Positions 1 to 64,000 of a stretch of DNA of 64,000 nucleotides are shown in pieces (positions within the stretch are counted from its first letter, which is position 1; each line of letters opens with the position of its first letter). The position numbers and the translations under genes were made by a program. The notes below the pieces were generated by a model. That model saw nothing but the letters and a program-made list of their open reading frames with translations, searched no databases and had not been told where the DNA came from. Source of the stretch: Thermoplasmata archaeon (GTDB lineage: Archaea > Thermoplasmatota > Thermoplasmata > GCA-020350865); assembly GCA_020348445.1 (NCBI GenBank), contig CP070751.1, positions 3,758,495-3,822,494 on the forward strand, given 5' to 3'.

Positions 1-94
1 ACCTAAACCCCCGTAGAGTGATAATGGTTTTAGGACTTAAAGCCGAGGAGTGAAAAAAAGATAAGGTCACTGTATCCGATAATAATGGGCTTAA

Positions 95-1564
95 TTAAAC
101 ACCTTTCCCATATAGTTTGATCATAGATGGTTCTTTAACAGATAATAACTTTATTAATGGTCTAAGAAATTGATGTCTTTGATAAAAATAATGCACCCCG
201 GTTTTTAGGATGAATCCTTTAATGGATTTTCTTCTATATCTGTCTTTTACGATAAAAGATGTAAGTAAATATTTTCTTAAGTGAAATCGGAATATTTTAT
301 CTAGTATATCACTTACAAATTCACTATGGTCATACTCTTCGATGTCTATCACAGGATGAACATAATTCCAATTTTGGTAGTCCCAATCTTTTATCCATGC
401 CTTGTTTTTCTTATAATATTGTGTCCATGGATAGGGGGTAAAAATATATGGCAATACCAAATCGGGATCCCATTTTTGAACAGTTTTAAATTTCATATTT
501 AACGAATTTTTTGTTTCATGTCTATCTCCTACAAGTAAGTTTACGATAGTCATGATATCGTGCTTTTTTAAGTAAGCGATGGCCTGTTTATTTTCATATA
601 CTGTTGTTCCTTTTCTTAATTCGTTTAGAAGATGTTGATCAGTTGCTTCAACTCCCAAATCAACAGTTACAATTCCAGATTTTTTATACAGGGGTAAATA
701 TTCTTTATCTCGAACTACATCAGTTACCCTTAAGTTTAAAGTCATATGTATTTGGAGATTGCGATTCACTACATCTTTTAGCATCTGAAGCCATAATTTC
801 TGGTCAAAAGACGGATTTTCATCAGCAAAGAAGAAATGGGTCACACCGAATTTTTTGTTTAATAGTTCCAATTCATCAACAAATAGTTTTGGATTCCTTG
901 TCCTGTACTTTTTCCAGAAATTCCATTGACCGCAAAACTCACAAAAAAATGGACATCCTCTTGAAAAACCAACCACAGCCATCTTTTCATTTGTGACTTT
1001 GTTTTTATAAATTTCCCAGTCTTCTATTAGCTCCCAAGCTGCACGCACAGAATCTAGATCTTTTATGGGCTCTCTGTCAGGATTCACTACATAACCTTTT
1101 TCATTTCTCCAAACCAACCCATTGATTTTCTCCATGGAACGATTTCCATTTATAGCCTTTAACAATTCCTTGATAGTTATCTCACCTTCTCCTCTTATTA
1201 TATAATCAACCTCTGGATGTTCCTTCATGATCTGATGAAATGTGAATGTTGGATGTATTCCCCCTAAAACCGTTATGATCTTACTGTTAACTTTCTTTGC
1301 ATTTTTTAAGATAGCAAGTGATTTTTTAATGGTGGCAGTAGATGCACTACTGCCAGTGCACACCATATCAGGTCTTCCTTTTTTTAATATCGAAATAATA
1401 TCCCTTATTGAAAGGTTCTTTTTGGAAGCATCGATTAACTTCACATTATGATTATCATCAATCAATGCACCGCCGACATACAAAAGCCCCAAGGGAGTCA
1501 TTGTGCCAACAGGAATCTCAGCCCCACCACAATGATAATTAGGATTTATAAGCAAGATTCGGAT
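95..1564 (-). CDS. bchE: BchE-like cobalamin-dependent radical SAM enzyme
   Basis: N-terminal B12-binding domain opening (I)RILLINPNYHCGGAEI; radical SAM motif SRGCPFFCEFCGQW; RVTDVVRD and TTVYENKQAI segments match BchE as I recall it. Track start is TTG 1555; the frame extends to ATC 1564 just after an AGGTGAT SD. Confidence 0.75.
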   Translation of the reverse strand: MRILLINPNYHCGGAEIPVGTMTPLGLLYVGGALIDDNHNVKLIDASKKNLSIRDIISILKKGRPDMVCTGSSASTATIKKSLAILKNAKKVNSKIITVLGGIHPTFTFHQIMKEHPEVDYIIRGEGEITIKELLKAINGNRSMEKINGLVWRNEKGYVVNPDREPIKDLDSVRAAWELIEDWEIYKNKVTNEKMAVVGFSRGCPFFCEFCGQWNFWKKYRTRNPKLFVDELELLNKKFGVTHFFFADENPSFDQKLWLQMLKDVVNRNLQIHMTLNLRVTDVVRDKEYLPLYKKSGIVTVDLGVEATDQHLLNELRKGTTVYENKQAIAYLKKHDIMTIVNLLVGDRHETKNSLNMKFKTVQKWDPDLVLPYIFTPYPWTQYYKKNKAWIKDWDYQNWNYVHPVIDIEEYDHSEFVSDILDKIFRFHLRKYLLTSFIVKDRYRRKSIKGFILKTGVHYFYQRHQFLRPLIKLLSVKEPSMIKLYGKGV

Positions 1565-1864
1565 TTATATCACCTTTATTCCTTATAGAAATAATATATA
1601 CTATAATTAAGAATTTCTAAAAGTCTCTTTGAAAGTTCCGAATATAGGGCAGATGGCCTGCGTATAAGGGAGGAATATAGAAAGTGCAGATTCCGCAGGC
1701 CTTCGTGAAGTGAGGACCAGTTCGAGAGGATTGATTGGCAAAAACTTTATCTTCGTAGGGAGATATTGGTACAAGATGCGGGGCTGTTAATGCCATTCCA
1801 TAATATAAGCGAGGTCGTAGGTATGCAAGATAATAAATGAGGAGAATTAATCGTATGTGATGAA

Positions 1865-2257
1865 GTGGATATTAAGGATCTTAGAAGAATGAATCTTGTT
1901 GGGACAATTTTTTTTGCTCTTTTCGGGAGTATCGGTGTAGCATCTATTTTTAATAGTTATTACAGTATTCAAAGACAATTTCCAAAATATGACTTTTCTG
2001 GAACTTTAAACCTTGCAATAATTTTACTTTGCATAGTAGTAATTTTTACAATTCTTTTATATAGATTTACAGTGATTGGTTTAGATCGAGGGAACTATAA
2101 AGGTGCCAAATTTTTCACATTGATAGGGATTCTTGTTGGATGGATAGGTTGGATCATTCCTTCAATTGTATTTATAAAATCCTTTCTCTCATTCGATGAA
2201 GCGATCGGACGTATTAAGAAAATTGAAAGCCCCAAAATGTCATTGAGAGATAAATAA
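1865..2257 (+). CDS. small membrane protein (about 3 TM), paralog of the 7928-8299 fragment
   Basis: Hydrophobic segments; the C-terminal IGLDRGNYKGAKFFTLIGILVG...SFDEAI matches the ORF at 7934. Confidence 0.7.
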   Translation: MDIKDLRRMNLVGTIFFALFGSIGVASIFNSYYSIQRQFPKYDFSGTLNLAIILLCIVVIFTILLYRFTVIGLDRGNYKGAKFFTLIGILVGWIGWIIPSIVFIKSFLSFDEAIGRIKKIESPKMSLRDK

Positions 2258-2396
2258 AGAAGATCTTTAAAAATAAAGTTAGGGTAAGACGGAGGTGGAA
2301 GGGCGAAAAAGATAAAATACATTAAAGCGTTGAATAAGAGTATTAAGCCAAGTTCATGGCTTAAAGGCGAAGGTGATTAACAGTTGAGGGATTCAC

Positions 2397-2627
2397 ATGG
2401 GAAATTTGTTACATTTATTCCATCATCATAAACGAAAAAAATACGAAACGGAGAAGATGAAAGAATCGACAAAAGAGCAATATGATAAGGAATTGAAGAA
2501 TCAACCGAAAAAATTTGATTATTATTGCCCATCTTGTCTTTTTCAAACAGATACATATTCTAAAATCTGTCCTAAATGTAACAAAGGAAAATTACAACAA
2601 ACAACCGGGAATGTTACTTCAAAATAA
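2397..2627 (+). CDS. small zinc-ribbon protein
   Basis: CPSC...CPKC motif; SD-like GAGGGA upstream of ATG. Confidence 0.6.
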   Translation: MGNLLHLFHHHKRKKYETEKMKESTKEQYDKELKNQPKKFDYYCPSCLFQTDTYSKICPKCNKGKLQQTTGNVTSK

Positions 2628-2779
2628 TGTATAATTAATACACTATGTAAAATCGGAATAATGAGGAAATAATGAAAACTGTTAAAGTACTTAAATACAA
2701 TAAAGGTGTGTAGGGAAGGGGTTAAAGCACGAGGCAAAAAGCTTCAAATATATCTGGAACTTAGGAGGAAAATGAAATA

Positions 2780-3061
2780 ATGGCAAGAAAATGCCCCCAC
2801 TGTAAAGCCCGACTAGGGACATTAGCCACTTCATGTTGGAAATGTAAATCCCCCGTAGATTATTACAAATCTCAATCAAAAGAAGTTGATCATAAAGAGA
2901 TAGAAGAGCCTAGAAATATCGGGAAACTAGTTATTGTTCCATATGTAATGGTCACGATTTTGGCAATTATTTTAGTATTGATTATTGCTGTTGGGGGGGG
3001 AATTATATCTACTTATTCTTCTAGTATATATGGGCATAATAGTATTCGGATCATTATTTAA
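2780..3061 (+). CDS. zinc-ribbon + TM protein, N-terminal part of a probably frameshifted gene
   Basis: CPHC...CWKC then a TM helix; GGAGG SD upstream; G8 run at 2993-3000. Confidence 0.6.
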   Translation: MARKCPHCKARLGTLATSCWKCKSPVDYYKSQSKEVDHKEIEEPRNIGKLVIVPYVMVTILAIILVLIIAVGGGIISTYSSSIYGHNSIRIII

Positions 3062-3425
3062 AAAATCTTGGAAAGCAGAAAAAGTGATGGAATTGAATAA
3101 GATGGACCCTTGGGAAGATTTTCCTTTTTGTGCCCATGGTAACATAATAGAGAACATTTTTACGGCACAGAAACTACCAGAATGGGAAGTAAAAAAATCG
3201 GGGTTAGTCGTAGACACTACCATTTTGATATTCGACTTTATTTTATGGATATTATTGATAATACTAATGCGCTTTCAAGGTCCAGATTTACATTGGTGGT
3301 CACATTTTGGCCCAATAATCGAAATTTTTGCCATATATGTTCTTTATCCAATATTTCTATTTATACTCATATTAATTTATTACAAGGATATCAAGATCTA
3401 TAAATCTAAAAAACTTCAGCTGTAG
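2985..3425 (+). CDS. membrane protein, C-terminal part of a probably frameshifted gene
   Basis: Multiple TM segments; joins in frame to the 2780 ORF if one G is removed from the G8 run. Confidence 0.55.
   Translation: MLLGGELYLLILLVYMGIIVFGSLFKKSWKAEKVMELNKMDPWEDFPFCAHGNIIENIFTAQKLPEWEVKKSGLVVDTTILIFDFILWILLIILMRFQGPDLHWWSHFGPIIEIFAIYVLYPIFLFILILIYYKDIKIYKSKKLQL
2993..3000 (+). repeat. G8 homopolymer at the frameshift point
   Basis: ttGGGGGGGGaatt is seen directly at the overlap of the two ORFs. Confidence 0.8.
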
Positions 3426-3641
3426 TTATAAATATGAATTGCCATAAGGCATACTTTTTTTGCCCTTAGTATTTATATGCTGCACTGACATAAGCAGTGG
3501 GGGCTCCCAGGGCAATCCCACAAAAGGATAATAAGTATCCAATATACCATTTAATTTTAAGCCAAGATTTGAACTTAAGGCGAGGGTTTGCATCACATAA
3601 TTGTATGAAAGGGTGCATTGAACATCCTGAGGCGATAGCTG

Positions 3642-4073
3642 ATGAATAAGAGAATGGAAATAAAAGAGGAAGTTATTAAATTATTGATCGAGCTCTCAAA
3701 GGATTTTTATCCGAGACAATATATTTGTAAATTAGTGAGATCAGATGAAATCATCGATGAAATCTCGATTTTATCGAATCTTAAAAAGAAAATACCAGAA
3801 TTAAAACCTGTTCTACTGAATTTATTGGGTCCCTTTTCGTACAGCCCCTTTCTTGAACAATTTGCAGTAAGCCCCGACATATTATTTGAACAGGATTTTG
3901 TTGGTTTTGCAATCAGCCATATTGATGACTCATCAACACCCACAGAATATGATAAAAAATTGTTTGCACATTGTGGTGATGTTCACATTATAATCGCTCA
4001 TCCTTTTAATAATTGTTCTTGGGCTGCTTATGATAATAATGGAAATAAAATCAATTTAGAAATAATAAATTGA
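3642..4073 (+). CDS. degenerate JAB/MPN (Mov34/JAMM) family protein
   Basis: YPRQY near the N-terminus; AISHIDDSSTPTEYDKKLF...HIIIAHPF...WAAYDNNG follows the archaeal JAMM layout (HSHP-x5-PSxxD...HIIVGYPY...WRAYD). Confidence 0.65.
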   Translation: MNKRMEIKEEVIKLLIELSKDFYPRQYICKLVRSDEIIDEISILSNLKKKIPELKPVLLNLLGPFSYSPFLEQFAVSPDILFEQDFVGFAISHIDDSSTPTEYDKKLFAHCGDVHIIIAHPFNNCSWAAYDNNGNKINLEIIN

Positions 4074-4176
4074 AATTAAAGTTGTATCCGACCAAAAGGA
4101 GCGGAGCCTAGAGGCTGGGAGTAAAAGAGTAAAACAGTATAGCCGTCATCTTCAATAGCGTCATAGAAAGTTTTAA

Positions 4177-4202
4177 ATAGTTAAAATAACTATAATAGTT
4201 AT
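4177..4202. promoter_or_regulatory. triple half-site operator overlapping the toxin-antitoxin promoter
   Basis: ATAGTTA-aaa-TAACTAT-a-ATAGTTA (overlapping inverted repeats) between TTTTAAAT (4171) and ATG 4209. Confidence 0.7.
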
Positions 4203-4208
4203 GATAAC

Positions 4209-4436
4209 ATGGCATATAAAACAATTAATGTGACACCAGAAACATATGAAAAGCTGATACTCTATAAACATGCGGGAATGACTTTTGATGAAGTTATAAA
4301 CGAAATGATGGATATGATGTCAGAAGAGGAATTCTATAAGCATGTATTAGAGGAACACAAAAAGCGCCTCAAGAAAATAAAAGCGGGAGAATATATAGAA
4401 TCTGATGATCTTAGTAAGGCTTTAAATGAGGTCTGA
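4209..4436 (+). CDS. antitoxin (archaeal DUF217/VapB-like, RHH-type N-terminus)
   Basis: MAYKTINVTPETYEKL...TFDEVINEM pattern; 75 aa, directly upstream of a RelE-like toxin. Confidence 0.75.
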   Translation: MAYKTINVTPETYEKLILYKHAGMTFDEVINEMMDMMSEEEFYKHVLEEHKKRLKKIKAGEYIESDDLSKALNEV

Positions 4437-4442
4437 GGTGCT

Positions 4443-4739
4443 TTGTTGCCTAAATATAAAATTATTTATGGTAAGGATTTTTTAAAAGACCTTAAGAAAA
4501 TCATAAAAAGTGGTGAGAAAAAGATAAAAGATAAAGTTGAGCAAGTTGTTGAAAAATTATTAATTGATCCACACAAGAAAAGATCTGGGGTCGATATAAA
4601 ACTAATATCGTCAAGAAAAGAAGCGGTGTATCGCGTTCGAATAGGCAAATATCGAATTATATATCAAATTGATGAAAAAGAAAAGAAATTATACATCACC
4701 ATGATTTTTCTAAAAACAAGTAAGCAAGATTATAGATAA
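4443..4739 (+). CDS. relE: RelE/ParE family type II toxin
   Basis: Basic 98 aa protein; YRVRIGKYRIIYQID motif; TTG start after GAGGTG. Confidence 0.85.
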   Translation: MLPKYKIIYGKDFLKDLKKIIKSGEKKIKDKVEQVVEKLLIDPHKKRSGVDIKLISSRKEAVYRVRIGKYRIIYQIDEKEKKLYITMIFLKTSKQDYR

Positions 4740-4877
4740 TCAATATACTCGGTGGTGTATAATTATGGTAACTATCATAATAGGAAATGGCAGATTGGTA
4801 AAATATCATTAAAGTTAAATATATTCAGTTACATAGTAGCCATGGTTATTTAAAGGACACTAGGAGGTGTGCTAGTA

Positions 4878-7800
4878 ATGGGTGAAGATATTAAGCGTAT
4901 ATTAATGGTAATTTTAGGGATGATATTGATATTATCGGCGATATCAATAATCCCTTTAAAGGAGCCCATTCTTGATTGTGCATCTGCAGGCTCAATCTGG
5001 GTTCAAACCACTGAGACAGATTTCAATGCAGGGACTTTAGAAAATGTGACTGTCACACCTGAGGGTAATGTGACGCTTGCATTACAGACCAAAAATATAG
5101 AAGAAGATTTCACCGACGAATCTAATATCAGTTATAAAATAAATGTGATTGTAGATAGCGTATTAGGGGAAGCTAGGCTGGTAAAAGGTATCAATAAAAC
5201 ATTTGGCGGGCCAGATATAGATTGGGGTTGGTGGGTTCAACAAACCAGCGATTTTGGATATGCTCTTTTCAGCGAGACTGGATCTTTTGGGGCAGGTGAT
5301 TTGGACGCATGGTTGATCAAGACCGACGAAAAAGGAAATGAAGAGATAAACAAAACATTTGGTGGTCCTGCAAAGGACGGAGCAAGATCAGGCCAGCAGA
5401 CCAATGATGGCGGATATATTCTTGGCGGATATGCCGATTCCTTTGGTTTTCCTGGTCATGACGGTTGGTTGATAAGGACAGATTCACTTGGAAATGAGCT
5501 ATGGAACTATACATACGGCGGTCCCGGAACAGATGCTTTCTACTCTGTTGTGCAAACCACAGATGGCGGTTTCGTTGCAACTGGATATGAGACTTCATAT
5601 GGACCTCCAGGTTATAACGTTTGGCTGTATAGAACAGACGCAGTGGGATCTGAGCTATGGACTAGATATTACGGGGAGGGAGGTTCAGAATATGGAATGT
5701 CTGTTAAGCAGACATCTGATGATGGATATATTATTACAGGTACCACAGATTCTTTTGGAACTGGAGACACCGATTTATGGTTGATAAAGACAGATGTAAT
5801 AGGAATTGAACAATGGAATCATACATTTGGAGGACTTGCTGATGATTGGGGTGGCTCGGTTTTTCAGACCTCTGATGGAGGATATATCGTCTCAGGCGAT
5901 ACAAGATCCTACGGCTCTGGTGGTTATGACGTATGGCTGATTAAAACCGATGAATTTGGTAATGAAGAATGGAATATGACATATGGTGAAGCATTTGTCG
6001 ATGACACGGGATATTGTGTTCATCAGACTTTTGATGGGGGATACGTCATAGCTGCAAGCGCGACCAATTTATTTACCGGCTACACAGATATCTGGTTGAT
6101 AAAGACTGATAGTAATGGTAATGAACAGTGGAGGAGGATTTTTGGAGGGGCAGCTTCTGATTGGGGATACTCTGTTGATCAAACCGTTGATGGAGGTTTC
6201 ATTCTCATTGGATATACAGCATCGTATGGAGCAGGAAGTATAGATGTGTGGTTGATTAAAACCGATACCCAAGGAAATATCAGTTCTGAAGGTGAACTGA
6301 TTTCTGCCAACATGCTATCAGGGAAAAATGCATTTTCCATTGATACTTTTAATTGCACAGCATCCATTCCTCCTGGTACCCTTGTGCAAGTTCAATTTTC
6401 ACAGGACAAACTCGATTGGTATGATTCTGCCCGTGTACTAGATAGCTGGGATACTTTAACTGATGGCTTCAATTCCATTGACTTGTCTCTTCTTGGATGG
6501 GGTGGTTCTGAACTTTTCTACAAAATGTACTTTTTCTCAAATACTGTTGACATCCCTTCTGTAGAGAATGTTAATATTTCGTACAGTGTATATTCATCTT
6601 CGGGAGTGTTGACTTCGCAAACCTTTGATTGCGGTGAAACTAATGTTGACTGGAAGACTTTGAGTTGGATTGCATTAGAACCTCCGGGAACAGAAGTTAG
6701 ATTTCAGTTAAGGGCTGCTGATACTCAAGCCAATTTATCGACAATGAATTTTTCGGGGCCAGACGGAAGCTCAGCAACTTATTACGATTTTTCACCTGCA
6801 AATACCTGGTCGGGTCTTGATGGTTACCCATGGGTGCAATTCAAGGCTTTTTTAATAGGAACAAGTGAACTTACACCTATTTTGCAGGAGGTTACCATAT
6901 ACTATGATTTCATACCAGATGCGCCAACCAACCTCACAATAGAGATCTGGGGAAATAACCTCACCCTAAACTGGACGGCCCCACAAAGCAGTCCAAGCCC
7001 TGTAAATCACTATTTGATTTATAGGGTTAACGATCCAAATAGTTTTACTTATTCAGATTCAGAGATAATCTACAATTCCTCCAACAATCCAGGACACGAA
7101 CTAGACACCATGTGGAATGATACCCAAGCTCTATTGGACCAAAGTAACAACTATTTTTATGTTGTCAGGGCAATATCTGATGATGGTGGTAACGACACCA
7201 ATGAGAATATCGTGGGGAAGTATGTGATTCAACTTTCTGCTGGCTGGAATTTGATCTCTTTACCTTTGACTCAAAAAGATACCAGTATCTCCGAGGTTCT
7301 AAGAACGATAGATGGTCAATTTAATGTTGTTCAGTGGTATGATGCAAAAAATGGAATTTGGCGTTCTACTTCAACAGGTTTGACTGATATCAACAGAAGC
7401 ATGGGTTTGTGGATTTATATGAAAAATAAACACAATTTAAGTGTGGTTGGCGCAGTTTCAGAGTCAACTGACATTGCTTTGTATAAAGGTTGGAATTTAG
7501 TTGGGTATCCAAGTTTTACAATCAGAAATCTAAATGATGCTTTAATTGGAATAAATTGGCAGGCTGTGCAGCAGTATAACGCCTTTGATTCTAATGATCC
7601 TTGGAAGCACAATAGTGTTAGCAAGCCTGATAGATTCAATGACCTAAAGGAAATGAAACCAGGCTATGGATATTGGGTATATGCTGCAATAGATGATACC
7701 TGGGTGACAACAAGATCATATGATGACGCAAGAAGTGAGATTTGGAGAGTATATGGATTAAAGGAAAAAGACAAAGGGCAGCATAATTTTGAATTAATAA

Positions 7801-7976
7801 TTGAAGATCCATTAGAAATAACGAATGAAGAATACCTTGAAAATAATATCCCTCCAGGGAATTCAAACGATAAAAAAGAAATCAAGAGAATAGATTTCTC
7901 TCTTCTCTCTTTTATGTTGCTTGTCATATTGGTTTGGATCGGGGGGATTATGAAGCTGCAAAGCATTGGACATTGA
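4878..7976 (+). CDS. large secreted/surface protein: 7-repeat beta-propeller, FN3-like domain, GWNL-repeat domain, C-terminal TM
   Basis: N-terminal signal/TM; seven ~51-aa WLIKTDxxGNExWxxT(F/Y)GG repeats; PDAPTNLTI...LNWTAP FN3-like segment; LSAGWNLISLP and LYKGWNLVGYP repeats. Confidence 0.85.
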   Translation: MGEDIKRILMVILGMILILSAISIIPLKEPILDCASAGSIWVQTTETDFNAGTLENVTVTPEGNVTLALQTKNIEEDFTDESNISYKINVIVDSVLGEARLVKGINKTFGGPDIDWGWWVQQTSDFGYALFSETGSFGAGDLDAWLIKTDEKGNEEINKTFGGPAKDGARSGQQTNDGGYILGGYADSFGFPGHDGWLIRTDSLGNELWNYTYGGPGTDAFYSVVQTTDGGFVATGYETSYGPPGYNVWLYRTDAVGSELWTRYYGEGGSEYGMSVKQTSDDGYIITGTTDSFGTGDTDLWLIKTDVIGIEQWNHTFGGLADDWGGSVFQTSDGGYIVSGDTRSYGSGGYDVWLIKTDEFGNEEWNMTYGEAFVDDTGYCVHQTFDGGYVIAASATNLFTGYTDIWLIKTDSNGNEQWRRIFGGAASDWGYSVDQTVDGGFILIGYTASYGAGSIDVWLIKTDTQGNISSEGELISANMLSGKNAFSIDTFNCTASIPPGTLVQVQFSQDKLDWYDSARVLDSWDTLTDGFNSIDLSLLGWGGSELFYKMYFFSNTVDIPSVENVNISYSVYSSSGVLTSQTFDCGETNVDWKTLSWIALEPPGTEVRFQLRAADTQANLSTMNFSGPDGSSATYYDFSPANTWSGLDGYPWVQFKAFLIGTSELTPILQEVTIYYDFIPDAPTNLTIEIWGNNLTLNWTAPQSSPSPVNHYLIYRVNDPNSFTYSDSEIIYNSSNNPGHELDTMWNDTQALLDQSNNYFYVVRAISDDGGNDTNENIVGKYVIQLSAGWNLISLPLTQKDTSISEVLRTIDGQFNVVQWYDAKNGIWRSTSTGLTDINRSMGLWIYMKNKHNLSVVGAVSESTDIALYKGWNLVGYPSFTIRNLNDALIGINWQAVQQYNAFDSNDPWKHNSVSKPDRFNDLKEMKPGYGYWVYAAIDDTWVTTRSYDDARSEIWRVYGLKEKDKGQHNFELIIEDPLEITNEEYLENNIPPGNSNDKKEIKRIDFSLLSFMLLVILVWIGGIMKLQSIGH
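5190..6278 (+). repeat. seven tandem ~153-bp coding repeats (propeller blades)
   Basis: Repeated QTxDGGY...WLIKTD...GNE.W units in the translation. Confidence 0.85.
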
Positions 7977-8299
7977 TAGGGATTATTGTGGGATTTGCAG
8001 GAGGTATTCTCCCTTTGATCATATTTATAATATCTTATATTTCGTTCGATGATGCGATCCGAACACCGCAGCATAGCCCAACTAATTATGGCATTTTTCA
8101 ACAACCCAGTCCTATTAGATATTGTGATAGTTGTAGAAGACAGATTCCATTTGATAGTAAGCTTTGTCCTTATTGTGGTGTGCAACAATCCACTATTGAT
8201 TCATTCGAAAAACCACCTCCACCACCTACAGAATCTAAAAAAACTATACCTGTGGAAGAACAACATCATAAACCGCCACCCCCACCTCCACCGAAGTAA
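7928..8299 (+). pseudogene. 5'-truncated paralog of the 1865 membrane protein, with zinc ribbon and Pro-rich tail
   Basis: IGLDRGDYEAAKHWTLIGIIVG...SFDDAI aligns with the C-terminal half of ORF 1865; an in-frame TAA at 7871 leaves no N-terminal half; CDSC...CPYC; PPPPP tail. Confidence 0.6.
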
Positions 8300-8338
8300 A
8301 AACTACCATTACAAAGGAGTATAAAAAAAACAAATATA

Positions 8339-8345
8339 TTTATAA
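8339..8345 (+). promoter_or_regulatory. TATA box of the hypCAD operon (probably leaderless)
   Basis: A-rich BRE-like tract then TTTATAA, ~23 nt upstream of the hypC ATG, which has no SD. Confidence 0.55.
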
Positions 8346-8367
8346 CCCCCCACCCATTCAGCCCCCC

Positions 8368-8592
8368 ATGTGCCTTGCAGTTCCTGGTAAGATACTGAGT
8401 ATAGACGAAGACCAAATCGCGAACGTGGATTTCGGGGGAGTAGAAAGACCTGTCAACGTCTCATTGGTGGATGTATATGAAGGAGACTATGTCATAGTTC
8501 ATGCAGGATATGCGATTCAGGTTTTAAGCGAGGAGGATGCACTCCAATCCTTGGAAATGTTCAGGCAGATTTTGGAGGAGCAAAATGCATGA
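8368..8592 (+). CDS. hypC: hydrogenase maturation chaperone HypC
   Basis: MCLAVPG N-terminus; VDFGGV; GDYVIVHAGYAI. Confidence 0.97.
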   Translation: MCLAVPGKILSIDEDQIANVDFGGVERPVNVSLVDVYEGDYVIVHAGYAIQVLSEEDALQSLEMFRQILEEQNA

Positions 8593-9001
8593 GTACTCCA
8601 TCATGGTGGACATCGTCAATGCAGCTCTGAAGTCCATTGAGAACTATGATGTGGAGAGTGTCCAGAAGATTTTTTTGGATGTGGGTGAATTGACCTTCTT
8701 AAACCCAGAGCAGCTCAAATTCTGCTTCACAGTGTTGATCAAGGACAATATACTAAAAGGTGCTGAGCTTGAGATACAACAAAAGAGGGCCGAAATAGAA
8801 TGTAAATCATGTGAATACAAAGGGCCCCTCGAAAAACAACCAGAAGAGGATCATTTCAGGATACCTAGAATCTCCTGCCCGAAATGCGAAGGTGAGATCA
8901 AGTTGCTGAGTGGAAGGGAGTGCATTTTAAGGAACATCAAGATGACGTTAAGGGATGAGAATCCAAAGGAGCAAAAAGAGCAGGTGAGCAACACGAGTTG
9001 A
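8585..9001 (+). CDS. hypA: hydrogenase nickel insertion protein HypA
   Basis: MHE N-terminus at 8585 (the track start at 8537 is too long); VGELT; CKSC...CPKC. Confidence 0.95.
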   Translation: MHEYSIMVDIVNAALKSIENYDVESVQKIFLDVGELTFLNPEQLKFCFTVLIKDNILKGAELEIQQKRAEIECKSCEYKGPLEKQPEEDHFRIPRISCPKCEGEIKLLSGRECILRNIKMTLRDENPKEQKEQVSNTS

Positions 9002-9011
9002 GGGAATTTAA

Positions 9012-10124
9012 ATGATGGAGAAGTTCAGATTCAGGGATAAGGACCTCGCAGATGAGATCTTTCAAAAATTAAAGGATATGAATTTGAATATCAGATTGAT
9101 GCATGTCTGCGGAACACATCAGGACACACTTGTGAGGTTCGGATTGGAGGAGAATCTTAATAAAGTTGGTGTGGAGATCAGACAGGGCCCTGGGTGCCCG
9201 GTTTGTGTTACCACTCCAAAAGAGATAGAGGAGGCCATACTCCTTTCCAAAAAGGGCAAGAAGCTTGTTGTATTCGGTGACATGATCAAGGTCCCTGGAG
9301 CCTCAGGTTCACTTGCTGACGCAAGAGCCAGGGGAGGAGATATTCAGATCGCATACGGAGTGGACGATGCTGTGAACATAGCCTCCCAGGTAGATAAAGA
9401 AGTTGTTTTCATGGCAGTGGGCTTTGAAACCACCATACCAAGCATCGCCATGGCAATTAAAAGGGTGCATGAAAAAAAGGAGAGCCAGTCTTCCAATTTC
9501 TCGATTCTAAGCTGCCACAGAATCGTGCCTCCCGCATTGAAGACATTGATTGAACTTGGAGAGGTGAAGTTGCACGGATTAATCGAGCCGGGCCATGTGA
9601 GCACAATAATAGGTGCTAGACCATACGAGTTCCTCTCGGAAAAGTACAACGTTCCCCAGGTAATCGCTGGCTTCGAACCACTGGATCTTCTTATGGGAAT
9701 TTACATGCTAGCCAGGCAGATAGAAAAAGGGGAGGCCAAGGTGGAGATCGAGTATACACGAAGCGTGAAATACGAGGGTAATCCCAAGGCAGTCTCTGTT
9801 ATAGACGAAGTTTTTGAGCCATTCGATATCAAATGGAGGGGATTTCCAGAAATTCCAGAAAGTGGACTTAGGCTTAAATCTGAATATGAGGATTATGACG
9901 CAAGACAACTCTTTGCAGAGGATCTAAAGGATATTGAGGACATGGAATTCTCCGAACCTGCGGGCTGCAAGTGTGGGGATGTGTTAAGAGGTGTGATATA
10001 TTCTGATGAATGCCCATTATTTGGAAAGGCCTGCACACCCGAACACCCTGTGGGGCCATGTATGGTGAGTGCCGAGGGAAGCTGTAATATTCTTTTGAAG
10101 TACGGAAGAAGAGGTAAAGAATAA
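9012..10124 (+). CDS. hypD: hydrogenase maturation protein HypD
   Basis: HVCGTH, GPGCPVC, GFETT, PGHVS, C-terminal CKCG...CPLFG...GPCMVSAEGSC. Confidence 0.98.
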   Translation: MMEKFRFRDKDLADEIFQKLKDMNLNIRLMHVCGTHQDTLVRFGLEENLNKVGVEIRQGPGCPVCVTTPKEIEEAILLSKKGKKLVVFGDMIKVPGASGSLADARARGGDIQIAYGVDDAVNIASQVDKEVVFMAVGFETTIPSIAMAIKRVHEKKESQSSNFSILSCHRIVPPALKTLIELGEVKLHGLIEPGHVSTIIGARPYEFLSEKYNVPQVIAGFEPLDLLMGIYMLARQIEKGEAKVEIEYTRSVKYEGNPKAVSVIDEVFEPFDIKWRGFPEIPESGLRLKSEYEDYDARQLFAEDLKDIEDMEFSEPAGCKCGDVLRGVIYSDECPLFGKACTPEHPVGPCMVSAEGSCNILLKYGRRGKE

Positions 10125-10191
10125 ATATCTGTTTTTTTTATCAAAACTAATTAGGATCAATAACTCATACAGCATGGTAAATCAATGGCAT

Positions 10192-10929
10192 TTAAAAAAG
10201 ACTGGCTTGCTGAAATTTCAATTCTTCATATTCTTGCTTCTCTATTATCTCAGGCACATTTGTATTTCCCTTTCTATATGAAATCATCTTAGATACAGTG
10301 TGCGCATCCAAAACAGAATCGTCGATAGGCTCCAGCATCGAGTTGATATCGTCCCTGGTGATGTCAGAGTCCAGCCAACGTCTCTCATCATCCAGTCTTA
10401 ATATCGCTGGCATCCTCTTTTTCTTGTTATGGATTTTTTCTAAAAGTGGGTTTGCTCTTGTGGTGATCACAGAAAAGGTATTGTATTTTTCATCTGTATC
10501 CTTGTTTGTCCATGTATCCCATATTCCGGCCATTGCGAAGGCTTCCTTGTCTGCCATTCTTATGTAATACGGATAATTCTTGCCCTTTACCTCTCTCCAC
10601 TCGAAAAAGCCATCTGCGATCACAAGGCATCTTTTATTTTTTATGGGTCCTCTAAATGAGGGCTTTTCAAATAATGTTTCGGCCCTTGCATTGAATGTTT
10701 TTGTTCTTATTTCATTTGCCTTTTCTTCATTTTTTATCCAAAATGGAATCAATCCCCATTTTAAGAACTGAATCAAGTTGACATTTTCGTTGGTTATCAC
10801 AGGAACATCCGGAATGGAAAAAGCAGAAACATGATAGGCCGGCTCGTACAATTCAGGGGCATCGAACTTGGCATCAAAGCGCTCCTCAAGGCGATCGCTT
10901 TTTAAAGCAAATGAGATGTCGAAACACAT
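10192..10929 (-). CDS. SRAP/HMCES (YedK-like) abasic-site processing protein
   Basis: True start MC(F) at 10929 gives the catalytic Cys2; WGLIPFW, TFNARAET, RCLVIADGFFEW, IHNKKKRMPAIL. Confidence 0.92.
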   Translation of the reverse strand: MCFDISFALKSDRLEERFDAKFDAPELYEPAYHVSAFSIPDVPVITNENVNLIQFLKWGLIPFWIKNEEKANEIRTKTFNARAETLFEKPSFRGPIKNKRCLVIADGFFEWREVKGKNYPYYIRMADKEAFAMAGIWDTWTNKDTDEKYNTFSVITTRANPLLEKIHNKKKRMPAILRLDDERRWLDSDITRDDINSMLEPIDDSVLDAHTVSKMISYRKGNTNVPEIIEKQEYEELKFQQASLF

Positions 10930-10930
10930 T

Positions 10931-11299
10931 TTATTTACCTCCTTTTTTCTTCTTTTTTTCCTTTGGTGGCAGTGACGAGACATAGTTCACAGACCTGTTA
11001 AGCCAGAATGAGAATTGCTTCTTATTATTAAAAAGGGACTTTGGAACAACGACATACTCCTTCATAAGCCTCCCGCTTACAGGCTCAAAGGGCACCACTT
11101 CATCATGCTCATTTTTAATTCTTTCCCTATCCTCTTCAGATAATCTGATAAACAAATTTTCCTCGAAGGTACCGCAGAACATGTTGTTGTTTATAAAATA
11201 CGTTGGAAATCCGAACATTTTTCTCTTTTGGCATTCCACATCAGTTAAGCTCTTTTCGAGAAAGGAAGTCAATTCTTCAGGGGATTTTTTCCAGGCCAT
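10931..11299 (-). CDS. TfoX/Sxy N-terminal domain protein
   Basis: KRKMFGFPTYFINNNMFCG...LFIRL...PFEPVSGRLMKEYVVVP pattern. Confidence 0.8.
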   Translation of the reverse strand: MAWKKSPEELTSFLEKSLTDVECQKRKMFGFPTYFINNNMFCGTFEENLFIRLSEEDRERIKNEHDEVVPFEPVSGRLMKEYVVVPKSLFNNKKQFSFWLNRSVNYVSSLPPKEKKKKKGGK

Positions 11300-11343
11300 G
11301 ATATCATATTTCCTTAATTATAAAGTCATATTTAAGTTTATTT

Positions 11344-12954
11344 TTACCTGGCCACAAGCCAAACAATCCCGATTTCATAGCTGTAATCATTTCCACTATC
11401 CGTGGATCCAGTTATCCCAAAGGGATCTTCTTGATCTCCTGCATCCTCAAGGCTTATTGTCACTGTAACTTCGTATTCATCGCCTTCATTTGCAATGACA
11501 TTAGCAATATCCTCTATGGTGAAAGAAAGTTCAGTAGAAACACTTCCCTCCTCTCCATGGGCATTGGAACCAGTATCCTCGGAAGAAGTATTGAGGCCGG
11601 ATATGATAACGTTAAATGTGTCTGGCTGGTTTTCATATGAAATTATAATACCTCCCCCATCAGGTTCATCTGTCCAAGTAACTGTTATCGTGACTTCTTT
11701 GAGGTACCTATCTTTTTCAGATCTAAAAGACATTGTTTTTGATTGTCCTTCACCTAGAGAGCCGGAACCTGTTTCTAGCTCTGCGGACGCTATAAGTGAT
11801 TCCAAATATCCAACATCTGCACCACCACCTCCTCCGCCATAATACATCTTGGAAAGGTCAGTTTCTCCAAAGGCATGTGTTATGCCCACAAAAGCGCTGC
11901 ACACCACCATACAAAAGGCAACCAAGATGGCTAAAGTTGTAGTTACTGGCTTTTTCTCAAAATCGTGATCATGTACAAAGTCTTGCAGGGATAGGAATAT
12001 TCCCCCGAATGCAGGTTCACCCCGTCTGTGAGGCTGCCAATAATATTTGTGGATGAAATAGAAAAACAGAATCATAATTGCGTCGGCAATGAGGCTGGTT
12101 CCTATGTTTACCAATGAATAGGTTGCAGGGTCCATTGATGTTTCTGCACTTTGAAAATAGAAAACCGAAAGCTGCCAGTTGCCCATGCCGTGCATGACTA
12201 TGCAGGCAAAGATATTTCTTGAATAGATATAAAGAACCCCGAACACGAAGCCAGCCGATATCCAACCCCAAAGGGCAGCCACAAATATATGGGGAGGAAG
12301 TTCATAGACAAAAAGGGCGATTGGAATATGGCTGCATCCAAACAAAACAGAAGAGAAAAACAGGGCCTGCCAATTTGGTAAAACCCGGGCTGACTGGTCC
12401 TGGGCAAAGCTTCTAAATTCCAGCTCCTCCACAGGCCCAACTACAAAGAACTGGACGAAGGTCATTATACTGAACAATAATGGCGGGTCCAGTAAATTGA
12501 AGAATGTCATGGTTCCAGGTGCGGTTCCCCCTGCTGCACCTGCCAATGCATCGTATCCAAATTCCTCTAAAAGACGCCACATGATGGCCCCTATGAAGCC
12601 AACTATGATTCCGCTCATAAGAAGTTTTTTCGTGAACTTAAATGGTAGGCCCCTTTCCTTTCTAACGTAGCGCCAGAAAACCAGAATCGGGATAAGATGT
12701 ATCGTGGGTGAGAAAATGATATGGGCAATATAGAACTTAAGACTACCAAAGGGACTGATATAAGGTGCACTTATGTTTCTATATACTGCCCAAATACATA
12801 TTTGGACTATAATCACTCCTAAAATCAGCAATACATACTGCTGTTTTCCAGGAAGAGGCTTTTCACCTTTTGATGGTACACCATACCACTTGTTATCTTC
12901 CTGGATTTCTTCCTTAATATCTGTAGAACTAGTTTCTTCGGAGCCCTCCATCAA
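11344..12954 (-). CDS. CPBP/Abi (Rce1-like) intramembrane metalloprotease with C-terminal acidic extracellular domain
   Basis: VEELEFRSF, FGCSH and HGMGN motifs; many TMs; ~170-aa acidic beta-rich tail after a Gly6 linker. Confidence 0.85.
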   Translation of the reverse strand: MMEGSEETSSTDIKEEIQEDNKWYGVPSKGEKPLPGKQQYVLLILGVIIVQICIWAVYRNISAPYISPFGSLKFYIAHIIFSPTIHLIPILVFWRYVRKERGLPFKFTKKLLMSGIIVGFIGAIMWRLLEEFGYDALAGAAGGTAPGTMTFFNLLDPPLLFSIMTFVQFFVVGPVEELEFRSFAQDQSARVLPNWQALFFSSVLFGCSHIPIALFVYELPPHIFVAALWGWISAGFVFGVLYIYSRNIFACIVMHGMGNWQLSVFYFQSAETSMDPATYSLVNIGTSLIADAIMILFFYFIHKYYWQPHRRGEPAFGGIFLSLQDFVHDHDFEKKPVTTTLAILVAFCMVVCSAFVGITHAFGETDLSKMYYGGGGGGADVGYLESLIASAELETGSGSLGEGQSKTMSFRSEKDRYLKEVTITVTWTDEPDGGGIIISYENQPDTFNVIISGLNTSSEDTGSNAHGEEGSVSTELSFTIEDIANVIANEGDEYEVTVTISLEDAGDQEDPFGITGSTDSGNDYSYEIGIVWLVAR

Positions 12955-13138
12955 CTGTGCCCCCGGAATTCAATATCCAAATTCATACTCAGCGCTCTCA
13001 TCCTCATAATAAGCGTTACTTGCCCATAAACTCTTCGCCATTCTTTTTCCGATGGACATCACCTTTTACATACAGTTTGTTAAGCCAAAAAATTGTTCTA
13101 CCACCTCATCCAACTCGTTATTTTCTCGCTAAACTGAT

Positions 13139-13699
13139 CTAACTTTTATCTAATCCCATGGCCTTTGCATTTGGACACATTATCTTTGCTCTGCAGTGGA
13201 CACATGCTGTCTTTCTAAACACAACTAACATTCGGAACAAGAGCAACCCCACAACCATTATGAATACACCCAAAAGTAAGATCGAGAAGTCAATAATCAA
13301 GGCTGGGATTATGGCAACGATGGGAATAAAAAGGGAAGCCATATACAGTTTGTTATGGCTGAACCCTCCAGCTCGTTTTGGGAAGTTCTTTAAGTCACCT
13401 TCCTTTGCAATTTTCCTTGAAACAAGGTTCAATCCCGATGTGCAAACCGAATTTTTAAGTTTGTAGTATATACAATTTGGGCACACGGTAAGGGGCATAA
13501 TAACATACATCTGGGTAAATGCAAATACGAGGTATATGATCCCCAATAAGATACCCAAACCTGTGAAGTGATAACCAAGTATTATGCCGATACTTCCAAG
13601 TGAATAATGAAAAATCGTAACTCCATTGTATATTATTATATTTGGCAATGGATATCTCGTATAAAGCTCTGCTTTTGGAATATGTTCTGCCTCATTCAT
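13139..13699 (-). CDS. hypothetical 4-TM protein with two Cys clusters
   Basis: CPNC-x9-C and CVHC-x5-CP flanking TM pairs. Confidence 0.7.
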   Translation of the reverse strand: MNEAEHIPKAELYTRYPLPNIIIYNGVTIFHYSLGSIGIILGYHFTGLGILLGIIYLVFAFTQMYVIMPLTVCPNCIYYKLKNSVCTSGLNLVSRKIAKEGDLKNFPKRAGGFSHNKLYMASLFIPIVAIIPALIIDFSILLLGVFIMVVGLLLFRMLVVFRKTACVHCRAKIMCPNAKAMGLDKS

Positions 13700-13856
13700 T
13701 TTTATTCCTGCAATCTAATTACTATATCACTCGGCACAGGCAAAGAGCTTTATTTTGTTTTCGCTCTTCTTTAAATAATTTAGTACACAACAAAATGCTA
13801 GATAAAAATAGAATCCAAGTAAGTAAGAATTTATTTCCAACATATATAATCAAATA

Positions 13857-14921
13857 TCAGCATATCCTTGGAACAGGGTCCCCAATAGGCATATCCACTA
13901 TTCTCTTCCCGCCTACCGAGGTATTTAAAATAACTATTTCCTCACCTTTTTTTACTTCACCAATTATTGAAGCATCCTTACCCTCTTGAGTTTTTTTCAA
14001 AACCTCCACAACGTCCTCGGCCTTCTCAGAAACCACCGCCATCACGGCTTTCCCCTCATTTGCTATGTTCAGCACCTCGATTCCCAGCATCTCACATGCT
14101 GCAATAACAGGTTCTTTAATTGGTATATCATTTTCGTTGATATCTATGTTCACCTTGGATTTTTGGCTCCATTCATTCAGGGTATTGGCAAGTCCACCTC
14201 TTGTTGGATCTTTCATGGCAACGATGCCACCCACCTCCAAAGCCTTGGATATCATAAAGTTGAGTGGACATGAATCGCTCTCTAACTTGGTTTCATAACC
14301 ATAACCTTCCCTTGTTGAGAGGACGGTAATGCCATGATCCCCGATACTTCCAGATATGATGATCTTATCCCCCTCTCTAAGATTAGAATCAAGGAGCCAT
14401 TTTCCCTCAAACTCCCGAAACTTCTTTACCTCTTCTATATTGGAATCCAAATGTCGCGACCTTTTTCCAATGCCTGAGGTATTTATGCATATCTTATCCA
14501 AAGCTCCCTTCTCCATGACTTTTGTATCTCCAGTAATTATTGGGATACCTGTCTCCTTTGAGACTTTTCCCACACTATCAAGTATCTTATCAAGATCAGA
14601 AATTAAAAGTCCCTCTTCAAGAATCAGGCCTAGGGATAGAGCAAGAGGTTGTGCACCCATGACTGATATATCGTTAATGGTGCCTGAAACAGCCAAATGG
14701 CCGATATCCCCTCCTGGAAAAAAGATGGGCTTTACAACGTAAGAGTCGGTGGTAAAGATGATCCCCTCGATAATTCCAGCATCTTCCAAATCCTCGAGGG
14801 GAATTTCAATATCCCCATCTGATTTTACACCTGAAACCCGGTTTAAAATATTCTTTGCAATCAACTTCTGCATCACGGCCCCGCCGGCACCATGGGACAG
14901 TGTTATACGGTCTTCACCCAT
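13857..14921 (-). CDS. hypE: hydrogenase maturation carbamoyl dehydratase HypE
   Basis: ITLSHGAGG, TDSYVVKPIFFPGGDIG, MKDPTRGGLA, C-terminal PRIC. Confidence 0.98.
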   Translation of the reverse strand: MGEDRITLSHGAGGAVMQKLIAKNILNRVSGVKSDGDIEIPLEDLEDAGIIEGIIFTTDSYVVKPIFFPGGDIGHLAVSGTINDISVMGAQPLALSLGLILEEGLLISDLDKILDSVGKVSKETGIPIITGDTKVMEKGALDKICINTSGIGKRSRHLDSNIEEVKKFREFEGKWLLDSNLREGDKIIISGSIGDHGITVLSTREGYGYETKLESDSCPLNFMISKALEVGGIVAMKDPTRGGLANTLNEWSQKSKVNIDINENDIPIKEPVIAACEMLGIEVLNIANEGKAVMAVVSEKAEDVVEVLKKTQEGKDASIIGEVKKGEEIVILNTSVGGKRIVDMPIGDPVPRIC

Positions 14922-14991
14922 TTAAACCACTCGCATAAAGGATTTTTATGTTCTTTGCCCAATGGAAGAAAAGGTAAGAAGAAATTAGGAA

Positions 14992-15252
14992 CTAAGCTGG
15001 TGGGGCTTCTCCCTCAACCACGACCTCGGTTACCACCCTTCGGGTATACACGTGAGGCTTTCCCCCTTCATCCTCGATTATCATTGCCTCGAAATTATCT
15101 TTTTTATATGCCTCTTCCGCTTTTTTTGCGTGTTCCATACCCTCGTAATCTTCTCCGTCCCACATGAATTTCTTTCCGTCTATGATTTTGAAGCTGTCGG
15201 GCATTACTCTCATCCCCCAGTTGAATTTTCGGCCGTGTATTATCTTCATCAT
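14992..15252 (-). CDS. small hypothetical protein in the protease-hypE operon
   Basis: 86 aa (70 aa if it starts at ATG 15204); internal repeat KIIHGRKFNWG / KIIDGKKFMWDG. Confidence 0.65.
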   Translation of the reverse strand: MMKIIHGRKFNWGMRVMPDSFKIIDGKKFMWDGEDYEGMEHAKKAEEAYKKDNFEAMIIEDEGGKPHVYTRRVVTEVVVEGEAPPA

Positions 15253-15285
15253 ATATCATTTTTGCTGACTTTTAAGTGTAAAATA

Positions 15286-15801
15286 TTAAAAGAATTTTTC
15301 CTCGATTAATTTACACATCTCACCAACTTTTTCTTCCAAGGTTTTTGATAATCCGGGCTCAACCTCTTCTGGTATCTTCTCCACCTGACAAGAGAGTATC
15401 CTCACATCCACATTACAAAGATCCCTAAGCTCCCTTAAAAGATTGGATGTTGGCATTTGATGCATGGAGAAATCATCGATTTTATTCTCAGGAAGCTCCT
15501 CCAAATCGATTTCAAATATCTCTCCGTAAGGCCTTCCAAAATCCACTGCATCAACTATGATTATGGTATCGGGTCTTTGTTCGTCCAAGGTGATGTTGAA
15601 CAACAATTCCCTCACAGAAAGACCTGCATTGATCACATACACATTCTCTGGGATTTTGTAGTTCTTTTGAAGCTCCTCTACAACTGCAGACCCGAAACCA
15701 TCATCTCCAAATAGGATGTTTCCGCACCCAAAGATCACTATAGATTTTCCCTTGTATTCTGGCATATCATCCAAATAAGGAACCTCCCAGCTCCGACACA
15801 T
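15286..15801 (-). CDS. [NiFe]-hydrogenase maturation endopeptidase (HycI/FrhD-like)
   Basis: GCGNILFGDDGFG, IIVDAVD, FSMHQ motifs. Confidence 0.93.
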   Translation of the reverse strand: MCRSWEVPYLDDMPEYKGKSIVIFGCGNILFGDDGFGSAVVEELQKNYKIPENVYVINAGLSVRELLFNITLDEQRPDTIIIVDAVDFGRPYGEIFEIDLEELPENKIDDFSMHQMPTSNLLRELRDLCNVDVRILSCQVEKIPEEVEPGLSKTLEEKVGEMCKLIEEKFF

Positions 15802-15970
15802 CTGTACTTCTAATAAAGTTTATGGTCGATTCAAGGATTTTTATAGGTTTCTATTTTCCCCCGTTCTGAAGGATAACAAACATAATAAAGCCATAATGAA
15901 ACGATTTCAGTTAGTTTATCAAATATTTATACCATATTTCGTCAGTAATATATCGGTATGCGTAGTAGCT

Positions 15971-15978
15971 TTTATATA
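15971..15978 (+). promoter_or_regulatory. TATA box for mvhGA
   Basis: TTTATATA ~45 nt upstream of ATG, followed by a GGAGGG SD at 16011. Confidence 0.5.
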
Positions 15979-16021
15979 CTTTCAAGCTATACCCATTCCT
16001 ACCTTCGGAAGGAGGGAGATG

Positions 16022-16972
16022 ATGGTAAAAGTAGCAGAAGAATGGCTAAACATTTGTGGCGGTTGTGAAGTGACTGTTTTGGACATCGGCGAACCCTTGC
16101 TGGATTTGCTTCCATCCTTGGATTTCGTTCACATACCAGTGCTCATGGACCATAAGTACTTTGGACAGACTGGTGAGGATGATCCCAATGTGATACAGAT
16201 TCCAGAGGCAGACGTAGGGATTATCTCCGGCGGCATTAGAAATGAGAAGGAAAAGCATGTTGCCGAAGCCATGCGTAAAAGCTGTAAGACCTTGATTGCT
16301 CTGGGCTCTTGTGCATGCTTTGGTGGTATCCCTGCATTGGCAAACATGTATACCTTAGATGATCTGACCAACAAAGTGTACAGAGAATCAATGACTACTG
16401 AGTCAGCTGATACCCCCTCGGACAACTTACCTCCTCTTTTAGACAGGGTTTATGCAGTGGACGAAGTCGTAAAAGTGGACCTTCAAATCCCAGGGTGTCC
16501 AACAAATCCGGGACTTCTCGTTGAAGCTTTGACTGCGCTTTTAGAGGGTAAACCCTTCACTTTGCCAGAAAGGAGCGTATGCGATGATTGCCCTGTAAAA
16601 AGGGAGAAGAAGGCTGAAGTGGCAATAAAACGGCCCTTGCAGGATGCACAGTTCACCCCAGGTCAGTACGAGAGCATGAGATGCTTTAACGAACAGGGAA
16701 TACTATGCTTAGGTCCAGTGACAAAATCAGGATGCGGCAAGCCCTACGAAGAAGGGGATGCCATGGTTCCACGCTGTGTCAAGGGTTACATGCCCTGTAG
16801 AGGTTGCTTCGGACCCATAAGAAAAGGCGCAAATCCACTTGTGGATATGATGAGCGCAATGTCAAGCATTGGTTTGGATGCCAAACAGGTAGATGACAGA
16901 CGAGCACTCCTAAACAGATATATTGGAGGACAGAAGAGATTAAGGCCCTTACCTGCGAGGCCACCGAGGTGA
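16022..16972 (+). CDS. mvhG: Mvh-type [NiFe] hydrogenase small subunit
   Basis: EWLNICGGCE, ALGSCACFGGIPAL, IPGCP, CDDC, CLGPVTKSGC, CRGCFGP; start set at the ATG after the SD (track start 15896 is too long). Confidence 0.93.
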   Translation: MVKVAEEWLNICGGCEVTVLDIGEPLLDLLPSLDFVHIPVLMDHKYFGQTGEDDPNVIQIPEADVGIISGGIRNEKEKHVAEAMRKSCKTLIALGSCACFGGIPALANMYTLDDLTNKVYRESMTTESADTPSDNLPPLLDRVYAVDEVVKVDLQIPGCPTNPGLLVEALTALLEGKPFTLPERSVCDDCPVKREKKAEVAIKRPLQDAQFTPGQYESMRCFNEQGILCLGPVTKSGCGKPYEEGDAMVPRCVKGYMPCRGCFGPIRKGANPLVDMMSAMSSIGLDAKQVDDRRALLNRYIGGQKRLRPLPARPPR

Positions 16973-16977
16973 TATGA

Positions 16978-18423
16978 ATGGGAAAAACACTAACAATAGC
17001 ACCGGTTTCAAGACTTGAAGGACACGCAAAAGTGACCATAAATTTGGATGATGCAGGCAATGTTGCAGACACCTTCGTAAATGTGGTGGAATTAAGAGGA
17101 TTCGAGAAGTTCTGCATTGGAAGACCAGTGGAGGAGCTGCCCAGAATAACCACCAGTATATGCGGTGTCTGCCCGTGGTCCCATCATCTTGCCTCGGCAA
17201 AGGCAAATGATGCGGTATTCGGGGTTCAGCCACCACCTGCAGGCGCGAAACTAAGAGACCTTTGCAACAGTATAGCCTATACAGAAGAGCATATCCTGCA
17301 CTTCTATTTCCTGGCAGGTGCGGACTTTGTCATGGGCCCGTCAGCTGCATATGCGGTAAGGAATGTGATAGGCATTGCAGGGCAACATCCAGATATCGCG
17401 AAGACGGTGGTTCGTAATCGTCATCTTGGGGCAAGGATGCTTGAGATTATCTCGGGCAAGGCTATACATCCAGTAACTGCCGTGCCTGGAGGTTATAGCA
17501 AACCGCTCACCGAGGATGAGAGACAGAAAGTGCTACCCATGGCGGAAGAGGTACTGGAATTTGCCAAGTTCACAATCAAGTATGCAAAGGAGAACATCTT
17601 CCCCAAGTACTTGGATACAGTGAAAACATTGGGTGTGATCAAAACCGGTTTTCTGGGTACCATTGCCGAGGACGGTTCTTTGAACTGTTATGATGGAAAA
17701 CTACGCATGATGAAACCTGACGGTAGCTACGAGGACTTCACTTACGAGGAGTACACAGATCATATTGGCGAGAAGGTTCTTCCCTGGAGCTACCTGAAAT
17801 TCCCGTATGCTAAAAAATGGGGTGAAGGCTTCGACATGAATCTGGAAGCTCCAAAGGGTATCTATCGAACCAATACGTTGGCAAGAATAAACGTAGCAGA
17901 CAAGATGGCAACACCACTGGCACAGGAAGAATTCACAGAATTTAGGAACCAGTTCGGAAGACCAGCCCAATTGACCCTACTCTATCACTGGGCCAGGCTC
18001 ATTGAGCTACTGTATCATGCAGAGCACATGGTAGAGCTACTAAACGACCCAGAGATTACAAGCACTGAAACAAGAGTTGCGGTCACTCCAAGAGCTGCAA
18101 GAGGTATAGGTTGCACTGAGGCACCAAGAGGAACACTCATCCATGATTACGAGACTGACGAAAAGGGTATGATAAAGAACGTGAACCTTATCGTCGGTAC
18201 AACCCACAACAACGCACCGATAAACATGTCAGTGAAACAAGCAGCTACAACCCTGATAAAGGGCGGTGCTTACGACGAGGGCATACTGAATCAGGTGGAA
18301 ATGAGCATAAGGGCTTATGACCCGTGTCTCTCGTGCGCCACCCACAACCTTGACGGCACCATACCAGTAAAACTGGATATAATCGACCACAAGGGAAAAC
18401 TCATAAAAACCTTTAAAAACTAA
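16978..18423 (+). CDS. mvhA: Mvh-type (group 3c-like) [NiFe] hydrogenase large subunit
   Basis: SRLEGHAK; L1 ICGVCPWSH; L2 RAYDPCLSCATH followed by a cleavable C-terminal extension; all ligands are Cys, no Sec. Confidence 0.96.
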   Translation: MGKTLTIAPVSRLEGHAKVTINLDDAGNVADTFVNVVELRGFEKFCIGRPVEELPRITTSICGVCPWSHHLASAKANDAVFGVQPPPAGAKLRDLCNSIAYTEEHILHFYFLAGADFVMGPSAAYAVRNVIGIAGQHPDIAKTVVRNRHLGARMLEIISGKAIHPVTAVPGGYSKPLTEDERQKVLPMAEEVLEFAKFTIKYAKENIFPKYLDTVKTLGVIKTGFLGTIAEDGSLNCYDGKLRMMKPDGSYEDFTYEEYTDHIGEKVLPWSYLKFPYAKKWGEGFDMNLEAPKGIYRTNTLARINVADKMATPLAQEEFTEFRNQFGRPAQLTLLYHWARLIELLYHAEHMVELLNDPEITSTETRVAVTPRAARGIGCTEAPRGTLIHDYETDEKGMIKNVNLIVGTTHNNAPINMSVKQAATTLIKGGAYDEGILNQVEMSIRAYDPCLSCATHNLDGTIPVKLDIIDHKGKLIKTFKN

Positions 18424-18430
18424 ACTCCAA

Positions 18431-18457
18431 TCTTTTTTCTTTTTTTTATTTTTCTCT
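18431..18457 (+). terminator. U-rich archaeal terminator after mvhA
   Basis: tcttttttctttttttatttttctct-type T-rich tract directly after the stop. Confidence 0.65.
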
Positions 18458-18470
18458 AATTATACCCTAT

Positions 18471-18896
18471 TTAGGAGGCTATATCAACGATCTTTACTTT
18501 AAAGTTCAAAACCTTTCCTGCTAATGGATGGTTTATATCCACAGTTATCCATTGCTCTGTTACATCCAATATCTTCACAGGTATCTGCATACCCGCGGGT
18601 AGGGTGGTAATCAGAATCATTCCCGGCCTGATATGTTCTGGAACCCGCTCTCTTGGAGCTTTTAGAATTAACTGAGGATTATGTTCACCATATGCATCCT
18701 CTGGTTTTATTTTGAATTCCTTTTCTTCCCCATTTTCCATTCCTATCACGGCTTTTTCAAAGCCAGGTAGCATATACCCTATACCAACTTCAAATTCCAA
18801 TGGTTCTCCATTTATTTTGGAGCTATCAAATACAACTCCATCATCGAACCTTCCTTCAAATTCGACCCTGATAATATCTCCTTTTTTAATGGACAT
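18471..18896 (-). CDS. slyD: FKBP-type PPIase, SlyD-like (no His-rich tail)
   Basis: VFDSS...PLEFEVG...PGFEKAVIGM...AYGE...DINHPLAGKVLNF. Confidence 0.92.
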   Translation of the reverse strand: MSIKKGDIIRVEFEGRFDDGVVFDSSKINGEPLEFEVGIGYMLPGFEKAVIGMENGEEKEFKIKPEDAYGEHNPQLILKAPRERVPEHIRPGMILITTLPAGMQIPVKILDVTEQWITVDINHPLAGKVLNFKVKIVDIAS

Positions 18897-19158
18897 TTTA
18901 CCGACTCCTTAAGGGTAAAAATGGAAAATACCCTTTTTTCAACATCAGTTACTGTTTTCATTTGATGTTATATAATTATTTGTTCCCCATTTCCATTTTC
19001 GAATATCAATTTTAAAAATATCATTGGAATCATGAGATTATAAGTGAAAATTTTAAAAACCTTCAAAAACCAAATCCAAACCTTATTTTTTTTAAATCTT
19101 TATCTATCTTGAAGTAAAGATTCTATTGATTTAAATCGTATATTCGGTCAAAAGAAAA

Positions 19159-19584
19159 TTAAGACGAAATATCCACAACCTTGATTTTAAAGTTCAGGCT
19201 CTCTCCTGCCAAAGGATGATTCATATCTATTGTTACCATTTCCTCTGTTACTTCTGATACCCGAACTGGCATCTGCAGGCCATTTGGAAGGGCCACAACC
19301 AACATCATCCCGCAAACCACACCGGGTGGCACTTGGTCTTTTGGGACCTTCTGGACAAGCTGAGGATTTCTGTCGCCGTACGCTTCGGACGGCCCAAGCT
19401 TGAATTCCTTTTCCTCCCCAGTTTCCATTCCAATTACAGCATTTTCAAAACCAGGGATTATTTGCCCCGTCCCCACCTCAAATTCTAAAGGTTCGCCGTG
19501 TTTTTTGGAACTATCAAATACGGTTCCATCGTCCAAGGTCCCTTCATATTCCACTTTTACTTTATCCCCATTTTTTACTGGCAT
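19159..19584 (-). CDS. slyD: FKBP-type PPIase, SlyD-like (second tandem copy)
   Basis: Same motifs (DMNHPLAGESLNF); start ATG 19584 after GGAGA. Confidence 0.92.
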   Translation of the reverse strand: MPVKNGDKVKVEYEGTLDDGTVFDSSKKHGEPLEFEVGTGQIIPGFENAVIGMETGEEKEFKLGPSEAYGDRNPQLVQKVPKDQVPPGVVCGMMLVVALPNGLQMPVRVSEVTEEMVTIDMNHPLAGESLNFKIKVVDISS

Positions 19585-19752
19585 AAAGTCATCTCCATAA
19601 TCGCAAAACAAGTAAAAAACCAATTTTACGATCTTTTAGACCTACAGGTTAATTTTATTTAAGCCTTTGGTTACAATTATCGGCCAGGGGAAAAATAGGA
19701 ATAATCTGTCTATAATCCGGTAATTAGCCTGGAGTTCTATATAAAGTGACTT

Positions 19753-20199
19753 TCAGTACATCTTATACGGGCTCGGTCCCAGAGATTTAATGGTATCAGT
19801 GAAATCCTTCATCAGCTCAGCAAATCTCTGTCCCTCGGAGGCAGATACCCATTCCAGGCGGTATCGCTCGGGCTCGATTCCAAGGTCCTCTAACATTAGA
19901 AAGAGGGCATCTGCCCTTTTTTCTGCCTTAAGGTTACCCTCTAGGTAATGGCAATCCCCTGGGTGGCAGCCGCACATGAGCACTCCGTCGGCACCTTTTG
20001 AGAGTGCATCGATAACAAGGTTTGGATGCACCATGCCAGAGCACATTACACGAATTATACGTATATTGTGGGGGTATTGCAGTCTAGAAGTACCTGCCAA
20101 ATCAGCCCCTGTATATGAACACCAATTGCAGCATATTGCCAGTATTAACGGCTCGAATTCCTCTTCTTGCGTTACACCCTCAGCAGCCCCTTCTTCCAT
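19753..20199 (-). CDS. mvhD: MvhD-type [2Fe-2S] subunit, stand-alone
   Basis: CCNWCSY, RVMCSG, GCHPGDCHY, LEWVSASEG. Confidence 0.95.
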   Translation of the reverse strand: MEEGAAEGVTQEEEFEPLILAICCNWCSYTGADLAGTSRLQYPHNIRIIRVMCSGMVHPNLVIDALSKGADGVLMCGCHPGDCHYLEGNLKAEKRADALFLMLEDLGIEPERYRLEWVSASEGQRFAELMKDFTDTIKSLGPSPYKMY

Positions 20200-23100
20200 T
20201 TATACCACCTCCAGTGCAGCTCCAATCATTGCAGATATTTGATCCAGTGTAAAACCTTTGACCATAACGCCCCTCTTCGGGCATGTGGCCATGCACACAC
20301 CGCAGCCCTTACAAGCAGCCTCGTTTCGCTCCACAGTCTTCTTCACATTTCCGTTTCTCATGTACTCTATCAACGTCAGAGCATTGAATGGGCAGGGATC
20401 AATACAATATGCACATCCATCACAGTTTTCGTCGATGATCTCCGATATCGTTGGCTCAAGCTCCATGATCTCATCAGAAAGAATCGTGCATGCCCTGGAT
20501 ACAGCTCCACAAGCCTGGGATATACTCTCATCAATGAATTTTGGGCTGTGTGCCAGGCCACATAAAAACACCCCTTCGGTTGCGAAGTCCACGGGCCGAA
20601 GTTTCATATGGGCCTCCAGGAAGAACTTGTCCTTTGAGAGCGGGATCTTGAGCATCTTAGCCAATTCTTCATTATCTGGCTGCGGCAAAGTGGCTGCTGA
20701 AAGCACCACATATTCTGGTTTTATTTTGATATGCTCTCCTAGGATCGGATCGTTTATAGATACTACCAGATCATCGCCTTCTTTGGTAACCTCAGGTTTG
20801 TTTTCGTCATCGTACCTAATGAACCTCACTCCCTTGTCAGCAGCTTCCCTGTAGTAGTCCTCCCTGAAACCATAAGATCTGATGTCCTTGTAGAGTACGA
20901 TTATTTGAGCATCTGGATTCTTTTCCTTGATCTTCAAGGCATTTTTAATGGCATCTGCACAGCATATCCTGCTGCAGTAAGGTCTTTCCTCTATCCTTGA
21001 GCCAACGCATTGGATCATTACAACACTGTTTGGTTTGATTTCATCCTTAGCAAGTTTCCCCTCAAGGTCCATTTGGGTAAGAACGCGGCTATCTTCCCTG
21101 TATAAATATTCAGTAGGTTTGTATTCTTGACCTCCTGTAGCTACAATAACAACTCCATGCTCGATTTTTGTGTCATCGGAAAGTTCGGTTGTGAAGCTGC
21201 CCATGAATCCTTCTATGCTTTTTACAGTGGTTTCAAGATGTAACTTTATTTTATCGTCATTTTTAACCTTCTCGATAATCTCCTTTAACATCTTCTGCGG
21301 ATCCTCACCTTTCTCGCTTAACACATGGTAAATATTTCTGAGATTTCCCCCGAGCTCCTTCTCCCTTTCCACAAGATGAACTTCAAATCCCTGCTTTGCC
21401 ATCTCAAGTGCTGCGGTCATGCCAGAAAGTCCACCACCTATGACAAGTCCAGATTGGAATACATTCAGTTCCAGTTTATACAATGGCTCAAGCAGTCTTG
21501 ATTTTGCTACAGCCATTCTAACGAGGTCCTTTGCCTTTTTAGTAGCGTTATCAGCATCATGCATGTGCACCCATGAGCACTGGTCCCTGATATTTGCCAT
21601 TTCAAAGAGATAGGGATTCAATCCACCTTCCTTTGTGGTGCTCCTGAAAAGAGGCTCATGGGTTCTTGGTGTGCATGATGCCACGATTACTCTGTTCAGG
21701 TTGTGCTCCACAATTTTCTCCTTGATTCCCTTTTGGGTGTCCTCGGAACAGGTATAGAGGTTGTGTTCGGCATGTTCAACATTTGGTAACGTTTTTGCAT
21801 ATTCCACGACATCTGGAACGTTCACCACACCACCGATGTTGATTCCACAGTGGCAGATAAAGACTCCGATTCTGGGATCCTCACCTAAAACATCCCTTTC
21901 TGGTGGGTACTCCTTGGGAGTGATCATCTTCCCTCTCTCAGAGGAGATAATGGATGATGCTTTGGCTGCTGCTCCACTTGCCTGGGCCACCGTATCTGGG
22001 ATGTCCTTGGGACCGTTGAAAACACCGCTCACATAAACTCCTTCCCTTGATGTTTCCAAGGGTGAGAAAACTCCAGTTGAGCAGAAGTCATACTTGTTCA
22101 AATCAATACCCAGTGTCTCTGCAAATTCCTTCACGTTTTCAGGGGGTCTGAAACCTGTGGATAAAACAACCATGTTGAATTCTTCTTCCTTAACCTCCCC
22201 ATCTTCTACATATTTGATTATGAGGTTGTTAGTTTCAGGTACCTCACGAACCTCGGCCACCCTGCATCGTGTGAACTTGATCTTGTGCTCCTCCTGGGCT
22301 CTCGTGTAGTAATCATCGAATTCCTTACCAAAGGCTCTCAGGTCCATGAAGAAAATATGGGATTTCAAGCCCTCTGAATGCTCCTGAGCAATTATCGCCT
22401 CTTTCATTGCGAACATGCAACATACTGAGGAACAATATTCGCTTCCTGCTTGGCTGTCTCTGCTTCCCACGCATTGTAAGAACGCCACCTTTTCTGGAAT
22501 GTCCCCGTCAGAAGGTCGCATCACTGTACCTGCGAAGGGTCCTGTTGCAGAAAGGAATCTTTCAAATTCCATACTCGATACTACATTCTTGTATCTGCCG
22601 TAGCCATATTCGGTTTTCAGAGAAGGATCGAACATACTATATCCCGGGGATAAAACGATGGAACCCACATTCAAATCGAACTTCTGCTCCTCTTGGTCGT
22701 ACTCCACTGCCTCGGCCTTGCATTCCTCCTGGCAGATGCCGCATCCTATGCATTTTTCCTTGTCTATCATGAATTTCAGAGGAACTGATTGAGGGTAACG
22801 AATAAAGGTCGCCCCCCTTCTAGTCAATCCCCAGTTGTACTCATCTATTGCTTCAACGGGACATTTTGCACCACAGACTCCGCATCCTGTACATTTTTCT
22901 TCATTGATCCTCCTTGGCCTTCTTACGAGATTAACGTTGAAATTTCCTGCCTCACCTTCAATTGATTCGATCTCTGTGTTGCTGATGACCTCGATATTAT
23001 GATGTCTTCCCGTTCCCACGAGCTTTGGAGCCATGATGCACATGGCGCAGTCGTTTGTTGGAAAGGTTTTATCCAACTGGGACATCACACCTCCTATTGA

Positions 23101-23217
23101 GGGGAGCTTATCTATTAGATAAACCTTGAATCCTGCATCTGCAAGATCAAGTGATGATTGCATTCCGGAAATTCCACCCCCGACAACAAGAACCGCTCCC
23201 ACCTTATCATTGCTCAT
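20200..23217 (-). CDS. hdrA: two-FAD HdrA-family flavoprotein (BamE-like / QmoA+QmoB-like), copy 1
   Basis: Two GGGxSG FAD motifs; FPTNDCAMC; CVGSR...CSSVCC; IGVFICHCG; inserted and C-terminal 2x[4Fe-4S] ferredoxin motifs. Confidence 0.95.
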   Translation of the reverse strand: MSNDKVGAVLVVGGGISGMQSSLDLADAGFKVYLIDKLPSIGGVMSQLDKTFPTNDCAMCIMAPKLVGTGRHHNIEVISNTEIESIEGEAGNFNVNLVRRPRRINEEKCTGCGVCGAKCPVEAIDEYNWGLTRRGATFIRYPQSVPLKFMIDKEKCIGCGICQEECKAEAVEYDQEEQKFDLNVGSIVLSPGYSMFDPSLKTEYGYGRYKNVVSSMEFERFLSATGPFAGTVMRPSDGDIPEKVAFLQCVGSRDSQAGSEYCSSVCCMFAMKEAIIAQEHSEGLKSHIFFMDLRAFGKEFDDYYTRAQEEHKIKFTRCRVAEVREVPETNNLIIKYVEDGEVKEEEFNMVVLSTGFRPPENVKEFAETLGIDLNKYDFCSTGVFSPLETSREGVYVSGVFNGPKDIPDTVAQASGAAAKASSIISSERGKMITPKEYPPERDVLGEDPRIGVFICHCGINIGGVVNVPDVVEYAKTLPNVEHAEHNLYTCSEDTQKGIKEKIVEHNLNRVIVASCTPRTHEPLFRSTTKEGGLNPYLFEMANIRDQCSWVHMHDADNATKKAKDLVRMAVAKSRLLEPLYKLELNVFQSGLVIGGGLSGMTAALEMAKQGFEVHLVEREKELGGNLRNIYHVLSEKGEDPQKMLKEIIEKVKNDDKIKLHLETTVKSIEGFMGSFTTELSDDTKIEHGVVIVATGGQEYKPTEYLYREDSRVLTQMDLEGKLAKDEIKPNSVVMIQCVGSRIEERPYCSRICCADAIKNALKIKEKNPDAQIIVLYKDIRSYGFREDYYREAADKGVRFIRYDDENKPEVTKEGDDLVVSINDPILGEHIKIKPEYVVLSAATLPQPDNEELAKMLKIPLSKDKFFLEAHMKLRPVDFATEGVFLCGLAHSPKFIDESISQACGAVSRACTILSDEIMELEPTISEIIDENCDGCAYCIDPCPFNALTLIEYMRNGNVKKTVERNEAACKGCGVCMATCPKRGVMVKGFTLDQISAMIGAALEVV

Positions 23218-24005
23218 GCTTTCACCTCCGGTACAATGGAGATGTATTTGGGTGTAAATCCTTCGATTGAGTCCAGTGCAAGCTGATTTCTCTTTCTAAG
23301 AAAGACCACATGATCCAGAATTCTGTCTGTAGGAAGATCAATCTCAGAGGCGAGCTCCTTTACTGACATTGGTTTTTCGGTAATTAGGCCAAGTAGTCTC
23401 TTCCTTTCAAACTCGGCCTCGATGGCGTCCTCCATAAACTCGTCCCACTCCTCCTGACTCTTGGTTTCATTATATACATTACCCTGTTCCACTATCTTTC
23501 TCTCTTTTGAAACAATGGCTCTGAGTCTGAAATCCAGTGCTGCGAGCTTGGCCGCATTTATATTGGCCATTAGTTTCTCATCCGGTTTCTCTCCAGATAA
23601 CGGGCTCGGCCCCAATTCCTGAATTTGCTTGGGAAATTCTCTCATGAGTATAGCAAATCTTTCACCTTCTGATGCTGCAACCCATTCCATTCTGAGCCTT
23701 TCAGGCTCCAATCCAGCTTTCTTAACAAGCTGTCTCGTCATCTTTATCTTTCTTTCAGCCTGGTAGTTGCCCTCAAGGTAATGGCAGTCTCCAGGGTGGC
23801 ATCCACCTATAAACACACCATCCACACCCTGGGTAAAGGCTTCGAGGACGATATAGGGATCGATTCTTCCTGAACACATGACTCTGATGATCCTGATGTT
23901 TGGAGGATACTGGAATCTGGAAACACCTGCCAAATCGGCTCCTGCATATGAACACCAGTTGCATAAGAAGCCAACAATTTTCGGTTCAAATTCAGTCTCA
24001 GCCAT
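23214..24005 (-). CDS. mvhD: MvhD with C-terminal extension ending in a winged-helix-like domain
   Basis: MvhD Cys motifs plus ~130 aa tail including PMSVKELASEIDLPTDRILDHVVFLRKRN. Confidence 0.9.
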   Translation of the reverse strand: MAETEFEPKIVGFLCNWCSYAGADLAGVSRFQYPPNIRIIRVMCSGRIDPYIVLEAFTQGVDGVFIGGCHPGDCHYLEGNYQAERKIKMTRQLVKKAGLEPERLRMEWVAASEGERFAILMREFPKQIQELGPSPLSGEKPDEKLMANINAAKLAALDFRLRAIVSKERKIVEQGNVYNETKSQEEWDEFMEDAIEAEFERKRLLGLITEKPMSVKELASEIDLPTDRILDHVVFLRKRNQLALDSIEGFTPKYISIVPEVKA

Positions 24006-27000
24006 CTAGTTCACCTCCTTTACAGCAGCAACAACCTGTGCAATAAGTTGCTCGTCAGTGAACTGTTTAATAGAGGCTGCCTTCTCGGGACAACTTGCAG
24101 CGCATGTCCCACAGCCTTTGCAGAGCACTTCGGTTACCCTTGCTATACCATTTTCATCTTTTTCGATTGCATTGAAGGGACATATGACCACGCACGTTCC
24201 GCATCCTGAACATATATCTTCATCTATACTGGAAACCATTCCTTCAGCTTCCAAGGTTTTCTTGGAAAGTATTGTTGCGGCTCTGGAAACAGCTGCACTT
24301 GCCTGGGATACACATTCCTCAAAGAATTTCGGTGAATGGGCAAGCCCGCATAGGAATATACCCTCTGTTGCAAATTCAACTGGACGAAGTTTCATGTGGG
24401 CTTCCAAGAAGAATTTATGTTTGGAAAGGGGCACCTTCAACATCTGTGCCAAATCAGCATTATCTGGGTGAGGGATAGTGGCTGCACTCAAAACTAAAAC
24501 GTCGGGTTTGATTGTTATTTCCTCTCCTAAAAAGGGCTCCCAGATCTTCACCTCCAATCCCTTCTTATCAGCAACCTTTGGCTTGGTTTCGTCATCGTAT
24601 CTTATGAACTTGACTCCATTTTTTGCAGCCTCCTCGTAGAATACCTCGCTGAATCCATATGTTCTTATATCCTTGAATAAGACATAAACACTCGTTGCTG
24701 GATTCATTTCCTTGACCTTCAAGGCGTTCTTCACGGCCTCGGTGCAGCATACCCTGCTGCAATATGGTCTCTCATCATTTCTGCAGCCAACGCATTGAAT
24801 CATCACAACTGTGTCTGCATCCATCTTCTTCTTTGCCAGCTTTCCTTCAAATTCCAGTTGAGTCATTACGTTGTCGTTCTCCCCGTAAAGGTACTCTTTT
24901 GGTTTGTGCTCCATCCCTCCCGTGGCAACTATCACTATACCATGCTCGATTTCCTTTTCTTCGCCATTTTGGTCGATTGTTGTCTTGAAGTTTCCGATGT
25001 AACCAGATATATCCTTTACTGTGCTGTTTGTAAACACATGAATCTTCTTATCTGAATTTACGTTTTTAATCAATTCCTTCAGTTTTTTCTGGACATCCTT
25101 TTTTTCACCCACCATTTCATAGTGGACCCTCTTCATGAGGCCTCCAAGTTCGTTTTCTCTTTCCACAATGAACGCCTCGAAACCTTGTTTTGAAAGCTCC
25201 TGTGCCGCTGTGATACCAGAAAGACCACCGCCTATAACAAGACCTGATGGTTTGACTTCAATTGGGACCCTTGTGAGAGGTTCTAATAATCCTGCCTTTG
25301 CCACCACCATTCGAACCAGGTCTTTTGCCTTCTGTGTGGCTTTTGCAGGTTCATGCATGTGAACCCATGAGCATTGGTCACGAATATTTGCCATCTCGAA
25401 TAAATAAGGATTCAGGCCCGCTTCTGCACACGTATTTTGGAATAAGGGTTGATGGGTTCTTGGAGTACAGGAAGCCACAATAACCCTGTTTAGATTGTTC
25501 TCTTCAATTTTCTCTCGTATTTTTTTCTGGGTATCCTGTGAACATGTATACAAATTGTTCTCTGCATAAGCAACATTCGGTAGGGTCTTTGCATATTCCA
25601 CGACACCAGGCACATCCACAACCCCGCCTATGTTGATTCCGCAGTGGCATATGAAGACACCTATGCGCGGCTCCTCACCACTTACTTCTTTTTCAGGGGG
25701 GTATTCCTTTACTGTAACCAGTTTCCCCCTCTCGGAAGCGATGACAGAAGATGCTTTAGCCGCAGCACCACTAGCCTCTGATACACTATCGGGAATGTCC
25801 TTTGGAGCCCCGAATGCTCCACCCACAAATATACCAGGTTTGGAGGTTTCCAGTGGTGAGAACAGAATGTCTGTTGAGCAAAAATCATATGGATTTAATT
25901 GTACCCCAAGTTTTTCTGAAAGGTCCTTTGCATCCTTTGGTGCCGTCATGCCAACGGCAAGGGCAACCATATCGAAGACCTCCGAGACAAGGTTACCCTT
26001 GTCTATAAAGGTCACCAGCAGATTATTTGTGATAGGATCCTCTGCAATGGATGATATTCTATTGTTTTTAACAAATCTAATGCCGTGTTCTTTTTCTGCC
26101 CTCACATAATAATCGTCGAACTCCTTTCCAAAGGCTCTCATATCCATGAAGAATATGGTGGCTTCCAAACCTGGATTATGCTCTTGAGCAATAACAGCCT
26201 CCTTTATCGCGAACATACAGCATACTGAAGAACAGTAGGGATTACCTATGCTTCTATCCCTGGAACCAACACATTGAACGAAGGCTATCTTCTTTACCAC
26301 TTCACCGTCTGAGGGTCTTAATACTAATCCGCCAAACGGACCCGTTGCAGAAAGCATTCTCTCAAGTTCAAGGCTTGATACAACGTTTGGAAATCGACCA
26401 TAACCGTATTCTTTTCTTTTTTGAACTAAATCGAACTCGTCAAAACCAGGGGAAAGAATGATTGATCCCACTTCCAATACCTTTGTTTCGGGCTCCTGGC
26501 TGTAAACTATGGCCCCGGCTTTGCAAAGTCTCTCACAGTTACCGCAACCAATGCAGTAATCCTTGTCTATTGAAAAAATCAGTGGTACGGCTTGGGGGTA
26601 TTTGACAAATATGGCTTTGCGGACTTTTAATCCTTTATTGTATTCGTCCACCACCTCCACAGGGCATTTTTGTGTACAAATGCCGCACCCTGTACATTTG
26701 CTTTCATCTATGAATCTCGACTTTTTGGAAACAGTGACCTTGAAATTTCCTGCTTTTCCCTCGATTTTGTCGATGGTTGAATTGGTAATCAAATCTATGT
26801 TCCTATGTCGTCCAGTTTCCACCAATTTTGGGGCCATTATACACATTGCACAGTCATTTGTTGGGAATGTTTTGTCAAGCTGGGCCATGGCTCCACCAAT
26901 ACTAGGACTCTTGTCCACAAGATAGACTCGATATCCTGAATCCGCCAGATCCAATGAGGACTGCATCCCTGCAATACCGCCTCCGACGACCATAACTGCT

Positions 27001-27017
27001 CCAACAGAGTCTGTCAT
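24006..27017 (-). CDS. hdrA: two-FAD HdrA-family flavoprotein, copy 2
   Basis: Same motif set as copy 1. Confidence 0.95.
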   Translation of the reverse strand: MTDSVGAVMVVGGGIAGMQSSLDLADSGYRVYLVDKSPSIGGAMAQLDKTFPTNDCAMCIMAPKLVETGRHRNIDLITNSTIDKIEGKAGNFKVTVSKKSRFIDESKCTGCGICTQKCPVEVVDEYNKGLKVRKAIFVKYPQAVPLIFSIDKDYCIGCGNCERLCKAGAIVYSQEPETKVLEVGSIILSPGFDEFDLVQKRKEYGYGRFPNVVSSLELERMLSATGPFGGLVLRPSDGEVVKKIAFVQCVGSRDRSIGNPYCSSVCCMFAIKEAVIAQEHNPGLEATIFFMDMRAFGKEFDDYYVRAEKEHGIRFVKNNRISSIAEDPITNNLLVTFIDKGNLVSEVFDMVALAVGMTAPKDAKDLSEKLGVQLNPYDFCSTDILFSPLETSKPGIFVGGAFGAPKDIPDSVSEASGAAAKASSVIASERGKLVTVKEYPPEKEVSGEEPRIGVFICHCGINIGGVVDVPGVVEYAKTLPNVAYAENNLYTCSQDTQKKIREKIEENNLNRVIVASCTPRTHQPLFQNTCAEAGLNPYLFEMANIRDQCSWVHMHEPAKATQKAKDLVRMVVAKAGLLEPLTRVPIEVKPSGLVIGGGLSGITAAQELSKQGFEAFIVERENELGGLMKRVHYEMVGEKKDVQKKLKELIKNVNSDKKIHVFTNSTVKDISGYIGNFKTTIDQNGEEKEIEHGIVIVATGGMEHKPKEYLYGENDNVMTQLEFEGKLAKKKMDADTVVMIQCVGCRNDERPYCSRVCCTEAVKNALKVKEMNPATSVYVLFKDIRTYGFSEVFYEEAAKNGVKFIRYDDETKPKVADKKGLEVKIWEPFLGEEITIKPDVLVLSAATIPHPDNADLAQMLKVPLSKHKFFLEAHMKLRPVEFATEGIFLCGLAHSPKFFEECVSQASAAVSRAATILSKKTLEAEGMVSSIDEDICSGCGTCVVICPFNAIEKDENGIARVTEVLCKGCGTCAASCPEKAASIKQFTDEQLIAQVVAAVKEVN

Positions 27018-27799
27018 GCCTCCACCTCCTGGGTTTGAGCTAGGTACATTGGTGTTGTACCTTCGATACCCTCTAGTCTAATCAGATTCCTGTCCCTCAA
27101 TGTAACGATATGTTTAAGAATGTCCCTTGAAGGGACTTTCATCTTATCAGCAAGCCCTTTGACAGATTGTGGTTTGTCTTTAGCTAGAAGAAGGATTCTT
27201 GTACGTACGAGCTCTTCATCGATTGCATTTTCCATCAACTCATCTATCCTTTCCTGGGGTATTTTTTCATCATAGACGTTTTCCTTTTCAACCAGAGCAA
27301 GCTCTTTGCCAACAAGTGTTCTTAACCTGAAATCTTCTACAGCGTTTCTTGCGGCATAAAGGGATTCCATGATTAGCAAATTGGGTTTCTCTCCAGCTAC
27401 TGGATTTGGTCCCAAGGATCTGACCTGTTCTGTGAAATCCCTCATGGTCTTGGCAAATCTCTCACCTTCGGAGGCGGCTATCCATTCAAGGCTTAATCTC
27501 TCTGGTTCGAGACCGGACTTTGCAAGGACCTTCTTCAGCATTTTCACTCTCCTCTCAGTATGATAATTCCCCTCCATGTAATGGCAATCACCTGGGTGAC
27601 ATCCGCCAATGAGCACCCCGTCAGCACCTTGGATGAACATCTCGATAACAAACAGGGGATCAACCCTACCGGAGCACATCACCCTCACGATTCTGATATT
27701 GGGTGGATACTGAAATCTGCTAACACCTGCCAAATCTGCTCCTGCGTAACTACACCAATTGCACAAGAAACCAACAATCTTCGGTTCAAATGCCTTCAT
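27014..27799 (-). CDS. mvhD: MvhD-wHTH fusion
   Basis: MvhD motifs plus PQSVKGLADKMKVPSRDILKHIVTLRDRN. Confidence 0.9.
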   Translation of the reverse strand: MKAFEPKIVGFLCNWCSYAGADLAGVSRFQYPPNIRIVRVMCSGRVDPLFVIEMFIQGADGVLIGGCHPGDCHYMEGNYHTERRVKMLKKVLAKSGLEPERLSLEWIAASEGERFAKTMRDFTEQVRSLGPNPVAGEKPNLLIMESLYAARNAVEDFRLRTLVGKELALVEKENVYDEKIPQERIDELMENAIDEELVRTRILLLAKDKPQSVKGLADKMKVPSRDILKHIVTLRDRNLIRLEGIEGTTPMYLAQTQEVEA

Positions 27800-27822
27800 C
27801 TTCTACACCCCTATTTTTATTA

Positions 27823-28107
27823 TCACTCATCCTCCACTCCCGACATCAATCCTCTTACACAAACTGAGAAATTACATGAATCTGATCTTGCCCTCTCACA
27901 GTAATGACATCTTAAAGTCAGAAGCACTTCTCTTACGATCCATTCCTTTGTCTCGTCATCAACATCTGGAAGGTTCTTTTTAATCTCCATAATACTTTTA
28001 CTCTGTACATCCTTCCATTTTGGTTGTGTTGATAGGTGCATTCTCTTTTTCCATGCATTCCTCATCTCTTCGATCTTCTTTTGTTCTTCTTCGTTTAATT
28101 CACTCAA
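27823..28107 (-). CDS. small Cx2Cx7Cx4C protein, copy X1
   Basis: LTLRCHYCERARSDSCNFSVCVRGL; TTG start after GGAGGGA; four paralogs in the window. Confidence 0.9.
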   Translation of the reverse strand: MSELNEEEQKKIEEMRNAWKKRMHLSTQPKWKDVQSKSIMEIKKNLPDVDDETKEWIVREVLLTLRCHYCERARSDSCNFSVCVRGLMSGVEDE

Positions 28108-31100
28108 GTTGATCCCTCCTTTAGGGCAGCAATGGCCTGAGAGAGAAGTTGAATGTCGGTGAAATGTGCAATATCTATGGCCTTCTCAGGGCATGCTGCG
28201 CCACAAGTCCCGCATCCCTTGCATAGAACCTCGGCTACCTTTGCCTTCAATTCTTCCATATCAACTCTAATTGCACCATATGGACATACCATCTCGCAGG
28301 TTCCACACCCTGTACATTTATCCTCGTTAACTGAAGATACAGTGCCTTCCACAAAGAGTTTTTCCTTGGATAGGATGGTGGCTGCTCTTGATACTGCTGC
28401 ACTTGATTGAGCAACACATTCCTCGAAGAATTTTGGTGAATGAGCAAGACCACAAAGGAATATACCTTCTGTTGCAAATTCTACTGGGCGAAGTTTCATA
28501 TGTGCTTCCAAAAAGAATTTGTGCTTGCTGAGGGGGACCTTCAATATCTGTGCCAAATCTGTATTATCCGTGTGAGGGATCGTTGCTGCACTCAGAATTA
28601 ATAGGTCTGGTCGAAGCACCAGGTCCTCGTTAAGGAATTGCTCTTTGATCTTTACCTCAATTCCTTTTTTATCGCTTACCTTGGGCTTTGTTTCATCATC
28701 GTATCTAATGAACTTTATACCCTTTCTCGCTGCTTCCTCATAAAATATCTCGCTGAATCCATAGGTTCTGATGTCCTTGAATAGAACATATATGTTTGCA
28801 TCTGGTTTTAATTCCTTTATGTTCAAGGCGTTTTTCACCGCCTCGGTACAGCAAACCCTGCTGCAATAAGGTCTCTCTGGCGTTCTGGAACCTACACATT
28901 GAATCATCACTATCGTGTTTGCATCGATTTTTTGCTCTTTAGCCATTTTTTCTTCCAGCTCGAGCTGAGTTAGAACGTTTTCGTTTTTACCATAGAGGTA
29001 TTCAGAGGGCTTGTACTCCTCCCCTCCAGTAGAGACTATGACGATTCCATGTTCGATTTCCTTATCTTCACCGTTATGATCTATTATTGTTTTGAAGTTG
29101 CCAATATATCCGGATACATCTTTTACAGTGCTATTTGTGAATACATGGATTCTTTCATCAGAATCGATGTTCATGACGATTTCTTTCAATTTCTTTTGTA
29201 TGTCTTTTTGCTCGCCCATTAATTCGTGATGTATTCTCTTCATGAGTCCTCCAAGCTCATTCTCTCTCTCAACGATAAAGGCTTCATAACCTTGTTTGGA
29301 TAGTTCCAAGGCTGAATTCATACCGCTTATCCCACCACCTATGACCAAGGCAGATGGTTTTACTTCAATGGGAACCTTTGGCAATGGTGAATTCAATCTT
29401 GCCTTGGTTACAGCCATTCTAACTAAATCCTTTGCTTTCTCTGTAGCGGCATCAGGTTCTCGCATATGAACCCATGAGCACTGATCACGAATATTAGCCA
29501 TCTCGAAAAGATACGGATTTAATCCTGCTTCTGCCACCGTATTTTGGAACAATGGTTGATGGGTCCTTGGGGTGCAAGAAGCCACTATCACCCTATTCAG
29601 CCCATGCTCCTCGATTTTTTCTTTTATCTTTTGTTGAGTATCCTGTGAGCAGGTGTAAAGGTTATTCTCAGCATATGCTACGTTCGGCATAGTTTTTGCA
29701 TACTCAACCACATCGGGTACATCCACTACACCGCCGATGTTGATGCCACAATGACAAACAAAAACGCCTATACGAGGTTCCTCCTCACCTATCTCTCTCT
29801 CAGGCGGGTACTCCTTTACAGTTACCAATTTCCCCCGCTCAGAGGAAATAACTGACGATGCTTTTGCTGCCGCGCCACTTGCCTCTGATACACTGTCGGG
29901 AATGTCCTTTGGTGCCCCAAATGCCCCACCAACAAATATTCCTGGGCGTGAGGTCTCTAACGGGGAAAATAAAATATCTGTTGAGCAAAAATTATATTCA
30001 TTCAAATCTACATTAAGCTTCTCGCTGAGGTTCTTTGCATCTTTAGGTGCCGTCATCCCAACTGCAAGTGTTACGAGGTCGAACTCTTCTGTGACAAGTT
30101 CCCCCTCTTCGATATAGTTTATAATCAAATTATTGGTATTTGGATTTTCAGCGATTGCGGATATCCTATTGTTCTTTACGAACCTTATACCGTGCTCTTT
30201 CTCAGCTCTGATATAATAATCATCGAACTCCTTACCAAAGGCTCGCATGTCCATGAAGAATATAGTGGCTTCCAACCCAGGGTTATGTTCCTGAGCTATC
30301 ACCGCCTCTTTTATTGCGAACATACAGCATACAGAGGAGCAGTATGGATTGCCAATTGATCTATCGCGGGAACCAACGCACTGGATGAACGCCATCTTCT
30401 TTGAGACCTTTCCGTCAGAAGGTCTTAGAACCAGTCCCCCATAAGGACCTGTTGCGCTCAACATGCGCTCTAGCTCAAGACTTGATACCACATTCAGATA
30501 TTTTCCATAACCGTACTCTTTGCGTTTTTTGGTGAGGTCGAACTCATCGAAGCCTGGCGTGACGATAATAGAGCCCACCTCCAGTTGCATTTTTTCCTCG
30601 GTTTGATCATACGCAATGGCCCCTGCTCCACAAACCTCGGAGCAGACGCCGCATCCGATACATATATCCTTATCGATAGCATACACTGACGGCACAGCTT
30701 GGGGATACCTAACAAAAATTGCTTTTCTAAGTTTGAATCCTTTATTGTACTCATCTGGCACCTCAACGGGGCATCTTTGGGTACATATTCCACAACCCGT
30801 ACATTTTGTCTCATCCACTCGTCGAGAGTGTTTTGATATAGTGACCGTAAAATGCCCTGCATCACCCACAACCTCTTCCATATCTGCGTTGGTTATCAAC
30901 TTAATATTTTGATGTCTTCCCGTCTCTACCAATTTTGGAGCCATTATACACATGGCACAATCGTTGGTAGGGAAAGTTTTATCCAATTGGGACATAGCCC
31001 CTCCGATGGTTGGTGATTTTTCCAATAAATATACTTTAAATCCTGAATCCGCTAGATCAAGAGATGATTGCATGCCGGAAATTCCTCCTCCGATGACCAA

Positions 31101-31127
31101 GACCGCACCAACTTTGTCGTTGCTCAT
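28104..31127 (-). CDS. hdrA: two-FAD HdrA-family flavoprotein, copy 3
   Basis: Same motif set; closest to copy 2 (shared TDILFSPLETS, KHKFFLEAH). Confidence 0.95.
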   Translation of the reverse strand: MSNDKVGAVLVIGGGISGMQSSLDLADSGFKVYLLEKSPTIGGAMSQLDKTFPTNDCAMCIMAPKLVETGRHQNIKLITNADMEEVVGDAGHFTVTISKHSRRVDETKCTGCGICTQRCPVEVPDEYNKGFKLRKAIFVRYPQAVPSVYAIDKDICIGCGVCSEVCGAGAIAYDQTEEKMQLEVGSIIVTPGFDEFDLTKKRKEYGYGKYLNVVSSLELERMLSATGPYGGLVLRPSDGKVSKKMAFIQCVGSRDRSIGNPYCSSVCCMFAIKEAVIAQEHNPGLEATIFFMDMRAFGKEFDDYYIRAEKEHGIRFVKNNRISAIAENPNTNNLIINYIEEGELVTEEFDLVTLAVGMTAPKDAKNLSEKLNVDLNEYNFCSTDILFSPLETSRPGIFVGGAFGAPKDIPDSVSEASGAAAKASSVISSERGKLVTVKEYPPEREIGEEEPRIGVFVCHCGINIGGVVDVPDVVEYAKTMPNVAYAENNLYTCSQDTQQKIKEKIEEHGLNRVIVASCTPRTHQPLFQNTVAEAGLNPYLFEMANIRDQCSWVHMREPDAATEKAKDLVRMAVTKARLNSPLPKVPIEVKPSALVIGGGISGMNSALELSKQGYEAFIVERENELGGLMKRIHHELMGEQKDIQKKLKEIVMNIDSDERIHVFTNSTVKDVSGYIGNFKTIIDHNGEDKEIEHGIVIVSTGGEEYKPSEYLYGKNENVLTQLELEEKMAKEQKIDANTIVMIQCVGSRTPERPYCSRVCCTEAVKNALNIKELKPDANIYVLFKDIRTYGFSEIFYEEAARKGIKFIRYDDETKPKVSDKKGIEVKIKEQFLNEDLVLRPDLLILSAATIPHTDNTDLAQILKVPLSKHKFFLEAHMKLRPVEFATEGIFLCGLAHSPKFFEECVAQSSAAVSRAATILSKEKLFVEGTVSSVNEDKCTGCGTCEMVCPYGAIRVDMEELKAKVAEVLCKGCGTCGAACPEKAIDIAHFTDIQLLSQAIAALKEGST

Positions 31128-31435
31128 TAATAAATCCCCCCTATTTCTCTTCCTGACATAAGTCCTCGGATACAGATTGAGAAGTTACATTGATCTGTTC
31201 TTGCCCGCTCGCAACTATGGCATCTTAAAGTTAACAAAAGTTCTCGGGTTATCTTTTTCTTTGTTTCCTCGTCGATGTCTGGGAGACTTGTTTTACAAAG
31301 TTGTATGATCTTATTTTGTGTTTGTCCCCAACTTGGTATGGTGGATATACGGCTTTTGTAATCCCATCTGCTTCTTATTTCATCAACAGTTTTCTTATCC
31401 TTTTTGCTCAATTCGCTTTTAGTGTTCTTGGTCAC
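31127..31435 (-). CDS. small Cx2Cx7Cx4C protein, copy X2
   Basis: LTLRCHSCERARTDQCNFSICIRGL; GTG start; overlaps both neighbours. Confidence 0.9.
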   Translation of the reverse strand: MTKNTKSELSKKDKKTVDEIRSRWDYKSRISTIPSWGQTQNKIIQLCKTSLPDIDEETKKKITRELLLTLRCHSCERARTDQCNFSICIRGLMSGREIGGIY

Positions 31436-32217
31436 TTTATCCCCTCCTCTACTGCTAAATATAAAGGAGTATCATTGTCAATCCTGTCAAGCATCACCAG
31501 ACCTCGGTCCCTTAACGTCACAATATGTTGTAATACTCGATTGGGGGGAAGTTCTAGGCGCTGAGCCAGTTCATCTACTGATAACGCTTCATCCCTAACT
31601 TCAAAAATAATACTACATCTATCTAATTCATAATTGATGGCGGCGTCAAGTACGGTGTCTATTTCCTCCTGAGGAACTTTCTCATTGTATACATTTCCTT
31701 CCATAACCAAATCCAATTCTCTTGAAACAAGTAACTTCAATCTAAAGTCCTTCACAGCATTTTTTGCTGCAAATAATGCCTTAAGAATATCAACGTTAGG
31801 TGTTGTTCCGCTAACGGGTGATGGCCCAATTTCTTTTATTTGCTTTGTGAATTCTCGGATAGTTTCTGCAAATCGTTCGCCTTCGGAAGCAGAAATCCAT
31901 TCTAGTCTGAGTCGCTCCTCTTCAAACCCTATCCTCTTCAATAATTTCTTTGTCAGTTTTACCCTCTTTTCAGCAAAATAATTACCTGTTTGATAATGGC
32001 AATCTCCAAAATGACATCCACCAACAAGGATCCCATCTGCACCTTGGATGAACATTTCCAAGATAAGAGATGGTTCGACCCTACCACTACACATTACCCT
32101 TACTATCCTAAGATTTGCAGGATATTGATATCTGCTCACACCTGCCAGATCAGCACCTGCATATGAGCACCAGTTGCATAAAAATCCCAGAATTTTAGGT
32201 TCGAATTTTGTTGCCAT
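31432..32217 (-). CDS. mvhD: MvhD-wHTH fusion
   Basis: MvhD motifs plus ALSVDELAQRLELPPNRVLQHIVTLRDRG. Confidence 0.9.
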   Translation of the reverse strand: MATKFEPKILGFLCNWCSYAGADLAGVSRYQYPANLRIVRVMCSGRVEPSLILEMFIQGADGILVGGCHFGDCHYQTGNYFAEKRVKLTKKLLKRIGFEEERLRLEWISASEGERFAETIREFTKQIKEIGPSPVSGTTPNVDILKALFAAKNAVKDFRLKLLVSRELDLVMEGNVYNEKVPQEEIDTVLDAAINYELDRCSIIFEVRDEALSVDELAQRLELPPNRVLQHIVTLRDRGLVMLDRIDNDTPLYLAVEEGIK

Positions 32218-35200
32218 TAGATCGCCTCCCTTAAAGCGGCCATGGCTTGTGCAGTAAGTTGTGTTTCAGTGTAGTTCCGAATTGTAATTGCGTTCTCTGG
32301 ACATGAACCTGCACAAATACCACAACCCTTACATAGCACTTCCATAACCTTTGCCACCAATTCCTCTTCATCTTTGCGGACAGCACCGTATGGACAAACG
32401 AACTCGCAGGTTCTGCACCCTATACACAGTTCCTCATCCACGGAGGATACCATTCCTTCGACGAATAGTTTCTCCTTCGAGAGAATTGTGGCGGCTCTTG
32501 AAACTGCTGCACTGGATTGTGAAATGCACTCATTAAAGAATTTTGGTGAATGGGCCAAACCACAAACGAAGATACCATCGGTTGCGAACTCCACAGGACG
32601 CAGTTTCATATGTGCTTCCAAGAAGAATCCGTCTTTTGTCAATGGAACCTTTAATATCTTTGCTAAATCATAATTATCAGGATTAGGTACTGTTGCAGCG
32701 CTCAATACCAGGTAATCTGGCTTTATAACTACATCCTCATTTAGGAAATGATCATAGACCTTAACTTCCAAGCCATTATCATCCGTAACAACGGGTTTTG
32801 TATTGTCAAAGAATCTAATGAACTGGATACCCTGTCTTGCAGCTTCCTCGTAATATATTTCCCGAAATCCATATGTTCTCATATCCTTGAACAGGACGAA
32901 CACGCTGATTTGGGGATTCTTCTCTTTGGCCTTCAACGCATTTTTTACAGCCTCGACACAGCATACCCTACTGCAATACGTTCTGATTTCATCTCTGCAC
33001 CCAACACATTGGATCATAACAACAGTCTTGGCATTGGGATCCAATTCATTGTTATAAAGTATATTGTCGAATTCGAGCTGGGTGAGCACTTTATCATTTT
33101 TTCCGTATAGGAACTCTTTTGGTTGGTATTCGGCACCACCTGAAGCAACGATTATTGCTCCATGTTCAATTTCCTTTTCCTCTCCATTTTGATCTAAGGT
33201 TGTGACGAAGTTACCAACGTAACCGTTTACATCCTTCACCGTTGTATTTTTATAGATTTTGATCTTATCATTTGAATTAACGTTTTCTATGGTCTTATTA
33301 AGCCATGTGGGTATATCCTCTCCTTTCAAACCATAATGCAATCTATTTACCAAACCTCCTAACTCGCTCTCCTTCTCAACAATATGGGCCTCGAAACCTT
33401 GACTTGCCAGCTCCAAAGCCGCATTCATACCTGAGATCCCACCTCCTATAACCAATGCAGATGGTTTTACATCAATGGGCACCTTGGGTAATGCAGTGCT
33501 CAATCTGGCCTTTGCTAAAGCCATTCTTACCAGATCCTTAGCCTTCTCTGTTGCTCTTTCTGGCTCTTCCATATGCACCCATGAGCATTGGTCACGAATA
33601 TTGGCCATCTCGAAAAGATAGGGATTAAGCCCACTTTCTGCCACCGTGTTTTGGAACAGGGGTCCATGGGTTCTAGGAGTGCAGCTTGCCACCATTACGC
33701 GGTTGAGGTTGTGCTCTTTGATCTTCTCTTTTATATGCTCCTGGGTATCTTGGGAACACGTGTACAGGTTCTCCTCTGCAAATATAACATTGGGCAAGGT
33801 CTTTGCATATTCTACGACCTTAGGAACATTCACAACTCCGCCAATATTTATTCCGCAATGACAGATGAAAGCTCCAATGCGCGGTTCCTCCTCACCAACC
33901 TCTTTTTCAGGAGGATACTCCTTTACTGTTGTGAGGGTATTTCTTTGGGATGCGATTATACTGGATACTTTGGTTGCGGCACCGCTTGCCTGAGCCACGC
34001 TATCTGGAATATCCTTTGGATCCTGAAATACCCCGCAGACATATATCCCTGGTTTGTTGGTGCTTATGGGGGAGAATATTGTTGTATTGCAGAAATCGAA
34101 GTCGTTAAGTTCTATTCCCAATTTCTCTCCTAATTCATGGGCTCCCTTTGGTTTTTCCATACCCACAGAAAGAACCACCAAATCAAATTCTTCCTCCTTT
34201 AATTCCCCTCCAAAGATGTATACTATCTTCAGATTCTTTGTTTTGGGCATCTCCTCAACAGAGGAAATGCGATTGTTTGAAACAAACCTAACCTTATGCT
34301 CTTTAGCAGCCCGAATGTAATAATCGTCGAACTCCTTGCCAAAGGCACGCATGTCCATGAAGAATATAGTTGAGCTTAATTCGGGGGTATGCTCCTGGGC
34401 AATCACAGCTTCCTTTATGGCGAACATGCAGCATACTGAGGAGCAGTATGGATTGCCGATGCTTCTGTCCCTTGATCCAACACATTGTATAAAAGCGATT
34501 TTTTGGGCAACTTTTCCATCTGAAGGTCGAAGAACCACACCACCATATGGTCCTGTTGCAGAAAGCATTCTCTCCAGTTCAAGGCTTGATACGACGTTGG
34601 GAAATCTACCGTAGCCGTACTCCCTTCGCATCGTCCTCAAATCGAACTCTTCAAAACCAGGAGAGACAATAATCGAGCCTACATTCAGATCGATTTTTTC
34701 CTGTGTTTGTGAGTATTTTATGGCTCCTGCCCTGCATTGGGTCTCACAGATTCCACAACCTATGCAATGGTCTTGGTCTATGCAATGGATAGGCGGCACA
34801 GCCTGTGGATATTTTATATAAACCGCTTTTCTGATCTTAAAGCCCCTGTTATACTCGTCTTTGACCTCCACGGGGCAGCGCTGTGTACAGAGACCACAAC
34901 CTGTACATTTGCTTTCGTCCACATATCTTGGTCTCTTATTGATGGTGACCTTGAAGTTTCCTGCTTCACCTTCCACATTCTCCACATTGGCATTGGTGAT
35001 GAGCTTGATATTCTGATGTCTTCCTGTTTCCACAAGTTTGGGAGCCATTATGCACATTGCGCAGTCATTTGTTGGGAAGGTTTTATCCAACTGGGCCATA
35101 GCACCCCCTATACTTGGAGAGTAATCAACGATATAAACATAGAATCCCGAATCAGCCAGATCCAGTGCGGATTGCATACCGGCTATTCCTCCTCCAATGA

Positions 35201-35228
35201 CCAGTGCGGCTCCTATAGTTTCATCCAT
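32217..35228 (-). CDS. hdrA: two-FAD HdrA-family flavoprotein, copy 4
   Basis: Same motif set; true start MDETIGAALVIGGG at 35228 after a GGAGGTGAT SD. Confidence 0.95.
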   Translation of the reverse strand: MDETIGAALVIGGGIAGMQSALDLADSGFYVYIVDYSPSIGGAMAQLDKTFPTNDCAMCIMAPKLVETGRHQNIKLITNANVENVEGEAGNFKVTINKRPRYVDESKCTGCGLCTQRCPVEVKDEYNRGFKIRKAVYIKYPQAVPPIHCIDQDHCIGCGICETQCRAGAIKYSQTQEKIDLNVGSIIVSPGFEEFDLRTMRREYGYGRFPNVVSSLELERMLSATGPYGGVVLRPSDGKVAQKIAFIQCVGSRDRSIGNPYCSSVCCMFAIKEAVIAQEHTPELSSTIFFMDMRAFGKEFDDYYIRAAKEHKVRFVSNNRISSVEEMPKTKNLKIVYIFGGELKEEEFDLVVLSVGMEKPKGAHELGEKLGIELNDFDFCNTTIFSPISTNKPGIYVCGVFQDPKDIPDSVAQASGAATKVSSIIASQRNTLTTVKEYPPEKEVGEEEPRIGAFICHCGINIGGVVNVPKVVEYAKTLPNVIFAEENLYTCSQDTQEHIKEKIKEHNLNRVMVASCTPRTHGPLFQNTVAESGLNPYLFEMANIRDQCSWVHMEEPERATEKAKDLVRMALAKARLSTALPKVPIDVKPSALVIGGGISGMNAALELASQGFEAHIVEKESELGGLVNRLHYGLKGEDIPTWLNKTIENVNSNDKIKIYKNTTVKDVNGYVGNFVTTLDQNGEEKEIEHGAIIVASGGAEYQPKEFLYGKNDKVLTQLEFDNILYNNELDPNAKTVVMIQCVGCRDEIRTYCSRVCCVEAVKNALKAKEKNPQISVFVLFKDMRTYGFREIYYEEAARQGIQFIRFFDNTKPVVTDDNGLEVKVYDHFLNEDVVIKPDYLVLSAATVPNPDNYDLAKILKVPLTKDGFFLEAHMKLRPVEFATDGIFVCGLAHSPKFFNECISQSSAAVSRAATILSKEKLFVEGMVSSVDEELCIGCRTCEFVCPYGAVRKDEEELVAKVMEVLCKGCGICAGSCPENAITIRNYTETQLTAQAMAALREAI

Positions 35229-35533
35229 CAGATCACCTCCTGACCAGAAAGAAGACCGCGAATACAAACTGAGAAGTTGCATTCATCGCTACGGGCTCTT
35301 TCGCAACTGTGACATCTAAGTGTTAGAAGCATATTTCTTGTGATTTTCTTCTTTGTCTCTTCATCGATATCAGGTAACGAGCTCAGGCATTCCTGGATGA
35401 TCTTTGTTTGAACCTGTCCCCATCTGGGAAGTGTGGATATTCTATCCTGGTTTCGCCATGAATCCTTTATCATCCTGACCTTAGCCTCTGAACCTTTTTT
35501 AGATGTTTTTGAAGGAGCCTTTTCTTTCTTCAT
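35228..35533 (-). CDS. small Cx2Cx7Cx4C protein, copy X3
   Basis: LTLRCHSCERARSDECNFSVCIRGL. Confidence 0.9.
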   Translation of the reverse strand: MKKEKAPSKTSKKGSEAKVRMIKDSWRNQDRISTLPRWGQVQTKIIQECLSSLPDIDEETKKKITRNMLLTLRCHSCERARSDECNFSVCIRGLLSGQEVI

Positions 35534-36336
35534 CTAAGCACCTCCTCTTTTGGAGTTATGTAAAGGGGCATCACACCGTCGAATCTATCCACCACGACAA
35601 GGCCTCTGTCTTTGAGGGTAACAATATGCTGCAATACTATTTCAGGGGATAGATTAATCTGTGAGGCGATGTCCAAAACTGAATAAGGCCCGTCTATGGT
35701 CATCAATAGTATTTTCTGCCTGGCCATCTCCTCATCAATGGCAGAGTCCATGAGATTATCGAACTCCTCTTGTGAAATTGTTTTGTCGTAGACATTGCCT
35801 TTTTCTGTTAGGTTGATTTCTCGGGCCACCAAGGACCTCAATCTAAAATCTCTTGCTGCATTTTTGGCAACAAAAAGACCTTCCAGTTTATCAACATCAG
35901 GATTCTTCCCAGCAACAGGGCTTGGCCCTAAAGTTTTTACCTCGTTTACAAAATCCTCCACAACCTTGGAAAACCTCTCACCCTCAGATGCTGATACCCA
36001 TTCCAGGCGCAATCTGTTAGGATTAAGACCAGACTTTTCGATTAATTTCTTTGCGAGTTTTATTTTCTTCTCAGTGTAGTAATTACCAGTAATATAATGG
36101 CAGTCACCAAGGTGACAACCACCTACAAGTACTCCATCTGCACCATGTATCAACATCTCGATTATGAGAACTGGATCCACTCTTGAACTGCACATGACCC
36201 TGACAGTTCTTGTGTTTGTCGGGTACTGGTACCTGGAAACTCCAGCCAAATCAGCTCCTGCATATGAGCACCAGTTGCATAGAAATGCAATGATCTTGGG
36301 TTCGAATCCAGATGCTGTTGCTTCTTCTTCACTCAT
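35530..36336 (-). CDS. mvhD: MvhD-wHTH fusion
   Basis: MvhD motifs plus PYSVLDIASQINLSPEIVLQHIVTLKDRG. Confidence 0.9.
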   Translation of the reverse strand: MSEEEATASGFEPKIIAFLCNWCSYAGADLAGVSRYQYPTNTRTVRVMCSSRVDPVLIIEMLIHGADGVLVGGCHLGDCHYITGNYYTEKKIKLAKKLIEKSGLNPNRLRLEWVSASEGERFSKVVEDFVNEVKTLGPSPVAGKNPDVDKLEGLFVAKNAARDFRLRSLVAREINLTEKGNVYDKTISQEEFDNLMDSAIDEEMARQKILLMTIDGPYSVLDIASQINLSPEIVLQHIVTLKDRGLVVVDRFDGVMPLYITPKEEVLR

Positions 36337-38237
36337 GTCCCTACCTCCTCCAACGCCGCAAGGGCCTCAGCCGTGAGCTGCTCATCTGTATAGTGAGTCA
36401 TTGTAATGGCCTTCTCAGGACATATGGAGCCGCAAGTTCCGCAGCCTTTGCATGCCGCTACAATGACCTCTGCAAGCCCTTCCTCATCAAATTGAATCGC
36501 ACCATATGGGCATACCACTTCACATGACTTGCACCCCGAGCAGCGCTCCCTGTCCACATAGGAAACTATGGCCTCAGCCTGAACATAACCCAGGCTCATG
36601 GGTATTGAAGCACGGGATGCGGCACCATATGCTTGGGCAACGGCCTCGGTGATGTTTGCAGGTCCGTGAGCAGTCCCGCAAAGGAAAATACCGTCAGTAG
36701 CAAAATCAACTGGACGAAGTTTAACATGGGCCTCCAAGAAGAATTCATCTCTACCCAAGGGAACCTTGAGCATCTTTGAAAGTTCCTGGGCATCTGGTCT
36801 CTGGGTAAGAGGTGTTGCCAATATTATCAGATCAGGATTCATCTTTCTGTCGGCCTTCAATGTCTCGTGGTAATAGGATACTGTGAGTTTTCCATCCTCC
36901 ATTGAGACCTTTGGTGGATTCTCAGGGACGAAGCGAACGAACTTTACCCTCTGCTCCCTGGATTTATTGTATAGCAGCTCCTGCTCTATACCATATGTTG
37001 TGATTCCTCTGTTGAAGACCGTGACATCCACTGCTGCCCCTCTTTCTTTGGGTCTTTCCTCGCCTCTTTCTGCACCCCTTCTTCTTCCACCTCTCCTTCC
37101 CCTTCTGTCCCTTCTGCTTCTTCTTCTGGATTCACCCTCCTCCTCCTCTGGTTCCTCTGCTTTTTCCTCTTCTTTATCCGAAACCGCCTTTTCATCCACA
37201 CTGGCTTCCTCTACTTTAGCTTCTGCATCACCGCCCTTTGAGGCCATCTCCATGACCTTCATTGCGTTCTTGACTGTAACAGTGCAGCATATTCTAGAGC
37301 AGTATTCCTTGTCCTGACCCCTTGCTCCCGAACATGTTATGAAGGCAACACTCTTTAAATCCGCGGGGACTTTGTCTTCCTTTACCATCTTCTCAAAGTC
37401 CGTTAATGTTATTATATTGTCGTGTTCTCCAAGACCATAGAGTCCCTTTGGTCTGTATTCATCGGCACCTGTTGCAACGATGATGGTTCCCACACCAATT
37501 TCCTTGTCCTCCCCATTCACATTTAAAACGGCATCGTACTTGCCGATGTAACCGGTAAGTGATTTTAAGGTGGTATTCTTGTAAAGTTGAATCTTGTCAT
37601 TTGCCTCCACTTTTTTAATCAATCCCTCATAGGCTTTTGCACTGCTTTCTTGGGTTTGATAAAGGGTGCTCAATTTTCTTAGAAATCCTCCGAGTTCAGG
37701 TTCTTTTTCTATCAAATGTGTTTCAAAACCCTGATTGGCCAGATTGAGGGCCGCTGTCATACCTGCTATACCACCACCTATCACCAGAGAAGAGGGTCTA
37801 ACATCGATTTTCACCTCCTCTTGAGGCTCCAAGAGCACGGCCCTTGCCACACCCATTTTTATCAGATCCTTGGACTTTGCCGTGGCTTTCTCCTGCTCTT
37901 TCATATGAACCCATGAGCAGTGCTCCCTGATGTTCACGAATGTGAAAAGGTATTTGTTCAGTCCTGCCTCCTCGCAGATTCTCATAAAAAGTGGAGCATG
38001 TGTTCTGGGTGTGCATGATGCCACAATCACCCTGGTAAGATTCTTCTCCTTAATCGCATTTTTTATGGCTGTCAAACCATCATCAGCACATGTATAAAGA
38101 TTGTTCTCGGCGTGAACCACATTTGGCAATGTTTTTGCGTACTCTGCAACGTCCGGTACATCAACAAATCCCCCGATGTTCACACCGCAGTGACATACGA
38201 ATACACCGATTCTGGGCTCTTTTATCTCCATGGCCAT
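36333..38237 (-). CDS. hdrA: HdrA-family protein, C-terminal half type (QmoB-like: N-terminal Fe-S domain, FAD, C-terminal ferredoxin) with low-complexity insert
   Basis: IGVFVCHCG, GGGIAG, CSRICC, CSGCKSCEVVCP/CKGCGTCGSICP; ~70-aa E-rich then R/G-rich insert. Confidence 0.92.
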   Translation of the reverse strand: MAMEIKEPRIGVFVCHCGVNIGGFVDVPDVAEYAKTLPNVVHAENNLYTCADDGLTAIKNAIKEKNLTRVIVASCTPRTHAPLFMRICEEAGLNKYLFTFVNIREHCSWVHMKEQEKATAKSKDLIKMGVARAVLLEPQEEVKIDVRPSSLVIGGGIAGMTAALNLANQGFETHLIEKEPELGGFLRKLSTLYQTQESSAKAYEGLIKKVEANDKIQLYKNTTLKSLTGYIGKYDAVLNVNGEDKEIGVGTIIVATGADEYRPKGLYGLGEHDNIITLTDFEKMVKEDKVPADLKSVAFITCSGARGQDKEYCSRICCTVTVKNAMKVMEMASKGGDAEAKVEEASVDEKAVSDKEEEKAEEPEEEEGESRRRSRRDRRGRRGGRRRGAERGEERPKERGAAVDVTVFNRGITTYGIEQELLYNKSREQRVKFVRFVPENPPKVSMEDGKLTVSYYHETLKADRKMNPDLIILATPLTQRPDAQELSKMLKVPLGRDEFFLEAHVKLRPVDFATDGIFLCGTAHGPANITEAVAQAYGAASRASIPMSLGYVQAEAIVSYVDRERCSGCKSCEVVCPYGAIQFDEEGLAEVIVAACKGCGTCGSICPEKAITMTHYTDEQLTAEALAALEEVGT

Positions 38238-39544
38238 CAGCTCACCCCCTTTGTCGAAAGGAGCTCTGCCGCCCTTGCCGCAGCTCCAGATGCCTGGGCA
38301 ACTGCCTCGGGTATATCCATGGGCTCATGACAGTATCCTGCAATGAAGATGCCGGGACGTTTGGTATCCACGGGATTGAGCAACTTATCAGCTGATTCGT
38401 AGAAGCCGAACTCATCCACATCAATATCAAGGAGCTTGGCCAGTTCTTTTGCACCCTTACGGGGCACAAGTGTAGTGGCAAGAATAACCATGTCTACCTC
38501 CATTTTCTCCTGTTTGCCAGCAACATCGTAAACAACTATTGGATTTTGGTTGGCAGGATTTTCCTGCACTGTGGCATCTGAATTGATGTAGGTGATTCCA
38601 TATTCGCTTTTTCCTCGCTCCATATATTCATTGAAACCTTTTCCAAATGTCCTCATATCTTTGTAGAAAATGAATGATTCCATATCATCGTGATGTTCCC
38701 TTGCCAAAATCGCCTCCTTGGTTGAATGCATGCAGCATACACTGCAGCAGTACGGATGATCCAGCTGGGGATTTCTTGAGCCAACGCATTGTATAAATCC
38801 TATCTTCTTTGGCCTTTCCCCGTCTGAACGTCTTTGGATATGACCTCCCGTGGGACCTGCAGCATTTATCATACGCTCGAATTCCATGGCAGTGAAGACG
38901 TTCTGAACCTTTTTATAACCATATTCCTTGGCTGGGGTCGGGTCCCATACATCGTAGCCTGTGGCAACGATTATTGATCCAACATTAAGCTTCAATTCCT
39001 CAGGACCCTTGTCGAATTCTATTGCACCAATTTTACACGCCTTCTCGCAGAGCCTGCACTTTCCTTTTGTATAAAAAATGCAGTTCTCTTCGTCGATGGT
39101 CATGACCCTGGGCACTGCTTGAAGAAAGGGAAGGTAAATCGCTTTTCGCATCCCAAGTTCCATATCAAATTCGTTGGGGACCTTAACTGGACATTTGGCA
39201 TTACAATCACCGCATCCAGTGCAGACATCTTCGTTCACATGTCTGGCTTTTCTTGTTACCGTTGCATTATAGTTACCCGCATCCCCGGCAATTTCAGAGA
39301 CCTCTGAGTAGGTCATTACATTTATGTTATCATGGCCAAAACAATCCGCCATTTTCGGGGCTAAGATACAAATGGAGCAGTCATTTGTGGGGAAGGTCTT
39401 ATCCAATTGTGCCATTCTTCCCCCGATAGAGGGTTCCCTCTCAACAAGATAGACCTGCATACCTTTATCAGCCAAATCCAAGGATGCCTGGATTCCTGCG
39501 ATGCCTCCACCAATTACTAAGACATTTTTCTTTTCCATTTTCAT
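38237..39544 (-). CDS. hdrA: HdrA-family protein, N-terminal half type (QmoA-like with inserted ferredoxin)
   Basis: GGGIAG, FPTNDCSIC, CTGCGDCNAKCP, MEFER, CVGSR...CCSVCC; no N-terminal domain or C-terminal ferredoxin. Confidence 0.92.
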   Translation of the reverse strand: MKMEKKNVLVIGGGIAGIQASLDLADKGMQVYLVEREPSIGGRMAQLDKTFPTNDCSICILAPKMADCFGHDNINVMTYSEVSEIAGDAGNYNATVTRKARHVNEDVCTGCGDCNAKCPVKVPNEFDMELGMRKAIYLPFLQAVPRVMTIDEENCIFYTKGKCRLCEKACKIGAIEFDKGPEELKLNVGSIIVATGYDVWDPTPAKEYGYKKVQNVFTAMEFERMINAAGPTGGHIQRRSDGERPKKIGFIQCVGSRNPQLDHPYCCSVCCMHSTKEAILAREHHDDMESFIFYKDMRTFGKGFNEYMERGKSEYGITYINSDATVQENPANQNPIVVYDVAGKQEKMEVDMVILATTLVPRKGAKELAKLLDIDVDEFGFYESADKLLNPVDTKRPGIFIAGYCHEPMDIPEAVAQASGAAARAAELLSTKGVS

Positions 39545-39645
39545 GCCCCCTTAAGGATCGAACATGATTACATATTACCTTCCCTTTATACACTGTACAT
39601 AGGGGAGGAGGGAATTGCTCTTTTATGATATATATTTTATGACGA

Positions 39646-39691
39646 TATATAACACTTTTTAGATGGTATTCGCCGAAATACCACTGGTATT
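39646..39691 (-). promoter_or_regulatory. promoter (BRE-TATA) and inverted-repeat operator of the second hdr transcription unit
   Basis: Minus strand AAAAAGTGTTATATA near 39646-39660; TGGTATT-N6-AATACCA-C-TGGTATT at 39664-39691 in a 200-bp intergenic gap. Confidence 0.5.
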
Positions 39692-39743
39692 TTTCCATAT
39701 CTCGTCATGGATATCTGCGGTATATTTTTCAATAGTTATGGTA

Positions 39744-40871
39744 TCATTTTTCATTATCATCCATATTTTTATTTTTCAATGCCCTTTCTCTCTTCATATT
39801 TGCAAATTCTGAAATTTTTTCTAATTGTTCCTGGGCAAGATTATCGGATCCTCCTTGGCTTTTATCTAACTCTTCTATGAACCTGTGGCGAATTGCATCT
39901 TGATAAATCGCCTCTCCCAAATCTGTTCTGATCAATACAGTGGTCCATCCCTCAGGTGAACCCAAACCGCCAAAAGAAAGGTCTGCAAAGTCGTTTGCAA
40001 AATCTGAGCAGGCAAGACAGGCAGAGCGGGCAAATTCCTCCATTTTTTCCAAGGGAATGTGTTTTGTATCACCATTTTTTTGCTTGATTATGAAATCCTC
40101 CCTGATATTCATATTCTCGATGTCATCAAAATTCACGCCAAGGATTTTTTCCATATCTCTTTTTTTAGATACATCAAAGGAAAAATTCTCGGTGCAAAAA
40201 AGGCCGAAAACGAACTTCACTACATGGGAGGGTACAACATGCAAACTTTGCATCTTTCTCAGGGTATGTACTTGACACGGTGTGCTCACAACAACTATTT
40301 TCACCAAATCCATATTGGTAATTTCTTTTATTGCAAACATGGTTGGAGAATATGTGGAGAACCTGCTAAGCTCCTCGACACCACAAATTCCCGTGAATCT
40401 CGAGCCGGCAGCAGAGAGAACCTCTTCGTAGGAGGTGGCTATCATGGGCTCTCTGGCAAATTGCGCAGTCTTCTTGGATACCACAGCACCATCGATCATT
40501 TTTTTTTCCAATAAGAAATGTAGAATTGAAGTGACAACTCCACCATCTGTTGCATTTTTTCGAATCTCTGGGTTTGTACTTCTGGCAGATACAATATTTT
40601 TAAACCTACCAACGGGTGAAACCCAATGATAAGTGTCTTTTAGATCCTGGTCAAGAATACTAATCTGTGGGCAGATAATATAGCAGATACCACATTCAAG
40701 GCAGCTTTCTTCATCCAAATATTTTGGCCTTCCATCCTCGCCAAAACCGATGGCCATAAGCTCTCCTGCAGAGCAAAACGAGACACACCCTCCACAGGAT
40801 CCGCATAATCCAGGTTCATGAACTTCTTTGACCAGGTCCTTGAATGTCTTTGTCTCATCAATTTCGTCCAA
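39744..40871 (-). CDS. FrhB/FdhB-like flavoprotein with N-terminal 2x[4Fe-4S]
   Basis: CGSCGGCVSFC, CLECGICYIICP, TDGGVVTSIL, STPCQV, GLFCTENF, CLACSDF. Confidence 0.88.
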   Translation of the reverse strand: MDEIDETKTFKDLVKEVHEPGLCGSCGGCVSFCSAGELMAIGFGEDGRPKYLDEESCLECGICYIICPQISILDQDLKDTYHWVSPVGRFKNIVSARSTNPEIRKNATDGGVVTSILHFLLEKKMIDGAVVSKKTAQFAREPMIATSYEEVLSAAGSRFTGICGVEELSRFSTYSPTMFAIKEITNMDLVKIVVVSTPCQVHTLRKMQSLHVVPSHVVKFVFGLFCTENFSFDVSKKRDMEKILGVNFDDIENMNIREDFIIKQKNGDTKHIPLEKMEEFARSACLACSDFANDFADLSFGGLGSPEGWTTVLIRTDLGEAIYQDAIRHRFIEELDKSQGGSDNLAQEQLEKISEFANMKRERALKNKNMDDNEK

Positions 40872-41003
40872 AACCCCAATGCCCCCAATCCCAGGTATAA
40901 AATTGGAGATTAAAAAACTTATTATTATCCGAAAGCTATGAATTTTGAAAGCAAGTAATAGTTAAAATAGTTCGTAACAAATAAGAAAATATTTTAAAGG
41001 AAC

Positions 41004-41420
41004 TTATTTCGAAGATCCGAGGGGATTTGGACCAAGAGCCTTTATTTGCTCAACAAATTCGTTCATGGTCTGTGCAAACTTCTCTGCTTCAGAAGCAGAA
41101 AGCCATTCACCCCTCAATCTCCCAGAGCCCAAACCCAGCATGTCAAGTATTTGCTGTGTGGTTTCAATCCTCTCTTTTGCACGAAGATTGCCAGATATGT
41201 AATGGCAATCGTCCAACTTGCATCCAGTCACCATTACACCGTCGGCCCCGTACTCAAAGGCCTTCATAATGAATTCAGGTTCGATTCTTCCTGAGCACAT
41301 GAACCTTATGATATTGACACAGGAAGGATATTTATATCGATTGATACCTGCTAAATCAGCGGATGTGTAAGAGCACCAATTACAGGAGAATGCAATTATC
41401 TTTGGTTCGAACTCAGTCAG
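41004..41420 (-). CDS. mvhD: MvhD-type subunit, stand-alone, apparent CTG start
   Basis: SCNWCSY, MCSGR, GCKLDDCHY, EWLSASE; GGAGGTG-GGAGA-CTG ACT GAG TTC GAA CCA; gives 138 aa. Confidence 0.88.
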   Translation of the reverse strand: MTEFEPKIIAFSCNWCSYTSADLAGINRYKYPSCVNIIRFMCSGRIEPEFIMKAFEYGADGVMVTGCKLDDCHYISGNLRAKERIETTQQILDMLGLGSGRLRGEWLSASEAEKFAQTMNEFVEQIKALGPNPLGSSK

Positions 41421-41721
41421 TCTCCCACCTCCTAATCGCCGAAGGAGCATTAATATCATATGTAAAATTCGAGCAGGTGAGGGCGAGTTTCTTTTTCCCC
41501 CATGTTCCGATGAAAAACTGATGTTTTTCAAGGCCTCGGGAAATCTTTGATTTCCCAAGGTTTCTTTGCGAGCCCGAGCCATCGTGGTGGACAGAAATTG
41601 AATCTAAACACTTACTGTCCTCCACTGTGTAGTGGAAAACATATTTAGTATTAGGGGTATTGTTTTCCACGACAGCAGAGAATTTTACCTCAAAGAAAAA
41701 GGCGGGTTCGAAATCAGTCAA
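41413..41721 (-). CDS. hypothetical 102-aa protein inside the hdr operon
   Basis: TTG start after a G-rich SD; fills the gap between hdrA and mvhD and overlaps mvhD by 8 nt. Confidence 0.55.
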   Translation of the reverse strand: MTDFEPAFFFEVKFSAVVENNTPNTKYVFHYTVEDSKCLDSISVHHDGSGSQRNLGKSKISRGLEKHQFFIGTWGKKKLALTCSNFTYDINAPSAIRRWETD

Positions 41722-41748
41722 TTATGGTACCCCCTTTTTTTGAGCAGG

Positions 41749-43515
41749 TCACCCCTCCACCTCCATCTTATATTCTAAAATCGCTTTGATCATTGGAAGT
41801 ATCTGCTCTCTTTTGAAGTGGCGAATTGAAATGGCCTTGTTACAGCATCCTGCCGAGCATTTACCATCCCCTTGACAAAGAATGGGGTCCACATGGGATA
41901 CTTTTCTCCCATCCTTGACTACAATCACTGCGGCATTGAATTCGCAATTTTCTGCACATTTACCGCAGCCAACACACATTTCTTCATCAACAACTGCAAC
42001 CCCGCCTCCAATGTATGTTGAGCCCTTTTGAAGCAGTTTTATGGCATTGGATGCAGAAAGCCTGGCATCCTCGATTGAATATCTGATTCCCTTTGGTCCC
42101 TGGGCGCAGCCCGCAATGAAAATTCCCCTACGCTCTTCAGGAGTGAGCATGGGATTCATGTATTTTATAAAACCGTCTATGTCCAATGGCAGGTGTAAAG
42201 TTTCAGCCAATTTTGTGGTTGCATCTCTTGCCTCCTGACCCACAGAGAGCACGACAAGATCACTTTCGATCTCAAGGGGTGTTCCGGCATCCACATCCTC
42301 ACATCTTAGAATTACCTTGCCCTCCTTCTCGAAAATCTCTCCAACCCTTCCCCTAACGAAATTTACTCCCGCAGCTTTAGCTTCCTCATAGAATTCCTCA
42401 AAGCCCCTGTAAGGGCCCCTTAAGTCCATGTAGTGAATGTAAACTTCAGTACCAGGATAGCGTTTTTTGATTTCCATGGCCTGGCCAATTGCGTATGTGC
42501 AGCATACCAGTGAGCAGTGGGGATTTCCCTTGTTGGCATCTCTTGAGCCCACACATTGAATGAAGTTAACGGTCTTGGGTATCTTGCCGTCCGAGGGTCG
42601 GTGAAGTTTTCCCCCTTTATCTCTTTGGGCCATGATCATCCTTTCGAGTTCGATTGTGGAAATAACATTCTTGTGGTCATAGCTGTATTCCTTCAATTTT
42701 GAGGGATCGAAGATCTGGGAACCAGTAGCAATTATTATCGTGCCAACATCGATTTCCTTTTCCCCATCAGGAGTTTTTATTTTCACATGTCGGTTTCCCA
42801 AACCACCTGTGATTTCGGTAACTTCCGAGGATAGGAGGACCTCTATTTTATCATGCTGATTAACATCCTCGATCTTCGGTGTTAGGACGCAGCTTTTACA
42901 GGATTGAATGCAGCATATCCCGCAGTTGTGCGTGGGAAAAGTCATGGAGAGCTCGTATGCCCTTCCACCGAGTTTTTCAGTTTTTTCCACGAGGTACACC
43001 TGATACCCTGCGTTTGCGATATCCAAGGCGGCCTGCATTCCCGCCACACCACCACCGATCACCAATGTTGATGGAATTATGTCCACCTTTGTATCCTCAA
43101 GTGCTTCAAGAGTATTTGCTCTGGCAACTGAACCTGCGATTATGCGCTTTGCCTTTTGTGTAGCTTCGTTTTTATCCTCGTGTATCCATGCACATTGTTC
43201 TCTTATATTTGCCTGCTCATATTGATATTTGTTAAGGCCTCCTTCAACAACTCCTCCCCCGATCGTGGATTCGTAAATCTTTGGAGTACAGGCAGCAACA
43301 ACCACCGCATCAAAATTTTCTTTTTCACATTCCTCAGAAAGAAACTTCTGGCCGGAAACCGAGCATAGGGAATCATGCTTCTTTACAACTTCTACTCCCG
43401 GTAATGCCTCAGCAAATTTAATGATTTCATCAAAATCGATTTTATCTGTGATGTTATCATAACAACTGCATATAAAGAGTCCAACTTTTTTCTCTTTTTT
43501 TTGGTCCAAGACCAT
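41749..43515 (-). CDS. hdrA: single-FAD HdrA-like protein lacking the inserted ferredoxin
   Basis: VGLFICSC, AACTPK, NIREQCAW, GGGVAG, IELER, CVGSR...CSLVCC, C-terminal ferredoxin; start ATG 43515. Confidence 0.9.
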   Translation of the reverse strand: MVLDQKKEKKVGLFICSCYDNITDKIDFDEIIKFAEALPGVEVVKKHDSLCSVSGQKFLSEECEKENFDAVVVAACTPKIYESTIGGGVVEGGLNKYQYEQANIREQCAWIHEDKNEATQKAKRIIAGSVARANTLEALEDTKVDIIPSTLVIGGGVAGMQAALDIANAGYQVYLVEKTEKLGGRAYELSMTFPTHNCGICCIQSCKSCVLTPKIEDVNQHDKIEVLLSSEVTEITGGLGNRHVKIKTPDGEKEIDVGTIIIATGSQIFDPSKLKEYSYDHKNVISTIELERMIMAQRDKGGKLHRPSDGKIPKTVNFIQCVGSRDANKGNPHCSLVCCTYAIGQAMEIKKRYPGTEVYIHYMDLRGPYRGFEEFYEEAKAAGVNFVRGRVGEIFEKEGKVILRCEDVDAGTPLEIESDLVVLSVGQEARDATTKLAETLHLPLDIDGFIKYMNPMLTPEERRGIFIAGCAQGPKGIRYSIEDARLSASNAIKLLQKGSTYIGGGVAVVDEEMCVGCGKCAENCEFNAAVIVVKDGRKVSHVDPILCQGDGKCSAGCCNKAISIRHFKREQILPMIKAILEYKMEVEG

Positions 43516-43568
43516 ACACCCCTTCAGCAATCGCAGCATCTTATGGTCATATTACCAATATCACTTCT

Positions 43569-44714
43569 TTACTTTATTCTTTCTATTATAGCCGATATCA
43601 GATCACCAACAGGAATATCCACTTTCTCCTTCTCAACAGGTATCTCCTTCCATGTGGCACAAGTGAAGTGAATCACACATTTAGGACAAGTTGTAATGAG
43701 CTTATCGGCCCCTGTATTTTTCGCCTCCATTAACCGATCTATCTGCATTATCTTAGAGAGGGATTCACAGGTTGCAAAGGCATTTACTCCGCAGCATGCA
43801 CTGTTCTCCTTTATGTTCTCCATTTCAATCAATTCAAATCCCGCAGCTTCAATGAGTTCCCTGGGGCTGTCGTAGATCTCCAAATGCCTTCCAAGTCTGC
43901 ACGGGTCATGGTATGTAACTTTCTCATTTCCATCGCTTTTAAATTCCAGTTTCCCGTCATCCACCAAATCCATTAGATAATCTGTGATGTAAACCAGCTC
44001 AAAATCCAGATCACCTGCAATATCCTGATAATCGAAATCAAATGTTCTCATCCCTTCTGGGCAGGAAAAAACCACGGTCTTTGCACCAGCTTCCTTTATT
44101 GCCTTGATATTGAGATTCATTAATTTGTCAAAATTATCTTCATCCCCTGTCCAATTGAGATCGTGACCGCAGCATACCTCGTTTTTGCTCATTGCTGGTG
44201 TGATACCGGCTTTGTTCAACACCCTTACATTGTTTTTAGCAATATCAAGGATACCGGCCTTCCTTTCCTCGAAAATCTTATCTAGATGAGCCTGGCAGCC
44301 AGAGAAATAGTACACATCACCCTTTTCTGCAACCTTTAAATCATCGGTAACCCAGCTTAACCTGTTCTGTGGTAACTGGTGAGATTGGATTCTGGCAATT
44401 GTCTGCATCAATCCTCCCTGGGAGCACGTGGGCTCAAATCCGTCTAAAACAGATTCACTTCTAAGTCCTCTGATGAACTCGGTGTAATCCACTTTGTAAG
44501 GACACATCTGACTGCACATGGCACATGTAGTACAGCGCCATATGTCCATGTTCTGGGCAAGGCCCCCCTCCACACCCTCCAATGCCTTAACCACTATCAG
44601 TCTTGGAGCAAAGTTCTGGTCCAGTTTGGCAACGGGACATACAGTCGTGCATTTACCGCATTCAACACAATCATATGCTCCTGTGTCATCGATGAGATCA
44701 TCTATTGCGGACAT
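43569..44714 (-). CDS. HdrD/GlpC-like protein (4Fe-4S dicluster + two CCG domains)
   Basis: CVECGKCTTVCP, CTTCAMCSQMCP; GC...VCCG...CPEG; HDPC...ACCG...CPKC. Confidence 0.88.
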   Translation of the reverse strand: MSAIDDLIDDTGAYDCVECGKCTTVCPVAKLDQNFAPRLIVVKALEGVEGGLAQNMDIWRCTTCAMCSQMCPYKVDYTEFIRGLRSESVLDGFEPTCSQGGLMQTIARIQSHQLPQNRLSWVTDDLKVAEKGDVYYFSGCQAHLDKIFEERKAGILDIAKNNVRVLNKAGITPAMSKNEVCCGHDLNWTGDEDNFDKLMNLNIKAIKEAGAKTVVFSCPEGMRTFDFDYQDIAGDLDFELVYITDYLMDLVDDGKLEFKSDGNEKVTYHDPCRLGRHLEIYDSPRELIEAAGFELIEMENIKENSACCGVNAFATCESLSKIMQIDRLMEAKNTGADKLITTCPKCVIHFTCATWKEIPVEKEKVDIPVGDLISAIIERIK

Positions 44715-47700
44715 TCGATTTCCTCCTTCTGAGGTTTAATGGATTGTTCTATCGGATTCAATGGATTGGGCCCGAGCTCTTTGACCTTGTTTACGAACTC
44801 TGTCATGACCTCTGCAAATCTTTTTCCTTCGGATGCAGAGATCCATTCTAATCGAACACGCCTTTCATCCATACCCAACAATCCTATAAGTTCTTTTACG
44901 TTTTTGACCCTAATTTCCGCCTTCTCATTTCCTGATATATAATGGCAGTCGCCGATATGACAGCCTGCAACCAGTATACCATCCACTCCTTTATGAAGTG
45001 CTTCCATAATAAATGATGGGGAGATTCTTCCCGAGCACATCACCCTTATCACCCTGATATTTGGCGGGTACTGAAATCTGGAAACACCTGCCAAATCAGC
45101 CCCGGCATAGGCACACCAATTGCAGCAGAATGCTAGTATGAAGGGTTCAAATTCCTCCCTCAATTTATGCCCTTCAAGTGCAGAGTCTATCATGGTATGA
45201 ATCTGATCATTTTTGAAATGCTTTGTAATGATGGCGTTATTGCAGCAACTTGCAGCACATGCTCCGCAGCCCTTGCATAAAGCCTCATTGATTTTCGAAT
45301 GCTTTTTCCCTTCATCATCTGTAATGAGCTCGGGGGCGCCGAACTCACAGATATCGACGCATTCTCCACATCCTCGACATTTTGACTCGTCAACAACAGA
45401 GATTACAGCATTTGCTTCAAAGAATTTTTTAGAAAGCAAAGTTGCAGCCCTTGATACCGTCCCCTTAGCCTGTGAAATACATTCCTCCAAGAATTTTGGT
45501 GAATGCGCAAGCCCGCACAAAAAGACCCCCTCGGTTGCGAAATCCAAAGGACGTAATTTCATATGAGCCTCCAGGAAAAATCCATCCTTGGAGAGGGGAA
45601 CCTTAAGCATCTTGGCGATTTTTTCATTGTCGACACTGGGTATTGTGGCTGTGCTTAGAACCAAAAGATCTGGATTGATATCGATATTTTCACCTAGAAA
45701 ATGATCGAAAATTGATACAGAAAGCTCACCACCTGCAAGCTGAACATCGGGCTTTGAATCGTCATAGTACCTGATGAATATTATACCTGATCTTGCAGCC
45801 TCTTCATAGAAGATCTCGCGAAAGCCGTATGTTCTCATGTCCTTGTATAGGATGTATATATTTGCTTCGGGATTCAATTCCTTCAACTTCAAAGCATTTT
45901 TCACGGCCTCTGAGCAGCAGACCCTGCTGCAATATGTCCGTGTCTCATCCCTGCTTCCCACACACTGAATCATAACTACTGTCTTTGCATCCACTTGGCC
46001 TTTTCCTAATCTCTCTTCAAAATCCAGTTGGGTGATGATCCTCTCATCCTGGCCGTATAGGTACTCTTTAGGCTCGTAACTGATGCCGCCGGTAGCAACG
46101 ATAACGGCTCCATGTTCCAATGTCTTCTCCTCGCCGTTTTCAGAAATAGTGGTTTTAAAATCTCCCACACAACCCTCGATATTCTTGATTTCAGAATTTA
46201 CATACACATTTATCTTATCATTGGAATTGATCTTGTCTATGGTTTCCTTTAAAAATTCCTGAAGATTTTCTCCGGTGAGCATATAATGCAGCCGCTTGAG
46301 ATTTCCTCCAAGTTCCTTCTCTTTTTCAACGATATGAGCAGCAAATCCATGCTCAGCCAATTCCAAGACAGCCATCATACCCGATATTCCACCGCCTATG
46401 ACAAGGGCCGATTGATTTATGGGAATTTCCACTTTATACAATGGTTCAAGCAATCTCGTTTTTGAAATGGCCATTCTCACAAGGTCCTTAGCCTTCCTTG
46501 TTGCAGCCTCTGGCTCGTGCATGTGAACCCATGAGCACTGATCGCGGATATTAGCCATTTCAAAGAAGTATGGATTCAACCCCGCCTCTCTTACAGTATT
46601 CTGAAAAAGCGGTTCATGGGTTCGGGGTGTACAGCTGGCCACGACAACGCGGTTGAGATTATGCTCCTCTATTTTTGATTTGATTTTTTGCTGCGTGTCC
46701 TGTGAACATGTGTAGGGGTTACTCTCTGCATAAACAACATTAGGTAGGTTTTTAACGTACTCCACAACCTCTGGAACCTTAACTACACCACCTATGTTGA
46801 TTCCGCAGTGGCAAATGAATACTCCCAAACGGGGCTCCTCCTGGGCTACCTCTTTTTCAGGTGGATACTCCTTTACTTCAACAAGTTTGTCCCTCTCGGA
46901 CGCAATCAAGGACGAAGCACATGCAGCAGCACCGCTTGCTTGGGCCACAGTATCTGGAATATCCTTTGGAGCCGAAAATGCCCCTGAGACGAAAACCCCT
47001 TTCCTGTTTGTCTCAAGAGGTGAAGTAACACTTGTTTCGCAAAAGTTGTAATCATTTAACTCAACACCCAATTTCTCGGCGAGCTCCAAGGCAGTATCTG
47101 GTGAGTCCATGCCAACAGAAAGAACAACCAGATCGAACTCTTCTTCCTTTAACTCCCCCTCGTCAACATAATTCAATATTAAATTGTTGGTGTTTTTATC
47201 CTCTTTTACTCCCGAGACCCTGTTGTTCTTCACAAACCCGATTCCATGCTCCTCTTCTGCTCTAATGTAATAATCATCAAATTCCTTGCCAAATGCCCGC
47301 ATGTCCATAAAGAATATGGTTGATTTTAACCCAGGTGCATGCTCCTGTGCTATTACAGCCTCCTTGATTGCGAACATGCAACATACAGATGAGCAATATG
47401 GATTTCCAGACGTCCTATCTCTGGAACCAACACATTGAATAAATGCAACTTTTTTTGGAATCTCGCCGTCAGAGGGTCGCAGAACCAATCCATTGAAGGG
47501 TCCTGTGGCACTGAGCATGCGCTCCATTTCCAAACTTGAGATCACATTTGGGAATTTTCCATAACCATATTCCTTGCGTTTTGATAGAATGTCAAATTCC
47601 TTAAATCCAGGTGACATGATGATGGAGCCAACTTGTATATTGATCTCCTTTTTTTCCTGGGAATATTTTATGGCCTCTGCCTCACACTGGGTCTCGCAGA

Positions 47701-48235
47701 GCCCGCAGCCAATGCATATCTCCTGGTCAATACAATGAACAGGTGGAACAGCTTGAGGATACTTTACATGGATGGCTTTTCTTCTCTTTAGGCCCTTGTT
47801 GTACTCGTCCTTTACTTCAATGGGGCATCTTTGTGTACAAATACCGCATCCCGTACAACGACTTTCATCCACATATCTCGGCCTCTTGGTGAGGGTGACC
47901 TTGAAATTTCCTGCTCCTCCTTCTACATTCTCCAAATCTGCATTTGTGATGAGCTGGATATTGTGATGGCGTCCAGTCTCCACAAGTTTGGGAGCCATGA
48001 TGCACATTGCACAATCATTTGTAGGGAAGGTCTTATCAAGCTGGGACATTGCCCCACCGATGCTGGGGCTGTTATCGAGGACATAGACTTTGAATCCTGA
48101 ATCTGCCAGATCCAGTGCAGACTGCATGCCTGAGATTCCGCCACCTATTATGAGAATCGCGCCTACCTTTTTTGATTCAGCTTCCTTAATGACTGAAGCA
48201 GCTTCTACCTCGACCTGTCCATCCTTTGCCTCTAT
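44702..48235 (-). CDS. hdrA: two-FAD HdrA fused to C-terminal MvhD, apparent ATA start
   Basis: Track ATG 48127 lies inside the FAD motif (GGGISG-M); the frame is open upstream through KKVGAILIIGGG to ATA 48235; C-terminal CCNWC/MCSG/GCHIGDCH MvhD domain. Confidence 0.92.
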   Translation of the reverse strand: MEAKDGQVEVEAASVIKEAESKKVGAILIIGGGISGMQSALDLADSGFKVYVLDNSPSIGGAMSQLDKTFPTNDCAMCIMAPKLVETGRHHNIQLITNADLENVEGGAGNFKVTLTKRPRYVDESRCTGCGICTQRCPIEVKDEYNKGLKRRKAIHVKYPQAVPPVHCIDQEICIGCGLCETQCEAEAIKYSQEKKEINIQVGSIIMSPGFKEFDILSKRKEYGYGKFPNVISSLEMERMLSATGPFNGLVLRPSDGEIPKKVAFIQCVGSRDRTSGNPYCSSVCCMFAIKEAVIAQEHAPGLKSTIFFMDMRAFGKEFDDYYIRAEEEHGIGFVKNNRVSGVKEDKNTNNLILNYVDEGELKEEEFDLVVLSVGMDSPDTALELAEKLGVELNDYNFCETSVTSPLETNRKGVFVSGAFSAPKDIPDTVAQASGAAACASSLIASERDKLVEVKEYPPEKEVAQEEPRLGVFICHCGINIGGVVKVPEVVEYVKNLPNVVYAESNPYTCSQDTQQKIKSKIEEHNLNRVVVASCTPRTHEPLFQNTVREAGLNPYFFEMANIRDQCSWVHMHEPEAATRKAKDLVRMAISKTRLLEPLYKVEIPINQSALVIGGGISGMMAVLELAEHGFAAHIVEKEKELGGNLKRLHYMLTGENLQEFLKETIDKINSNDKINVYVNSEIKNIEGCVGDFKTTISENGEEKTLEHGAVIVATGGISYEPKEYLYGQDERIITQLDFEERLGKGQVDAKTVVMIQCVGSRDETRTYCSRVCCSEAVKNALKLKELNPEANIYILYKDMRTYGFREIFYEEAARSGIIFIRYYDDSKPDVQLAGGELSVSIFDHFLGENIDINPDLLVLSTATIPSVDNEKIAKMLKVPLSKDGFFLEAHMKLRPLDFATEGVFLCGLAHSPKFLEECISQAKGTVSRAATLLSKKFFEANAVISVVDESKCRGCGECVDICEFGAPELITDDEGKKHSKINEALCKGCGACAASCCNNAIITKHFKNDQIHTMIDSALEGHKLREEFEPFILAFCCNWCAYAGADLAGVSRFQYPPNIRVIRVMCSGRISPSFIMEALHKGVDGILVAGCHIGDCHYISGNEKAEIRVKNVKELIGLLGMDERRVRLEWISASEGKRFAEVMTEFVNKVKELGPNPLNPIEQSIKPQKEEIECPQ

Positions 48236-48555
48236 CCCACCACCCCCTTCCCTGAAAGCAATCCTCTAATGCACACCGAGAAATGACAGGCATCGCTTCT
48301 TGCCCTCTCGCAGCTGTGGCATCTTAACGTGAGAAGTAATTCTCTTGTGATTTTCTTTCTTGTCTCTTCATCTATATCGGGGAGGTTTTCCTTGCAATCC
48401 TGAATGATCTTATTTTGAACCTGAGCCCAGGCGGGTAAGGTGGAGACCTTGTATTTTTTTCTCCAAGAGTTGCGAATATTTTTGATCTTGTCCAACTCTT
48501 CTTCTTTTATTTCCTTGTCACCATTATTAATTTCCATTTTTGTTCCCCTATTCAA
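48232..48555 (-). CDS. small Cx2Cx7Cx4C protein, copy X4
   Basis: LTLRCHSCERARSDACHFSVCIRGL; TTG start. Confidence 0.9.
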   Translation of the reverse strand: MNRGTKMEINNGDKEIKEEELDKIKNIRNSWRKKYKVSTLPAWAQVQNKIIQDCKENLPDIDEETRKKITRELLLTLRCHSCERARSDACHFSVCIRGLLSGKGVVG

Positions 48556-49346
48556 TCACTTTGGACATAGTTATATATTGGAGATGAGCCTTCGATTTTC
48601 TCCAGGCCCACCAATCCCCTGTCCCGAAGTACCACCAGGTGTTCTAGGACCTCTCTTGAGGGGGTTTTAATGTCCTGGGCTATATCTTTGACTGACCTGG
48701 ACTTTTTCATAAGTGACCTCAGAATTCTTTGTCTGAGCATCTCCTCCTCAATAATTTCATCCAGTATCCCATCAAATCGTTCATCTTCGATTTTGTTGTT
48801 GTAGACATTCCCCTTTTCAATTATGTTGTATGCTTTTGCGCAAAGTAATCTCAACCTGAAATCGTTGGCTGCATCCCTTGCTATTAACAATTGCTCCATA
48901 ATTTTCAGGTCAGGGGATTTGCCCGAGATCGGGCTTGGCCCAAGTTCCTTAATTTTGTTGGTCATGTCCTTCATTATTTCGGCAAATCTAACAGATTCTG
49001 ATGCAGAGACCCATTCCAATCTTAGCCTCTCTGGGTTCAACCCTACCCTTTGAAGCAGACTCTTGGTCATTTCTATCCTATACACTGTATGATAATTACC
49101 CTCCATGTAGTGACAGTCCCCGGGATGGCACCCGCCAATAAATACTCCATCAATACCCTGTATGAACATCTCCAGTATTATGGAAGGCTCGATTCTGGAA
49201 CTGCACATGACCCTAACGATTCTGATATTATGGGGGTACTGTATCCTGCTCACACCTGCCAAATCGGCTCCGGCATAACAGCACCAATTACAAAGGTAGC
49301 CTATTATCTTTGGATCGAACTCATCCAATGCCCCATCCCCATTCAC
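48552..49346 (-). CDS. mvhD: MvhD-wHTH fusion
   Basis: MvhD motifs plus SRSVKDIAQDIKTPSREVLEHLVVLRDRG; GTG start. Confidence 0.9.
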   Translation of the reverse strand: MNGDGALDEFDPKIIGYLCNWCCYAGADLAGVSRIQYPHNIRIVRVMCSSRIEPSIILEMFIQGIDGVFIGGCHPGDCHYMEGNYHTVYRIEMTKSLLQRVGLNPERLRLEWVSASESVRFAEIMKDMTNKIKELGPSPISGKSPDLKIMEQLLIARDAANDFRLRLLCAKAYNIIEKGNVYNNKIEDERFDGILDEIIEEEMLRQRILRSLMKKSRSVKDIAQDIKTPSREVLEHLVVLRDRGLVGLEKIEGSSPIYNYVQSD

Positions 49347-52300
49347 TTGATCTCCTCCTCAAGCAATGGCAACCCTTGAGCTATTAGCTGGTCCAAGGTG
49401 TAATGATTCATGGTAATTGCCCGCTCGGGACACGCGGCGGCACAAGAACCACAACCTTGGCAAAGGGCCTCCATGGTTCTCATTTTCTTCTTCCCTTCCA
49501 CTGGCTGTATGGCTCCATAAGGGCATACCTGCTCGCATGTTTTACATCCAATACACCTTTCCTCATCTATCCATGAGGTGATGGGTTCGTTTTGGGCAAA
49601 TCCTCTAATCATTGGAATTGCCGCCTTCATTGCGGCTCCACTTCCCTGTACAAGGGACTCGGCTATATTCTTGGGGCTCTGAAGGCATCCTGCAAGATAA
49701 ATTCCCTCGACACTGGCCTCGATGGGTGCCAGTTTGATGTGCTTTTCCATACAAAAGCCGCTTCCGCATTGAGTCACCTTAAAATGTCGAAGCAAATCAG
49801 AAGTATCAGGATGATGTGCAACCATTCCCAAAACGAGAATAACTGTGTCCACATTGAGCTCCAATTCCTCTTCTGAGAGTTCATCGAAAACGAGAATCCT
49901 GGCTGATCCCTTCAGATCTTCAACCTTTGGTTTGTTATTGAATTCATATTTTATGAACTGGACACCGAGCTCACAGGCCTTCCTGTACATCTCCTCCCCG
50001 CCTTTACCATAGGTTCTGATATCTCGGTAAAGAACCATCACATTGATTCCCATCTTTTTCAGCTGGATTGCCTGTTTCATGGTGGTTTTACAGCAGTATC
50101 TCGAGCAATCACCAATTCCTTCAGTGCCCTTGCGATCAAAGAGCCGCTCGCACAAAGGATCTCGGGAGCCTACACACATGATAAATGCTATGCTTTTTGG
50201 CTCTCTATCGTTGATTACGATCTCGCCCTTTGTGGGGCCTTCGGGATTCAGTAACCTCTCAAGGCCAATATTGCTGATTACGGTGATTGCCTCAAGGCTA
50301 TCTGGGCTGTCCTCGTAACAGTATTCCCCCTGTGGATCGTATACATCAGAGCCGATCGCCAAGACAACTGTTCCGGCCTTAAGCCGTTTAAAGTCGTTAT
50401 CAAGGTACTTGATTGATTCTGGGGTTATGGCTCCTGTGGGACATACTTCGGCACATTTACCACATTGATTGCAATCCCTGACCACGATGTTGTAAGACTT
50501 GGGCCATGAATTTGGGTGCATGTATATGGCTTTGCGTGTTGATATCCTCCTGTCAAACAGGTAATGGGATGTAACAGGACACACATCTTCACATCTACCG
50601 CATGCATCACATTTTTCAATATCCACTCCCCTTGCCCTTTGTGTTATCTCAACCTCGAAATTGCCAAGGTAGCCTTCCACATTCGTAACCTCGGATTTCA
50701 AATGGACCTTGATATTGGGTCTTCTATCTATTGCTTGGTACATCCTGTCCAATATTATATGGGATGGTTGGCTTTCTGGAAATACCTCTCCCAGCTGTGC
50801 CACCCTACCTCCGAGGTATGCGGCCTTCTCAACAAGATTCACATCAAAACCCATGTTAGCAAGGTCAATTGCACTGCGCATCCCTGCTATTCCACCTCCA
50901 ATTACCAGGGCACTTCTTTCGATCTCGATACTTTTCGGATAGAGCGGTTGTAGATAAGCAGCCTTGGCAACAACCATGCTGATAAGGTCCTTGGCCTTTT
51001 CTGTGGCTTTCTCAGGCTCCTGCATGTGAACCCAGGAGCATTGATCCCTGATATTTGCCATCTCAAATAGGAATGGATTTAGCCCGGCTTTCTCGCAGGT
51101 ATCCCTAAATATCGGTTCATGTGTTTTTGGTGTGCATGAGGCAATGACCACCCTATTTAGATTCTTTTCCTTTATCATATTTCCTAGATGTGTCTGGGAA
51201 TCCTCTGAACACGTGTAGAGATTCTCCTCGGCATAGACCACATAAGGTAGGGTATTGGCATGCTCAACCACCTTGGGCACATCCACTATACCGCCTATAT
51301 TTATGCCACACCGGCATACAAAAACACCAATTCTAAGCTCCTCTGGCTCCCCACCTTCCTCGGGTTTTGTAATATCTTCTTTTATCTCTTCCCTCTCTAT
51401 GACGTCCTTTAACCATAACATCGTCCTGGAAGCTGCGGCACTTGCCTCGGCAACACTGTCAGGAATATCCTTCGGGCCAAGGGCACAACCTGCAAGGGAG
51501 ATACCGGGTTTAGTGGAATCCACGGGCAATGCATTGATGTGCCTCTCTTTGAAAAATCCGTTTTCATCCAGTTGAATACCAAGAATCTCGGCCAATTTAC
51601 CGTTACTTTTATTGGGGATGATGGTCGTGGAAAGTATTACCAAATCCCCTTTGATTTCCATGGTCTCTCCTTTCTTTATATCACCGACCCGAACGAGGAT
51701 ATCATTAGTGTCTGGATCCTCGATAATCTCAGCAGGCTTGCCTTTTACAAAATCGATTAAGATTTCGTCTTTGGCCCTGAGATAGTAATTTTCAAAGTGC
51801 TTGCCATAGGCTCTGATATCCATGTATAAAATGTGCATCTCCTCGATATTTGGGTCATGCTCCTTGGCTATCATGGCCTCCTTTATGGAATGCATGCAGC
51901 AAACGGCAGAGCAGTAGCTGCATCTGTTAACATCACGAGAGCCGACACATTGAATAAATACAACGCTCTTCGGTGGTTTGCCGTCAGACGGTCTAAGAAT
52001 CTTGCCCTGAGTAGGACCCGATGCACTCATGAGCCTTTCGAACTCTAATGAAGAGATAATATTCACGTACTGGTCATATTTATACTGGGGAACCATGGAG
52101 GGAGGCAGGATATCGTATCCTGTGGCAACTATTATCGCACCCACATCCAATAGAATTTCTATATCCTTTTGCTCAAAGTCTATGGCACCCCGTAAGCAAG
52201 CTTTTTCGCATAACCTGCACTTCCCTTTTAAAAAATAGGTGCAATTCTCAGAATCGATGGTATATATCAACGGTACCGCCTGTGGAAATGGGATGTAAAT

Positions 52301-52696
52301 TGCCTTTCTATGGGTCATTCCCATATCAAATTCAGAGGGTACTTTCTTAGGACATTTCTCAGCACATGTTCCACAACCAGTGCACTTTTCTTCGTCGATG
52401 TACCGTGCATGCTTCAATATCTTAACTTTAAACTCCCCAGCCTTTCCTTGGCACTCCAAAAGCTCTGAATTTGCCAGAATCTCGATATTTGGATGTCTTC
52501 CAGCCTCTACTAATTTAGGCGAGAGAATGCACATAGAGCAATCGTTTGTCGGGAAGGTCTTGTCAAGTTGTGCCATCTTGCCCCCCAGTGAGGGGGACTT
52601 CTCAACAAGATATGTCTTAACACCAGCATTTGCCAAATCCAGTGCCGCTTGAACACCGGCAATACCGCCACCTATTACAAGCACACCTTTATTCAT
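49343..52696 (-). CDS. hdrA: two-FAD HdrA with two inserted ferredoxin domains (1117 aa), first gene of the array
   Basis: Two FAD motifs; inserted ferredoxin in both modules (CTGCGTCAEKCP; CDACGRCEDVCP/CNQCGKCAEVCP) plus C-terminal ferredoxin. Confidence 0.94.
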   Translation of the reverse strand: MNKGVLVIGGGIAGVQAALDLANAGVKTYLVEKSPSLGGKMAQLDKTFPTNDCSMCILSPKLVEAGRHPNIEILANSELLECQGKAGEFKVKILKHARYIDEEKCTGCGTCAEKCPKKVPSEFDMGMTHRKAIYIPFPQAVPLIYTIDSENCTYFLKGKCRLCEKACLRGAIDFEQKDIEILLDVGAIIVATGYDILPPSMVPQYKYDQYVNIISSLEFERLMSASGPTQGKILRPSDGKPPKSVVFIQCVGSRDVNRCSYCSAVCCMHSIKEAMIAKEHDPNIEEMHILYMDIRAYGKHFENYYLRAKDEILIDFVKGKPAEIIEDPDTNDILVRVGDIKKGETMEIKGDLVILSTTIIPNKSNGKLAEILGIQLDENGFFKERHINALPVDSTKPGISLAGCALGPKDIPDSVAEASAAASRTMLWLKDVIEREEIKEDITKPEEGGEPEELRIGVFVCRCGINIGGIVDVPKVVEHANTLPYVVYAEENLYTCSEDSQTHLGNMIKEKNLNRVVIASCTPKTHEPIFRDTCEKAGLNPFLFEMANIRDQCSWVHMQEPEKATEKAKDLISMVVAKAAYLQPLYPKSIEIERSALVIGGGIAGMRSAIDLANMGFDVNLVEKAAYLGGRVAQLGEVFPESQPSHIILDRMYQAIDRRPNIKVHLKSEVTNVEGYLGNFEVEITQRARGVDIEKCDACGRCEDVCPVTSHYLFDRRISTRKAIYMHPNSWPKSYNIVVRDCNQCGKCAEVCPTGAITPESIKYLDNDFKRLKAGTVVLAIGSDVYDPQGEYCYEDSPDSLEAITVISNIGLERLLNPEGPTKGEIVINDREPKSIAFIMCVGSRDPLCERLFDRKGTEGIGDCSRYCCKTTMKQAIQLKKMGINVMVLYRDIRTYGKGGEEMYRKACELGVQFIKYEFNNKPKVEDLKGSARILVFDELSEEELELNVDTVILVLGMVAHHPDTSDLLRHFKVTQCGSGFCMEKHIKLAPIEASVEGIYLAGCLQSPKNIAESLVQGSGAAMKAAIPMIRGFAQNEPITSWIDEERCIGCKTCEQVCPYGAIQPVEGKKKMRTMEALCQGCGSCAAACPERAITMNHYTLDQLIAQGLPLLEEEIK

Positions 52697-52971
52697 CTGT
52701 TACTATCACCTTCTTTGAGGCTGTCAATTTATTTTGAGCGTAAAGTATATAATGCTTTGTACTCCCATTTGGTTACTCATTGAATTATTATACTATTAAA
52801 GACTTAATAATTATTAATATACATAACTTTTTCGTTGTAATTTTTGCGATATATAGAAGAAATTATGAACAATATCAACGATTATCGTCTCATACATATC
52901 GTATAAGATATATGAAAACAGAATTCATTTAAGAATAAAAACAATTAAAAAAACTGCTTGCAATCAAGTTA

Positions 52972-53430
52972 TTATTCGGAAGCAGTTTCCACAGCTTCTA
53001 ACATCTTCAAGTATCCAACAGGAAAATCGGGCTGTTGTGCACCTCTTATTAGATAATCAAGATATAATTTGGCGGGTCTTAAGTCAGATCCACAATCTAA
53101 AGCCATATAGGTTACTGCCTCGAAATGCTCGTTGTTCCCATCCCTCACGGTAATGATGTTTCTCTGATATAGACCCTGGGGAACCCCTTCGTAATCATCA
53201 AGTATTTCCAGCTGCTTTTCTGTCAACTCGTATAACACCCCTATAACCACCATATTTTTGTCTGGGATGATATTGGCATAACCGATTTTAGGAGTAGCTG
53301 AATTTACATTAAAAACCAGGCGATGTCTCTCTAAAAACGCTATCTTTCCCTCCTCAAAATCGCCTATTCTCTCCCAAAGTCTGGCTTCATCCATGTTCGA
53401 TCCATAGGCGAAGTATTTGTACTTCTTCAC
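52972..53430 (-). CDS. gamma-glutamylcyclotransferase (AIG2/GGCT-like)
   Basis: YFAYGSNM, GVLYEL, LDDYEGVP...YQR. Confidence 0.88.
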   Translation of the reverse strand: MKKYKYFAYGSNMDEARLWERIGDFEEGKIAFLERHRLVFNVNSATPKIGYANIIPDKNMVVIGVLYELTEKQLEILDDYEGVPQGLYQRNIITVRDGNNEHFEAVTYMALDCGSDLRPAKLYLDYLIRGAQQPDFPVGYLKMLEAVETASE

Positions 53431-53597
53431 TTAATCACATCATTTTGGGCAAGGCATCCAGATTAAATAATCGTTTTGCTGAATTTGTAATTATTTTATT
53501 GGATAATCAAACAGAAGGTTTATAAAACCCCACTTTTATATAGATAAATTGCGCATTGGAGAGGGGAATCAAATATTACACATGAAAGTGGTTACAT

Positions 53598-54128
53598 ATG
53601 ACACCCGAACAGTTGAATCAAATTCTTCCGATGCTCATTATTGCTATAATTATCGAGGGTATTGGCCTTACGGCTCTCACATATTTTGTATTGAGATCTA
53701 AGGGTGAAACACCCGTGATCGAGGAGGTATTCACCGTCTATAAGGATGGTAGATTGATCAAACATGTAAGCAACAAGAATGAAAATTACCCTGATAACGA
53801 CATATTCACTGGCATGATGACGGCAGCCCAGGAATTTATAAAGGACTCTTTTGCGACCAGGGACTCCTCTGGTCTAAAGAAGATCGAATTGGGGAAGAAA
53901 AGAATTATTTTTGAGAGAGGGGACAATATCTATATGGCCCTTGTTTACACGGGCGATGCCAATGAAAAGATGAAAGATAGTATAAACAACAAAATAGAAG
54001 TCATAGAATCAAAATATGGAAATATTTTGAATAAATGGAAGGGTGACATAGGAAAATTGGATGGTATTGAAGAGATCATAAAACCTCTTCTTGATACTGA
54101 TGGTACAGAATTGGAGGATTCAATATAA
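53598..54128 (+). CDS. single-TM protein with longin/roadblock-like cytoplasmic domain
   Basis: N-terminal TM; IEEVFTVYKDGRLI...DIFTGMMTAAQEFIKDSF...LKKIELG...IIFERG pattern. Confidence 0.65.
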   Translation: MTPEQLNQILPMLIIAIIIEGIGLTALTYFVLRSKGETPVIEEVFTVYKDGRLIKHVSNKNENYPDNDIFTGMMTAAQEFIKDSFATRDSSGLKKIELGKKRIIFERGDNIYMALVYTGDANEKMKDSINNKIEVIESKYGNILNKWKGDIGKLDGIEEIIKPLLDTDGTELEDSI

Positions 54129-54167
54129 AAGCTCAGAAATAAAGAAAATGAACTATATTTGTTAGAA

Positions 54168-54548
54168 TCATCTGTACTCTAGGTACCTGAGTTTATCCCA
54201 TTCGACCTTGTGATCTATATCGTTATCAATTAAGAATTTACTGAGACTCTCTGTTACCTTAGTTATTTCGGAAGATCTGGTGTTGCCTTTTATATAAAAT
54301 TGTACATTTCCCTTTGGTACGATGGGGAATACCATCTTGGTCCTACAGTTTCTGTTGTGCCCTTCGGGTTTTCTATTCTTCTCAAGGTCCAGAAGGTTCA
54401 ACCTGATGAGCATGTAGTTTCTGTCCTCTTCCTCTTCAATCTGACCTGTTTCCGAAAGGAACCTCATGTAAAGGTCCCTATAGATAGGAACGAGGTCCTT
54501 ATACTTCATCTTCTTGGGAAATATGATGTGTCCCGTTTTAGACCGCAT
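54168..54548 (-). CDS. hypothetical protein
   Basis: 126-aa ORF with plausible composition, convergent with 53598. Confidence 0.6.
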   Translation of the reverse strand: MRSKTGHIIFPKKMKYKDLVPIYRDLYMRFLSETGQIEEEEDRNYMLIRLNLLDLEKNRKPEGHNRNCRTKMVFPIVPKGNVQFYIKGNTRSSEITKVTESLSKFLIDNDIDHKVEWDKLRYLEYR

Positions 54549-54680
54549 GATAACCCCTTTGTTCGGATGAGGTTTATCATATTTAAGATTTGTTATTAAC
54601 TTCAGGGAAAAGCGAACCTGAAAATATCAGAGATTATCTAAGGTAAATAAGATATAAAATATAAACAGGAAGAGTTTTTT

Positions 54681-55838
54681 TTACTCCTTCAAAATCCACT
54701 TCTTCCCATTTCGCATGATTCTTGGACTCTTGTTTAAAACCTCGATGATCTCCTGTATGCTCGCATCCTTGTTATCGATTAGAATGCTCTTTATGGCCCG
54801 TGGAGAAGATAGACCTTCTGGAAAGTAAGAGAGATGATATAGAATTTCATCCTCGAGCTCCTCATCAAATTCTTCTTTAATGAGCTCTTGTATTTCAATT
54901 TTATCCTCAGTGTCCTCGACAATCCCCCCTCCGTTCGGGGCCACTTCAACATATTTTTTCAATTCCTCTTCGATTATTGTGGGATTCTTAAAGCACTTTG
55001 CAATTGGATTTCCCCTGTTCTTTTTTACCCAACCTCTCACCTTCTCCTTGTCTATTTGGAGAATTTTTGAGATCTTCGAATACTTCCAGTTGTAATGGTC
55101 ATATAATGCCTTTGCTATATGATAATCCATATGTTCAAGTGTGAGTTCATCCACGATTTTACTGTATTCATTCTCCAGATACTCATCATCCTTCAGCACC
55201 CGGAAAGCGTTTTTGGGAACCCTGCGTCCGTTGATCCAGCATGTTATAGTTTCCTTGGGTATTGGCCTAAATAGATTGAAATGCTCAGTCAAGATCATAC
55301 TGATAGTTTTACCGCCTATTCTCATTCTCCCGACATTTTCTTTGGCGGTTTCATTGAGCCGAAGGGAAAGATAATAGAGCTTGTTCTCCCTTGTGGATTT
55401 AGCCGAGAGAAACTGCATGAGATTATTGAATTCCTTATCAAAAAAATCTCTGTCAATGAACAACCTTTTAACGCCTTTGGGGGTAACTCCTTCTTTCCAT
55501 GTTCGTATCGTGCTTGTGGGAATGCCTAGGTGTTTTCCGATATACTCTGGATGTAGGTTCAGATCCAGGAGTTTCACTGCTAAAAGATAGTATATGTTCT
55601 CCTGAGTTATTCTACGCCTAACATTTTTAAGTTTCTTTTCAAAGGCCCCCAACTTGAACTGTTGCTCAGCCAAAGCATGTGATTCGCCGGCCTGCATCCA
55701 GCTTTGAACCAGACCCCGGGGCTTTCCCAGATATCTGGCAACTGTGTTTGAACCGAATTTGTATCTTTTTAACATTAATGCAACCCGAAATGGCACCACA
55801 TCATCTTTTGTTTTGGTATGCATTCTTTCAACTCTCAA
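54681..55838 (-). CDS. multi-HTH repeat DNA-binding protein
   Basis: Four HTH-like units (TVARYLGKPRGLVQSW; YIGKHLGIPTSTIRTW; TISMIL...PKETITCW; KISKILQIDKEKVRGW), acidic linker, possible C-terminal wHTH. Confidence 0.7.
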   Translation of the reverse strand: MRVERMHTKTKDDVVPFRVALMLKRYKFGSNTVARYLGKPRGLVQSWMQAGESHALAEQQFKLGAFEKKLKNVRRRITQENIYYLLAVKLLDLNLHPEYIGKHLGIPTSTIRTWKEGVTPKGVKRLFIDRDFFDKEFNNLMQFLSAKSTRENKLYYLSLRLNETAKENVGRMRIGGKTISMILTEHFNLFRPIPKETITCWINGRRVPKNAFRVLKDDEYLENEYSKIVDELTLEHMDYHIAKALYDHYNWKYSKISKILQIDKEKVRGWVKKNRGNPIAKCFKNPTIIEEELKKYVEVAPNGGGIVEDTEDKIEIQELIKEEFDEELEDEILYHLSYFPEGLSSPRAIKSILIDNKDASIQEIIEVLNKSPRIMRNGKKWILKE

Positions 55839-55992
55839 AACAATTCGTACTTGAGGGCAAATAAACTATCGTTTGTTACCTGGCCAAGTGACGTAGAACC
55901 TCAATTGACTGGCTCAAAATGGATTCCCCTTGCATTTCCCTTTCAAAGAAACTTTTATATATGGAAATTTCTTACCATTTTCGGGGATAGCT

Positions 55993-57189
55993 TTGCTCAC
56001 CTATTTCGAGAGATTAAAGAAGCTAGAGGATTTTGGATTGACTGAGTATCAGGCTAGGGTTTATCTGGCCCTGTTGGAATTCGATGTTGCTACAGCAGGT
56101 CAAATTCCTGCTGCATCCAAGGTTCCTAGGACGAAGATTTACGGCATAATGAGGCAGCTTCATGATAAGGGTCTTGTACAAATCGTTCCAGAGACACCGC
56201 TTAAATACAGAGCAGTTACTTTTGATAGATATCTGGAGAAGCAGATCAAGGATATGAGAGAAAAATCCGATGAACTGGAGGCTAATAAAGAGGACTTATC
56301 AAAGGAATTTGAATTTGGACATAAAAAACCTGAAAAGCAAGGGAAATTCGAGGTACTTTATGGAAGAAGGAACGTTCGGGACAGGCTCAATAAGATATAC
56401 TCAGCGGCAAAAGAGGAGATTTTATCGATAGGTACCTCCAACAGCCCAGCCAGGATAGTAAATACGACTCTCTGGGTGATAGAGGATAAGAAGGGAATCG
56501 ATATAAAATACGCTTTTCCCGTAAATGCTGGTAACAAGGAGAAGGTGGAAAAGATAGCTAAATTTGCCCAGATCAAACACATCGACCGGGATCCCCCCAT
56601 GCATTTTGTTGTTGTAGATAATAAAGAATGCATGCTCATTCACCGTGTACCTGATGATCCCGACCCAGTGAGAGGGGATGATGTTGCGATATGGACAGAC
56701 GACGAGGCCATCGTGAGTGCAATGGACGAAATCGCCCATAGTTTTCTAAACGGGGGCGTGGGATACTCCTCCTTTAACGCACTTGGTCCAACATTGGGTA
56801 CAATCGGGAACTGGATCGACGCAACCGGTGTAAAAACTGATGAGGCACTGGTGAGCCTTGGACAGGAGATTGGAAGACAGATAGCAGGCCAATTGAGGTC
56901 AAGGAATAAAGAGCCGCTTTTAAAAGAGATCGCAAGTTTCTGGAAAAAGCACAATCTAGGAGAGGTCAAGGTAGTTAAAAAAAGGCCCCTTATCATCACA
57001 ATGGAAAACTACATGAACTGCAGAGATAGCCCAGAGATCGCCAAATCCTTGTGCGGCTTCGTTAAGGCCAGTATGGAAACCATAATCAAATCCAGATTGA
57101 ATGCGGAATGTATAGTTAAGAGAATGAGCTGTCCCGATGGGGGAAGGACCTTCTGCAGATTGGAATTGGATATTAAAAAAGGTTCTTAA
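55993..57189 (+). CDS. TrmB-family transcriptional regulator with C-terminal V4R-like domain
   Basis: LEDFGLTEYQARVYLALL...SKVPRTKIYGIMRQLHDKGLV; effector domain; Cys-containing V4R-like tail (SLCGF...SCPDGGRTFCRL); TTG start at 55993. Confidence 0.88.
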   Translation: MLTYFERLKKLEDFGLTEYQARVYLALLEFDVATAGQIPAASKVPRTKIYGIMRQLHDKGLVQIVPETPLKYRAVTFDRYLEKQIKDMREKSDELEANKEDLSKEFEFGHKKPEKQGKFEVLYGRRNVRDRLNKIYSAAKEEILSIGTSNSPARIVNTTLWVIEDKKGIDIKYAFPVNAGNKEKVEKIAKFAQIKHIDRDPPMHFVVVDNKECMLIHRVPDDPDPVRGDDVAIWTDDEAIVSAMDEIAHSFLNGGVGYSSFNALGPTLGTIGNWIDATGVKTDEALVSLGQEIGRQIAGQLRSRNKEPLLKEIASFWKKHNLGEVKVVKKRPLIITMENYMNCRDSPEIAKSLCGFVKASMETIIKSRLNAECIVKRMSCPDGGRTFCRLELDIKKGS

Positions 57190-57216
57190 CTCGATTTTGA
57201 TCACCTGGGTATTGTC

Positions 57217-58530
57217 TTACGGCATCATCCTGGTCATGGTCCTTGGGAAAGGAATGGCATCCTTGATGTTGGGAATACCGCATATCCACATTATGAGCCT
57301 CTCCATTCCAAGACCGTACCCTGAATGTGGAATCGAGCCATATTTTCTCGTATCAAAGTAGAATTTATAGTCTGAGGGGGACTCCCCGTCCTTTTCTAGG
57401 TATTTTTTCAGCTCATCAATATCGGTATCCCTCTCTGAACCACCGATCAATTCACCGTAACCCTCGGGAGCAAGCATGTCAAAGCACTTGGCCACAGGTC
57501 CGGGGGCATCAGCATCGGAATCAACTGGTTTGTAGAAGGCCATAACGTCCTTGGGATAATGTGTCACAACAACCGGGGTATCGAAATGCTTCATGAGTTC
57601 GTCTTCCTCTACTGTCCGAAGATCCTTTCCCCAGGGAATCTCATGTCCGCTTTTTTCCTTGAGGATTTCAAGGGCGTTGGTGTAGGTTAAGGTGGGGAAG
57701 GGTTTTTCCAACGAGACCTTTAATTTCGATTTGTCCCTCTCTAGGATATCCAATTCCCCTTGATTCTTGTCCAGGACTTCCTTGACTATGAATTTCACTT
57801 CCTCCTTGGCAACCTCAGTGCACTCCTCAAGTTCCATCCAGGCCGCCTCCATCTCCGCCATCCAGAACTCGCACAGATGTCTTGATGTCTTGGATTTCTC
57901 GGCCCTAAACGTTGGTCCCACATCGTAAACCTTCTCAAGGGCGAATATGGCGGCCTCGGCATAAAGCTGCCAGGACTGGGAAAGGTAGGTTTGGGTGTCA
58001 TAGTACTTGACCTCAAAAAGTGTGGCCCCGCCTTCACTTTGCATGGGCTGGAAAATCGGGGGTGTGAATTCATAATATCCCCTTTCCCGAAAGAACTGAT
58101 GAATGGCTCCAGTTACCGTACTTCTGATCTTCATCATGGCCGTTATCTTTCGAGAGCGCAGCCACAGATGCCTGTTGTCCCTAAGGAACTCCTCGCTTTG
58201 ATCCTTTGTGATGGGAAAAGTCTCGGCAAAACCAACAACATCGAAGCTTTTTGCCTGGATTTCGAACCCGCCTGGGGCTCTTTTGTCTTCCTTTACCGTA
58301 CCTTTTACGATTACAGAGGATTCCACAAGAGCGCGTTTTGCATTCTCGAAATCGGTGTCATCAACTGATCCTTTTATCACGGTGGTTTGAAGGATCCCAG
58401 TATGATCTCGAATTTGTGCAAATACGATCTTGCCGCTGCTTCGAATTCGGTAAATCCAACCCCTGACCTCCACCTCTTTTTCTATACATTGGCCTTTTAA
58501 TATTTCTTCTATTGATGTCCAACTCTGCAT
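57217..58530 (-). CDS. asnS: asparagine--tRNA ligase
   Basis: RGWIYRIRSSGK OB-fold; YLSQSWQLYAE; FRAEKSKTSRHLCEFWMAE; ELIGGSER; HSGYGLGMERL. Confidence 0.93.
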   Translation of the reverse strand: MQSWTSIEEILKGQCIEKEVEVRGWIYRIRSSGKIVFAQIRDHTGILQTTVIKGSVDDTDFENAKRALVESSVIVKGTVKEDKRAPGGFEIQAKSFDVVGFAETFPITKDQSEEFLRDNRHLWLRSRKITAMMKIRSTVTGAIHQFFRERGYYEFTPPIFQPMQSEGGATLFEVKYYDTQTYLSQSWQLYAEAAIFALEKVYDVGPTFRAEKSKTSRHLCEFWMAEMEAAWMELEECTEVAKEEVKFIVKEVLDKNQGELDILERDKSKLKVSLEKPFPTLTYTNALEILKEKSGHEIPWGKDLRTVEEDELMKHFDTPVVVTHYPKDVMAFYKPVDSDADAPGPVAKCFDMLAPEGYGELIGGSERDTDIDELKKYLEKDGESPSDYKFYFDTRKYGSIPHSGYGLGMERLIMWICGIPNIKDAIPFPRTMTRMMP

Positions 58531-58596
58531 GAGACTACGATCCCTGTTGAGATGGCTAGGAAATGTATAATACCGCATATATTCATTTTGGTGTCC

Positions 58597-59097
58597 ATGA
58601 AATTCGGGATTGTTGTGTGTCCATGGTGTATAACAGCAAGGGGGGTGAGGCTTGAGGCAAAAACAGCTTTATGTCCAAAATGTGGAAAGAGGATGAATTT
58701 GAAAAAAACAAGGATTATTTGTGAGGTGAATTCAGAAAAAGAAGTTGCATTCGCCGTGATGAAGCATAATACTAAACTCAAGGGCGGGGAGGAAATATAT
58801 GCCAGAGACTTACGACTTCTGGGTGAAAAAGAAGCTGATGATATCTTGGGTGAATCTCAGGACATCTACCTTGAAGTGATTAAAAAAATAAGCCAAATAA
58901 GAGGCAGGGATAGGAGGATAGAGGCTGCGGTGAGGGAGTTGTGCCGTAGATTGGATGGATTCACTGAGGATGATTTAGCTGAAGTGCTCAAACAAATCGG
59001 GATTATCAAAAACCATGATTGTAGTGAATATATCGATAGGTTGATGGCTGATAATGTGATATACCGGCCAAAAAACGGGATTTATAAATGTTTATAG
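58597..59097 (+). CDS. conserved archaeal zinc-ribbon protein with C-terminal wHTH-like region
   Basis: VVCPWC...CPKCG; C-terminal LMADNVIYRPKNGIYK. Confidence 0.7.
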   Translation: MKFGIVVCPWCITARGVRLEAKTALCPKCGKRMNLKKTRIICEVNSEKEVAFAVMKHNTKLKGGEEIYARDLRLLGEKEADDILGESQDIYLEVIKKISQIRGRDRRIEAAVRELCRRLDGFTEDDLAEVLKQIGIIKNHDCSEYIDRLMADNVIYRPKNGIYKCL

Positions 59098-59099
59098 GT

Positions 59100-60353
59100 T
59101 TATCTCTTACGAAGATGTTTTTTTCTCCGTAATATCAAGGCTGTGATTAAAATAGCGGACACTACCAACATACCTTCAAATCCGGGTACCTTTTCATCCA
59201 TGGGCCTTCCTTCCTCACTGATCCTAGTGGTTTTTGAGGAAGTTTTCAAACTTAGGGTTGTGTAGGTCTCTGAAGATAGGTAATTGCTGCCATTGAATAG
59301 GTAATAATAATCTTCCAGATGATCACCATTTCCGTCACTTTCCCATTCTGTGAATCGAAATGAATCCCTGAATAGGAAATGATCGTTTACAATATCTATA
59401 TTATACCAGTAAACCTCGCCTGAGTAATGAGGAATGTAAGTTTTGATCCAGGCATGACCTCCCCACTCTTCCTGTTTCTGGTTGTAAAGTGCTCCAAATT
59501 CAAGCTTGCAGGGTATACCTGCTGCTCTGGCCAATGAGATGAAAAGCACGGATTGATCATCACAATCTCCAAACCTGTCCTTAAGTGTCTGATAGCAGAC
59601 TTTAGGCTCTCCGATGTTGCTGGTTACGTATTCAAAATGATCGTTCATATAATCAAATATAGCCCAAAGTTTATCATATACCGTGACTTTGCCACCAGTC
59701 AATTGGTTGGACAGGTCTTTTATCTCAGGGTCAGTGGGTAGAATCTTCCATTCATCTCTGGTTTTGTTGCCGAATTTGTCGATTAGATTCTGAGAATAAT
59801 CATTAACGGAACCAGAATCACTTGAATCCATTGTCCATATGGCATTCTCGGTGCGCATGGAATATACTATAGTTATCTTTTTCTCTGATGTGATATCGGA
59901 ACCGTTCCAGAACATCCACATATAATTCCCAGAGTAATAATCCTTGGTGTCCTCGTATGGTGTTGGATATTTTTCAATACCCCTAATAGATTGAATGATG
60001 GTTTCATTTGATCCAATATTCTGAGGTGTGGGTATATCGACCTCGTAATTCATGGGTGAACCGCGATTTCTTGGTGTCACGGTAATCTCTCTTTCCACCT
60101 CAAATTCGGCCCATTCTGGGTACTCCCGATAGCCCCCAACCTCAGGGGAGAATGCACTTTTTACAGCGTCCCGAAAACCAGCATCCAGTAGTATTAAAAG
60201 GAGGAGGATGATAACCGCAAGAATCACGATTGTGCTTATTATCTCCCCAACACGCCTTCGAGGCATTCGAGATTTTTTCTTTTTATCGTAGTATGCGTAA
60301 TCTTCCTCATATGTCTCGGTGGTGGCCTCTGTTGGTTGATTGGAGTTCGCCAT
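59100..60353 (-). CDS. transglutaminase-like domain membrane protein with PGF-CTERM-like tail
   Basis: GDCDDQSVLFISLARAAGIP, HAW and NID triad pattern; N-terminal TM; VPGFE + TM + basic tail. Confidence 0.85.
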   Translation of the reverse strand: MANSNQPTEATTETYEEDYAYYDKKKKSRMPRRRVGEIISTIVILAVIILLLLILLDAGFRDAVKSAFSPEVGGYREYPEWAEFEVEREITVTPRNRGSPMNYEVDIPTPQNIGSNETIIQSIRGIEKYPTPYEDTKDYYSGNYMWMFWNGSDITSEKKITIVYSMRTENAIWTMDSSDSGSVNDYSQNLIDKFGNKTRDEWKILPTDPEIKDLSNQLTGGKVTVYDKLWAIFDYMNDHFEYVTSNIGEPKVCYQTLKDRFGDCDDQSVLFISLARAAGIPCKLEFGALYNQKQEEWGGHAWIKTYIPHYSGEVYWYNIDIVNDHFLFRDSFRFTEWESDGNGDHLEDYYYLFNGSNYLSSETYTTLSLKTSSKTTRISEEGRPMDEKVPGFEGMLVVSAILITALILRRKKHLRKR

Positions 60354-60581
60354 CGATGGATTATAAGATTTTGGGGGGTATTAATGTTTCGGTTTTTATA
60401 TTATTTTTGAAATTTAACGTTTGGATGGCCTTGAGGTGAATTGAGTATGTGCGAAATTATTATAAATTCTCAGAATTTGATGTCAGACATTTTGTCAGAA
60501 AATTTTATATATAAAGATTCCCATTACCTTATACCTTTCTTTTGTGAAAAAGGATGGGAATAAAAGGGATGGTGATGTAAA

Positions 60582-61028
60582 ATGATACCAGTATTTGTAG
60601 CAATCGGCGTAGTTATAGCAGGCCTGGCTATAACAACGACTTACGTCGCACTAGAGGTACAAAAGAAGATGAAAAATAGTGAGGACATGGATTTTAGGTG
60701 CCCGGAATGTGGAGCATCTGTGGATGGAGCTGTGGATGTCTGCCCAGAATGCAGAGCCGAGTTCAAGGAAGGAGAGTTTGAATGCCCAGTTTGCGGCTCG
60801 GCTGTAACGGCGGACACCAAATTATGCGTAATGTGTAATGAAAGATTCGAAGAGGAAGAAATTTTCGAATGCCCGCACTGTGGTACACCAATACCTCCAG
60901 ACACAGTAGTATGCGAGAGATGCGACGAGGAGTTTTGGAGCCCAATCAAGCCGGCTATAGTGGAAGTTGAGCCATTAACGGAAACGGAGGAGAGCGAAGA
61001 GACTGTAGGCGAAGGTGCTCCTTCCTAA
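60582..61028 (+). CDS. TM-anchored multi zinc-ribbon protein
   Basis: N-terminal TM; six CxxC pairs; acidic tail. Confidence 0.8.
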   Translation: MIPVFVAIGVVIAGLAITTTYVALEVQKKMKNSEDMDFRCPECGASVDGAVDVCPECRAEFKEGEFECPVCGSAVTADTKLCVMCNERFEEEEIFECPHCGTPIPPDTVVCERCDEEFWSPIKPAIVEVEPLTETEESEETVGEGAPS

Positions 61029-61042
61029 AATTATTTTTTTGT

Positions 61043-62032
61043 TTATATCGTTTCCTTGATAATACGAACGACATTCTTGTCAGACCCGCACCTAGGACAT
61101 CTTGTAGTGTAAACTACAGACACAAAAGTACCGCACTTCGAATCTCCTCTGCATAAGATCTCATAGAACACTTCGGTATCTTCTTCCAGGCTTTCATAAA
61201 AAAGTATTTTTCCAGAAGCGAAAACCAAAGCGAATCCCTTTCCATCTCTTGTAAGTGCAAGCTTACAAATCGTATCCTTTATGCTTTGTTTCCAGATAAC
61301 TTCACCCTGATCATTTAGGGAAATTAGCATATTGTCCCTGGTGGATGCCACGACATCTCCTGTTTCTTCACATATATCCATGGCATTTATCTGGTTTTCT
61401 AAATCCTGCTCCCACCTCGTATTTCCATCTTTATCAAGAACATGAATTATATTATCATAGGCTATTGATATGTTATCCCCATCAGGTGATATTGCCAAAT
61501 CAACTATTTTTCCCTTAAAAATTCTATTCCACAACACCTTCCCTTCGTAATCGATGCAGAAAAAAATGTTATTGCTGGATGACGCAAATGATAAATCGCC
61601 CTTATCAGAAATCGCACATTTTTGGATTTCCCCACCCAAAATAGCCTTCCAAAGCACTGTTTTATCGTCTTTCAGGTTGTAAAGGGTACCATCATAAGAA
61701 CCGGCAAGGACACTTTTTCCTAAATCAGAATAATGGATTGTGGATGCTGGGCCCCTAGTATCAGATTCCCATAGGTGCTCTCCGCTTCTATCAAGGCACA
61801 ATATTTTTGAGTTGGATGAAGCAACAAATGTGTACTTACCATCCCCTGTAACTGCTACACCCATGGCCTGACCGTCAATATCGGAAATCCATTGGCTCTT
61901 TCCTATCAAATCGAAACATTGAATTTTCCCATCTTTTGTACCGAGAATTGTTAAGCCAGTGCGCTTGGCTATTTTAACATCTAGCACTTCCTCGTCAATG
62001 TTATGCTCCCATATCACCTTCAGATTGACCAT
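61043..62032 (-). CDS. WD40/PQQ-like beta-propeller with C-terminal zinc ribbon
   Basis: Repeated LW/xW blades; CRGDSKC...CPRCG; ATG 62032 after GGTGA. Confidence 0.75.
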   Translation of the reverse strand: MVNLKVIWEHNIDEEVLDVKIAKRTGLTILGTKDGKIQCFDLIGKSQWISDIDGQAMGVAVTGDGKYTFVASSNSKILCLDRSGEHLWESDTRGPASTIHYSDLGKSVLAGSYDGTLYNLKDDKTVLWKAILGGEIQKCAISDKGDLSFASSSNNIFFCIDYEGKVLWNRIFKGKIVDLAISPDGDNISIAYDNIIHVLDKDGNTRWEQDLENQINAMDICEETGDVVASTRDNMLISLNDQGEVIWKQSIKDTICKLALTRDGKGFALVFASGKILFYESLEEDTEVFYEILCRGDSKCGTFVSVVYTTRCPRCGSDKNVVRIIKETI

Positions 62033-62099
62033 AGAATCTCTCACCACATCGTTCTTCTTTCAATGAACTATAAAAAGCAAAGGCGACATTTTGAACATT

Positions 62100-63458
62100 T
62101 CAGGATTTCTTTATAATATCTGCTATGATCTTCTTGTTCTCCTCTGCTATTTCTTCTGCCTTCTTAACATCTTTTGCCTCGGCAAATATCCGGTAAATGG
62201 GTTCGGTGCCCGAGGGTCTCACCAAAACCCAGGAATCTTCTGAAAGGATCTTAACACCGTCTGTTAAATCCACCTTCTCGCTCTTTATTCTTTTTGCGAA
62301 CTCCTTTAGGGCGGATTCTTTCTTCTCATTTGGGCAGACAACCTTTGTTTTGTAGAGATGGTACTTGGGTAATTCAGCTATGAGGTCCGATAGTGGTTTT
62401 TTCTGCTTTGCTATAATCTCAACTACCTTTGCGGCAGCCATTCCACCGTCCCGACAGAACTGGTGTTTAGGAAATATGAGACCACCATTCTCCTCTCCGC
62501 CAAATATCGCATTCGTTTCCATCATCTTTCTTGCTACGATGGGAGAACCCACTTTAGTGTATATTATCTCGCCGTGATTGTCTTTCACAACATCGTCCAT
62601 AGCCAAGGAGGATGCCACAGTTGTTACTATTACTCCTCCATTATTCTCCCTTAGTAACTCTCTTGTCACCAAGGCCAATATTCTGTCCCCGTAAAGATAG
62701 TTACCCTTTTCGTCGATTATGATGGTCCTGTCAGCATCACCATCGTGGGCTATGCCCAAATCTGCGCCGAAGTTCACAGTTGCTTCGATTAAATCCTTGA
62801 GATTTTCAGGGGTGGGTTCAGATTCGTGGCCAGGAAATGTTCCTTGCGGGTGTGCATTCAGTGTAACGACTTTACACCCCATCCTCTCAAGAAGGTAGGG
62901 TGAGACAAGGCTTCCTGCTCCGTTGCCGCAGTCTAAAACCACCTTTAGGTCTGCAGATTTCGTGGCCTCGGAATCAATATTTTTAATCACGCCTTTGATA
63001 TAATCCTCTATTGCATTCGCATCTTGTGTTACCCCCCCTATCTTGTCCCATGGTACCCTCTCGAATGACTTGTTGAAATAGAGTGCCTCGATTTCCTCCT
63101 CTTTTTTTCTTGACAATTCTGTTCCGTCGCAATCAACACACTTGATACCATTGAAGTTAGGTGGGTTGTGGGAGGCAGTTATCACAATTCCGTGATCAAC
63201 ATCAGTTAGCTTTACATGGTATTGTAAAACAGGTGTTGGTGCGCAACCCAAATCCACAACACTGCAACCTGTGGACAGAAGACCTGATATTACACCACTT
63301 TTAAGCATCTCATTGGAAGTTCTAGTATCTGTGGCAATGGCCACCTTACCCCCAGCAAGCCAAGTACCTATTGCACTACCGAGATTCGAAGCTAGGTATA
63401 TGTTCATGTCCTCGTTTACCACACCTCTTACACCGTTTGTACCAAACAGTCTAGGCAT
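62100..63458 (-). CDS. glmM: phosphoglucosamine mutase / phosphomannomutase
   Basis: LFGTNGVRG, ITASHNP, DGDADR, GGEENGG, VRPSGTEP. Confidence 0.9.
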   Translation of the reverse strand: MPRLFGTNGVRGVVNEDMNIYLASNLGSAIGTWLAGGKVAIATDTRTSNEMLKSGVISGLLSTGCSVVDLGCAPTPVLQYHVKLTDVDHGIVITASHNPPNFNGIKCVDCDGTELSRKKEEEIEALYFNKSFERVPWDKIGGVTQDANAIEDYIKGVIKNIDSEATKSADLKVVLDCGNGAGSLVSPYLLERMGCKVVTLNAHPQGTFPGHESEPTPENLKDLIEATVNFGADLGIAHDGDADRTIIIDEKGNYLYGDRILALVTRELLRENNGGVIVTTVASSLAMDDVVKDNHGEIIYTKVGSPIVARKMMETNAIFGGEENGGLIFPKHQFCRDGGMAAAKVVEIIAKQKKPLSDLIAELPKYHLYKTKVVCPNEKKESALKEFAKRIKSEKVDLTDGVKILSEDSWVLVRPSGTEPIYRIFAEAKDVKKAEEIAEENKKIIADIIKKS

Positions 63459-63489
63459 TTTCACTCACCTGCATCATTTCATTGTAGTA

Positions 63490-64000
63490 TCAGTTTCTGT
63501 GAAATAAAGATTTCTTAAGTTTTATCCCATTTTCAGGGCAGAGTTCGTAGCAGCAGTAGCATCTAATGCATTTTTCGTATTGGAAAGCTGGAGTGTCAAT
63601 GACCTTGATGGCTGAGACAGGGCAACTCTCCTCGCAAATTCCGCATTTGTTGCACCCTTCTACATTGGGAAATGGAAGCCTCGGTGTTTGCACAAAGAAA
63701 TTTCTTACAGATGCTGGTAGGAACATAAGGCCCTTGTAGATCCTGACAGGCTTTTTAAAATCGGTTTTTACAGCATCGATTCTCTCGCCTTTTATCGTTA
63801 TTTTATTAAGGTCTATTGTTCCCAAGCCACGATTTTGTGCAATTTTCAGTGTCGGTATCTCATTGGGTGAATAACCCATAATAGTGCTTCCCACTGCATC
63901 AATGGCAATACAGTCTTGGCTAGCAAGAACAACGTTGCTTTTCTTGGGTTTACCATGATTTGGACCAATTCCTTCCATACCAACGATTCCATCCATCAAT
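63490..64000 (-). CDS. DUF362 domain + 4Fe-4S dicluster protein (5' end outside the window)
   Basis: MDGIVGMEGIGP...LASQDCIAIDAV; CNKCGICEESCP, CIRCYCCYELCP. Confidence 0.85.
   Translation of the reverse strand, partial: LMDGIVGMEGIGPNHGKPKKSNVVLASQDCIAIDAVGSTIMGYSPNEIPTLKIAQNRGLGTIDLNKITIKGERIDAVKTDFKKPVRIYKGLMFLPASVRNFFVQTPRLPFPNVEGCNKCGICEESCPVSAIKVIDTPAFQYEKCIRCYCCYELCPENGIKLKKSLFHRN

Follow-up and report, generated by a model that had tools for sequence, protein, structure and literature searches.

Why does an archaeal genome with one [NiFe] hydrogenase keep a long row of HdrA and MvhD genes beside it, and do the encoded proteins work together or apart? We analyzed this locus in a window of 64,000 nucleotides (the whole stretch studied) from an uncultured, non-methanogenic sediment archaeon of the Thermoplasmata.

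Gene content of the array

The ORF check placed 22 genes, all on the minus strand, in a 33-kb row at 19753-52696. Searches against Pfam identified nine HdrA-family ORFs and eight FlpD/MvhD domains (E 1e-51 to 1e-56), confirming the single-strand counts of a first-pass annotation made from the letters alone, which had overlooked a FrhB-like ORF (39744-40871) and four small Cys-rich copies. The HdrA set comprises six two-Rossmann proteins of 1003-1141 aa, a split pair (435 and 634 aa) and one single copy of 596 aa; directly after each HdrA core comes one MvhD [2Fe-2S] adaptor. The overlapping stop/start joins reported earlier are real, most junctions abutting or overlapping by 1-4 nt. A 14-gene stretch without any gap longer than 32 nt carries five cores and ends at the sole hydrogenase of the genome, and two more sets, a-b-HdrD and A1x-MvhD-FrhB, lie upstream of it. 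As had been noted, the array converges on mvhGA and the hyp genes: mvhG and mvhA (15896-18423) are on the plus strand, with HycI, hypE, hypD and hypA further out. The features are as follows (window coordinates, strand, description).

49343..52696, -, fused double (type II) HdrA copy a, 1117 aa (Pfam, motif maps, tree)
48552..49346, -, MvhD with C-terminal helical and winged-helix extension (MvhDw), 264 aa (FlpD E 9.5e-53, weak HTH_5/HTH_20; alignment)
48232..48555, -, small Cys-rich protein copy 1, 107 aa, no known family (paralogue set, alignment)
44702..48265, -, fused double HdrA copy b with a C-terminal MvhD fused (Pfam; frame open to 48265)
43569..44714, -, HdrD-like subunit, 381 aa, 2x CxxCxxCxxxC and two CCG domains (Pfam CCG E 4.3e-24)
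41749..43539, -, single HdrA-like protein A1x, 596 aa, N-terminal domain, one TrxR, C-terminal ferredoxin domain
41004..41582, -, short MvhD (FlpD E 7.2e-51)
39744..40871, -, FrhB/FdhB-like flavoprotein, 375 aa (FrhB_FdhB_C E 3.1e-38, FrhB_FdhB_N E 2.2e-21)
38237..39544, -, split HdrA of N-half type (A_N), 435 aa, TrxR and inserted ferredoxin domain, keeps Cys194/197
36333..38237, -, split HdrA of C-half type (A_C), 634 aa, N-terminal domain, TrxR and C-terminal ferredoxin domain
35530..36336, -, MvhDw, 268 aa (Pfam, alignment)
35228..35533, -, small Cys-rich protein copy 2, 101 aa (paralogue set, alignment)
32217..35282, -, fused double HdrA copy c (Pfam, motif maps, tree)
31432..32217, -, MvhDw, 261 aa (Pfam, alignment)
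31127..31435, -, small Cys-rich protein copy 3, 102 aa (paralogue set, alignment)
28104..31127, -, fused double HdrA copy d (Pfam, tree)
27823..28107, -, small Cys-rich protein copy 4, 94 aa, TTG start behind GGAGG (tblastn)
27014..27799, -, MvhDw, 261 aa (structure model, pLDDT 90.7)
24006..27017, -, fused double HdrA copy e, 1003 aa (Pfam, aligned to 5odc_A, tree)
23214..24005, -, MvhDw, 263 aa (Pfam, alignment)
20200..23217, -, fused double HdrA copy f, terminal unit, 1005 aa (Pfam, tree)
19753..20199, -, short canonical MvhD at the array end, facing mvhGA, 148 aa (FlpD E 9.6e-55; VhuD-like)
18471..19623, -, two FKBP-type (SlyD-like) genes between the array and mvhA (Pfam FKBP_C), both matching one FKBP ORF of sister species G001
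15896..18423, +, mvhG and mvhA, group-3c-type [NiFe] hydrogenase (Pfam, NCBIfam)
8537..15801,., hydrogenase maturation genes hypA, hypD, hypE and hycI with three unrelated ORFs interspersed (Pfam)

Age of the array and selection

That strain variants or collapsed repeats were strung together in this repetitive-looking, metagenome-derived sequence is refuted for practical purposes: DNA identity between the copies is no higher than 65-73%, with no shared exact match longer than 26 nt, the same order recurs in independent assemblies of sister species G001 and G002, and every copy has an orthologue clade of its own in the tree. The divergence and the synteny exclude strain misassembly even without long reads. 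The copies (47-79% identical as proteins, with orthologues at 79-95%) are, judging by their sequences, diverged paralogues of an old array, and in the tree c, d and e represent duplications older than the species split. Copy a forms a deep branch beside another copy of the same genome, and the split pair branches deeply as well, in a small clade together with Asgard copies.

We calculated dN/dS for orthologues in this genome and G001. The 18 pairs yielding an estimate gave 0.016-0.19, with dS near saturation; copy b and the MvhDw at 48552-49346, for which dS was saturated, are not in this range. These ratios indicate strong purifying selection on every array gene tested and support the earlier claim of such selection.

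Asymmetric HdrA cores

The large array proteins are "type II" fused HdrA as already published, a group on which no biochemistry has been done so far (PMC12054007) and whose only solved analogue is BamE. Their domains and cluster ligands in the window can be aligned to 5odc_A (E 2e-215). Copies a, c, d, e and f contain two TrxR-like FAD domains (two GxGxxG) per chain. In copy b the first motif (GGGISG) is in frame but upstream of the first ATG at 48127, the frame being open to 48265; its orthologues have an in-frame ATG upstream. The true start of copy c is probably the Met at about 35228.

The N-half consists of a TrxR-FAD domain with invariant Lys and Glu, Cys194/197 (TNDCxMC) and an inserted ferredoxin domain, and lacks the N-terminal domain; the C-half has the N-terminal cluster domain (CHCGIN/CTPR) and lacks Cys197. 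The halves are thus complementary by motif maps and alignment to 5odc_A, one having the N-terminal cluster domain and the other Cys197, and each large protein is a single chain mimicking an HdrA dimer. The inserted ferredoxin domain is missing from the C-halves with the exception of copy a, whose C-half, uniquely among the copies, has an inserted 2x[4Fe-4S] ferredoxin domain. Absence of Cys197 and of the inserted domain from C-halves looks like a family-wide design feature. The earlier statement that all Cys and FAD motifs are intact must be qualified for the C-halves, which are without Cys197; further exceptions are the first GxGxxG of copy b, upstream of any ATG, GTG or TTG, and the single HdrA A1x, in which Gly replaces the FAD-N5 Lys and which carries a Cys-rich insert, HNCGICCIQSCKSC. 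An acidic/basic low-complexity insert of roughly 65 aa is present in A_C.

Equivalents of the FAD-N5 Lys (K409) and Glu (E356) are found in the N-half of 35 of 35 sequences, whereas the C-half Lys occurs in 27 of 35, including all window copies. This pattern fits BamE, in which bifurcation takes place at the N-terminal FAD while the second one has a structural role (preprint 10.64898/2026.04.10.717634).

HdrD-like, FrhB-like and small Cys-rich genes

The first-pass annotation described the array as having no HdrB or HdrC, and hence no usual heterodisulfide output. This is incorrect: while no separate HdrB or HdrC was found by Pfam within the array, ORF 43569-44714 is by its domains an HdrD-type gene, a fusion of HdrC and HdrB, and provides a CCG-type output. 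Its second CCG motif is canonical and the first has four of five Cys (Cys map). The best NCBIfam matches (TfrB/LdhH/GlpC/HdrC) are all under cut-off, and the ferredoxin part weakly matches QmoC-N.

The FrhB-like ORF, which has an N-terminal 2x[4Fe-4S] and scores below the NCBIfam FrhB cut-offs, adjoins the short MvhD; the protein has no obvious cofactor, since CofD was not found in the genome. Orthologues of this short MvhD (41004-41582) align over about 135 aa, and its annotated N-terminal 50-60 aa appear doubtful. The small Cys-rich family, with its four array copies, has only 127 homologues.

Genome context

The genome has a single [NiFe] hydrogenase, matches to NiFeSe_Hases (PF00374) being confined to mvhA of the window, as the genome-wide search proposed earlier for further mvhA established. 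The parallel search for hdrB and hdrC found 41 CCG domains (about 20 CCG proteins) and separate HdrC+HdrB pairs in at least four places outside the array. About 30 HdrA-family ORFs and 22 MvhD domains are distributed, along with the CCG domains, over many loci with differing partners; CdhC, an HdrA-MvhD-MetVF cluster and three ETF pairs are also present.

Could this be canonical MvhADG-HdrABC, reducing CoM-S-S-CoB in a methanogen or methanotroph? A sister genome is labelled "Methanomassiliicoccales archaeon" by NCBI, and the best NCBIfam matches are HdrA2, VhuA, VhuG and VhuD. However, McrA (PF02249), ComA (PF02679) and CofD (PF01933) had no match in the one-contig genome (all but 35.3 kb searched), separate HdrB and HdrC are absent from the array, and most NCBIfam matches, among them VhuA (456 bits) and VhuG, which are under the equivalog cut-offs, fall short of curated thresholds, the exception being copy a, which passes HdrA2 (1176.9 vs 1100 bits). 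We consider this explanation extremely improbable.

A positional rule for MvhD

The model of the MvhDw at 27014-27799 (pLDDT 90.7) has an N-terminal MvhD domain (Foldseek 5odc_D, 61% identity) followed by three helices and an ArsR-like winged helix, the tail matching SmtB/HlyU. Of about 86 tailed MvhD genes, 74 are flanked by HdrA genes on both sides, the loci compared being mutually related, while short MvhD genes precede HdrD, MvhG, FrhB or other genes and were found between two HdrA genes only once. The rule of tailed MvhD inside and short MvhD at the ends holds across Bathyarchaeia, Asgard archaea and Thermoplasmata, and all eight MvhD domains of the window obey it. No description of it was found in the literature searched.

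The tail family is small (166 representatives among 1.84 billion) and mostly acidic (median pI 5.6). The tail is mostly C-terminal on proteins of MvhD length (about 250 aa) or stand-alone (about 110-135 aa), with few cases in longer proteins; a sister clade encodes it as an ORF of its own, located between MvhD and MvhG. The terminal MvhD of most Bathyarchaeia is tailless, so the tail is dispensable for docking to MvhG. Its ArsR/SmtB-like fold, and the JGI label "predicted transcriptional regulator" on some homologues, would suit a redox-sensing regulator that controls the operon through a [2Fe-2S] sensor and an ArsR-type DNA-binding domain. Five copies within one operon, each abutting or overlapping its neighbours, the acidity of most tails and their restriction mostly to MvhD-length or stand-alone proteins argue against this role, as does the comparable wHTH of BamF, a protein-protein interface that touches the donor subunit BamI (preprint 10.64898/2026.04.10.717634); we consider a regulator improbable.

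Expansion of a conserved core operon

The first-pass annotation did not recognize that the array is an expansion of a core operon conserved across phyla. This operon, in the order split HdrA pair, MvhD-wHTH, fused HdrA, short MvhD, HdrD-like, MvhG, MvhA, was found at about 80 loci of several phyla (Bathyarchaeia, Asgard archaea, Thermoplasmata and also a few bacteria); at most of these loci mvhGA follows immediately. The genus studied here has repeats of the inner unit [MvhD-wHTH + fused HdrA], whose number is one in most Bathyarchaeia, two in some lineages and four here. Judged by gene order and domain content, the array is a lineage-specific serial expansion of this conserved operon with its link to hydrogenase, and its building blocks are asymmetric type II HdrA cores. 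No description of such an expansion was found in the literature searched. The earlier view of amplified HdrA/MvhD modules of the flavin-based bifurcation type beside a single hydrogenase is supported.

Coupled cores or isoenzymes

The gene order suggests that the units are wired to one another. We give about even chances to coupled cores performing H2-driven flavin-based bifurcation with an acceptor other than CoM-S-S-CoB. H2 would be oxidized by MvhAG, and electrons would enter via the terminal short MvhD; the N-half FAD would be the bifurcating flavin, and high-potential electrons would pass through the HdrD-like subunit to that acceptor, ETF or an unknown thiol/disulfide being candidates. 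The winged-helix tails of internal MvhD proteins may serve as docking modules, as in BamF, and would join adjacent HdrA cores in a single multi-core assembly instead of leaving them as free isoenzymes. The reverse direction, confurcation to H2, is possible.

The alternative is that the copies are interchangeable or specialized isoenzymes, each pair of fused HdrA and MvhD acting separately with a different donor or acceptor module from another locus (about 20 CCG proteins, MetFV, FrhB-like proteins, ETFs) and clustered through tandem duplication only. The abundance of HdrA, MvhD and CCG proteins with differing partners at many loci agrees with it, as do the age and divergence of the copies, expected after specialization. 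So do the lack of copy d on the G002 contig examined, where the array is syntenic in other respects, and the array of G001, split into two distant pieces, because of which contiguity cannot be essential. The array has one HdrD-like gene for seven double cores, so most cores have no encoded high-potential exit. On the other side, the split pair and the fused HdrA are kept in one operon across several phyla, implying joint function rather than redundancy; the rule for tailed and short MvhD is hard to explain if pairs act alone; and fourteen genes with gaps of at most 32 nt make separate regulation unlikely. We regard isoenzymes as a possible but less probable explanation than coupled cores.

The backing for a multi-HdrA chain, the gene-order rule and the BamF precedent, is indirect, and gene order with co-transcription is circumstantial evidence for coupled cores; tandem duplicates adjoin regardless of whether their products touch, which counts against inferring an assembly, and thermodynamics make a simple downhill chain implausible beyond two or three bifurcations to ferredoxin. 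That the [MvhD-wHTH + fused HdrA] repeats form a physical series of bifurcating cores, evolving in number and each handing one output on via its tailed MvhD, seems unlikely. If such a series exists, it might be a multi-stage "redox ladder", for example pushing electrons stepwise below the ferredoxin potential, or might spread the electrons of one hydrogenase over several acceptors, which would take further the coupling of two modules recently demonstrated in class II benzoyl-CoA reductase.

Comparison with known systems

The closest solved counterpart is BamE/BamF/BamD of class II benzoyl-CoA reductase from Geobacter metallireducens (cryo-EM preprint 10.64898/2026.04.10.717634). In both systems an HdrA dimer is fused in one chain, the FAD with the conserved Lys, bifurcating in BamE and predicted to be so in the array, is in the N-terminal TrxR domain, and an HdrD-like CCG subunit is present, the Bam high-potential exit feeding ETF and not a disulfide. 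By comparison with the preprint text, the tailed MvhD proteins of the array resemble BamF, an MvhD more than 100 aa over the usual length that carries a wHTH. The benzoyl-CoA reductase couples two bifurcation-type modules in one complex, whereas coupling in the array is proposed. In contrast to the Bam system, the donor is a [NiFe] hydrogenase, several cores stand in series instead of one, and the C-half FAD Lys of all window copies corresponds to Gln768 in BamE; no AOR-type or HydBC-type ORF, as in the BamBC tungsten and BamGHI modules, was found among the Pfam-annotated window genes.

MvhAGD-HdrABC of hydrogenotrophic methanogens (PDB 5ODC) shares the group 3c-type MvhA/G and an MvhD that is 61% identical. 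It has an HdrA homodimer of 650-aa chains, separate HdrB and HdrC and CoM-S-S-CoB as acceptor, whereas the array has single-chain pseudo-dimer cores, one input arm and one HdrD-like gene, with no Mcr or CoM pathway found. The split pair resembles QmoA/QmoB of sulfate reducers, a QmoA-like protein without the N-terminal domain preceding a QmoB-like one (full HdrA, then MvhD); unlike in QmoABC, membrane QmoC is absent from the array, and DsrC was not found in the one-contig genome (all but 35.3 kb searched). The arrangement at 39744-43539, with an FrhB/FdhB flavoprotein beside MvhD and HdrA, recalls the F420H2-driven bifurcation inputs of Elp-Hdr and Fdh-Hdr (FdhB-like ElpB and MvhD-like ElpC; PMC12350162). 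The array has no ElpA/FdhA partner, the adjoining A1x, unlike its counterparts there, lacks the FAD-N5 Lys, and the cofactor is probably not F420, as CofD, required for F420 synthesis, was not found.

Type II HdrA of ANME, Asgard and TACK archaea (Chadwick 2022, PMC9012536; PMC12054007; PMC11237513) agrees with the array in several respects: each chain has two TrxR domains, the halves divide the N-terminal domain and Cys197 between them in a complementary manner, MvhD is often fused or paired, HdrA genes outnumber HdrBC genes, and HdrD and FrhB/FdhB are occasional neighbours. In ANME HdrA3/4 (PMC9012536) the N-terminal domain is on the N-terminal half, while the array has the reverse order, QmoA-like and then QmoB-like. 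These papers report at most six fused copies per assembly, compared with about 30 HdrA-family ORFs in the genome studied here, and contain no account of the gene order of the core operon or of the MvhD-tail rule. Type II fused HdrA has already been published; the serial expansion of the cross-phylum core operon and the MvhD-tail rule were not found in the literature searched.

Gene content and layout of the array

The ORF listing and Pfam scans identified 22 genes on one strand at 19753-52696. They are numbered below in the order of transcription, from high to low coordinates; MvhDw denotes an MvhD protein with a C-terminal helical and winged-helix tail, short MvhD lacks this tail, and a double HdrA is a fusion of an N-half and a C-half.

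Genes of the array in transcription order
1: 49343-52696, minus strand, fused double HdrA copy a
2: 48552-49346, minus strand, MvhDw
3: 48232-48555, minus strand, small Cys-rich ORF
4: 44702-48127 (frame open to 48265), minus strand, fused double HdrA copy b with fused MvhD
5: 43569-44714, minus strand, HdrD-like ORF
6: 41749-43539, minus strand, single HdrA-like ORF (A1x)
7: 41004-41582, minus strand, short MvhD
8: 39744-40871, minus strand, FrhB-like ORF
9: 38237-39544, minus strand, split HdrA, N-type
10: 36333-38237, minus strand, split HdrA, C-type
11-13: 32217-36336, minus strand, MvhDw, small ORF and double HdrA copy c
14-16: 28104-32217, minus strand, MvhDw, small ORF and double HdrA copy d
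17-19: 24006-28107, minus strand, small ORF, MvhDw and double HdrA copy e
20-21: 20200-24005, minus strand, MvhDw and double HdrA copy f
22: 19753-20199, minus strand, short MvhD

The first-pass annotation counted nine ORFs of the HdrA family and eight MvhD domains, both correctly; its gene list is extended here by the HdrD-like gene, the FrhB-like gene and four small ORFs. From 39544 to 19753, fourteen consecutive genes overlap by 1-4 nt or are separated by gaps of at most 32 nt. The mvhG and mvhA genes are convergent with the array, past two FKBP genes, and are followed by hycI, hypE, hypD and hypA. A bacterial promoter and terminator scan, whose model is ill-suited to an archaeon, yielded fewer promoter-like sites than shuffled sequences.

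Both FKBP genes between the array and mvhA (18471-18896 and 19159-19623, minus strand) are SlyD-like, while the sister species G001 seemingly has one there; SlyD-type proteins are nickel chaperones in hydrogenase maturation. A 1035-aa ORF beside the hyp genes (4869-7976, plus strand) has no Pfam match at E 1e-6.

Authenticity and age of the array

Misassembly is rejected by the divergence of the double HdrA copies (DNA identity 65-73%, protein identity 47-79%), whose longest common exact match is 26 nt, and by the array order in a sister species. The genome itself is a single contig of 5.16 Mb. A check of synteny in relatives, proposed in the first-pass annotation, bore the array out: in the sister species G002 (56-kb contig) the gene order is as in the window, minus unit d, and in G001 (CP070739.1, labeled "Methanomassiliicoccales archaeon") the array is split into two distant pieces. 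The G001 break point is inside the split C-type gene, copy a is reduced to a 75-aa remnant (sites noted: L108:3207-3662; L109:5127-5471 and 16385-18085), and the two-piece array may reflect rearrangement between paralogues.

The dN/dS ratios against G001 were 0.016-0.19 in the 18 orthologue pairs yielding an estimate; since dS is 0.7-2.5, near saturation (two further pairs being fully saturated), these values are rough, yet far below one. In a FastTree phylogeny of 131 double HdrA sequences each copy of the window falls into one group with its orthologues. The duplications behind copies c, d and e predate the species split, and b and f are Thermoplasmata paralogues of greater age. The split pair and copy a both branch deeply, in a small clade that includes Asgard copies, their placement being unsure given long branches.

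A conserved core operon and its expansion

We scanned one genome per species for loci encoding near relatives of the double HdrA and annotated the 80 loci obtained with the window's own proteins. The recurring gene order is HdrD or FrhB at the start, split N-type (~440 aa), split C-type (~570 aa), MvhDw (~255 aa), double HdrA (~1010 aa), short MvhD (~155 aa), and again HdrD or FrhB. This order was found in Bathyarchaeia, Asgard archaea, Jordarchaeia, Thermoplasmata and a few bacterial bins, with MvhG and MvhA directly downstream in most loci. The number of [MvhDw + double HdrA] units in series varies: four in the window, three in G002 and two in some genomes. The related genome G029 (locus L120) has the window layout with one unit, namely HdrD, split pair, small ORF, MvhDw, double HdrA and short MvhD, followed by convergent mvhA, mvhG and hycI. 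Seen against these loci, the 33-kb array is a conserved hydrogenase-linked operon whose inner unit has been serially expanded. To this are added two upstream sets, one consisting of copy a, MvhDw, copy b with its fused MvhD and HdrD, the other of A1x, MvhD and FrhB.

The two kinds of MvhD occupy different positions. In 79 mutually related loci (L028-L106), the tailed MvhD has an HdrA gene on either side in 74 of about 86 cases and the short MvhD in one case only; the gene after a short MvhD is HdrD (34), MvhG (4), FrhB (2) or another. The window conforms to this rule in each of its eight MvhD domains. The gene-order rule points to the winged-helix tail as a candidate connector.

The tail was modeled (pLDDT 90.7) as three helices and an ArsR/SmtB-like winged helix packed on the canonical MvhD domain, the latter being 61% identical to 5odc_D. 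It matched 166 proteins among 1.84 billion representatives, most of which carry it as the C-terminal part of MvhD-length proteins of ~250 aa or are stand-alone proteins of ~110-135 aa, with few longer ones. The tail is mostly acidic (median pI 5.6). A sister Thermoplasmata clade encodes it separately, as an ORF of 129-135 aa flanked by the terminal short MvhD and MvhG (L029:17254-17658, L063:13485-13874, L067:16652-17041, L074:14538-14924 and L116:2237-2623). A cryo-EM preprint on class II benzoyl-CoA reductase (BCRII) presents BamF as an MvhD adaptor that exceeds the usual length by more than 100 aa and has a winged helix in contact with the donor subunit BamI (10.64898/2026.04.10.717634). 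The likeness to the BamF extension rests on the description in this preprint, and a word-indexed search with the tail alone returned close Thermoplasmata and Thermoproteota relatives only, none of them named BamF. Taken together, the structure model, the small family, the acidity, the separate-ORF form and the BamF winged helix lead us to favor docking over DNA binding as the role of the tail.

The literature searched yielded no description of the core operon pattern or the positional rule. New relative to it are the conserved core operon, the distinction of tailed and short MvhD by position, and the growth of the series to five cores, in a genome that has about 30 genes of the HdrA family; the parts themselves are of known kinds, namely type II HdrA, MvhD, HdrD-like and FrhB-like proteins and a group 3c hydrogenase.

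Unlike halves of the double HdrA

The double HdrA corresponds to the "type II HdrA" of PMC12054007. Copy e matches the solved HdrA of 5ODC (E 2e-215) with a TrxR domain containing an inserted ferredoxin domain (residues 8-378), an N-terminal cluster domain (448-602) and a C-terminal ferredoxin domain (867-997). According to motif maps and alignment, the N-half has retained Cys194/Cys197 together with the inserted ferredoxin domain and has neither the N-terminal domain nor the C-terminal ferredoxin domain; the C-half has both of the latter and lacks Cys197, and the inserted domain is absent from all C-halves except that of copy a. Such complementary pseudo-heterodimer logic was described for fused HdrA by Chadwick et al. 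(PMC9012536); in the window the order of the halves is opposite.

In 35 relatives, every N-half has the FAD-N5 lysine and its glutamate, whereas both are relaxed in the C-half, where 27 of 35 keep the lysine. This is consistent with BamE, a fused HdrA dimer in which the N-terminal FAD bifurcates and the second FAD is structural (10.64898/2026.04.10.717634).

Three proteins deviate. A1x (41749-43539, minus strand) has Gly at the position of the FAD-N5 lysine, where all other copies have Lys, and a Cys-rich insert, HNCGICCIQSCKSC, replaces its Cys194/197 motif. The split C-type HdrA (36333-38237) has in its TrxR domain a low-complexity insert of ~65 residues, acidic and then Arg-rich (37032-37232, minus strand), unique among the copies. 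In copy b the frame is open at 48128-48265 (minus strand), with no ATG, GTG or TTG 5' of the first FAD motif GGGISG, although the G001 and G002 orthologues carry an in-frame ATG at this place. The gene may use a non-canonical start or have lost its N-terminal FAD site, or a base near a G-run may be wrong.

HdrB and HdrC domains and the small Cys-rich ORF

The first-pass annotation described the array as having no HdrB or HdrC. This does not hold. The ORF at 43569-44714 contains a pair of CxxCxxCxxxC motifs along with two CCG domains, of which the second carries a canonical motif; by these motifs it is built like HdrD, in which HdrC and HdrB are fused. Its nearest NCBIfam models are TfrB, LdhH, GlpC and HdrC, all under cut-offs. 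The genome-wide check likewise found 41 CCG domains, and separate pairs of HdrC-like and HdrB-like genes adjoin HdrA genes at ~1.248 Mb, ~3.498 Mb and, twice, ~4.577 Mb. The genome contains 22 MvhD domains, and 26 HdrA-like tblastn loci correspond to about 30 HdrA-family ORFs. Several other large Thermoplasmatota genomes have at least 14 MvhD domains in a phylum-wide domain count that does not allow genomes to be ranked. An HdrA-MvhD-MetV-MetF cluster is located 22 kb outside the window.

Also outside the window are three giant HdrA genes of 1470-1588 aa (1249431-1254041, 3844686-3849095 and 4571489-4576252) with a large insert past the first ~150 residues, probably representing the "type III" GltD-insert form; MvhD, MetV and MetF follow one of the three.

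The small ORF (94-107 aa, five conserved Cys) is present in four copies, the fourth with a TTG start behind GGAGG, and adjoins MvhDw in all loci examined. It has 127 homologs in 5.8 billion proteins, the named ones coming from Thermoplasmata and Methanomassiliicoccales bins. It has no family in Pfam or NCBIfam, which makes its JGI label "ribosomal protein L44E" doubtful; the protein atlas gave no usable match, and the structure model is of low confidence (pLDDT 57). Our guess is that it probably serves as an accessory subunit that binds metal and is specific to this lineage.

Proposed function

The sole mvhA of the genome is the adjacent one, which contains both NiFeSe_Hases (PF00374) matches, so the check for further copies came out negative. 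The genome encodes CdhC of CODH/ACS and three ETF pairs, and MetFV is beside another HdrA-MvhD. No matches to McrA, ComA, CofD or DsrC were found in its single contig, 35.3 kb of which reads N. F420 synthesis seems to be absent, and given the lack of a CofD match the FrhB-like proteins, encoded at three loci all adjoining HdrA/MvhD genes, may use a cofactor other than F420.

The likely task of the array is to reduce ferredoxin with H2, which would supply Wood-Ljungdahl-type reactions, or to run in the opposite direction. Electrons from MvhAG would enter via the terminal short MvhD, and the N-half FAD would bifurcate them to ferredoxin and a CCG-type exit, the high-potential electrons passing to the HdrD-like subunit and from there to an acceptor other than CoM-S-S-CoB. 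The tailed MvhD proteins would link neighboring cores in one assembly. We infer this coupled arrangement with evenly balanced confidence; one HdrD-like gene against seven double cores and the thermodynamic limits on a long downhill chain argue against it. That the cores are independent isoenzymes instead is a possibility we regard as rather unlikely.

Hdr/Mvh genes without methanogenesis rank among the most strongly expressed and most poorly understood energy genes in Bathyarchaeia, Asgard archaea and sediment Thermoplasmata, usually named "HdrABC-MvhADG with an unidentified heterodisulfide" in the literature. The anatomy described here is precise enough to be tested: one conserved operon combines a hydrogenase and an HdrD-like subunit with HdrA cores of two dissimilar sorts and MvhD of two kinds. 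Loci with one, two and four inner units provide a natural variant series. If the cores are coupled, the array would be a second independent instance of chained bifurcation modules, with bearing on how these abundant archaea use H2 to reduce ferredoxin.

Comparison with known systems

The array is not a canonical MvhADG-HdrABC or methanogen Hdr system, having no separate HdrBC in a genome where no Mcr or CoM synthesis gene was found; nor does it belong to QmoABC, lacking QmoC, or to BCRII, with no BamBC or BamGHI among the Pfam-annotated genes of the window. Together, the FrhB-like protein, MvhD and A1x are reminiscent of the Elp/Fdh input modules (PMC12350162). Among systems worked out so far, BamDEF comes closest; in it, BamD hands electrons to ETF (10.64898/2026.04.10.717634), which indicates that a disulfide acceptor is not required.

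Follow-up and report, generated by a model that had tools for sequence, protein, structure and literature searches.

Five paralogous proteins encoded in an hdr gene array of a Thermoplasmata archaeon join an MvhD/FlpD [2Fe-2S] domain to a C-terminal tail of ~130 residues that ends in a winged helix. By the length of this extension, its winged helix, the homology of the tail and the position of the genes after HdrA, all five are long MvhD proteins of the BamF type. The tail itself is thus already known, and what is new is its genomic context. We propose that this BamF-type arm probably docks a partner protein, most likely the next HdrA, and in doing so links HdrA-MvhD modules toward a [NiFe] hydrogenase.

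Within the window, by which we mean the whole 64,000-nucleotide stretch of DNA analyzed, the five genes lie on the minus strand and encode proteins of 261-268 residues with pairwise identities of 50-61%: P0001 (23214..24005, 263 residues, MvhD domain ~23613-24005, tail 23217-23612), P0002 (27014..27799, 261 residues, tail 27017-27412), P0003 (31432..32217, 261 residues, tail 31435-31827), P0004 (35530..36336, 268 residues, tail 35533-35928) and P0005 (48552..49346, GTG start, 264 residues, tail 48555-48941). A sequence-only reading of this DNA had claimed five tailed MvhDs, and the translated open reading frames bear it out. Pfam places FlpD/MvhD (PF02662) at residues ~8-137 of each, covering model positions 1-123 of 123 with E-values of 1e-52 to 1e-56 and scores of 175-190 bits against a gathering cut-off of 22.3; most of the tail gives no above-threshold Pfam match in any of the five. 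In a five-way alignment C14, C17, C43, C68 and C73 (P0003 numbering) are invariant, and the tail motifs to which that reading had drawn attention are invariant as GP-x-P-x2-G, DFRL(R/K), NVY, SV-x3-A, L-x-H-x-V-x-L-x2-R and P-x-Y. Foldseek superposes the modelled MvhD domain of P0003 on the solved chains 5ODC_D, 8RVU_F and 7BKB_F with TM scores of 0.91-0.97 and rmsd of 0.7-0.8 Å. The window's other three MvhD copies, as had also been claimed, stop right after the FlpD domain. These are a 148-residue protein (19753-20199, minus strand), which is the last MvhD of the array, on the side of the [NiFe] hydrogenase genes, a stand-alone MvhD in a 192-residue open reading frame (41004-41582) and a short MvhD at the C-terminus of a fused-dimer HdrA (44702..48127, minus strand) downstream of P0005.

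AlphaFold2 predicts with high confidence that a helical hairpin opens the tail and that the conserved GNVYxEK loop and a winged helix follow. The model of entire P0003 has a pLDDT of 94.2 and a pTM of 0.89 (pLDDT 88.7 for the tail modelled alone) and comprises hairpin helices at residues 142-155 and 158-172, the GNVY loop, a helix at 183-206, helix-turn-helix helices at 214-221 and 225-237 and a wing at 241-255, the whole tail being placed rigidly on the MvhD domain. Residues both conserved and exposed in the tail include the GNVY loop, S213/V214, L229/H231/L235 and P251/Y253. When this model was compared with known structures using Foldseek and VIA, the final ~65 residues superposed on winged helices of the ArsR/SmtB, MarR, IclR, PadR and Z-alpha types (Z 9-11, rmsd 1.3-2 Å), so the predicted end of the tail is winged-helix-like, as the earlier reading had it, and not a non-HTH bundle. 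For the helical hairpin, which makes up the opening ~50 residues of the tail, no convincing structural match was found because the winged helix occupied the match lists.

A cryo-EM preprint on class II benzoyl-CoA reductase describes a fused HdrA dimer, BamE, and an MvhD-type subunit, BamF, that is more than 100 residues longer than other MvhD adaptors and whose winged helix interfaces with BamI (bioRxiv 10.64898/2026.04.10.717634). For comparison we used a bam cluster in a Desulfobacterota genome (locus L123), not that of G. metallireducens itself, in which the order AOR, Fe-S protein, CCG protein, 1045-residue double HdrA, long MvhD, NuoE-like, NuoF-like and Fer2_4/Fer4 protein corresponds to bamBCDEFGHI, as verified with Pfam. 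Its long MvhD (P0280) is 44% identical to P0003 across 243 residues, tail included (BLASTP), and the tail profile (alignment A3) matches it with an hhalign probability of 96.7% and an E-value of 4.3e-10 over 118 columns. The preprint attributes 'two Rossmann-fold domains' to BamF (bioRxiv 10.64898/2026.04.10.717634), whereas the model of P0003 contains no Rossmann fold beyond the MvhD fold. A literature search for MvhD with a winged helix, ArsR domain or C-terminal extension returned this preprint as its sole relevant match, and a PDB sequence search with a long MvhD, over entries that do not yet include the reductase models 29QY, 29RC and 29RN, returned no chain above 141 residues.

The long MvhDs are interleaved with HdrA genes. 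Four BamE-like fused-dimer HdrA genes of 1003-1021 residues (20200-23217, 24006-27017, 28104-31127 and 32217-35282, minus strand) each have a long MvhD before them; the stop of P0001 overlaps the start of the first of these, and P0002 likewise overlaps the start of the second. Upstream, a double HdrA (1003-1117 residues) directly precedes four of the five long MvhDs and a split HdrA pair the fifth: P0004 comes after the pair (38237-39544 and 36333-38237), and P0005 comes after a 1117-residue HdrA (49343-52696) and before a small Cys protein and the HdrA::MvhD fusion, which is itself followed by an HdrD-like gene (43569-44714). The array end at which MvhD is tail-less adjoins genes for the small and large subunits of a [NiFe] hydrogenase (15896-18423). 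A Pfam search of the array genes and most of the larger flanking open reading frames found no NuoE-, NuoF- or Fer2_4-type protein that could stand for BamGHI. A TrmB-type regulator is also encoded near the array.

The arrangement extends well beyond the window. In a set of 79 loci spanning more than ten phyla, a double HdrA lies within 700 nt after a tailed MvhD in 73 of 75 cases and after an untailed MvhD in 3 of 58, both being raw counts. In the window's own genome all seven tailed MvhDs are followed by a fused-dimer HdrA. In the array, the stop codon of an arm gene overlaps the start codon of the gene after it. Exceptions to the gene-order rule are L022, L052, L124 and L125, in the last of which the gene before the tail is HdrD-like and no HdrA-like gene comes after it. 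In a tree of 150 MvhD domains, the tailed state changes only about four times and yields 1-3 independent contrasts, at which a contrast-based test has no power; the gene-order rule may for this reason largely reflect one conserved operon.

A search with the tail alone returned 139 representative clusters at E<=1e-3, whereas the whole long MvhD matched at least 8000 proteins of 143-457 residues, the best 120 of which cover nearly all of the query; genome contigs were scanned with a profile from a tail alignment (A4) narrower than A3. Archaeal and bacterial phyla alike conserve the tail, in which one Asn is invariant and positions held by Tyr, Glu and Pro are nearly so; as a conserved family it is therefore no chance extension. 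It also occurs in other forms. Free-standing tails of 126-130 residues sit between hdrB and a 1478-residue double HdrA in hdrCB-tail-hdrA-mvhD-metVF clusters, and an Archaeoglobaceae protein that combines the tail with a ferredoxin and a degenerate MvhD is encoded first in its operon with a double HdrA next; in both forms an HdrA always lies downstream and none upstream. The tail is internal in giant fusions, between MvhD and an NfnB/GltD-like module. Where a double HdrA follows the tail (L066, L118 and the five window proteins), the GN(V/F)YxE(K/R) loop is kept; it is missing from the BamF type, which precedes BamG, and from the L124 tail, after which no double HdrA is found. Stand-alone tails are present in metagenomic data as well (P0166 and P0181), and some homologues carry the automatic JGI name 'ArsR family regulator'.

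In the mechanism we propose, the N-terminal [2Fe-2S] MvhD domain would fit into the fused-dimer HdrA of the preceding gene, an arrangement seen in solved Hdr complexes, and the C-terminal module, predicted to be rigid on the MvhD domain, would serve as a protein-docking arm and would not read DNA. Its homologue in class II benzoyl-CoA reductase holds BamI, which belongs to the downstream-encoded electron-input module (bioRxiv 10.64898/2026.04.10.717634). Because the window genes searched include no BamGHI and a fused-dimer HdrA comes after every arm, the arm most likely grips the following HdrA, probably at its conserved N-terminal part with FAD and inserted ferredoxin. Such arm-HdrA contacts would wire successive HdrA-MvhD modules together, and the last module of the chain, having a plain MvhD, could take the classical partner, here the MvhAG-like [NiFe] hydrogenase beside the array. 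The data themselves show the domain composition, the fold, the homology to BamF-type proteins and the gene-order rule; that arm and HdrA touch, at which part of HdrA they do so and which way electrons run is what we infer.

The arm might instead dock something other than the next HdrA, namely a small four-Cys protein, its own module's upstream HdrA, or ferredoxin or another soluble carrier, which we regard as somewhat unlikely. A small protein of 94 residues with a CHxC-x7-C-x4-C motif (27823..28107, minus strand) is encoded just upstream of P0002 and is one of four paralogues beside long MvhDs (the others at 31127-31435, 35228-35533 and 48232-48555). These proteins flank P0002-P0005, have counterparts in the closest Thermoplasmata loci (L001, L009, L012 and L014) and in three of the five window cases lie between arm and HdrA, where they could be the true partner. 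P0001, however, has none beside it, and tblastn found none in the Bathyarchaeia, Asgard and bacterial loci, all of which keep the tail; a search of the ESM Atlas gave no usable match. The rigid placement of the tail (pTM 0.89) means that it could simply enlarge the contact with its own module's HdrA, but the free-standing tails and the Archaeoglobaceae form occur without an upstream HdrA and always with a downstream one.

The sequence-only reading had left open whether the tail makes an Fe-S redox regulator or a docking domain that takes the place of the MvhA interface. The present data support the docking half, in that the tail is homologous to that of BamF, whose winged helix contacts BamI, and gene order ties it to the downstream module. 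A one-component sensor that regulates the hdr array through its ArsR-like winged helix, with DNA binding set by the state of the MvhD [2Fe-2S] cluster, draws on the fold, with ArsR/SmtB, MarR and IclR regulators as best matches, on the existence of winged-helix Fe-S regulators such as NsrR, which also appears among the structural matches, on a basic L-R-x-(K/R)-G patch kept at the C-terminal end of the recognition helix, on the automatic ArsR names and on weak HTH_5/HTH_20 Pfam scores (P0005 alone exceeds the HTH_5 cut-off, at 24.8 against 22, the others scoring 14-26 bits, under the cut-offs). Yet the homologous winged helix of BamF lies at a protein interface (bioRxiv 10.64898/2026.04.10.717634), the genome has seven copies, five of them in a single operon with translational coupling, and fusion proteins carry the tail inside the chain. 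The window tails have net charges of -1 to -9 and a slightly acidic wing, and the AlphaFold2 models stop 3-6 residues past the wing, so the C-terminal dimerization helix, and with it the usual ArsR dimer, is missing. A TrmB-type regulator is encoded nearby. Inverted-repeat searches of 39500-39800 and 52650-53000, which span the intergenic regions 39545-39743 and 52697-52971, found only short AT-rich palindromes and no convincing operator-like one, a result that carries little information. On the homology to BamF we favor docking, and we judge the sensor to be quite improbable. The weak ArsR-like signal would also fit a tail left over from an old regulator-MvhD fusion that now merely stabilizes the fold and has no partner; given the conservation of the tail across archaeal and bacterial phyla, down to its invariant Asn, and its retention as a separate gene in some lineages, we attach very little weight to this explanation.

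Docking to the next HdrA would, in its furthest form, mean that the arms chain 5-7 double-HdrA bifurcation modules into a linear megacomplex that is fed by [NiFe] hydrogenase through the tail-less MvhD and couples flavin-based bifurcation steps in series, that the GNVYxEK loop selects HdrA over BamI, and that the arm is an overlooked extra subunit of Desulfobacterota complexes of the MetFV-HdrABC-MvhD type. We offer this picture tentatively, as something that may be so and not as our expectation. Many uncultured anaerobes, among them ANME-1, Bathyarchaeia, Asgard archaea, Thermoplasmata and sulfate reducers, have fused-dimer HdrA proteins and clusters with several hdrA copies, and the arm may bear on how these are wired. 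If the arm is a general connector and the next gene names its partner, gene order becomes a readable wiring diagram of these complexes. To our knowledge, benzoyl-CoA reductase is the only case of serially coupled bifurcation modules shown so far; such coupling would be widespread if the proposal is true. The automatic label 'hydrogenase delta subunit / ArsR regulator' is best not taken to mean that a gene encodes a regulator.

Compared with known systems, the long MvhDs share 55-61% identity over their first ~130 residues with the MvhD of MvhAGD-HdrABC and related complexes (5ODC chain D, 7BKB chain F and 8RVU chain F), along with the fold (TM 0.91-0.97) and the conserved Cys set. The solved chains, at 129-141 residues, are tail-less, align only to residues 1-136 of the long MvhDs and bind MvhG/A, Fdh or Elp modules at their outer face. 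ArsR/SmtB regulators (HlyU 4K2E, NolR 4OMY and SmtB 1R1T) have the same fold as the last ~65 residues (Z ~10, rmsd 1.5-2 Å, 20-35% identity), but the tail has no counterpart of their C-terminal dimerization helix. It has a helical hairpin and a conserved loop ahead of the winged helix, occurs fused to redox subunits or as a gene among theirs and, in the window copies, is acidic overall. The MetFV-HdrABC-MvhD clusters for methylene-tetrahydrofolate reductase and the HdrL-type giant HdrA proteins share the double-HdrA scaffold and, in Desulfobacterota, the same tail, as a separate 126-residue gene or inside a polypeptide; there the tail is not on a stand-alone MvhD, and HdrA carries an NfnB-like insert. 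BamF of BamBCDEFGHI likewise adds to an MvhD [2Fe-2S] domain a C-terminal extension of more than 100 residues with a winged helix at its end; its gene comes immediately after that of a fused-dimer HdrA (BamE), and its homology to the window proteins extends through the tail. The window differs from the bam system in lacking BamB/C and BamGHI, in having a double HdrA after the arm instead of the NuoE-like BamG, in the GNVYxEK loop that BamF-type tails do not have, in a Cys where BamF reportedly has selenocysteine and in carrying 5-7 copies per genome, whereas BamF is present once per complex.

Translation of the five minus-strand ORFs at 23214-24005, 27014-27799, 31432-32217, 35530-36336 and 48552-49346 gives long MvhD proteins of 261-268 aa with 50-61% pairwise identity. 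In all five, the first ~135 residues hold PF02662 FlpD/MvhD as a complete domain (E 1e-52 to 1e-56), and the remaining ~130 give weak, mostly sub-threshold Pfam matches to HTH_5, HTH_20 and PF0610-like_N. Solved MvhD chains found by PDB sequence search are 129-141 aa long and their alignment is confined to the N-terminal half of the long proteins. These results bear out the sequence-only reading, which had described five MvhDs with a ~130-aa tail; the tail motifs it listed are invariant across the five-way alignment, and the two stand-alone MvhDs and one fused MvhD said to lack the tail (ORFs of 148 and 192 aa and a domain joined to a 1141-aa HdrA) do lack it.

AlphaFold2, using 47 homologues, modelled the copy at 31432-32217 (P0003) with a pLDDT of 94.2 and a pTM of 0.89. 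Its N-terminal half superposes with MvhD of 5ODC, 7BKB and 8RVU, and its tail is predicted to comprise helices 142-155 and 158-172, a GNVY loop, a long helix (183-206), helix-turn-helix helices 214-221 and 225-237, and a beta wing (241-255); the isolated tail is predicted to adopt the same fold (pLDDT 88.7). The last ~65 residues match winged helices in Foldseek and VIA-align (Z 9-11, rmsd 1.3-2 A), both DNA-binding (ArsR/SmtB, MarR, IclR, PadR, Z-alpha) and protein-binding (ESCRT-II, cullin WHB). The earlier call of a winged-helix-like domain at the tail end is thus right; the fold by itself does not decide what the tail does.

The long MvhDs belong to a minus-strand hdr array spanning 52696 to 19753, which encodes six fused-dimer (double) HdrA proteins of 1003-1141 aa, one bearing a C-terminal fused short MvhD. 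The array also has another double HdrA, encoded by two separate genes (435 aa and 634 aa), as well as a single HdrA, an HdrD-like CCG protein and an FrhB-like protein. Each HdrA is followed by an MvhD, and genes overlap by 1-4 nt. Adjoining four of the five long MvhDs are minus-strand genes for small paralogous proteins of 94-107 aa (27823-28107, 31127-31435, 35228-35533 and 48232-48555), which carry a CHxC-x7-C-x4-C pattern and a conserved four-Cys C-terminus, LTLRCHxCERARxDxCxFSVCIRGL; they belong to no Pfam family, lack an Atlas match and, among 79 related loci, are limited to four from Thermoplasmata (L001, L009, L012 and L014). Convergent on the tail-less end of the array, positions 9012-18423 encode [NiFe] hydrogenase small (15896-16972) and large (16978-18423) subunits together with maturation factors (HycI, HypE-like and HypD), and two FKBP genes (18471-18896 and 19159-19623) separate the hydrogenase genes from the terminal tail-less MvhD. 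The genome, that of a Thermoplasmata-like archaeon, consists of one contig of 5.16 Mb; among named relatives, MAGs of Methanomassiliicoccales and Thermoplasmata are the nearest. The genome holds 22 MvhD/FlpD domain matches, seven tailed MvhDs and no match to McrA at an estimated completeness of 82%, which together point to a non-methanogenic member of the Thermoplasmata whose complement of Hdr and MvhD proteins is very large.

When the tail alone was searched against 1.8 billion representatives, 139 clusters matched at E<=1e-3, consisting of MvhD-plus-tail proteins of ~260 aa, tail-only proteins of 70-140 aa and a small number of long fusions. With few exceptions these fusions have the tail after an MvhD domain; P0247 and P0262 carry it within the chain, flanked by MvhD and an NfnB/GltD-like module. 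Species-representative genomes were scanned as well and gave 79 loci with tail matches, spanning archaea (Thermoplasmata, Bathyarchaeia, Asgard lineages, Nitrososphaeria and Archaeoglobaceae) and bacteria (Cloacimonadota, Anaerolineae, WOR-3, Bacillota and Desulfobacterota). Of 301 sampled genomes from the phylum of L069, a Desulfobacteraceae MAG locus, ~45-50 have strong matches (E below 1e-15). A recurrent ~236-aa ORF of Desulfobacterota (e.g. G249:C21:632-856 and G109:C13:94307-94531) matches weakly (E 1e-6 to 1e-11), only over positions 29-105 of the tail profile, and may represent an unrelated winged-helix family. In two long MvhDs, from Desulfobacteraceae (L069:5536-6339) and Desulfatiglandaceae (L079:5500-6297) MAGs, a TGA stands in frame at the conserved GG-C-H cysteine, suggesting selenocysteine at this cluster-region position; gene callers would break both genes there. 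The Desulfatiglandaceae locus also has GcvH-like (lipoyl/H-protein) domains fused to or adjoining double HdrA (L079:449-1837 and 2078-5518).

Across the 79 loci, the N-terminus of a double HdrA lies within 700 nt after the tailed MvhD in 73 of 75 judgeable cases, and an untailed MvhD is followed by a double HdrA in 3 of 58, one of the three being a misclassified long form. The loci commonly carry HdrA - MvhD(long) - double HdrA - MvhD(short) as a unit, and the short MvhD is often followed by an HdrD-like gene; the array in the window is an expansion of this unit, and the genome's two tailed copies outside the window are likewise followed by a double HdrA. Three variants show that the tail associates with the downstream HdrA rather than the upstream one. 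In Desulfobacterota, a free-standing tail gene of 126-130 aa has hdrB on one side and, on the other, a double HdrA of 1478 aa that carries an NfnB-like insert, after which come mvhD, metV and metF; the example in L118 (G253:C286, 7758-8138, minus strand; 126 aa, HTH_20 36 bits) lies inside hdrC-hdrB-tail-hdrA(1478 aa)-mvhD-metV-metF and may represent a subunit of MetFV-Hdr-type complexes that has gone unrecognised. In Archaeoglobaceae, an operon opens with a 276-aa protein (L066:5491-6321) that joins a 2x[4Fe-4S] ferredoxin, a degenerate MvhD-like domain in which the conserved Cys pattern is no longer present, and the tail; the next genes encode a double HdrA of 992 aa and a normal MvhD. The third variant is the bam cluster. 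Tails with a double HdrA after them (L066, L118 and the five of the window) keep the GNVYxEK loop; the L124 tail, which no double HdrA follows, lacks it. Over its first 154 residues (FAD fold with inserted ferredoxin), the downstream HdrA is 57-67% identical between the window archaeon and bacteria. Exceptions to the gene order are L022, L052, L124 and L125. Mapped on an MvhD tree with 150 domains, the tailed state shows only ~4 changes and yields only 1-3 independent contrasts; the rule thus reflects conservation of an operon to a greater degree than repeated convergence.

Of the two functions proposed for the tail, we favour docking, which draws on homology to BamF, the protein interface in class II benzoyl-CoA reductase (BCRII) and the downstream-HdrA gene order. 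The winged-helix fold and weak ArsR-like scores favour an Fe-S redox sensor that regulates transcription by binding DNA, but we consider this improbable: the homologous arm sits at a protein interface in BCRII, five copies occur within one coupled operon, and the tail is internal in some fusion proteins. Moreover, the window tails have a net charge of -1 to -9 with a slightly acidic wing, the AlphaFold2 models have no dimerisation helix beyond the wing, the two intergenic regions contain only short AT-rich palindromes, and a TrmB-type regulator has its own gene nearby. As a docking arm, the tail would hold the next module, encoded downstream, while the MvhD domain would bind the HdrA encoded upstream; in the window the module held would be another double HdrA, and the last module has a plain MvhD that could take the [NiFe] hydrogenase. 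This mechanism agrees with the earlier suggestion that the tail replaces the MvhA interface. We infer the arm-HdrA contact, the HdrA surface used and the direction of electron flow.

Earlier papers describe both fused HdrA dimers and the multiplicity of hdrA (PMC9012536, PMC11237513). In the literature searched, a long MvhD with a winged helix was previously described only for BamF; we did not find there its wide distribution outside bam clusters, its pairing with a following double HdrA, its five-fold repeat or the free-standing tail in metVF-hdr clusters. In BCRII (BamBCDEFGHI), BamE is reported to be a fused HdrA dimer and BamF an MvhD homologue >100 aa longer than other MvhDs, whose winged helix interfaces with BamI (preprint, bioRxiv 10.64898/2026.04.10.717634, April 2026). 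Among the tail hits, loci L123 and L126 have the bamBCDEFGHI order: AOR, Fe-S protein, CCG protein, 1045-aa double HdrA and long MvhD, then NuoE-like, NuoF-like and Fer2_4/Fer4 proteins. The long MvhD of L123 (P0280) is 44% identical to P0003 over 243 aa, tail included, and the tail profile alone matches it with 96.7% probability (E 4.3e-10); on these alignments, the window's long MvhDs are therefore homologues of BamF-type adaptors, tail included. The two systems differ in the downstream module, which is BamGHI in bam clusters and another double HdrA in the window, and in the GNVYxEK loop, which bam-type tails lack and the window's five tails keep.

Follow-up and report, generated by a model that had tools for sequence, protein, structure and literature searches.

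In the window, the whole 64,000-nucleotide stretch of DNA analysed here, which belongs to a sediment archaeon of the Thermoplasmata, HdrA/MvhD modules are repeated 5-6 times beside an Mvh-type hydrogenase. Embedded in this array are four paralogous genes, all on the minus strand, for an undescribed four-cysteine protein of about 100 residues, hereafter SMALL. The genes are listed below by coordinate; MvhD-wHTH denotes an adaptor made of FlpD, a linker and an ArsR-like winged helix, and HdrA2x a fused double HdrA.

8537-15801: HypA/HypD/HypE-like/HycI hydrogenase maturation genes
15896-18423, plus strand: MvhG-like small and MvhA-like large [NiFe] hydrogenase subunits
19777-20145: plain MvhD, at the end of the array
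20200-35282, minus strand: four fused double-HdrA genes (20200-23217, 24006-27017, 28104-31127, 32217-35282), alternating with MvhD-wHTH and SMALL genes
23214-24005, minus strand: fifth MvhD-wHTH, with no SMALL gene adjoining
27014-27799, minus strand: MvhD-wHTH, neighbour of SMALL_a
27823-28107, minus strand: SMALL_a, 94 aa, with HdrA2x (28104-31127) on one side and MvhD-wHTH (27014-27799) on the other
31127-31435, minus strand: SMALL_b, 102 aa, flanked by MvhD-wHTH (31432-32217) and HdrA2x (28104-31127)
31432-32217, minus strand: MvhD-wHTH, neighbour of SMALL_b
35228-35533, minus strand: SMALL_c, 101 aa, flanked by MvhD-wHTH (35530-36336) and HdrA2x (32217-35282)
35530-36336, minus strand: MvhD-wHTH, neighbour of SMALL_c
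36333-52696, minus strand: upstream half of the array, with the following genes
38237-39544 and 36333-38237, minus strand: split HdrA
39744-40871, minus strand: FrhB-like
41004-41582, minus strand: MvhD
41749-43539, minus strand: HdrA
43569-44714, minus strand: HdrBC/D-like CCG protein
44702-48127, minus strand: HdrA2x-MvhD fusion, frame open to 48265
48232-48555, minus strand: SMALL_d, listed as 107 aa, with MvhD-wHTH (48552-49346) upstream and the HdrA2x-MvhD fusion downstream
48552-49346, minus strand: MvhD-wHTH, neighbour of SMALL_d
49343-52696, minus strand: HdrA2x

The [NiFe] hydrogenase at 15896-18423 is likely the electron-input partner of the array. The genome encodes 21 MvhD domains, and mcrA was not found in it (82% complete).

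Translation and alignment bear out the four paralogs proposed in the initial annotation, with their positions, their strand and the motifs quoted for them. W-x6-ST-x-P-x-W, LPD(I/V)D(E/D)ET and LTLRC-x2-CERAR-x3-C-x4-C-RGL-SG are invariant, pairwise identity is 55-67%, and 38 columns of the alignment do not vary. The four invariant cysteines, spaced Cx2Cx7Cx4C, span 17 residues, and the last of them, within the Cx4C pair, lies 11-14 residues before the C-terminus. The identities given to the neighbours also stood, Pfam assigning FlpD/MvhD plus an ArsR-type HTH to one and a double HdrA of about 1000 aa to the other. Searched in six frames, the entire 5.16-Mb genome yields exactly these four copies of SMALL. 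Their dN/dS against orthologs is 0.015-0.12, indicating strong purifying selection, with dS near saturation. Because of these values, the more than 210 homologs, and the retention of the cysteine pattern (Cx2Cx6-8Cx4C) in 127 of 127 small homologs, we regard the four as real genes. RNA data added no listed dataset containing the sequence, matches being confined to sediment metagenome DNA assemblies. The identity matrices of the SMALL, MvhD-wHTH and HdrA2x duplicates display no clear mirror pattern.

The claim that the SMALL genes overlap both neighbours holds for SMALL_b and SMALL_c, but not for SMALL_a or SMALL_d. SMALL_a starts at a TTG with a GGAGG Shine-Dalgarno sequence, its TTGA overlapping the HdrA stop, and a 23-nt gap separates it from MvhD-wHTH. 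In SMALL_b, GTGA overlaps the stop of the adaptor at 31432-32217 and TAATG the start of HdrA2x at 28104-31127. In SMALL_c, ATGA overlaps the stop of the adaptor at 35530-36336 and TGATG the probable Met19 start of HdrA2x at 32217-35282, an overlap that requires HdrA to begin at Met19 (MDETIGAALV) and not at the start of the longest ORF. The true start of SMALL_d is probably Met7 at 48537, giving 101 aa, since an AGGGGA Shine-Dalgarno sequence is present there and none at the listed TTG; the HdrA2x-MvhD gene downstream has no canonical start codon nearby. SMALL starts thus overlap the preceding stop by 4 nt in the first three copies, and in SMALL_d too if the listed TTG is used, and SMALL_b and SMALL_c share 1 nt of their stops with the start of the HdrA that follows. 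These 4-nt and 1-nt overlaps indicate translational coupling.

Profile searches of Pfam and NCBIfam gave nothing above cut-off, as expected from the original view of SMALL as an unrecognised family, and a literature search found no published description of it. Among 1.84 billion proteins the family forms 7 clusters at 50% identity, and wherever the source names an organism it belongs to the Thermoplasmata or the Methanomassiliicoccales. The four cysteines are invariant in 40 of 40 aligned sequences.

At 13 of 13 loci examined, from at least four families and leaving out the most divergent representatives (P0125, P0127 and P0128), SMALL either adjoins MvhD-wHTH, in either order, or is fused to it, always inside HdrA arrays. 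This neighbourhood bears out the proposal of a dedicated cassette subunit, in the sense of an hdr/mvhD component. The further suggestion of a partner for the winged-helix domain gains strong genomic support from natural MvhD-wHTH-SMALL fusions in two other families: all 22 longer homologs carry FlpD (PF02662), and in them the SMALL domain comes immediately behind the winged helix and closes the chain. In a tree of MvhD-wHTH copies the fused forms make up one clade across the two families (support 99/95); only they group, and with the deep nodes unresolved the SMALL-associated copies are not recovered as a clade.

All 16 genomes of the class with SMALL also have the MvhD extension; of the 59 genomes in which the extension occurs, 16 have SMALL and 43 do not. 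Since some MvhD-wHTH copies of the present genome, one in this array and others elsewhere, also do without it, SMALL is optional and the adaptor does not need it to work. The adaptor is modular elsewhere too, as in a family (f4) where MvhD is followed by a stand-alone 130-aa linker-wHTH gene and then by an MvhG-like gene. The earlier interpretation was thus right about family novelty and cassette membership, and it overlooked this optional status as well as a similarity to ribosomal protein L44e.

AlphaFold predicts SMALL as an all-helical domain with an undefined cysteine loop (pLDDT below 55, alone and in the fusion). The stand-alone model has a pLDDT of 64 and the fusion model a pTM of 0.78, and fusion does not raise the confidence of the SMALL helices above that of the stand-alone model. 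With the stand-alone model, Foldseek against the PDB gave no match at E<=0.001, and the wide VIA-align search gave a best Z of 4.8, to generic three-helix matches only; an ESM Atlas search gave no usable match. Fold searches with the fusion model matched MvhD and ArsR-type winged helices only, and nothing in the SMALL part. The weak matches of SMALL are all to Zn(Cys/His)4 modules (L44e, PyrI_C, the PriA ribbon and TAZ1); Fe-S families are absent from them.

The TAZ1 domain of CBP/p300 (PDB 1U2N, 1R8U) is the best PDB sequence match (E=0.04 over 37 residues) and shares a helix-loop-helix with metal ligands at helix ends. It is a eukaryotic transcription co-activator domain with repeated HCCC sites of x3/x12/x4 spacing, and the fold search gives no support; with the ligands out of register and a single CCCC site in SMALL, we rejected it as a homolog and regard it as an analogy only.

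Only one candidate for a remote relative emerged, namely L44e over its C-terminal two-thirds, to which the similarity is weak but reproducible. Aligned by hhalign with L44e of this class, SMALL scores 32.6 over 50 ungapped columns (probability 74%, P 2.7e-5), against a mean of 11.0 (sd 2.3, max 18.5) for 150 column-shuffled controls and 10.3 for the reversed alignment. The match covers (P/K)-W-G-Q, a conserved proline 16 residues later and L-R-C-x2-C-x7-C, and the third cysteine also occurs in 12 of 26 L44e sequences of the class. In a six-frame search of the genome with the L44e model, SMALL copies are 3 of the 5 best non-self matches. The curated L44e/eL42 models (NF004425, PF00935) reach at best 18.4 bits in NCBIfam (cut-off 87) and 13.3 in Pfam (cut-off 25), and a PDB profile search with SMALL listed no eL42 chain at E<=10. 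L44e builds its Zn(Cys)4 site from an N-terminal and a C-terminal CxxC, whereas SMALL has no N-terminal knuckle, keeps the C-terminal CxxC and continues with x7-C-x4-C. Where L44e has a basic, Gly/Pro-rich rRNA-binding stretch, SMALL has acidic, helix-forming sequence. The L44e similarity tilts the site towards structural zinc; however, the argument from homology is weak, because the predicted fold is all-helical and L44e is beta-rich and extended.

A close architectural parallel comes from a cryo-EM preprint on class II benzoyl-CoA reductase (BCRII) of Geobacter metallireducens, in which BamF, an MvhD homolog, has a winged helix that serves for protein docking, and BamE combines two fused HdrA units (10.64898/2026.04.10.717634). 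SMALL likewise has as neighbours a double HdrA (about 1000 aa) and an MvhD with an extension of about 120 residues that ends in a winged helix, a likeness to BamF of architecture and not of sequence comparison. The BamF winged helix docks on another subunit, and in the fused forms SMALL directly follows the equivalent winged helix. BCRII differs in having no SMALL-like subunit, and BamF in being bacterial, containing selenocysteine and docking on the NuoG-like BamI. In MvhAGD-HdrABC, MvhD is likewise the [2Fe-2S] connector between the electron-input module and HdrA; it matches the first 130 residues of the fusion partner (PDB 5ODC/5ODH chain D, 8RVU_F and 7BKB_F; 47-51% identity, TM 0.85-0.90), but classical MvhD has 130-140 aa and lacks both the winged helix and the four-Cys C-terminal domain.

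From these comparisons we consider it rather probable that SMALL serves the MvhD-wHTH adaptor as a docking module that can be detached and is probably stabilised by zinc. It would be a lineage-specific, helical four-cysteine domain of about 70 residues and the third module of the adaptor, after the MvhD [2Fe-2S] core and the linker with its winged helix. Because it would be either translated together with the adaptor or part of the same chain, SMALL may belong, as a stoichiometric subunit, to HdrA2-MvhD electron-bifurcating modules of the BamE/BamF-like kind, here in the setting of what would be non-methanogenic, hydrogenase-linked Thermoplasmata. The most likely function of its four invariant cysteines is to bind a single structural metal ion, which is probably Zn, the CxxC ligand pair and Cx2Cx7C spacing apparently matching an L44e-type zinc site. 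The domain could extend the docking surface of the winged helix, through which the adaptor would be joined to its partner, for instance a further HdrA2 module or the input hydrogenase. We infer from sequence that unfused SMALL would also touch the adaptor, that its metal would be zinc and that its role would be docking, not redox.

It is possible, though on balance unlikely, that SMALL is an Fe-S relay whose cysteines pass electrons, for example from the MvhD [2Fe-2S] cluster to the next HdrA2 or to the bifurcating FAD, thereby wiring modules together. Four cysteines within 17 residues can also hold a [4Fe-4S] or [2Fe-2S] cluster; here they are invariant, in an operon devoted entirely to Fe-S flavoproteins, and their loop is unstructured in the apo predictions, as in cluster-dependent folds. 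In BCRII the route from the BamF [2Fe-2S] cluster to the bifurcating FAD is interrupted by some 28 A for which there is no explanation (10.64898/2026.04.10.717634), and an added relay is therefore conceivable. Against such a relay, SMALL has no ferredoxin CxxCxxCxxxC(P) motif, no HiPIP, radical-SAM or CCG motif and no match to Fer4-type Pfam families such as PF00037 and PF13187 even at E<=10, and its weak similarities are all to zinc modules. Most genomes with the same modules lack SMALL, which would be odd for an obligatory wire. The specific idea of an electron relay replacing HdrC finds no support in the same motif and Fer4 searches, and the clusters themselves contain a CCG/HdrBC-like protein.

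A bolder reading, which we hold to be quite unlikely, is that an L44e fragment was exapted in a Thermoplasmata ancestor as a redox-active (Fe-S or dithiol) module on the MvhD winged helix; it would couple successive HdrA2 units, and the array would be one chained, hydrogenase-fed multi-bifurcation machine.

Also distinctly improbable is a dithiol/disulfide or persulfide carrier resembling DsrC or LbpA, serving as substrate of a CCG (HdrB/D-like) subunit in place of CoM-S-S-CoB. The failure to find mcrA, the flexible C-terminal region in which the conserved cysteines sit, and the CCG protein in every cluster examined would all suit a carrier. However, SMALL is fused to the MvhD-wHTH adaptor and neither fused to nor beside a CCG protein, the one CCG gene of the array is a long way from three of the four SMALL copies, and most related hdr clusters lack SMALL. 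Its CxxC...Cx4C spacing is typical of metal sites. SMALL has no CC pair and no Pfam match to the HdrB/HdrD CCG domain (PF02754, CXnCCGXmCXXC), nor one to DsrC/TusE (PF04358), which has a C-terminal Cys-x10-Cys arm and a penultimate Cys; the last cysteine of SMALL sits in its Cx4C pair.

The winged helix resembles ArsR/SmtB metal-sensing repressors (Pfam HTH_5/HTH_20; Foldseek CzrA, SmtB, HlyU), as redox-sensing DNA-binding regulators with SMALL as co-regulator or sensor partner would require, but five translationally coupled copies among enzyme subunits are unlike regulator genes and a solved complex shows the homologous BamF winged helix in a structural docking role, making this very improbable. 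It is hardly credible that SMALL is a divergent L44e paralog that works on RNA or the ribosome and is located in the hdr array only by chance: JGI calls many homologs 'ribosomal protein L44E' and there is weak reciprocal profile similarity, but 18 bits fall far below the cut-off of 87, the N-terminal knuckle and basic stretch are gone, SMALL is confined to hdr surroundings and forms fusions with MvhD, and the genuine L44e gene (115 bits) lies outside the window at genome position 4659857-4660129.

Flavin-based electron bifurcation centres on HdrA/MvhD modules, and to our knowledge little is established about how they are wired to their partners outside methanogens. As a conserved four-Cys protein encoded sometimes apart from a BamF-type adaptor and sometimes as part of it, SMALL offers a concrete handle on how such modules assemble. 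Our analysis also corrects a recurrent mis-annotation of SMALL as 'ribosomal protein L44E'. If the link to L44e is true, SMALL would be a rare case in which a redox complex has taken up part of a ribosomal protein.

Four small open reading frames, SMALL_a to SMALL_d, encode a four-cysteine protein of about 100 aa on the minus strand of the window (27823-28107, 31127-31435, 35228-35533 and 48232-48555, respectively). They are present where the initial annotation had placed them, with translations of 94-107 aa, and their alignment, which contains 38 invariant columns at pairwise identities of 55-67%, reproduced every motif quoted there, including Cx2Cx7Cx4C. When the complete genome, one contig of 5.16 Mb, was searched in all six frames with a profile, exactly these four copies were recovered. 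Several features establish them as genuine genes: dN/dS against orthologs in related genomes is only 0.015-0.12, with synonymous sites near saturation; strong GGAGG Shine-Dalgarno sites are found at SMALL_a, SMALL_b and SMALL_c; the start codon of each of these three shares a 4-nt overlap with the stop codon of the gene before it (TTGA, GTGA and ATGA); and a 1-nt overlap links the stops of SMALL_b and SMALL_c to the ATG of the HdrA that follows (TAATG and TGATG). Three copies had been described as overlapping both neighbors, which the junction sequences bear out for SMALL_b and SMALL_c; the start of SMALL_d is most likely Met7 (48537). The longest open reading frame of the fused double HdrA (HdrA2x) at 32217-35282 overlaps SMALL_c by 55 nt. 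Its true start is most likely Met19 (ATG at 35228-35226), at the SMALL_c stop in the TGATG junction, given the paralog alignment and the preceding GGAGGTGA Shine-Dalgarno site.

The SMALL genes belong to a single unbroken array running on the minus strand from 52696 down to 19777, beside a divergent Mvh-type [NiFe] hydrogenase. MvhD-wHTH denotes an MvhD (FlpD) adaptor extended by a linker and a winged helix.

The hdr array, in gene order, and its surroundings (window coordinates)
Genes 1-5, minus strand: HdrA2x, MvhD-wHTH, SMALL_d, HdrA2x-MvhD fusion, CCG protein (HdrBC/D-like)
Genes 6-9, minus strand: HdrA, MvhD, FrhB-like protein, split HdrA (435 + 634 aa)
Genes 10-15, minus strand: MvhD-wHTH, SMALL_c, HdrA2x, MvhD-wHTH, SMALL_b, HdrA2x
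Genes 16-21, minus strand: SMALL_a, MvhD-wHTH, HdrA2x, MvhD-wHTH, HdrA2x, MvhD
19777-20145: plain MvhD of 123-148 aa, closing the array
15896-16972, divergent: MvhG-like hydrogenase subunit
16978-18423, divergent: MvhA-like hydrogenase subunit
8537-18423: hydrogenase region as a whole, with maturation genes (HypA, HypD, a HypE-like AIR-synthase-family protein and HycI protease) at 8537-15801

The genome, which comes from sediment metagenomes and has close relatives labeled by NCBI as 'Methanomassiliicoccales archaeon' or 'Thermoplasmata archaeon', encodes 21 FlpD/MvhD domains. Elsewhere in the genome are extended MvhD copies at 2991994 and 4571063, along with one of 332 aa at 3578617 in which SMALL is absent. 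No mcrA was detected in this 82% complete genome. On the minus strand, the frame of the HdrA2x-MvhD fusion stays open to 48265, and its first ATG is at 48127. The Rossmann beta1/GGGISG motif is encoded ahead of that ATG, in a stretch with no ATG, GTG or TTG in frame, where the alternatives are limited to ATA at 48235-48233, which overlaps the SMALL_d stop, and ATT at 48262-48260. The orthologs at loci L007-L009, too, have some 60 codons open upstream. This suggests that the start is non-canonical, or possibly that the G-run contains an error. In other families, the CCG protein carries an N-terminal MvhD domain (proteins of about 540-600 aa), while in the window MvhD is instead joined to the preceding HdrA2x.

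MvhD-CCG fusions in other families
L024:3992-5629
L025:4572-6245
L026:13166-14782
L027:2416-4221

The initial annotation had viewed SMALL as a dedicated part of the cassette, and the neighborhoods agree: at all 13 loci examined, which represent four or more families of the class, SMALL adjoins or is fused to MvhD-wHTH. Three arrangements account for all of them, MvhD-wHTH > SMALL > HdrA2x, HdrA > SMALL > MvhD-wHTH > HdrA2x, and a 330-356-aa MvhD-wHTH-SMALL protein with SMALL as its C-terminal domain, followed by HdrA2x. One natural fusion is the protein at L016:730-1722. The constant neighbor, in both gene orders, is MvhD-wHTH. When the search was limited to longer proteins, all 22 homologs contained PF02662. 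The fused adaptors form one clade across two families (support 99/95). In them the SMALL core begins with (R/H/E)-I-S-T-L-P-x-W directly past the last winged-helix strand; compared with free-standing SMALL, it is missing the N-terminal helix rich in Lys and Glu as well as the first Trp, a segment that may thus serve the free protein as a non-covalent tether.

Of 301 genomes sampled from the class, 16 have SMALL (leaving out two weak matches, one at E 4.2e-4 in G079 and one in G006 that falls on the true L44e gene there), and all 16 are within the 59 that have the MvhD linker-wHTH extension. In genus g4, each of the four genomes with SMALL contains three copies of the extension, while the remaining ones contain one or two. 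SMALL is thus an optional extra on an adaptor that is already extended. A second kind of modularity is also seen in the adaptor. In family f4, a stand-alone linker-wHTH gene of 130 aa is encoded between plain MvhD and an MvhG-like hydrogenase small subunit, which suggests that the wHTH module mediates docking of MvhD to the hydrogenase. Many such ORFs, of 129-130 aa, occur in this family.

Stand-alone linker-wHTH genes, about 130 aa
L026:705-1094, minus strand
L028:488-892, minus strand

The family had been called unrecognized, and we likewise found neither a curated family nor a description in the literature. In a 5.8-billion-cluster collection, a profile search with a limit of E<=0.001 found 210 small homologs, and the 120 that scored best are all about 91-106 aa long. 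HMMER, run exhaustively against 1.84 billion proteins that represent clusters at 50% identity, returned only 7 clusters; the family is thus compact, without an HMMER-visible outgroup. Cx2Cx6-8Cx4C is kept in 127 of 127 fetched small homologs, and a 40-sequence alignment that takes in the most divergent members has T34, P36, W38, L53, L72, C74, C77, E78, C85, F87 and C90 invariant (P0003 numbering). Among the matches listed, many small homologs are labeled 'ribosomal protein L44E' by JGI or 'hypothetical' by NCBI; SMALL is misnamed in current public annotation.

Membership of the L44e family was rejected: scores fall far short of the cut-offs, SMALL has no N-terminal zinc knuckle, the predicted fold is helical, and the real L44e gene is found elsewhere in the genome (G000:C1:4659857-4660129). 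A more distant relationship is a separate matter. Three of the four paralogs have the NCBIfam L44e model as their best or sole weak match, with E values as low as 0.0025; SMALL copies are three of the five best non-self matches of that model in a whole-genome six-frame search, and the SMALL profile weakly matches the true L44e gene of another genome. Aligned by hhalign with 26 class L44e sequences (the gene of this genome and loci L039-L063), the family scored 32.6 over 50 ungapped columns (probability 74%, P 2.7e-5), against 11.0 ± 2.3 (maximum 18.5) for 150 column-shuffled controls and 10.3 for the reversed alignment. The two families align at W-G-Q, at a Pro 16 residues beyond it and at L-R-C-x2-C-x7-C. 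Moreover, 12 of the 26 L44e proteins, including ones from SMALL-carrying families, have an extra Cys 7 residues past the C-terminal CxxC, the Cx2Cx7C spacing of SMALL. Derivation from an L44e fragment is plausible on these similarities, its chances being about evenly balanced.

The AlphaFold2 model of SMALL from the 40-sequence alignment is all-helical (helices 10-27, 37-52, 58-71 and 87-95), with a mean pLDDT of 64 and below 55 in the Cys loop. The model of a natural MvhD-wHTH-SMALL fusion (pLDDT 80.6, pTM 0.78) comprises a canonical MvhD core, linker helices, a winged helix and two SMALL helices (pLDDT 73-85), the Cys region being likewise undefined. In Foldseek, MvhD chains from Hdr complexes of known structure matched its N-terminus (E about 1e-12, 47-51% identity), and ArsR/SmtB proteins matched its wHTH; the SMALL part found no match, either alone or within the fusion.

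Among solved structures, class II benzoyl-CoA reductase offers the nearest analog of the neighboring proteins in its BamE/BamF pair: BamE is a fused HdrA dimer, and BamF is an MvhD that exceeds the usual length by more than 100 residues and docks on another subunit through its wHTH (10.64898/2026.04.10.717634). By this analogy and the Rosetta-stone fusion, SMALL would be a detachable extension at the docking end of the MvhD-wHTH adaptor, and its physical association with the adaptor is quite likely. The weak similarities of SMALL are all to Zn(Cys/His)4 modules, and the zinc site of L44e may be the origin of two of its Cys ligands; both considerations favor a structural Zn, which the cysteines would on balance hold. 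An Fe-S relay is rather unlikely, as none of these similarities is to an Fe-S family, and a redox-active dithiol is very improbable.

To conclude, while the surrounding HdrA2/MvhD-wHTH modules are of a known kind, SMALL is a new, lineage-restricted component of such a machine. Redox activity of the cysteines, or confirmation of an L44e origin, would make it more interesting.
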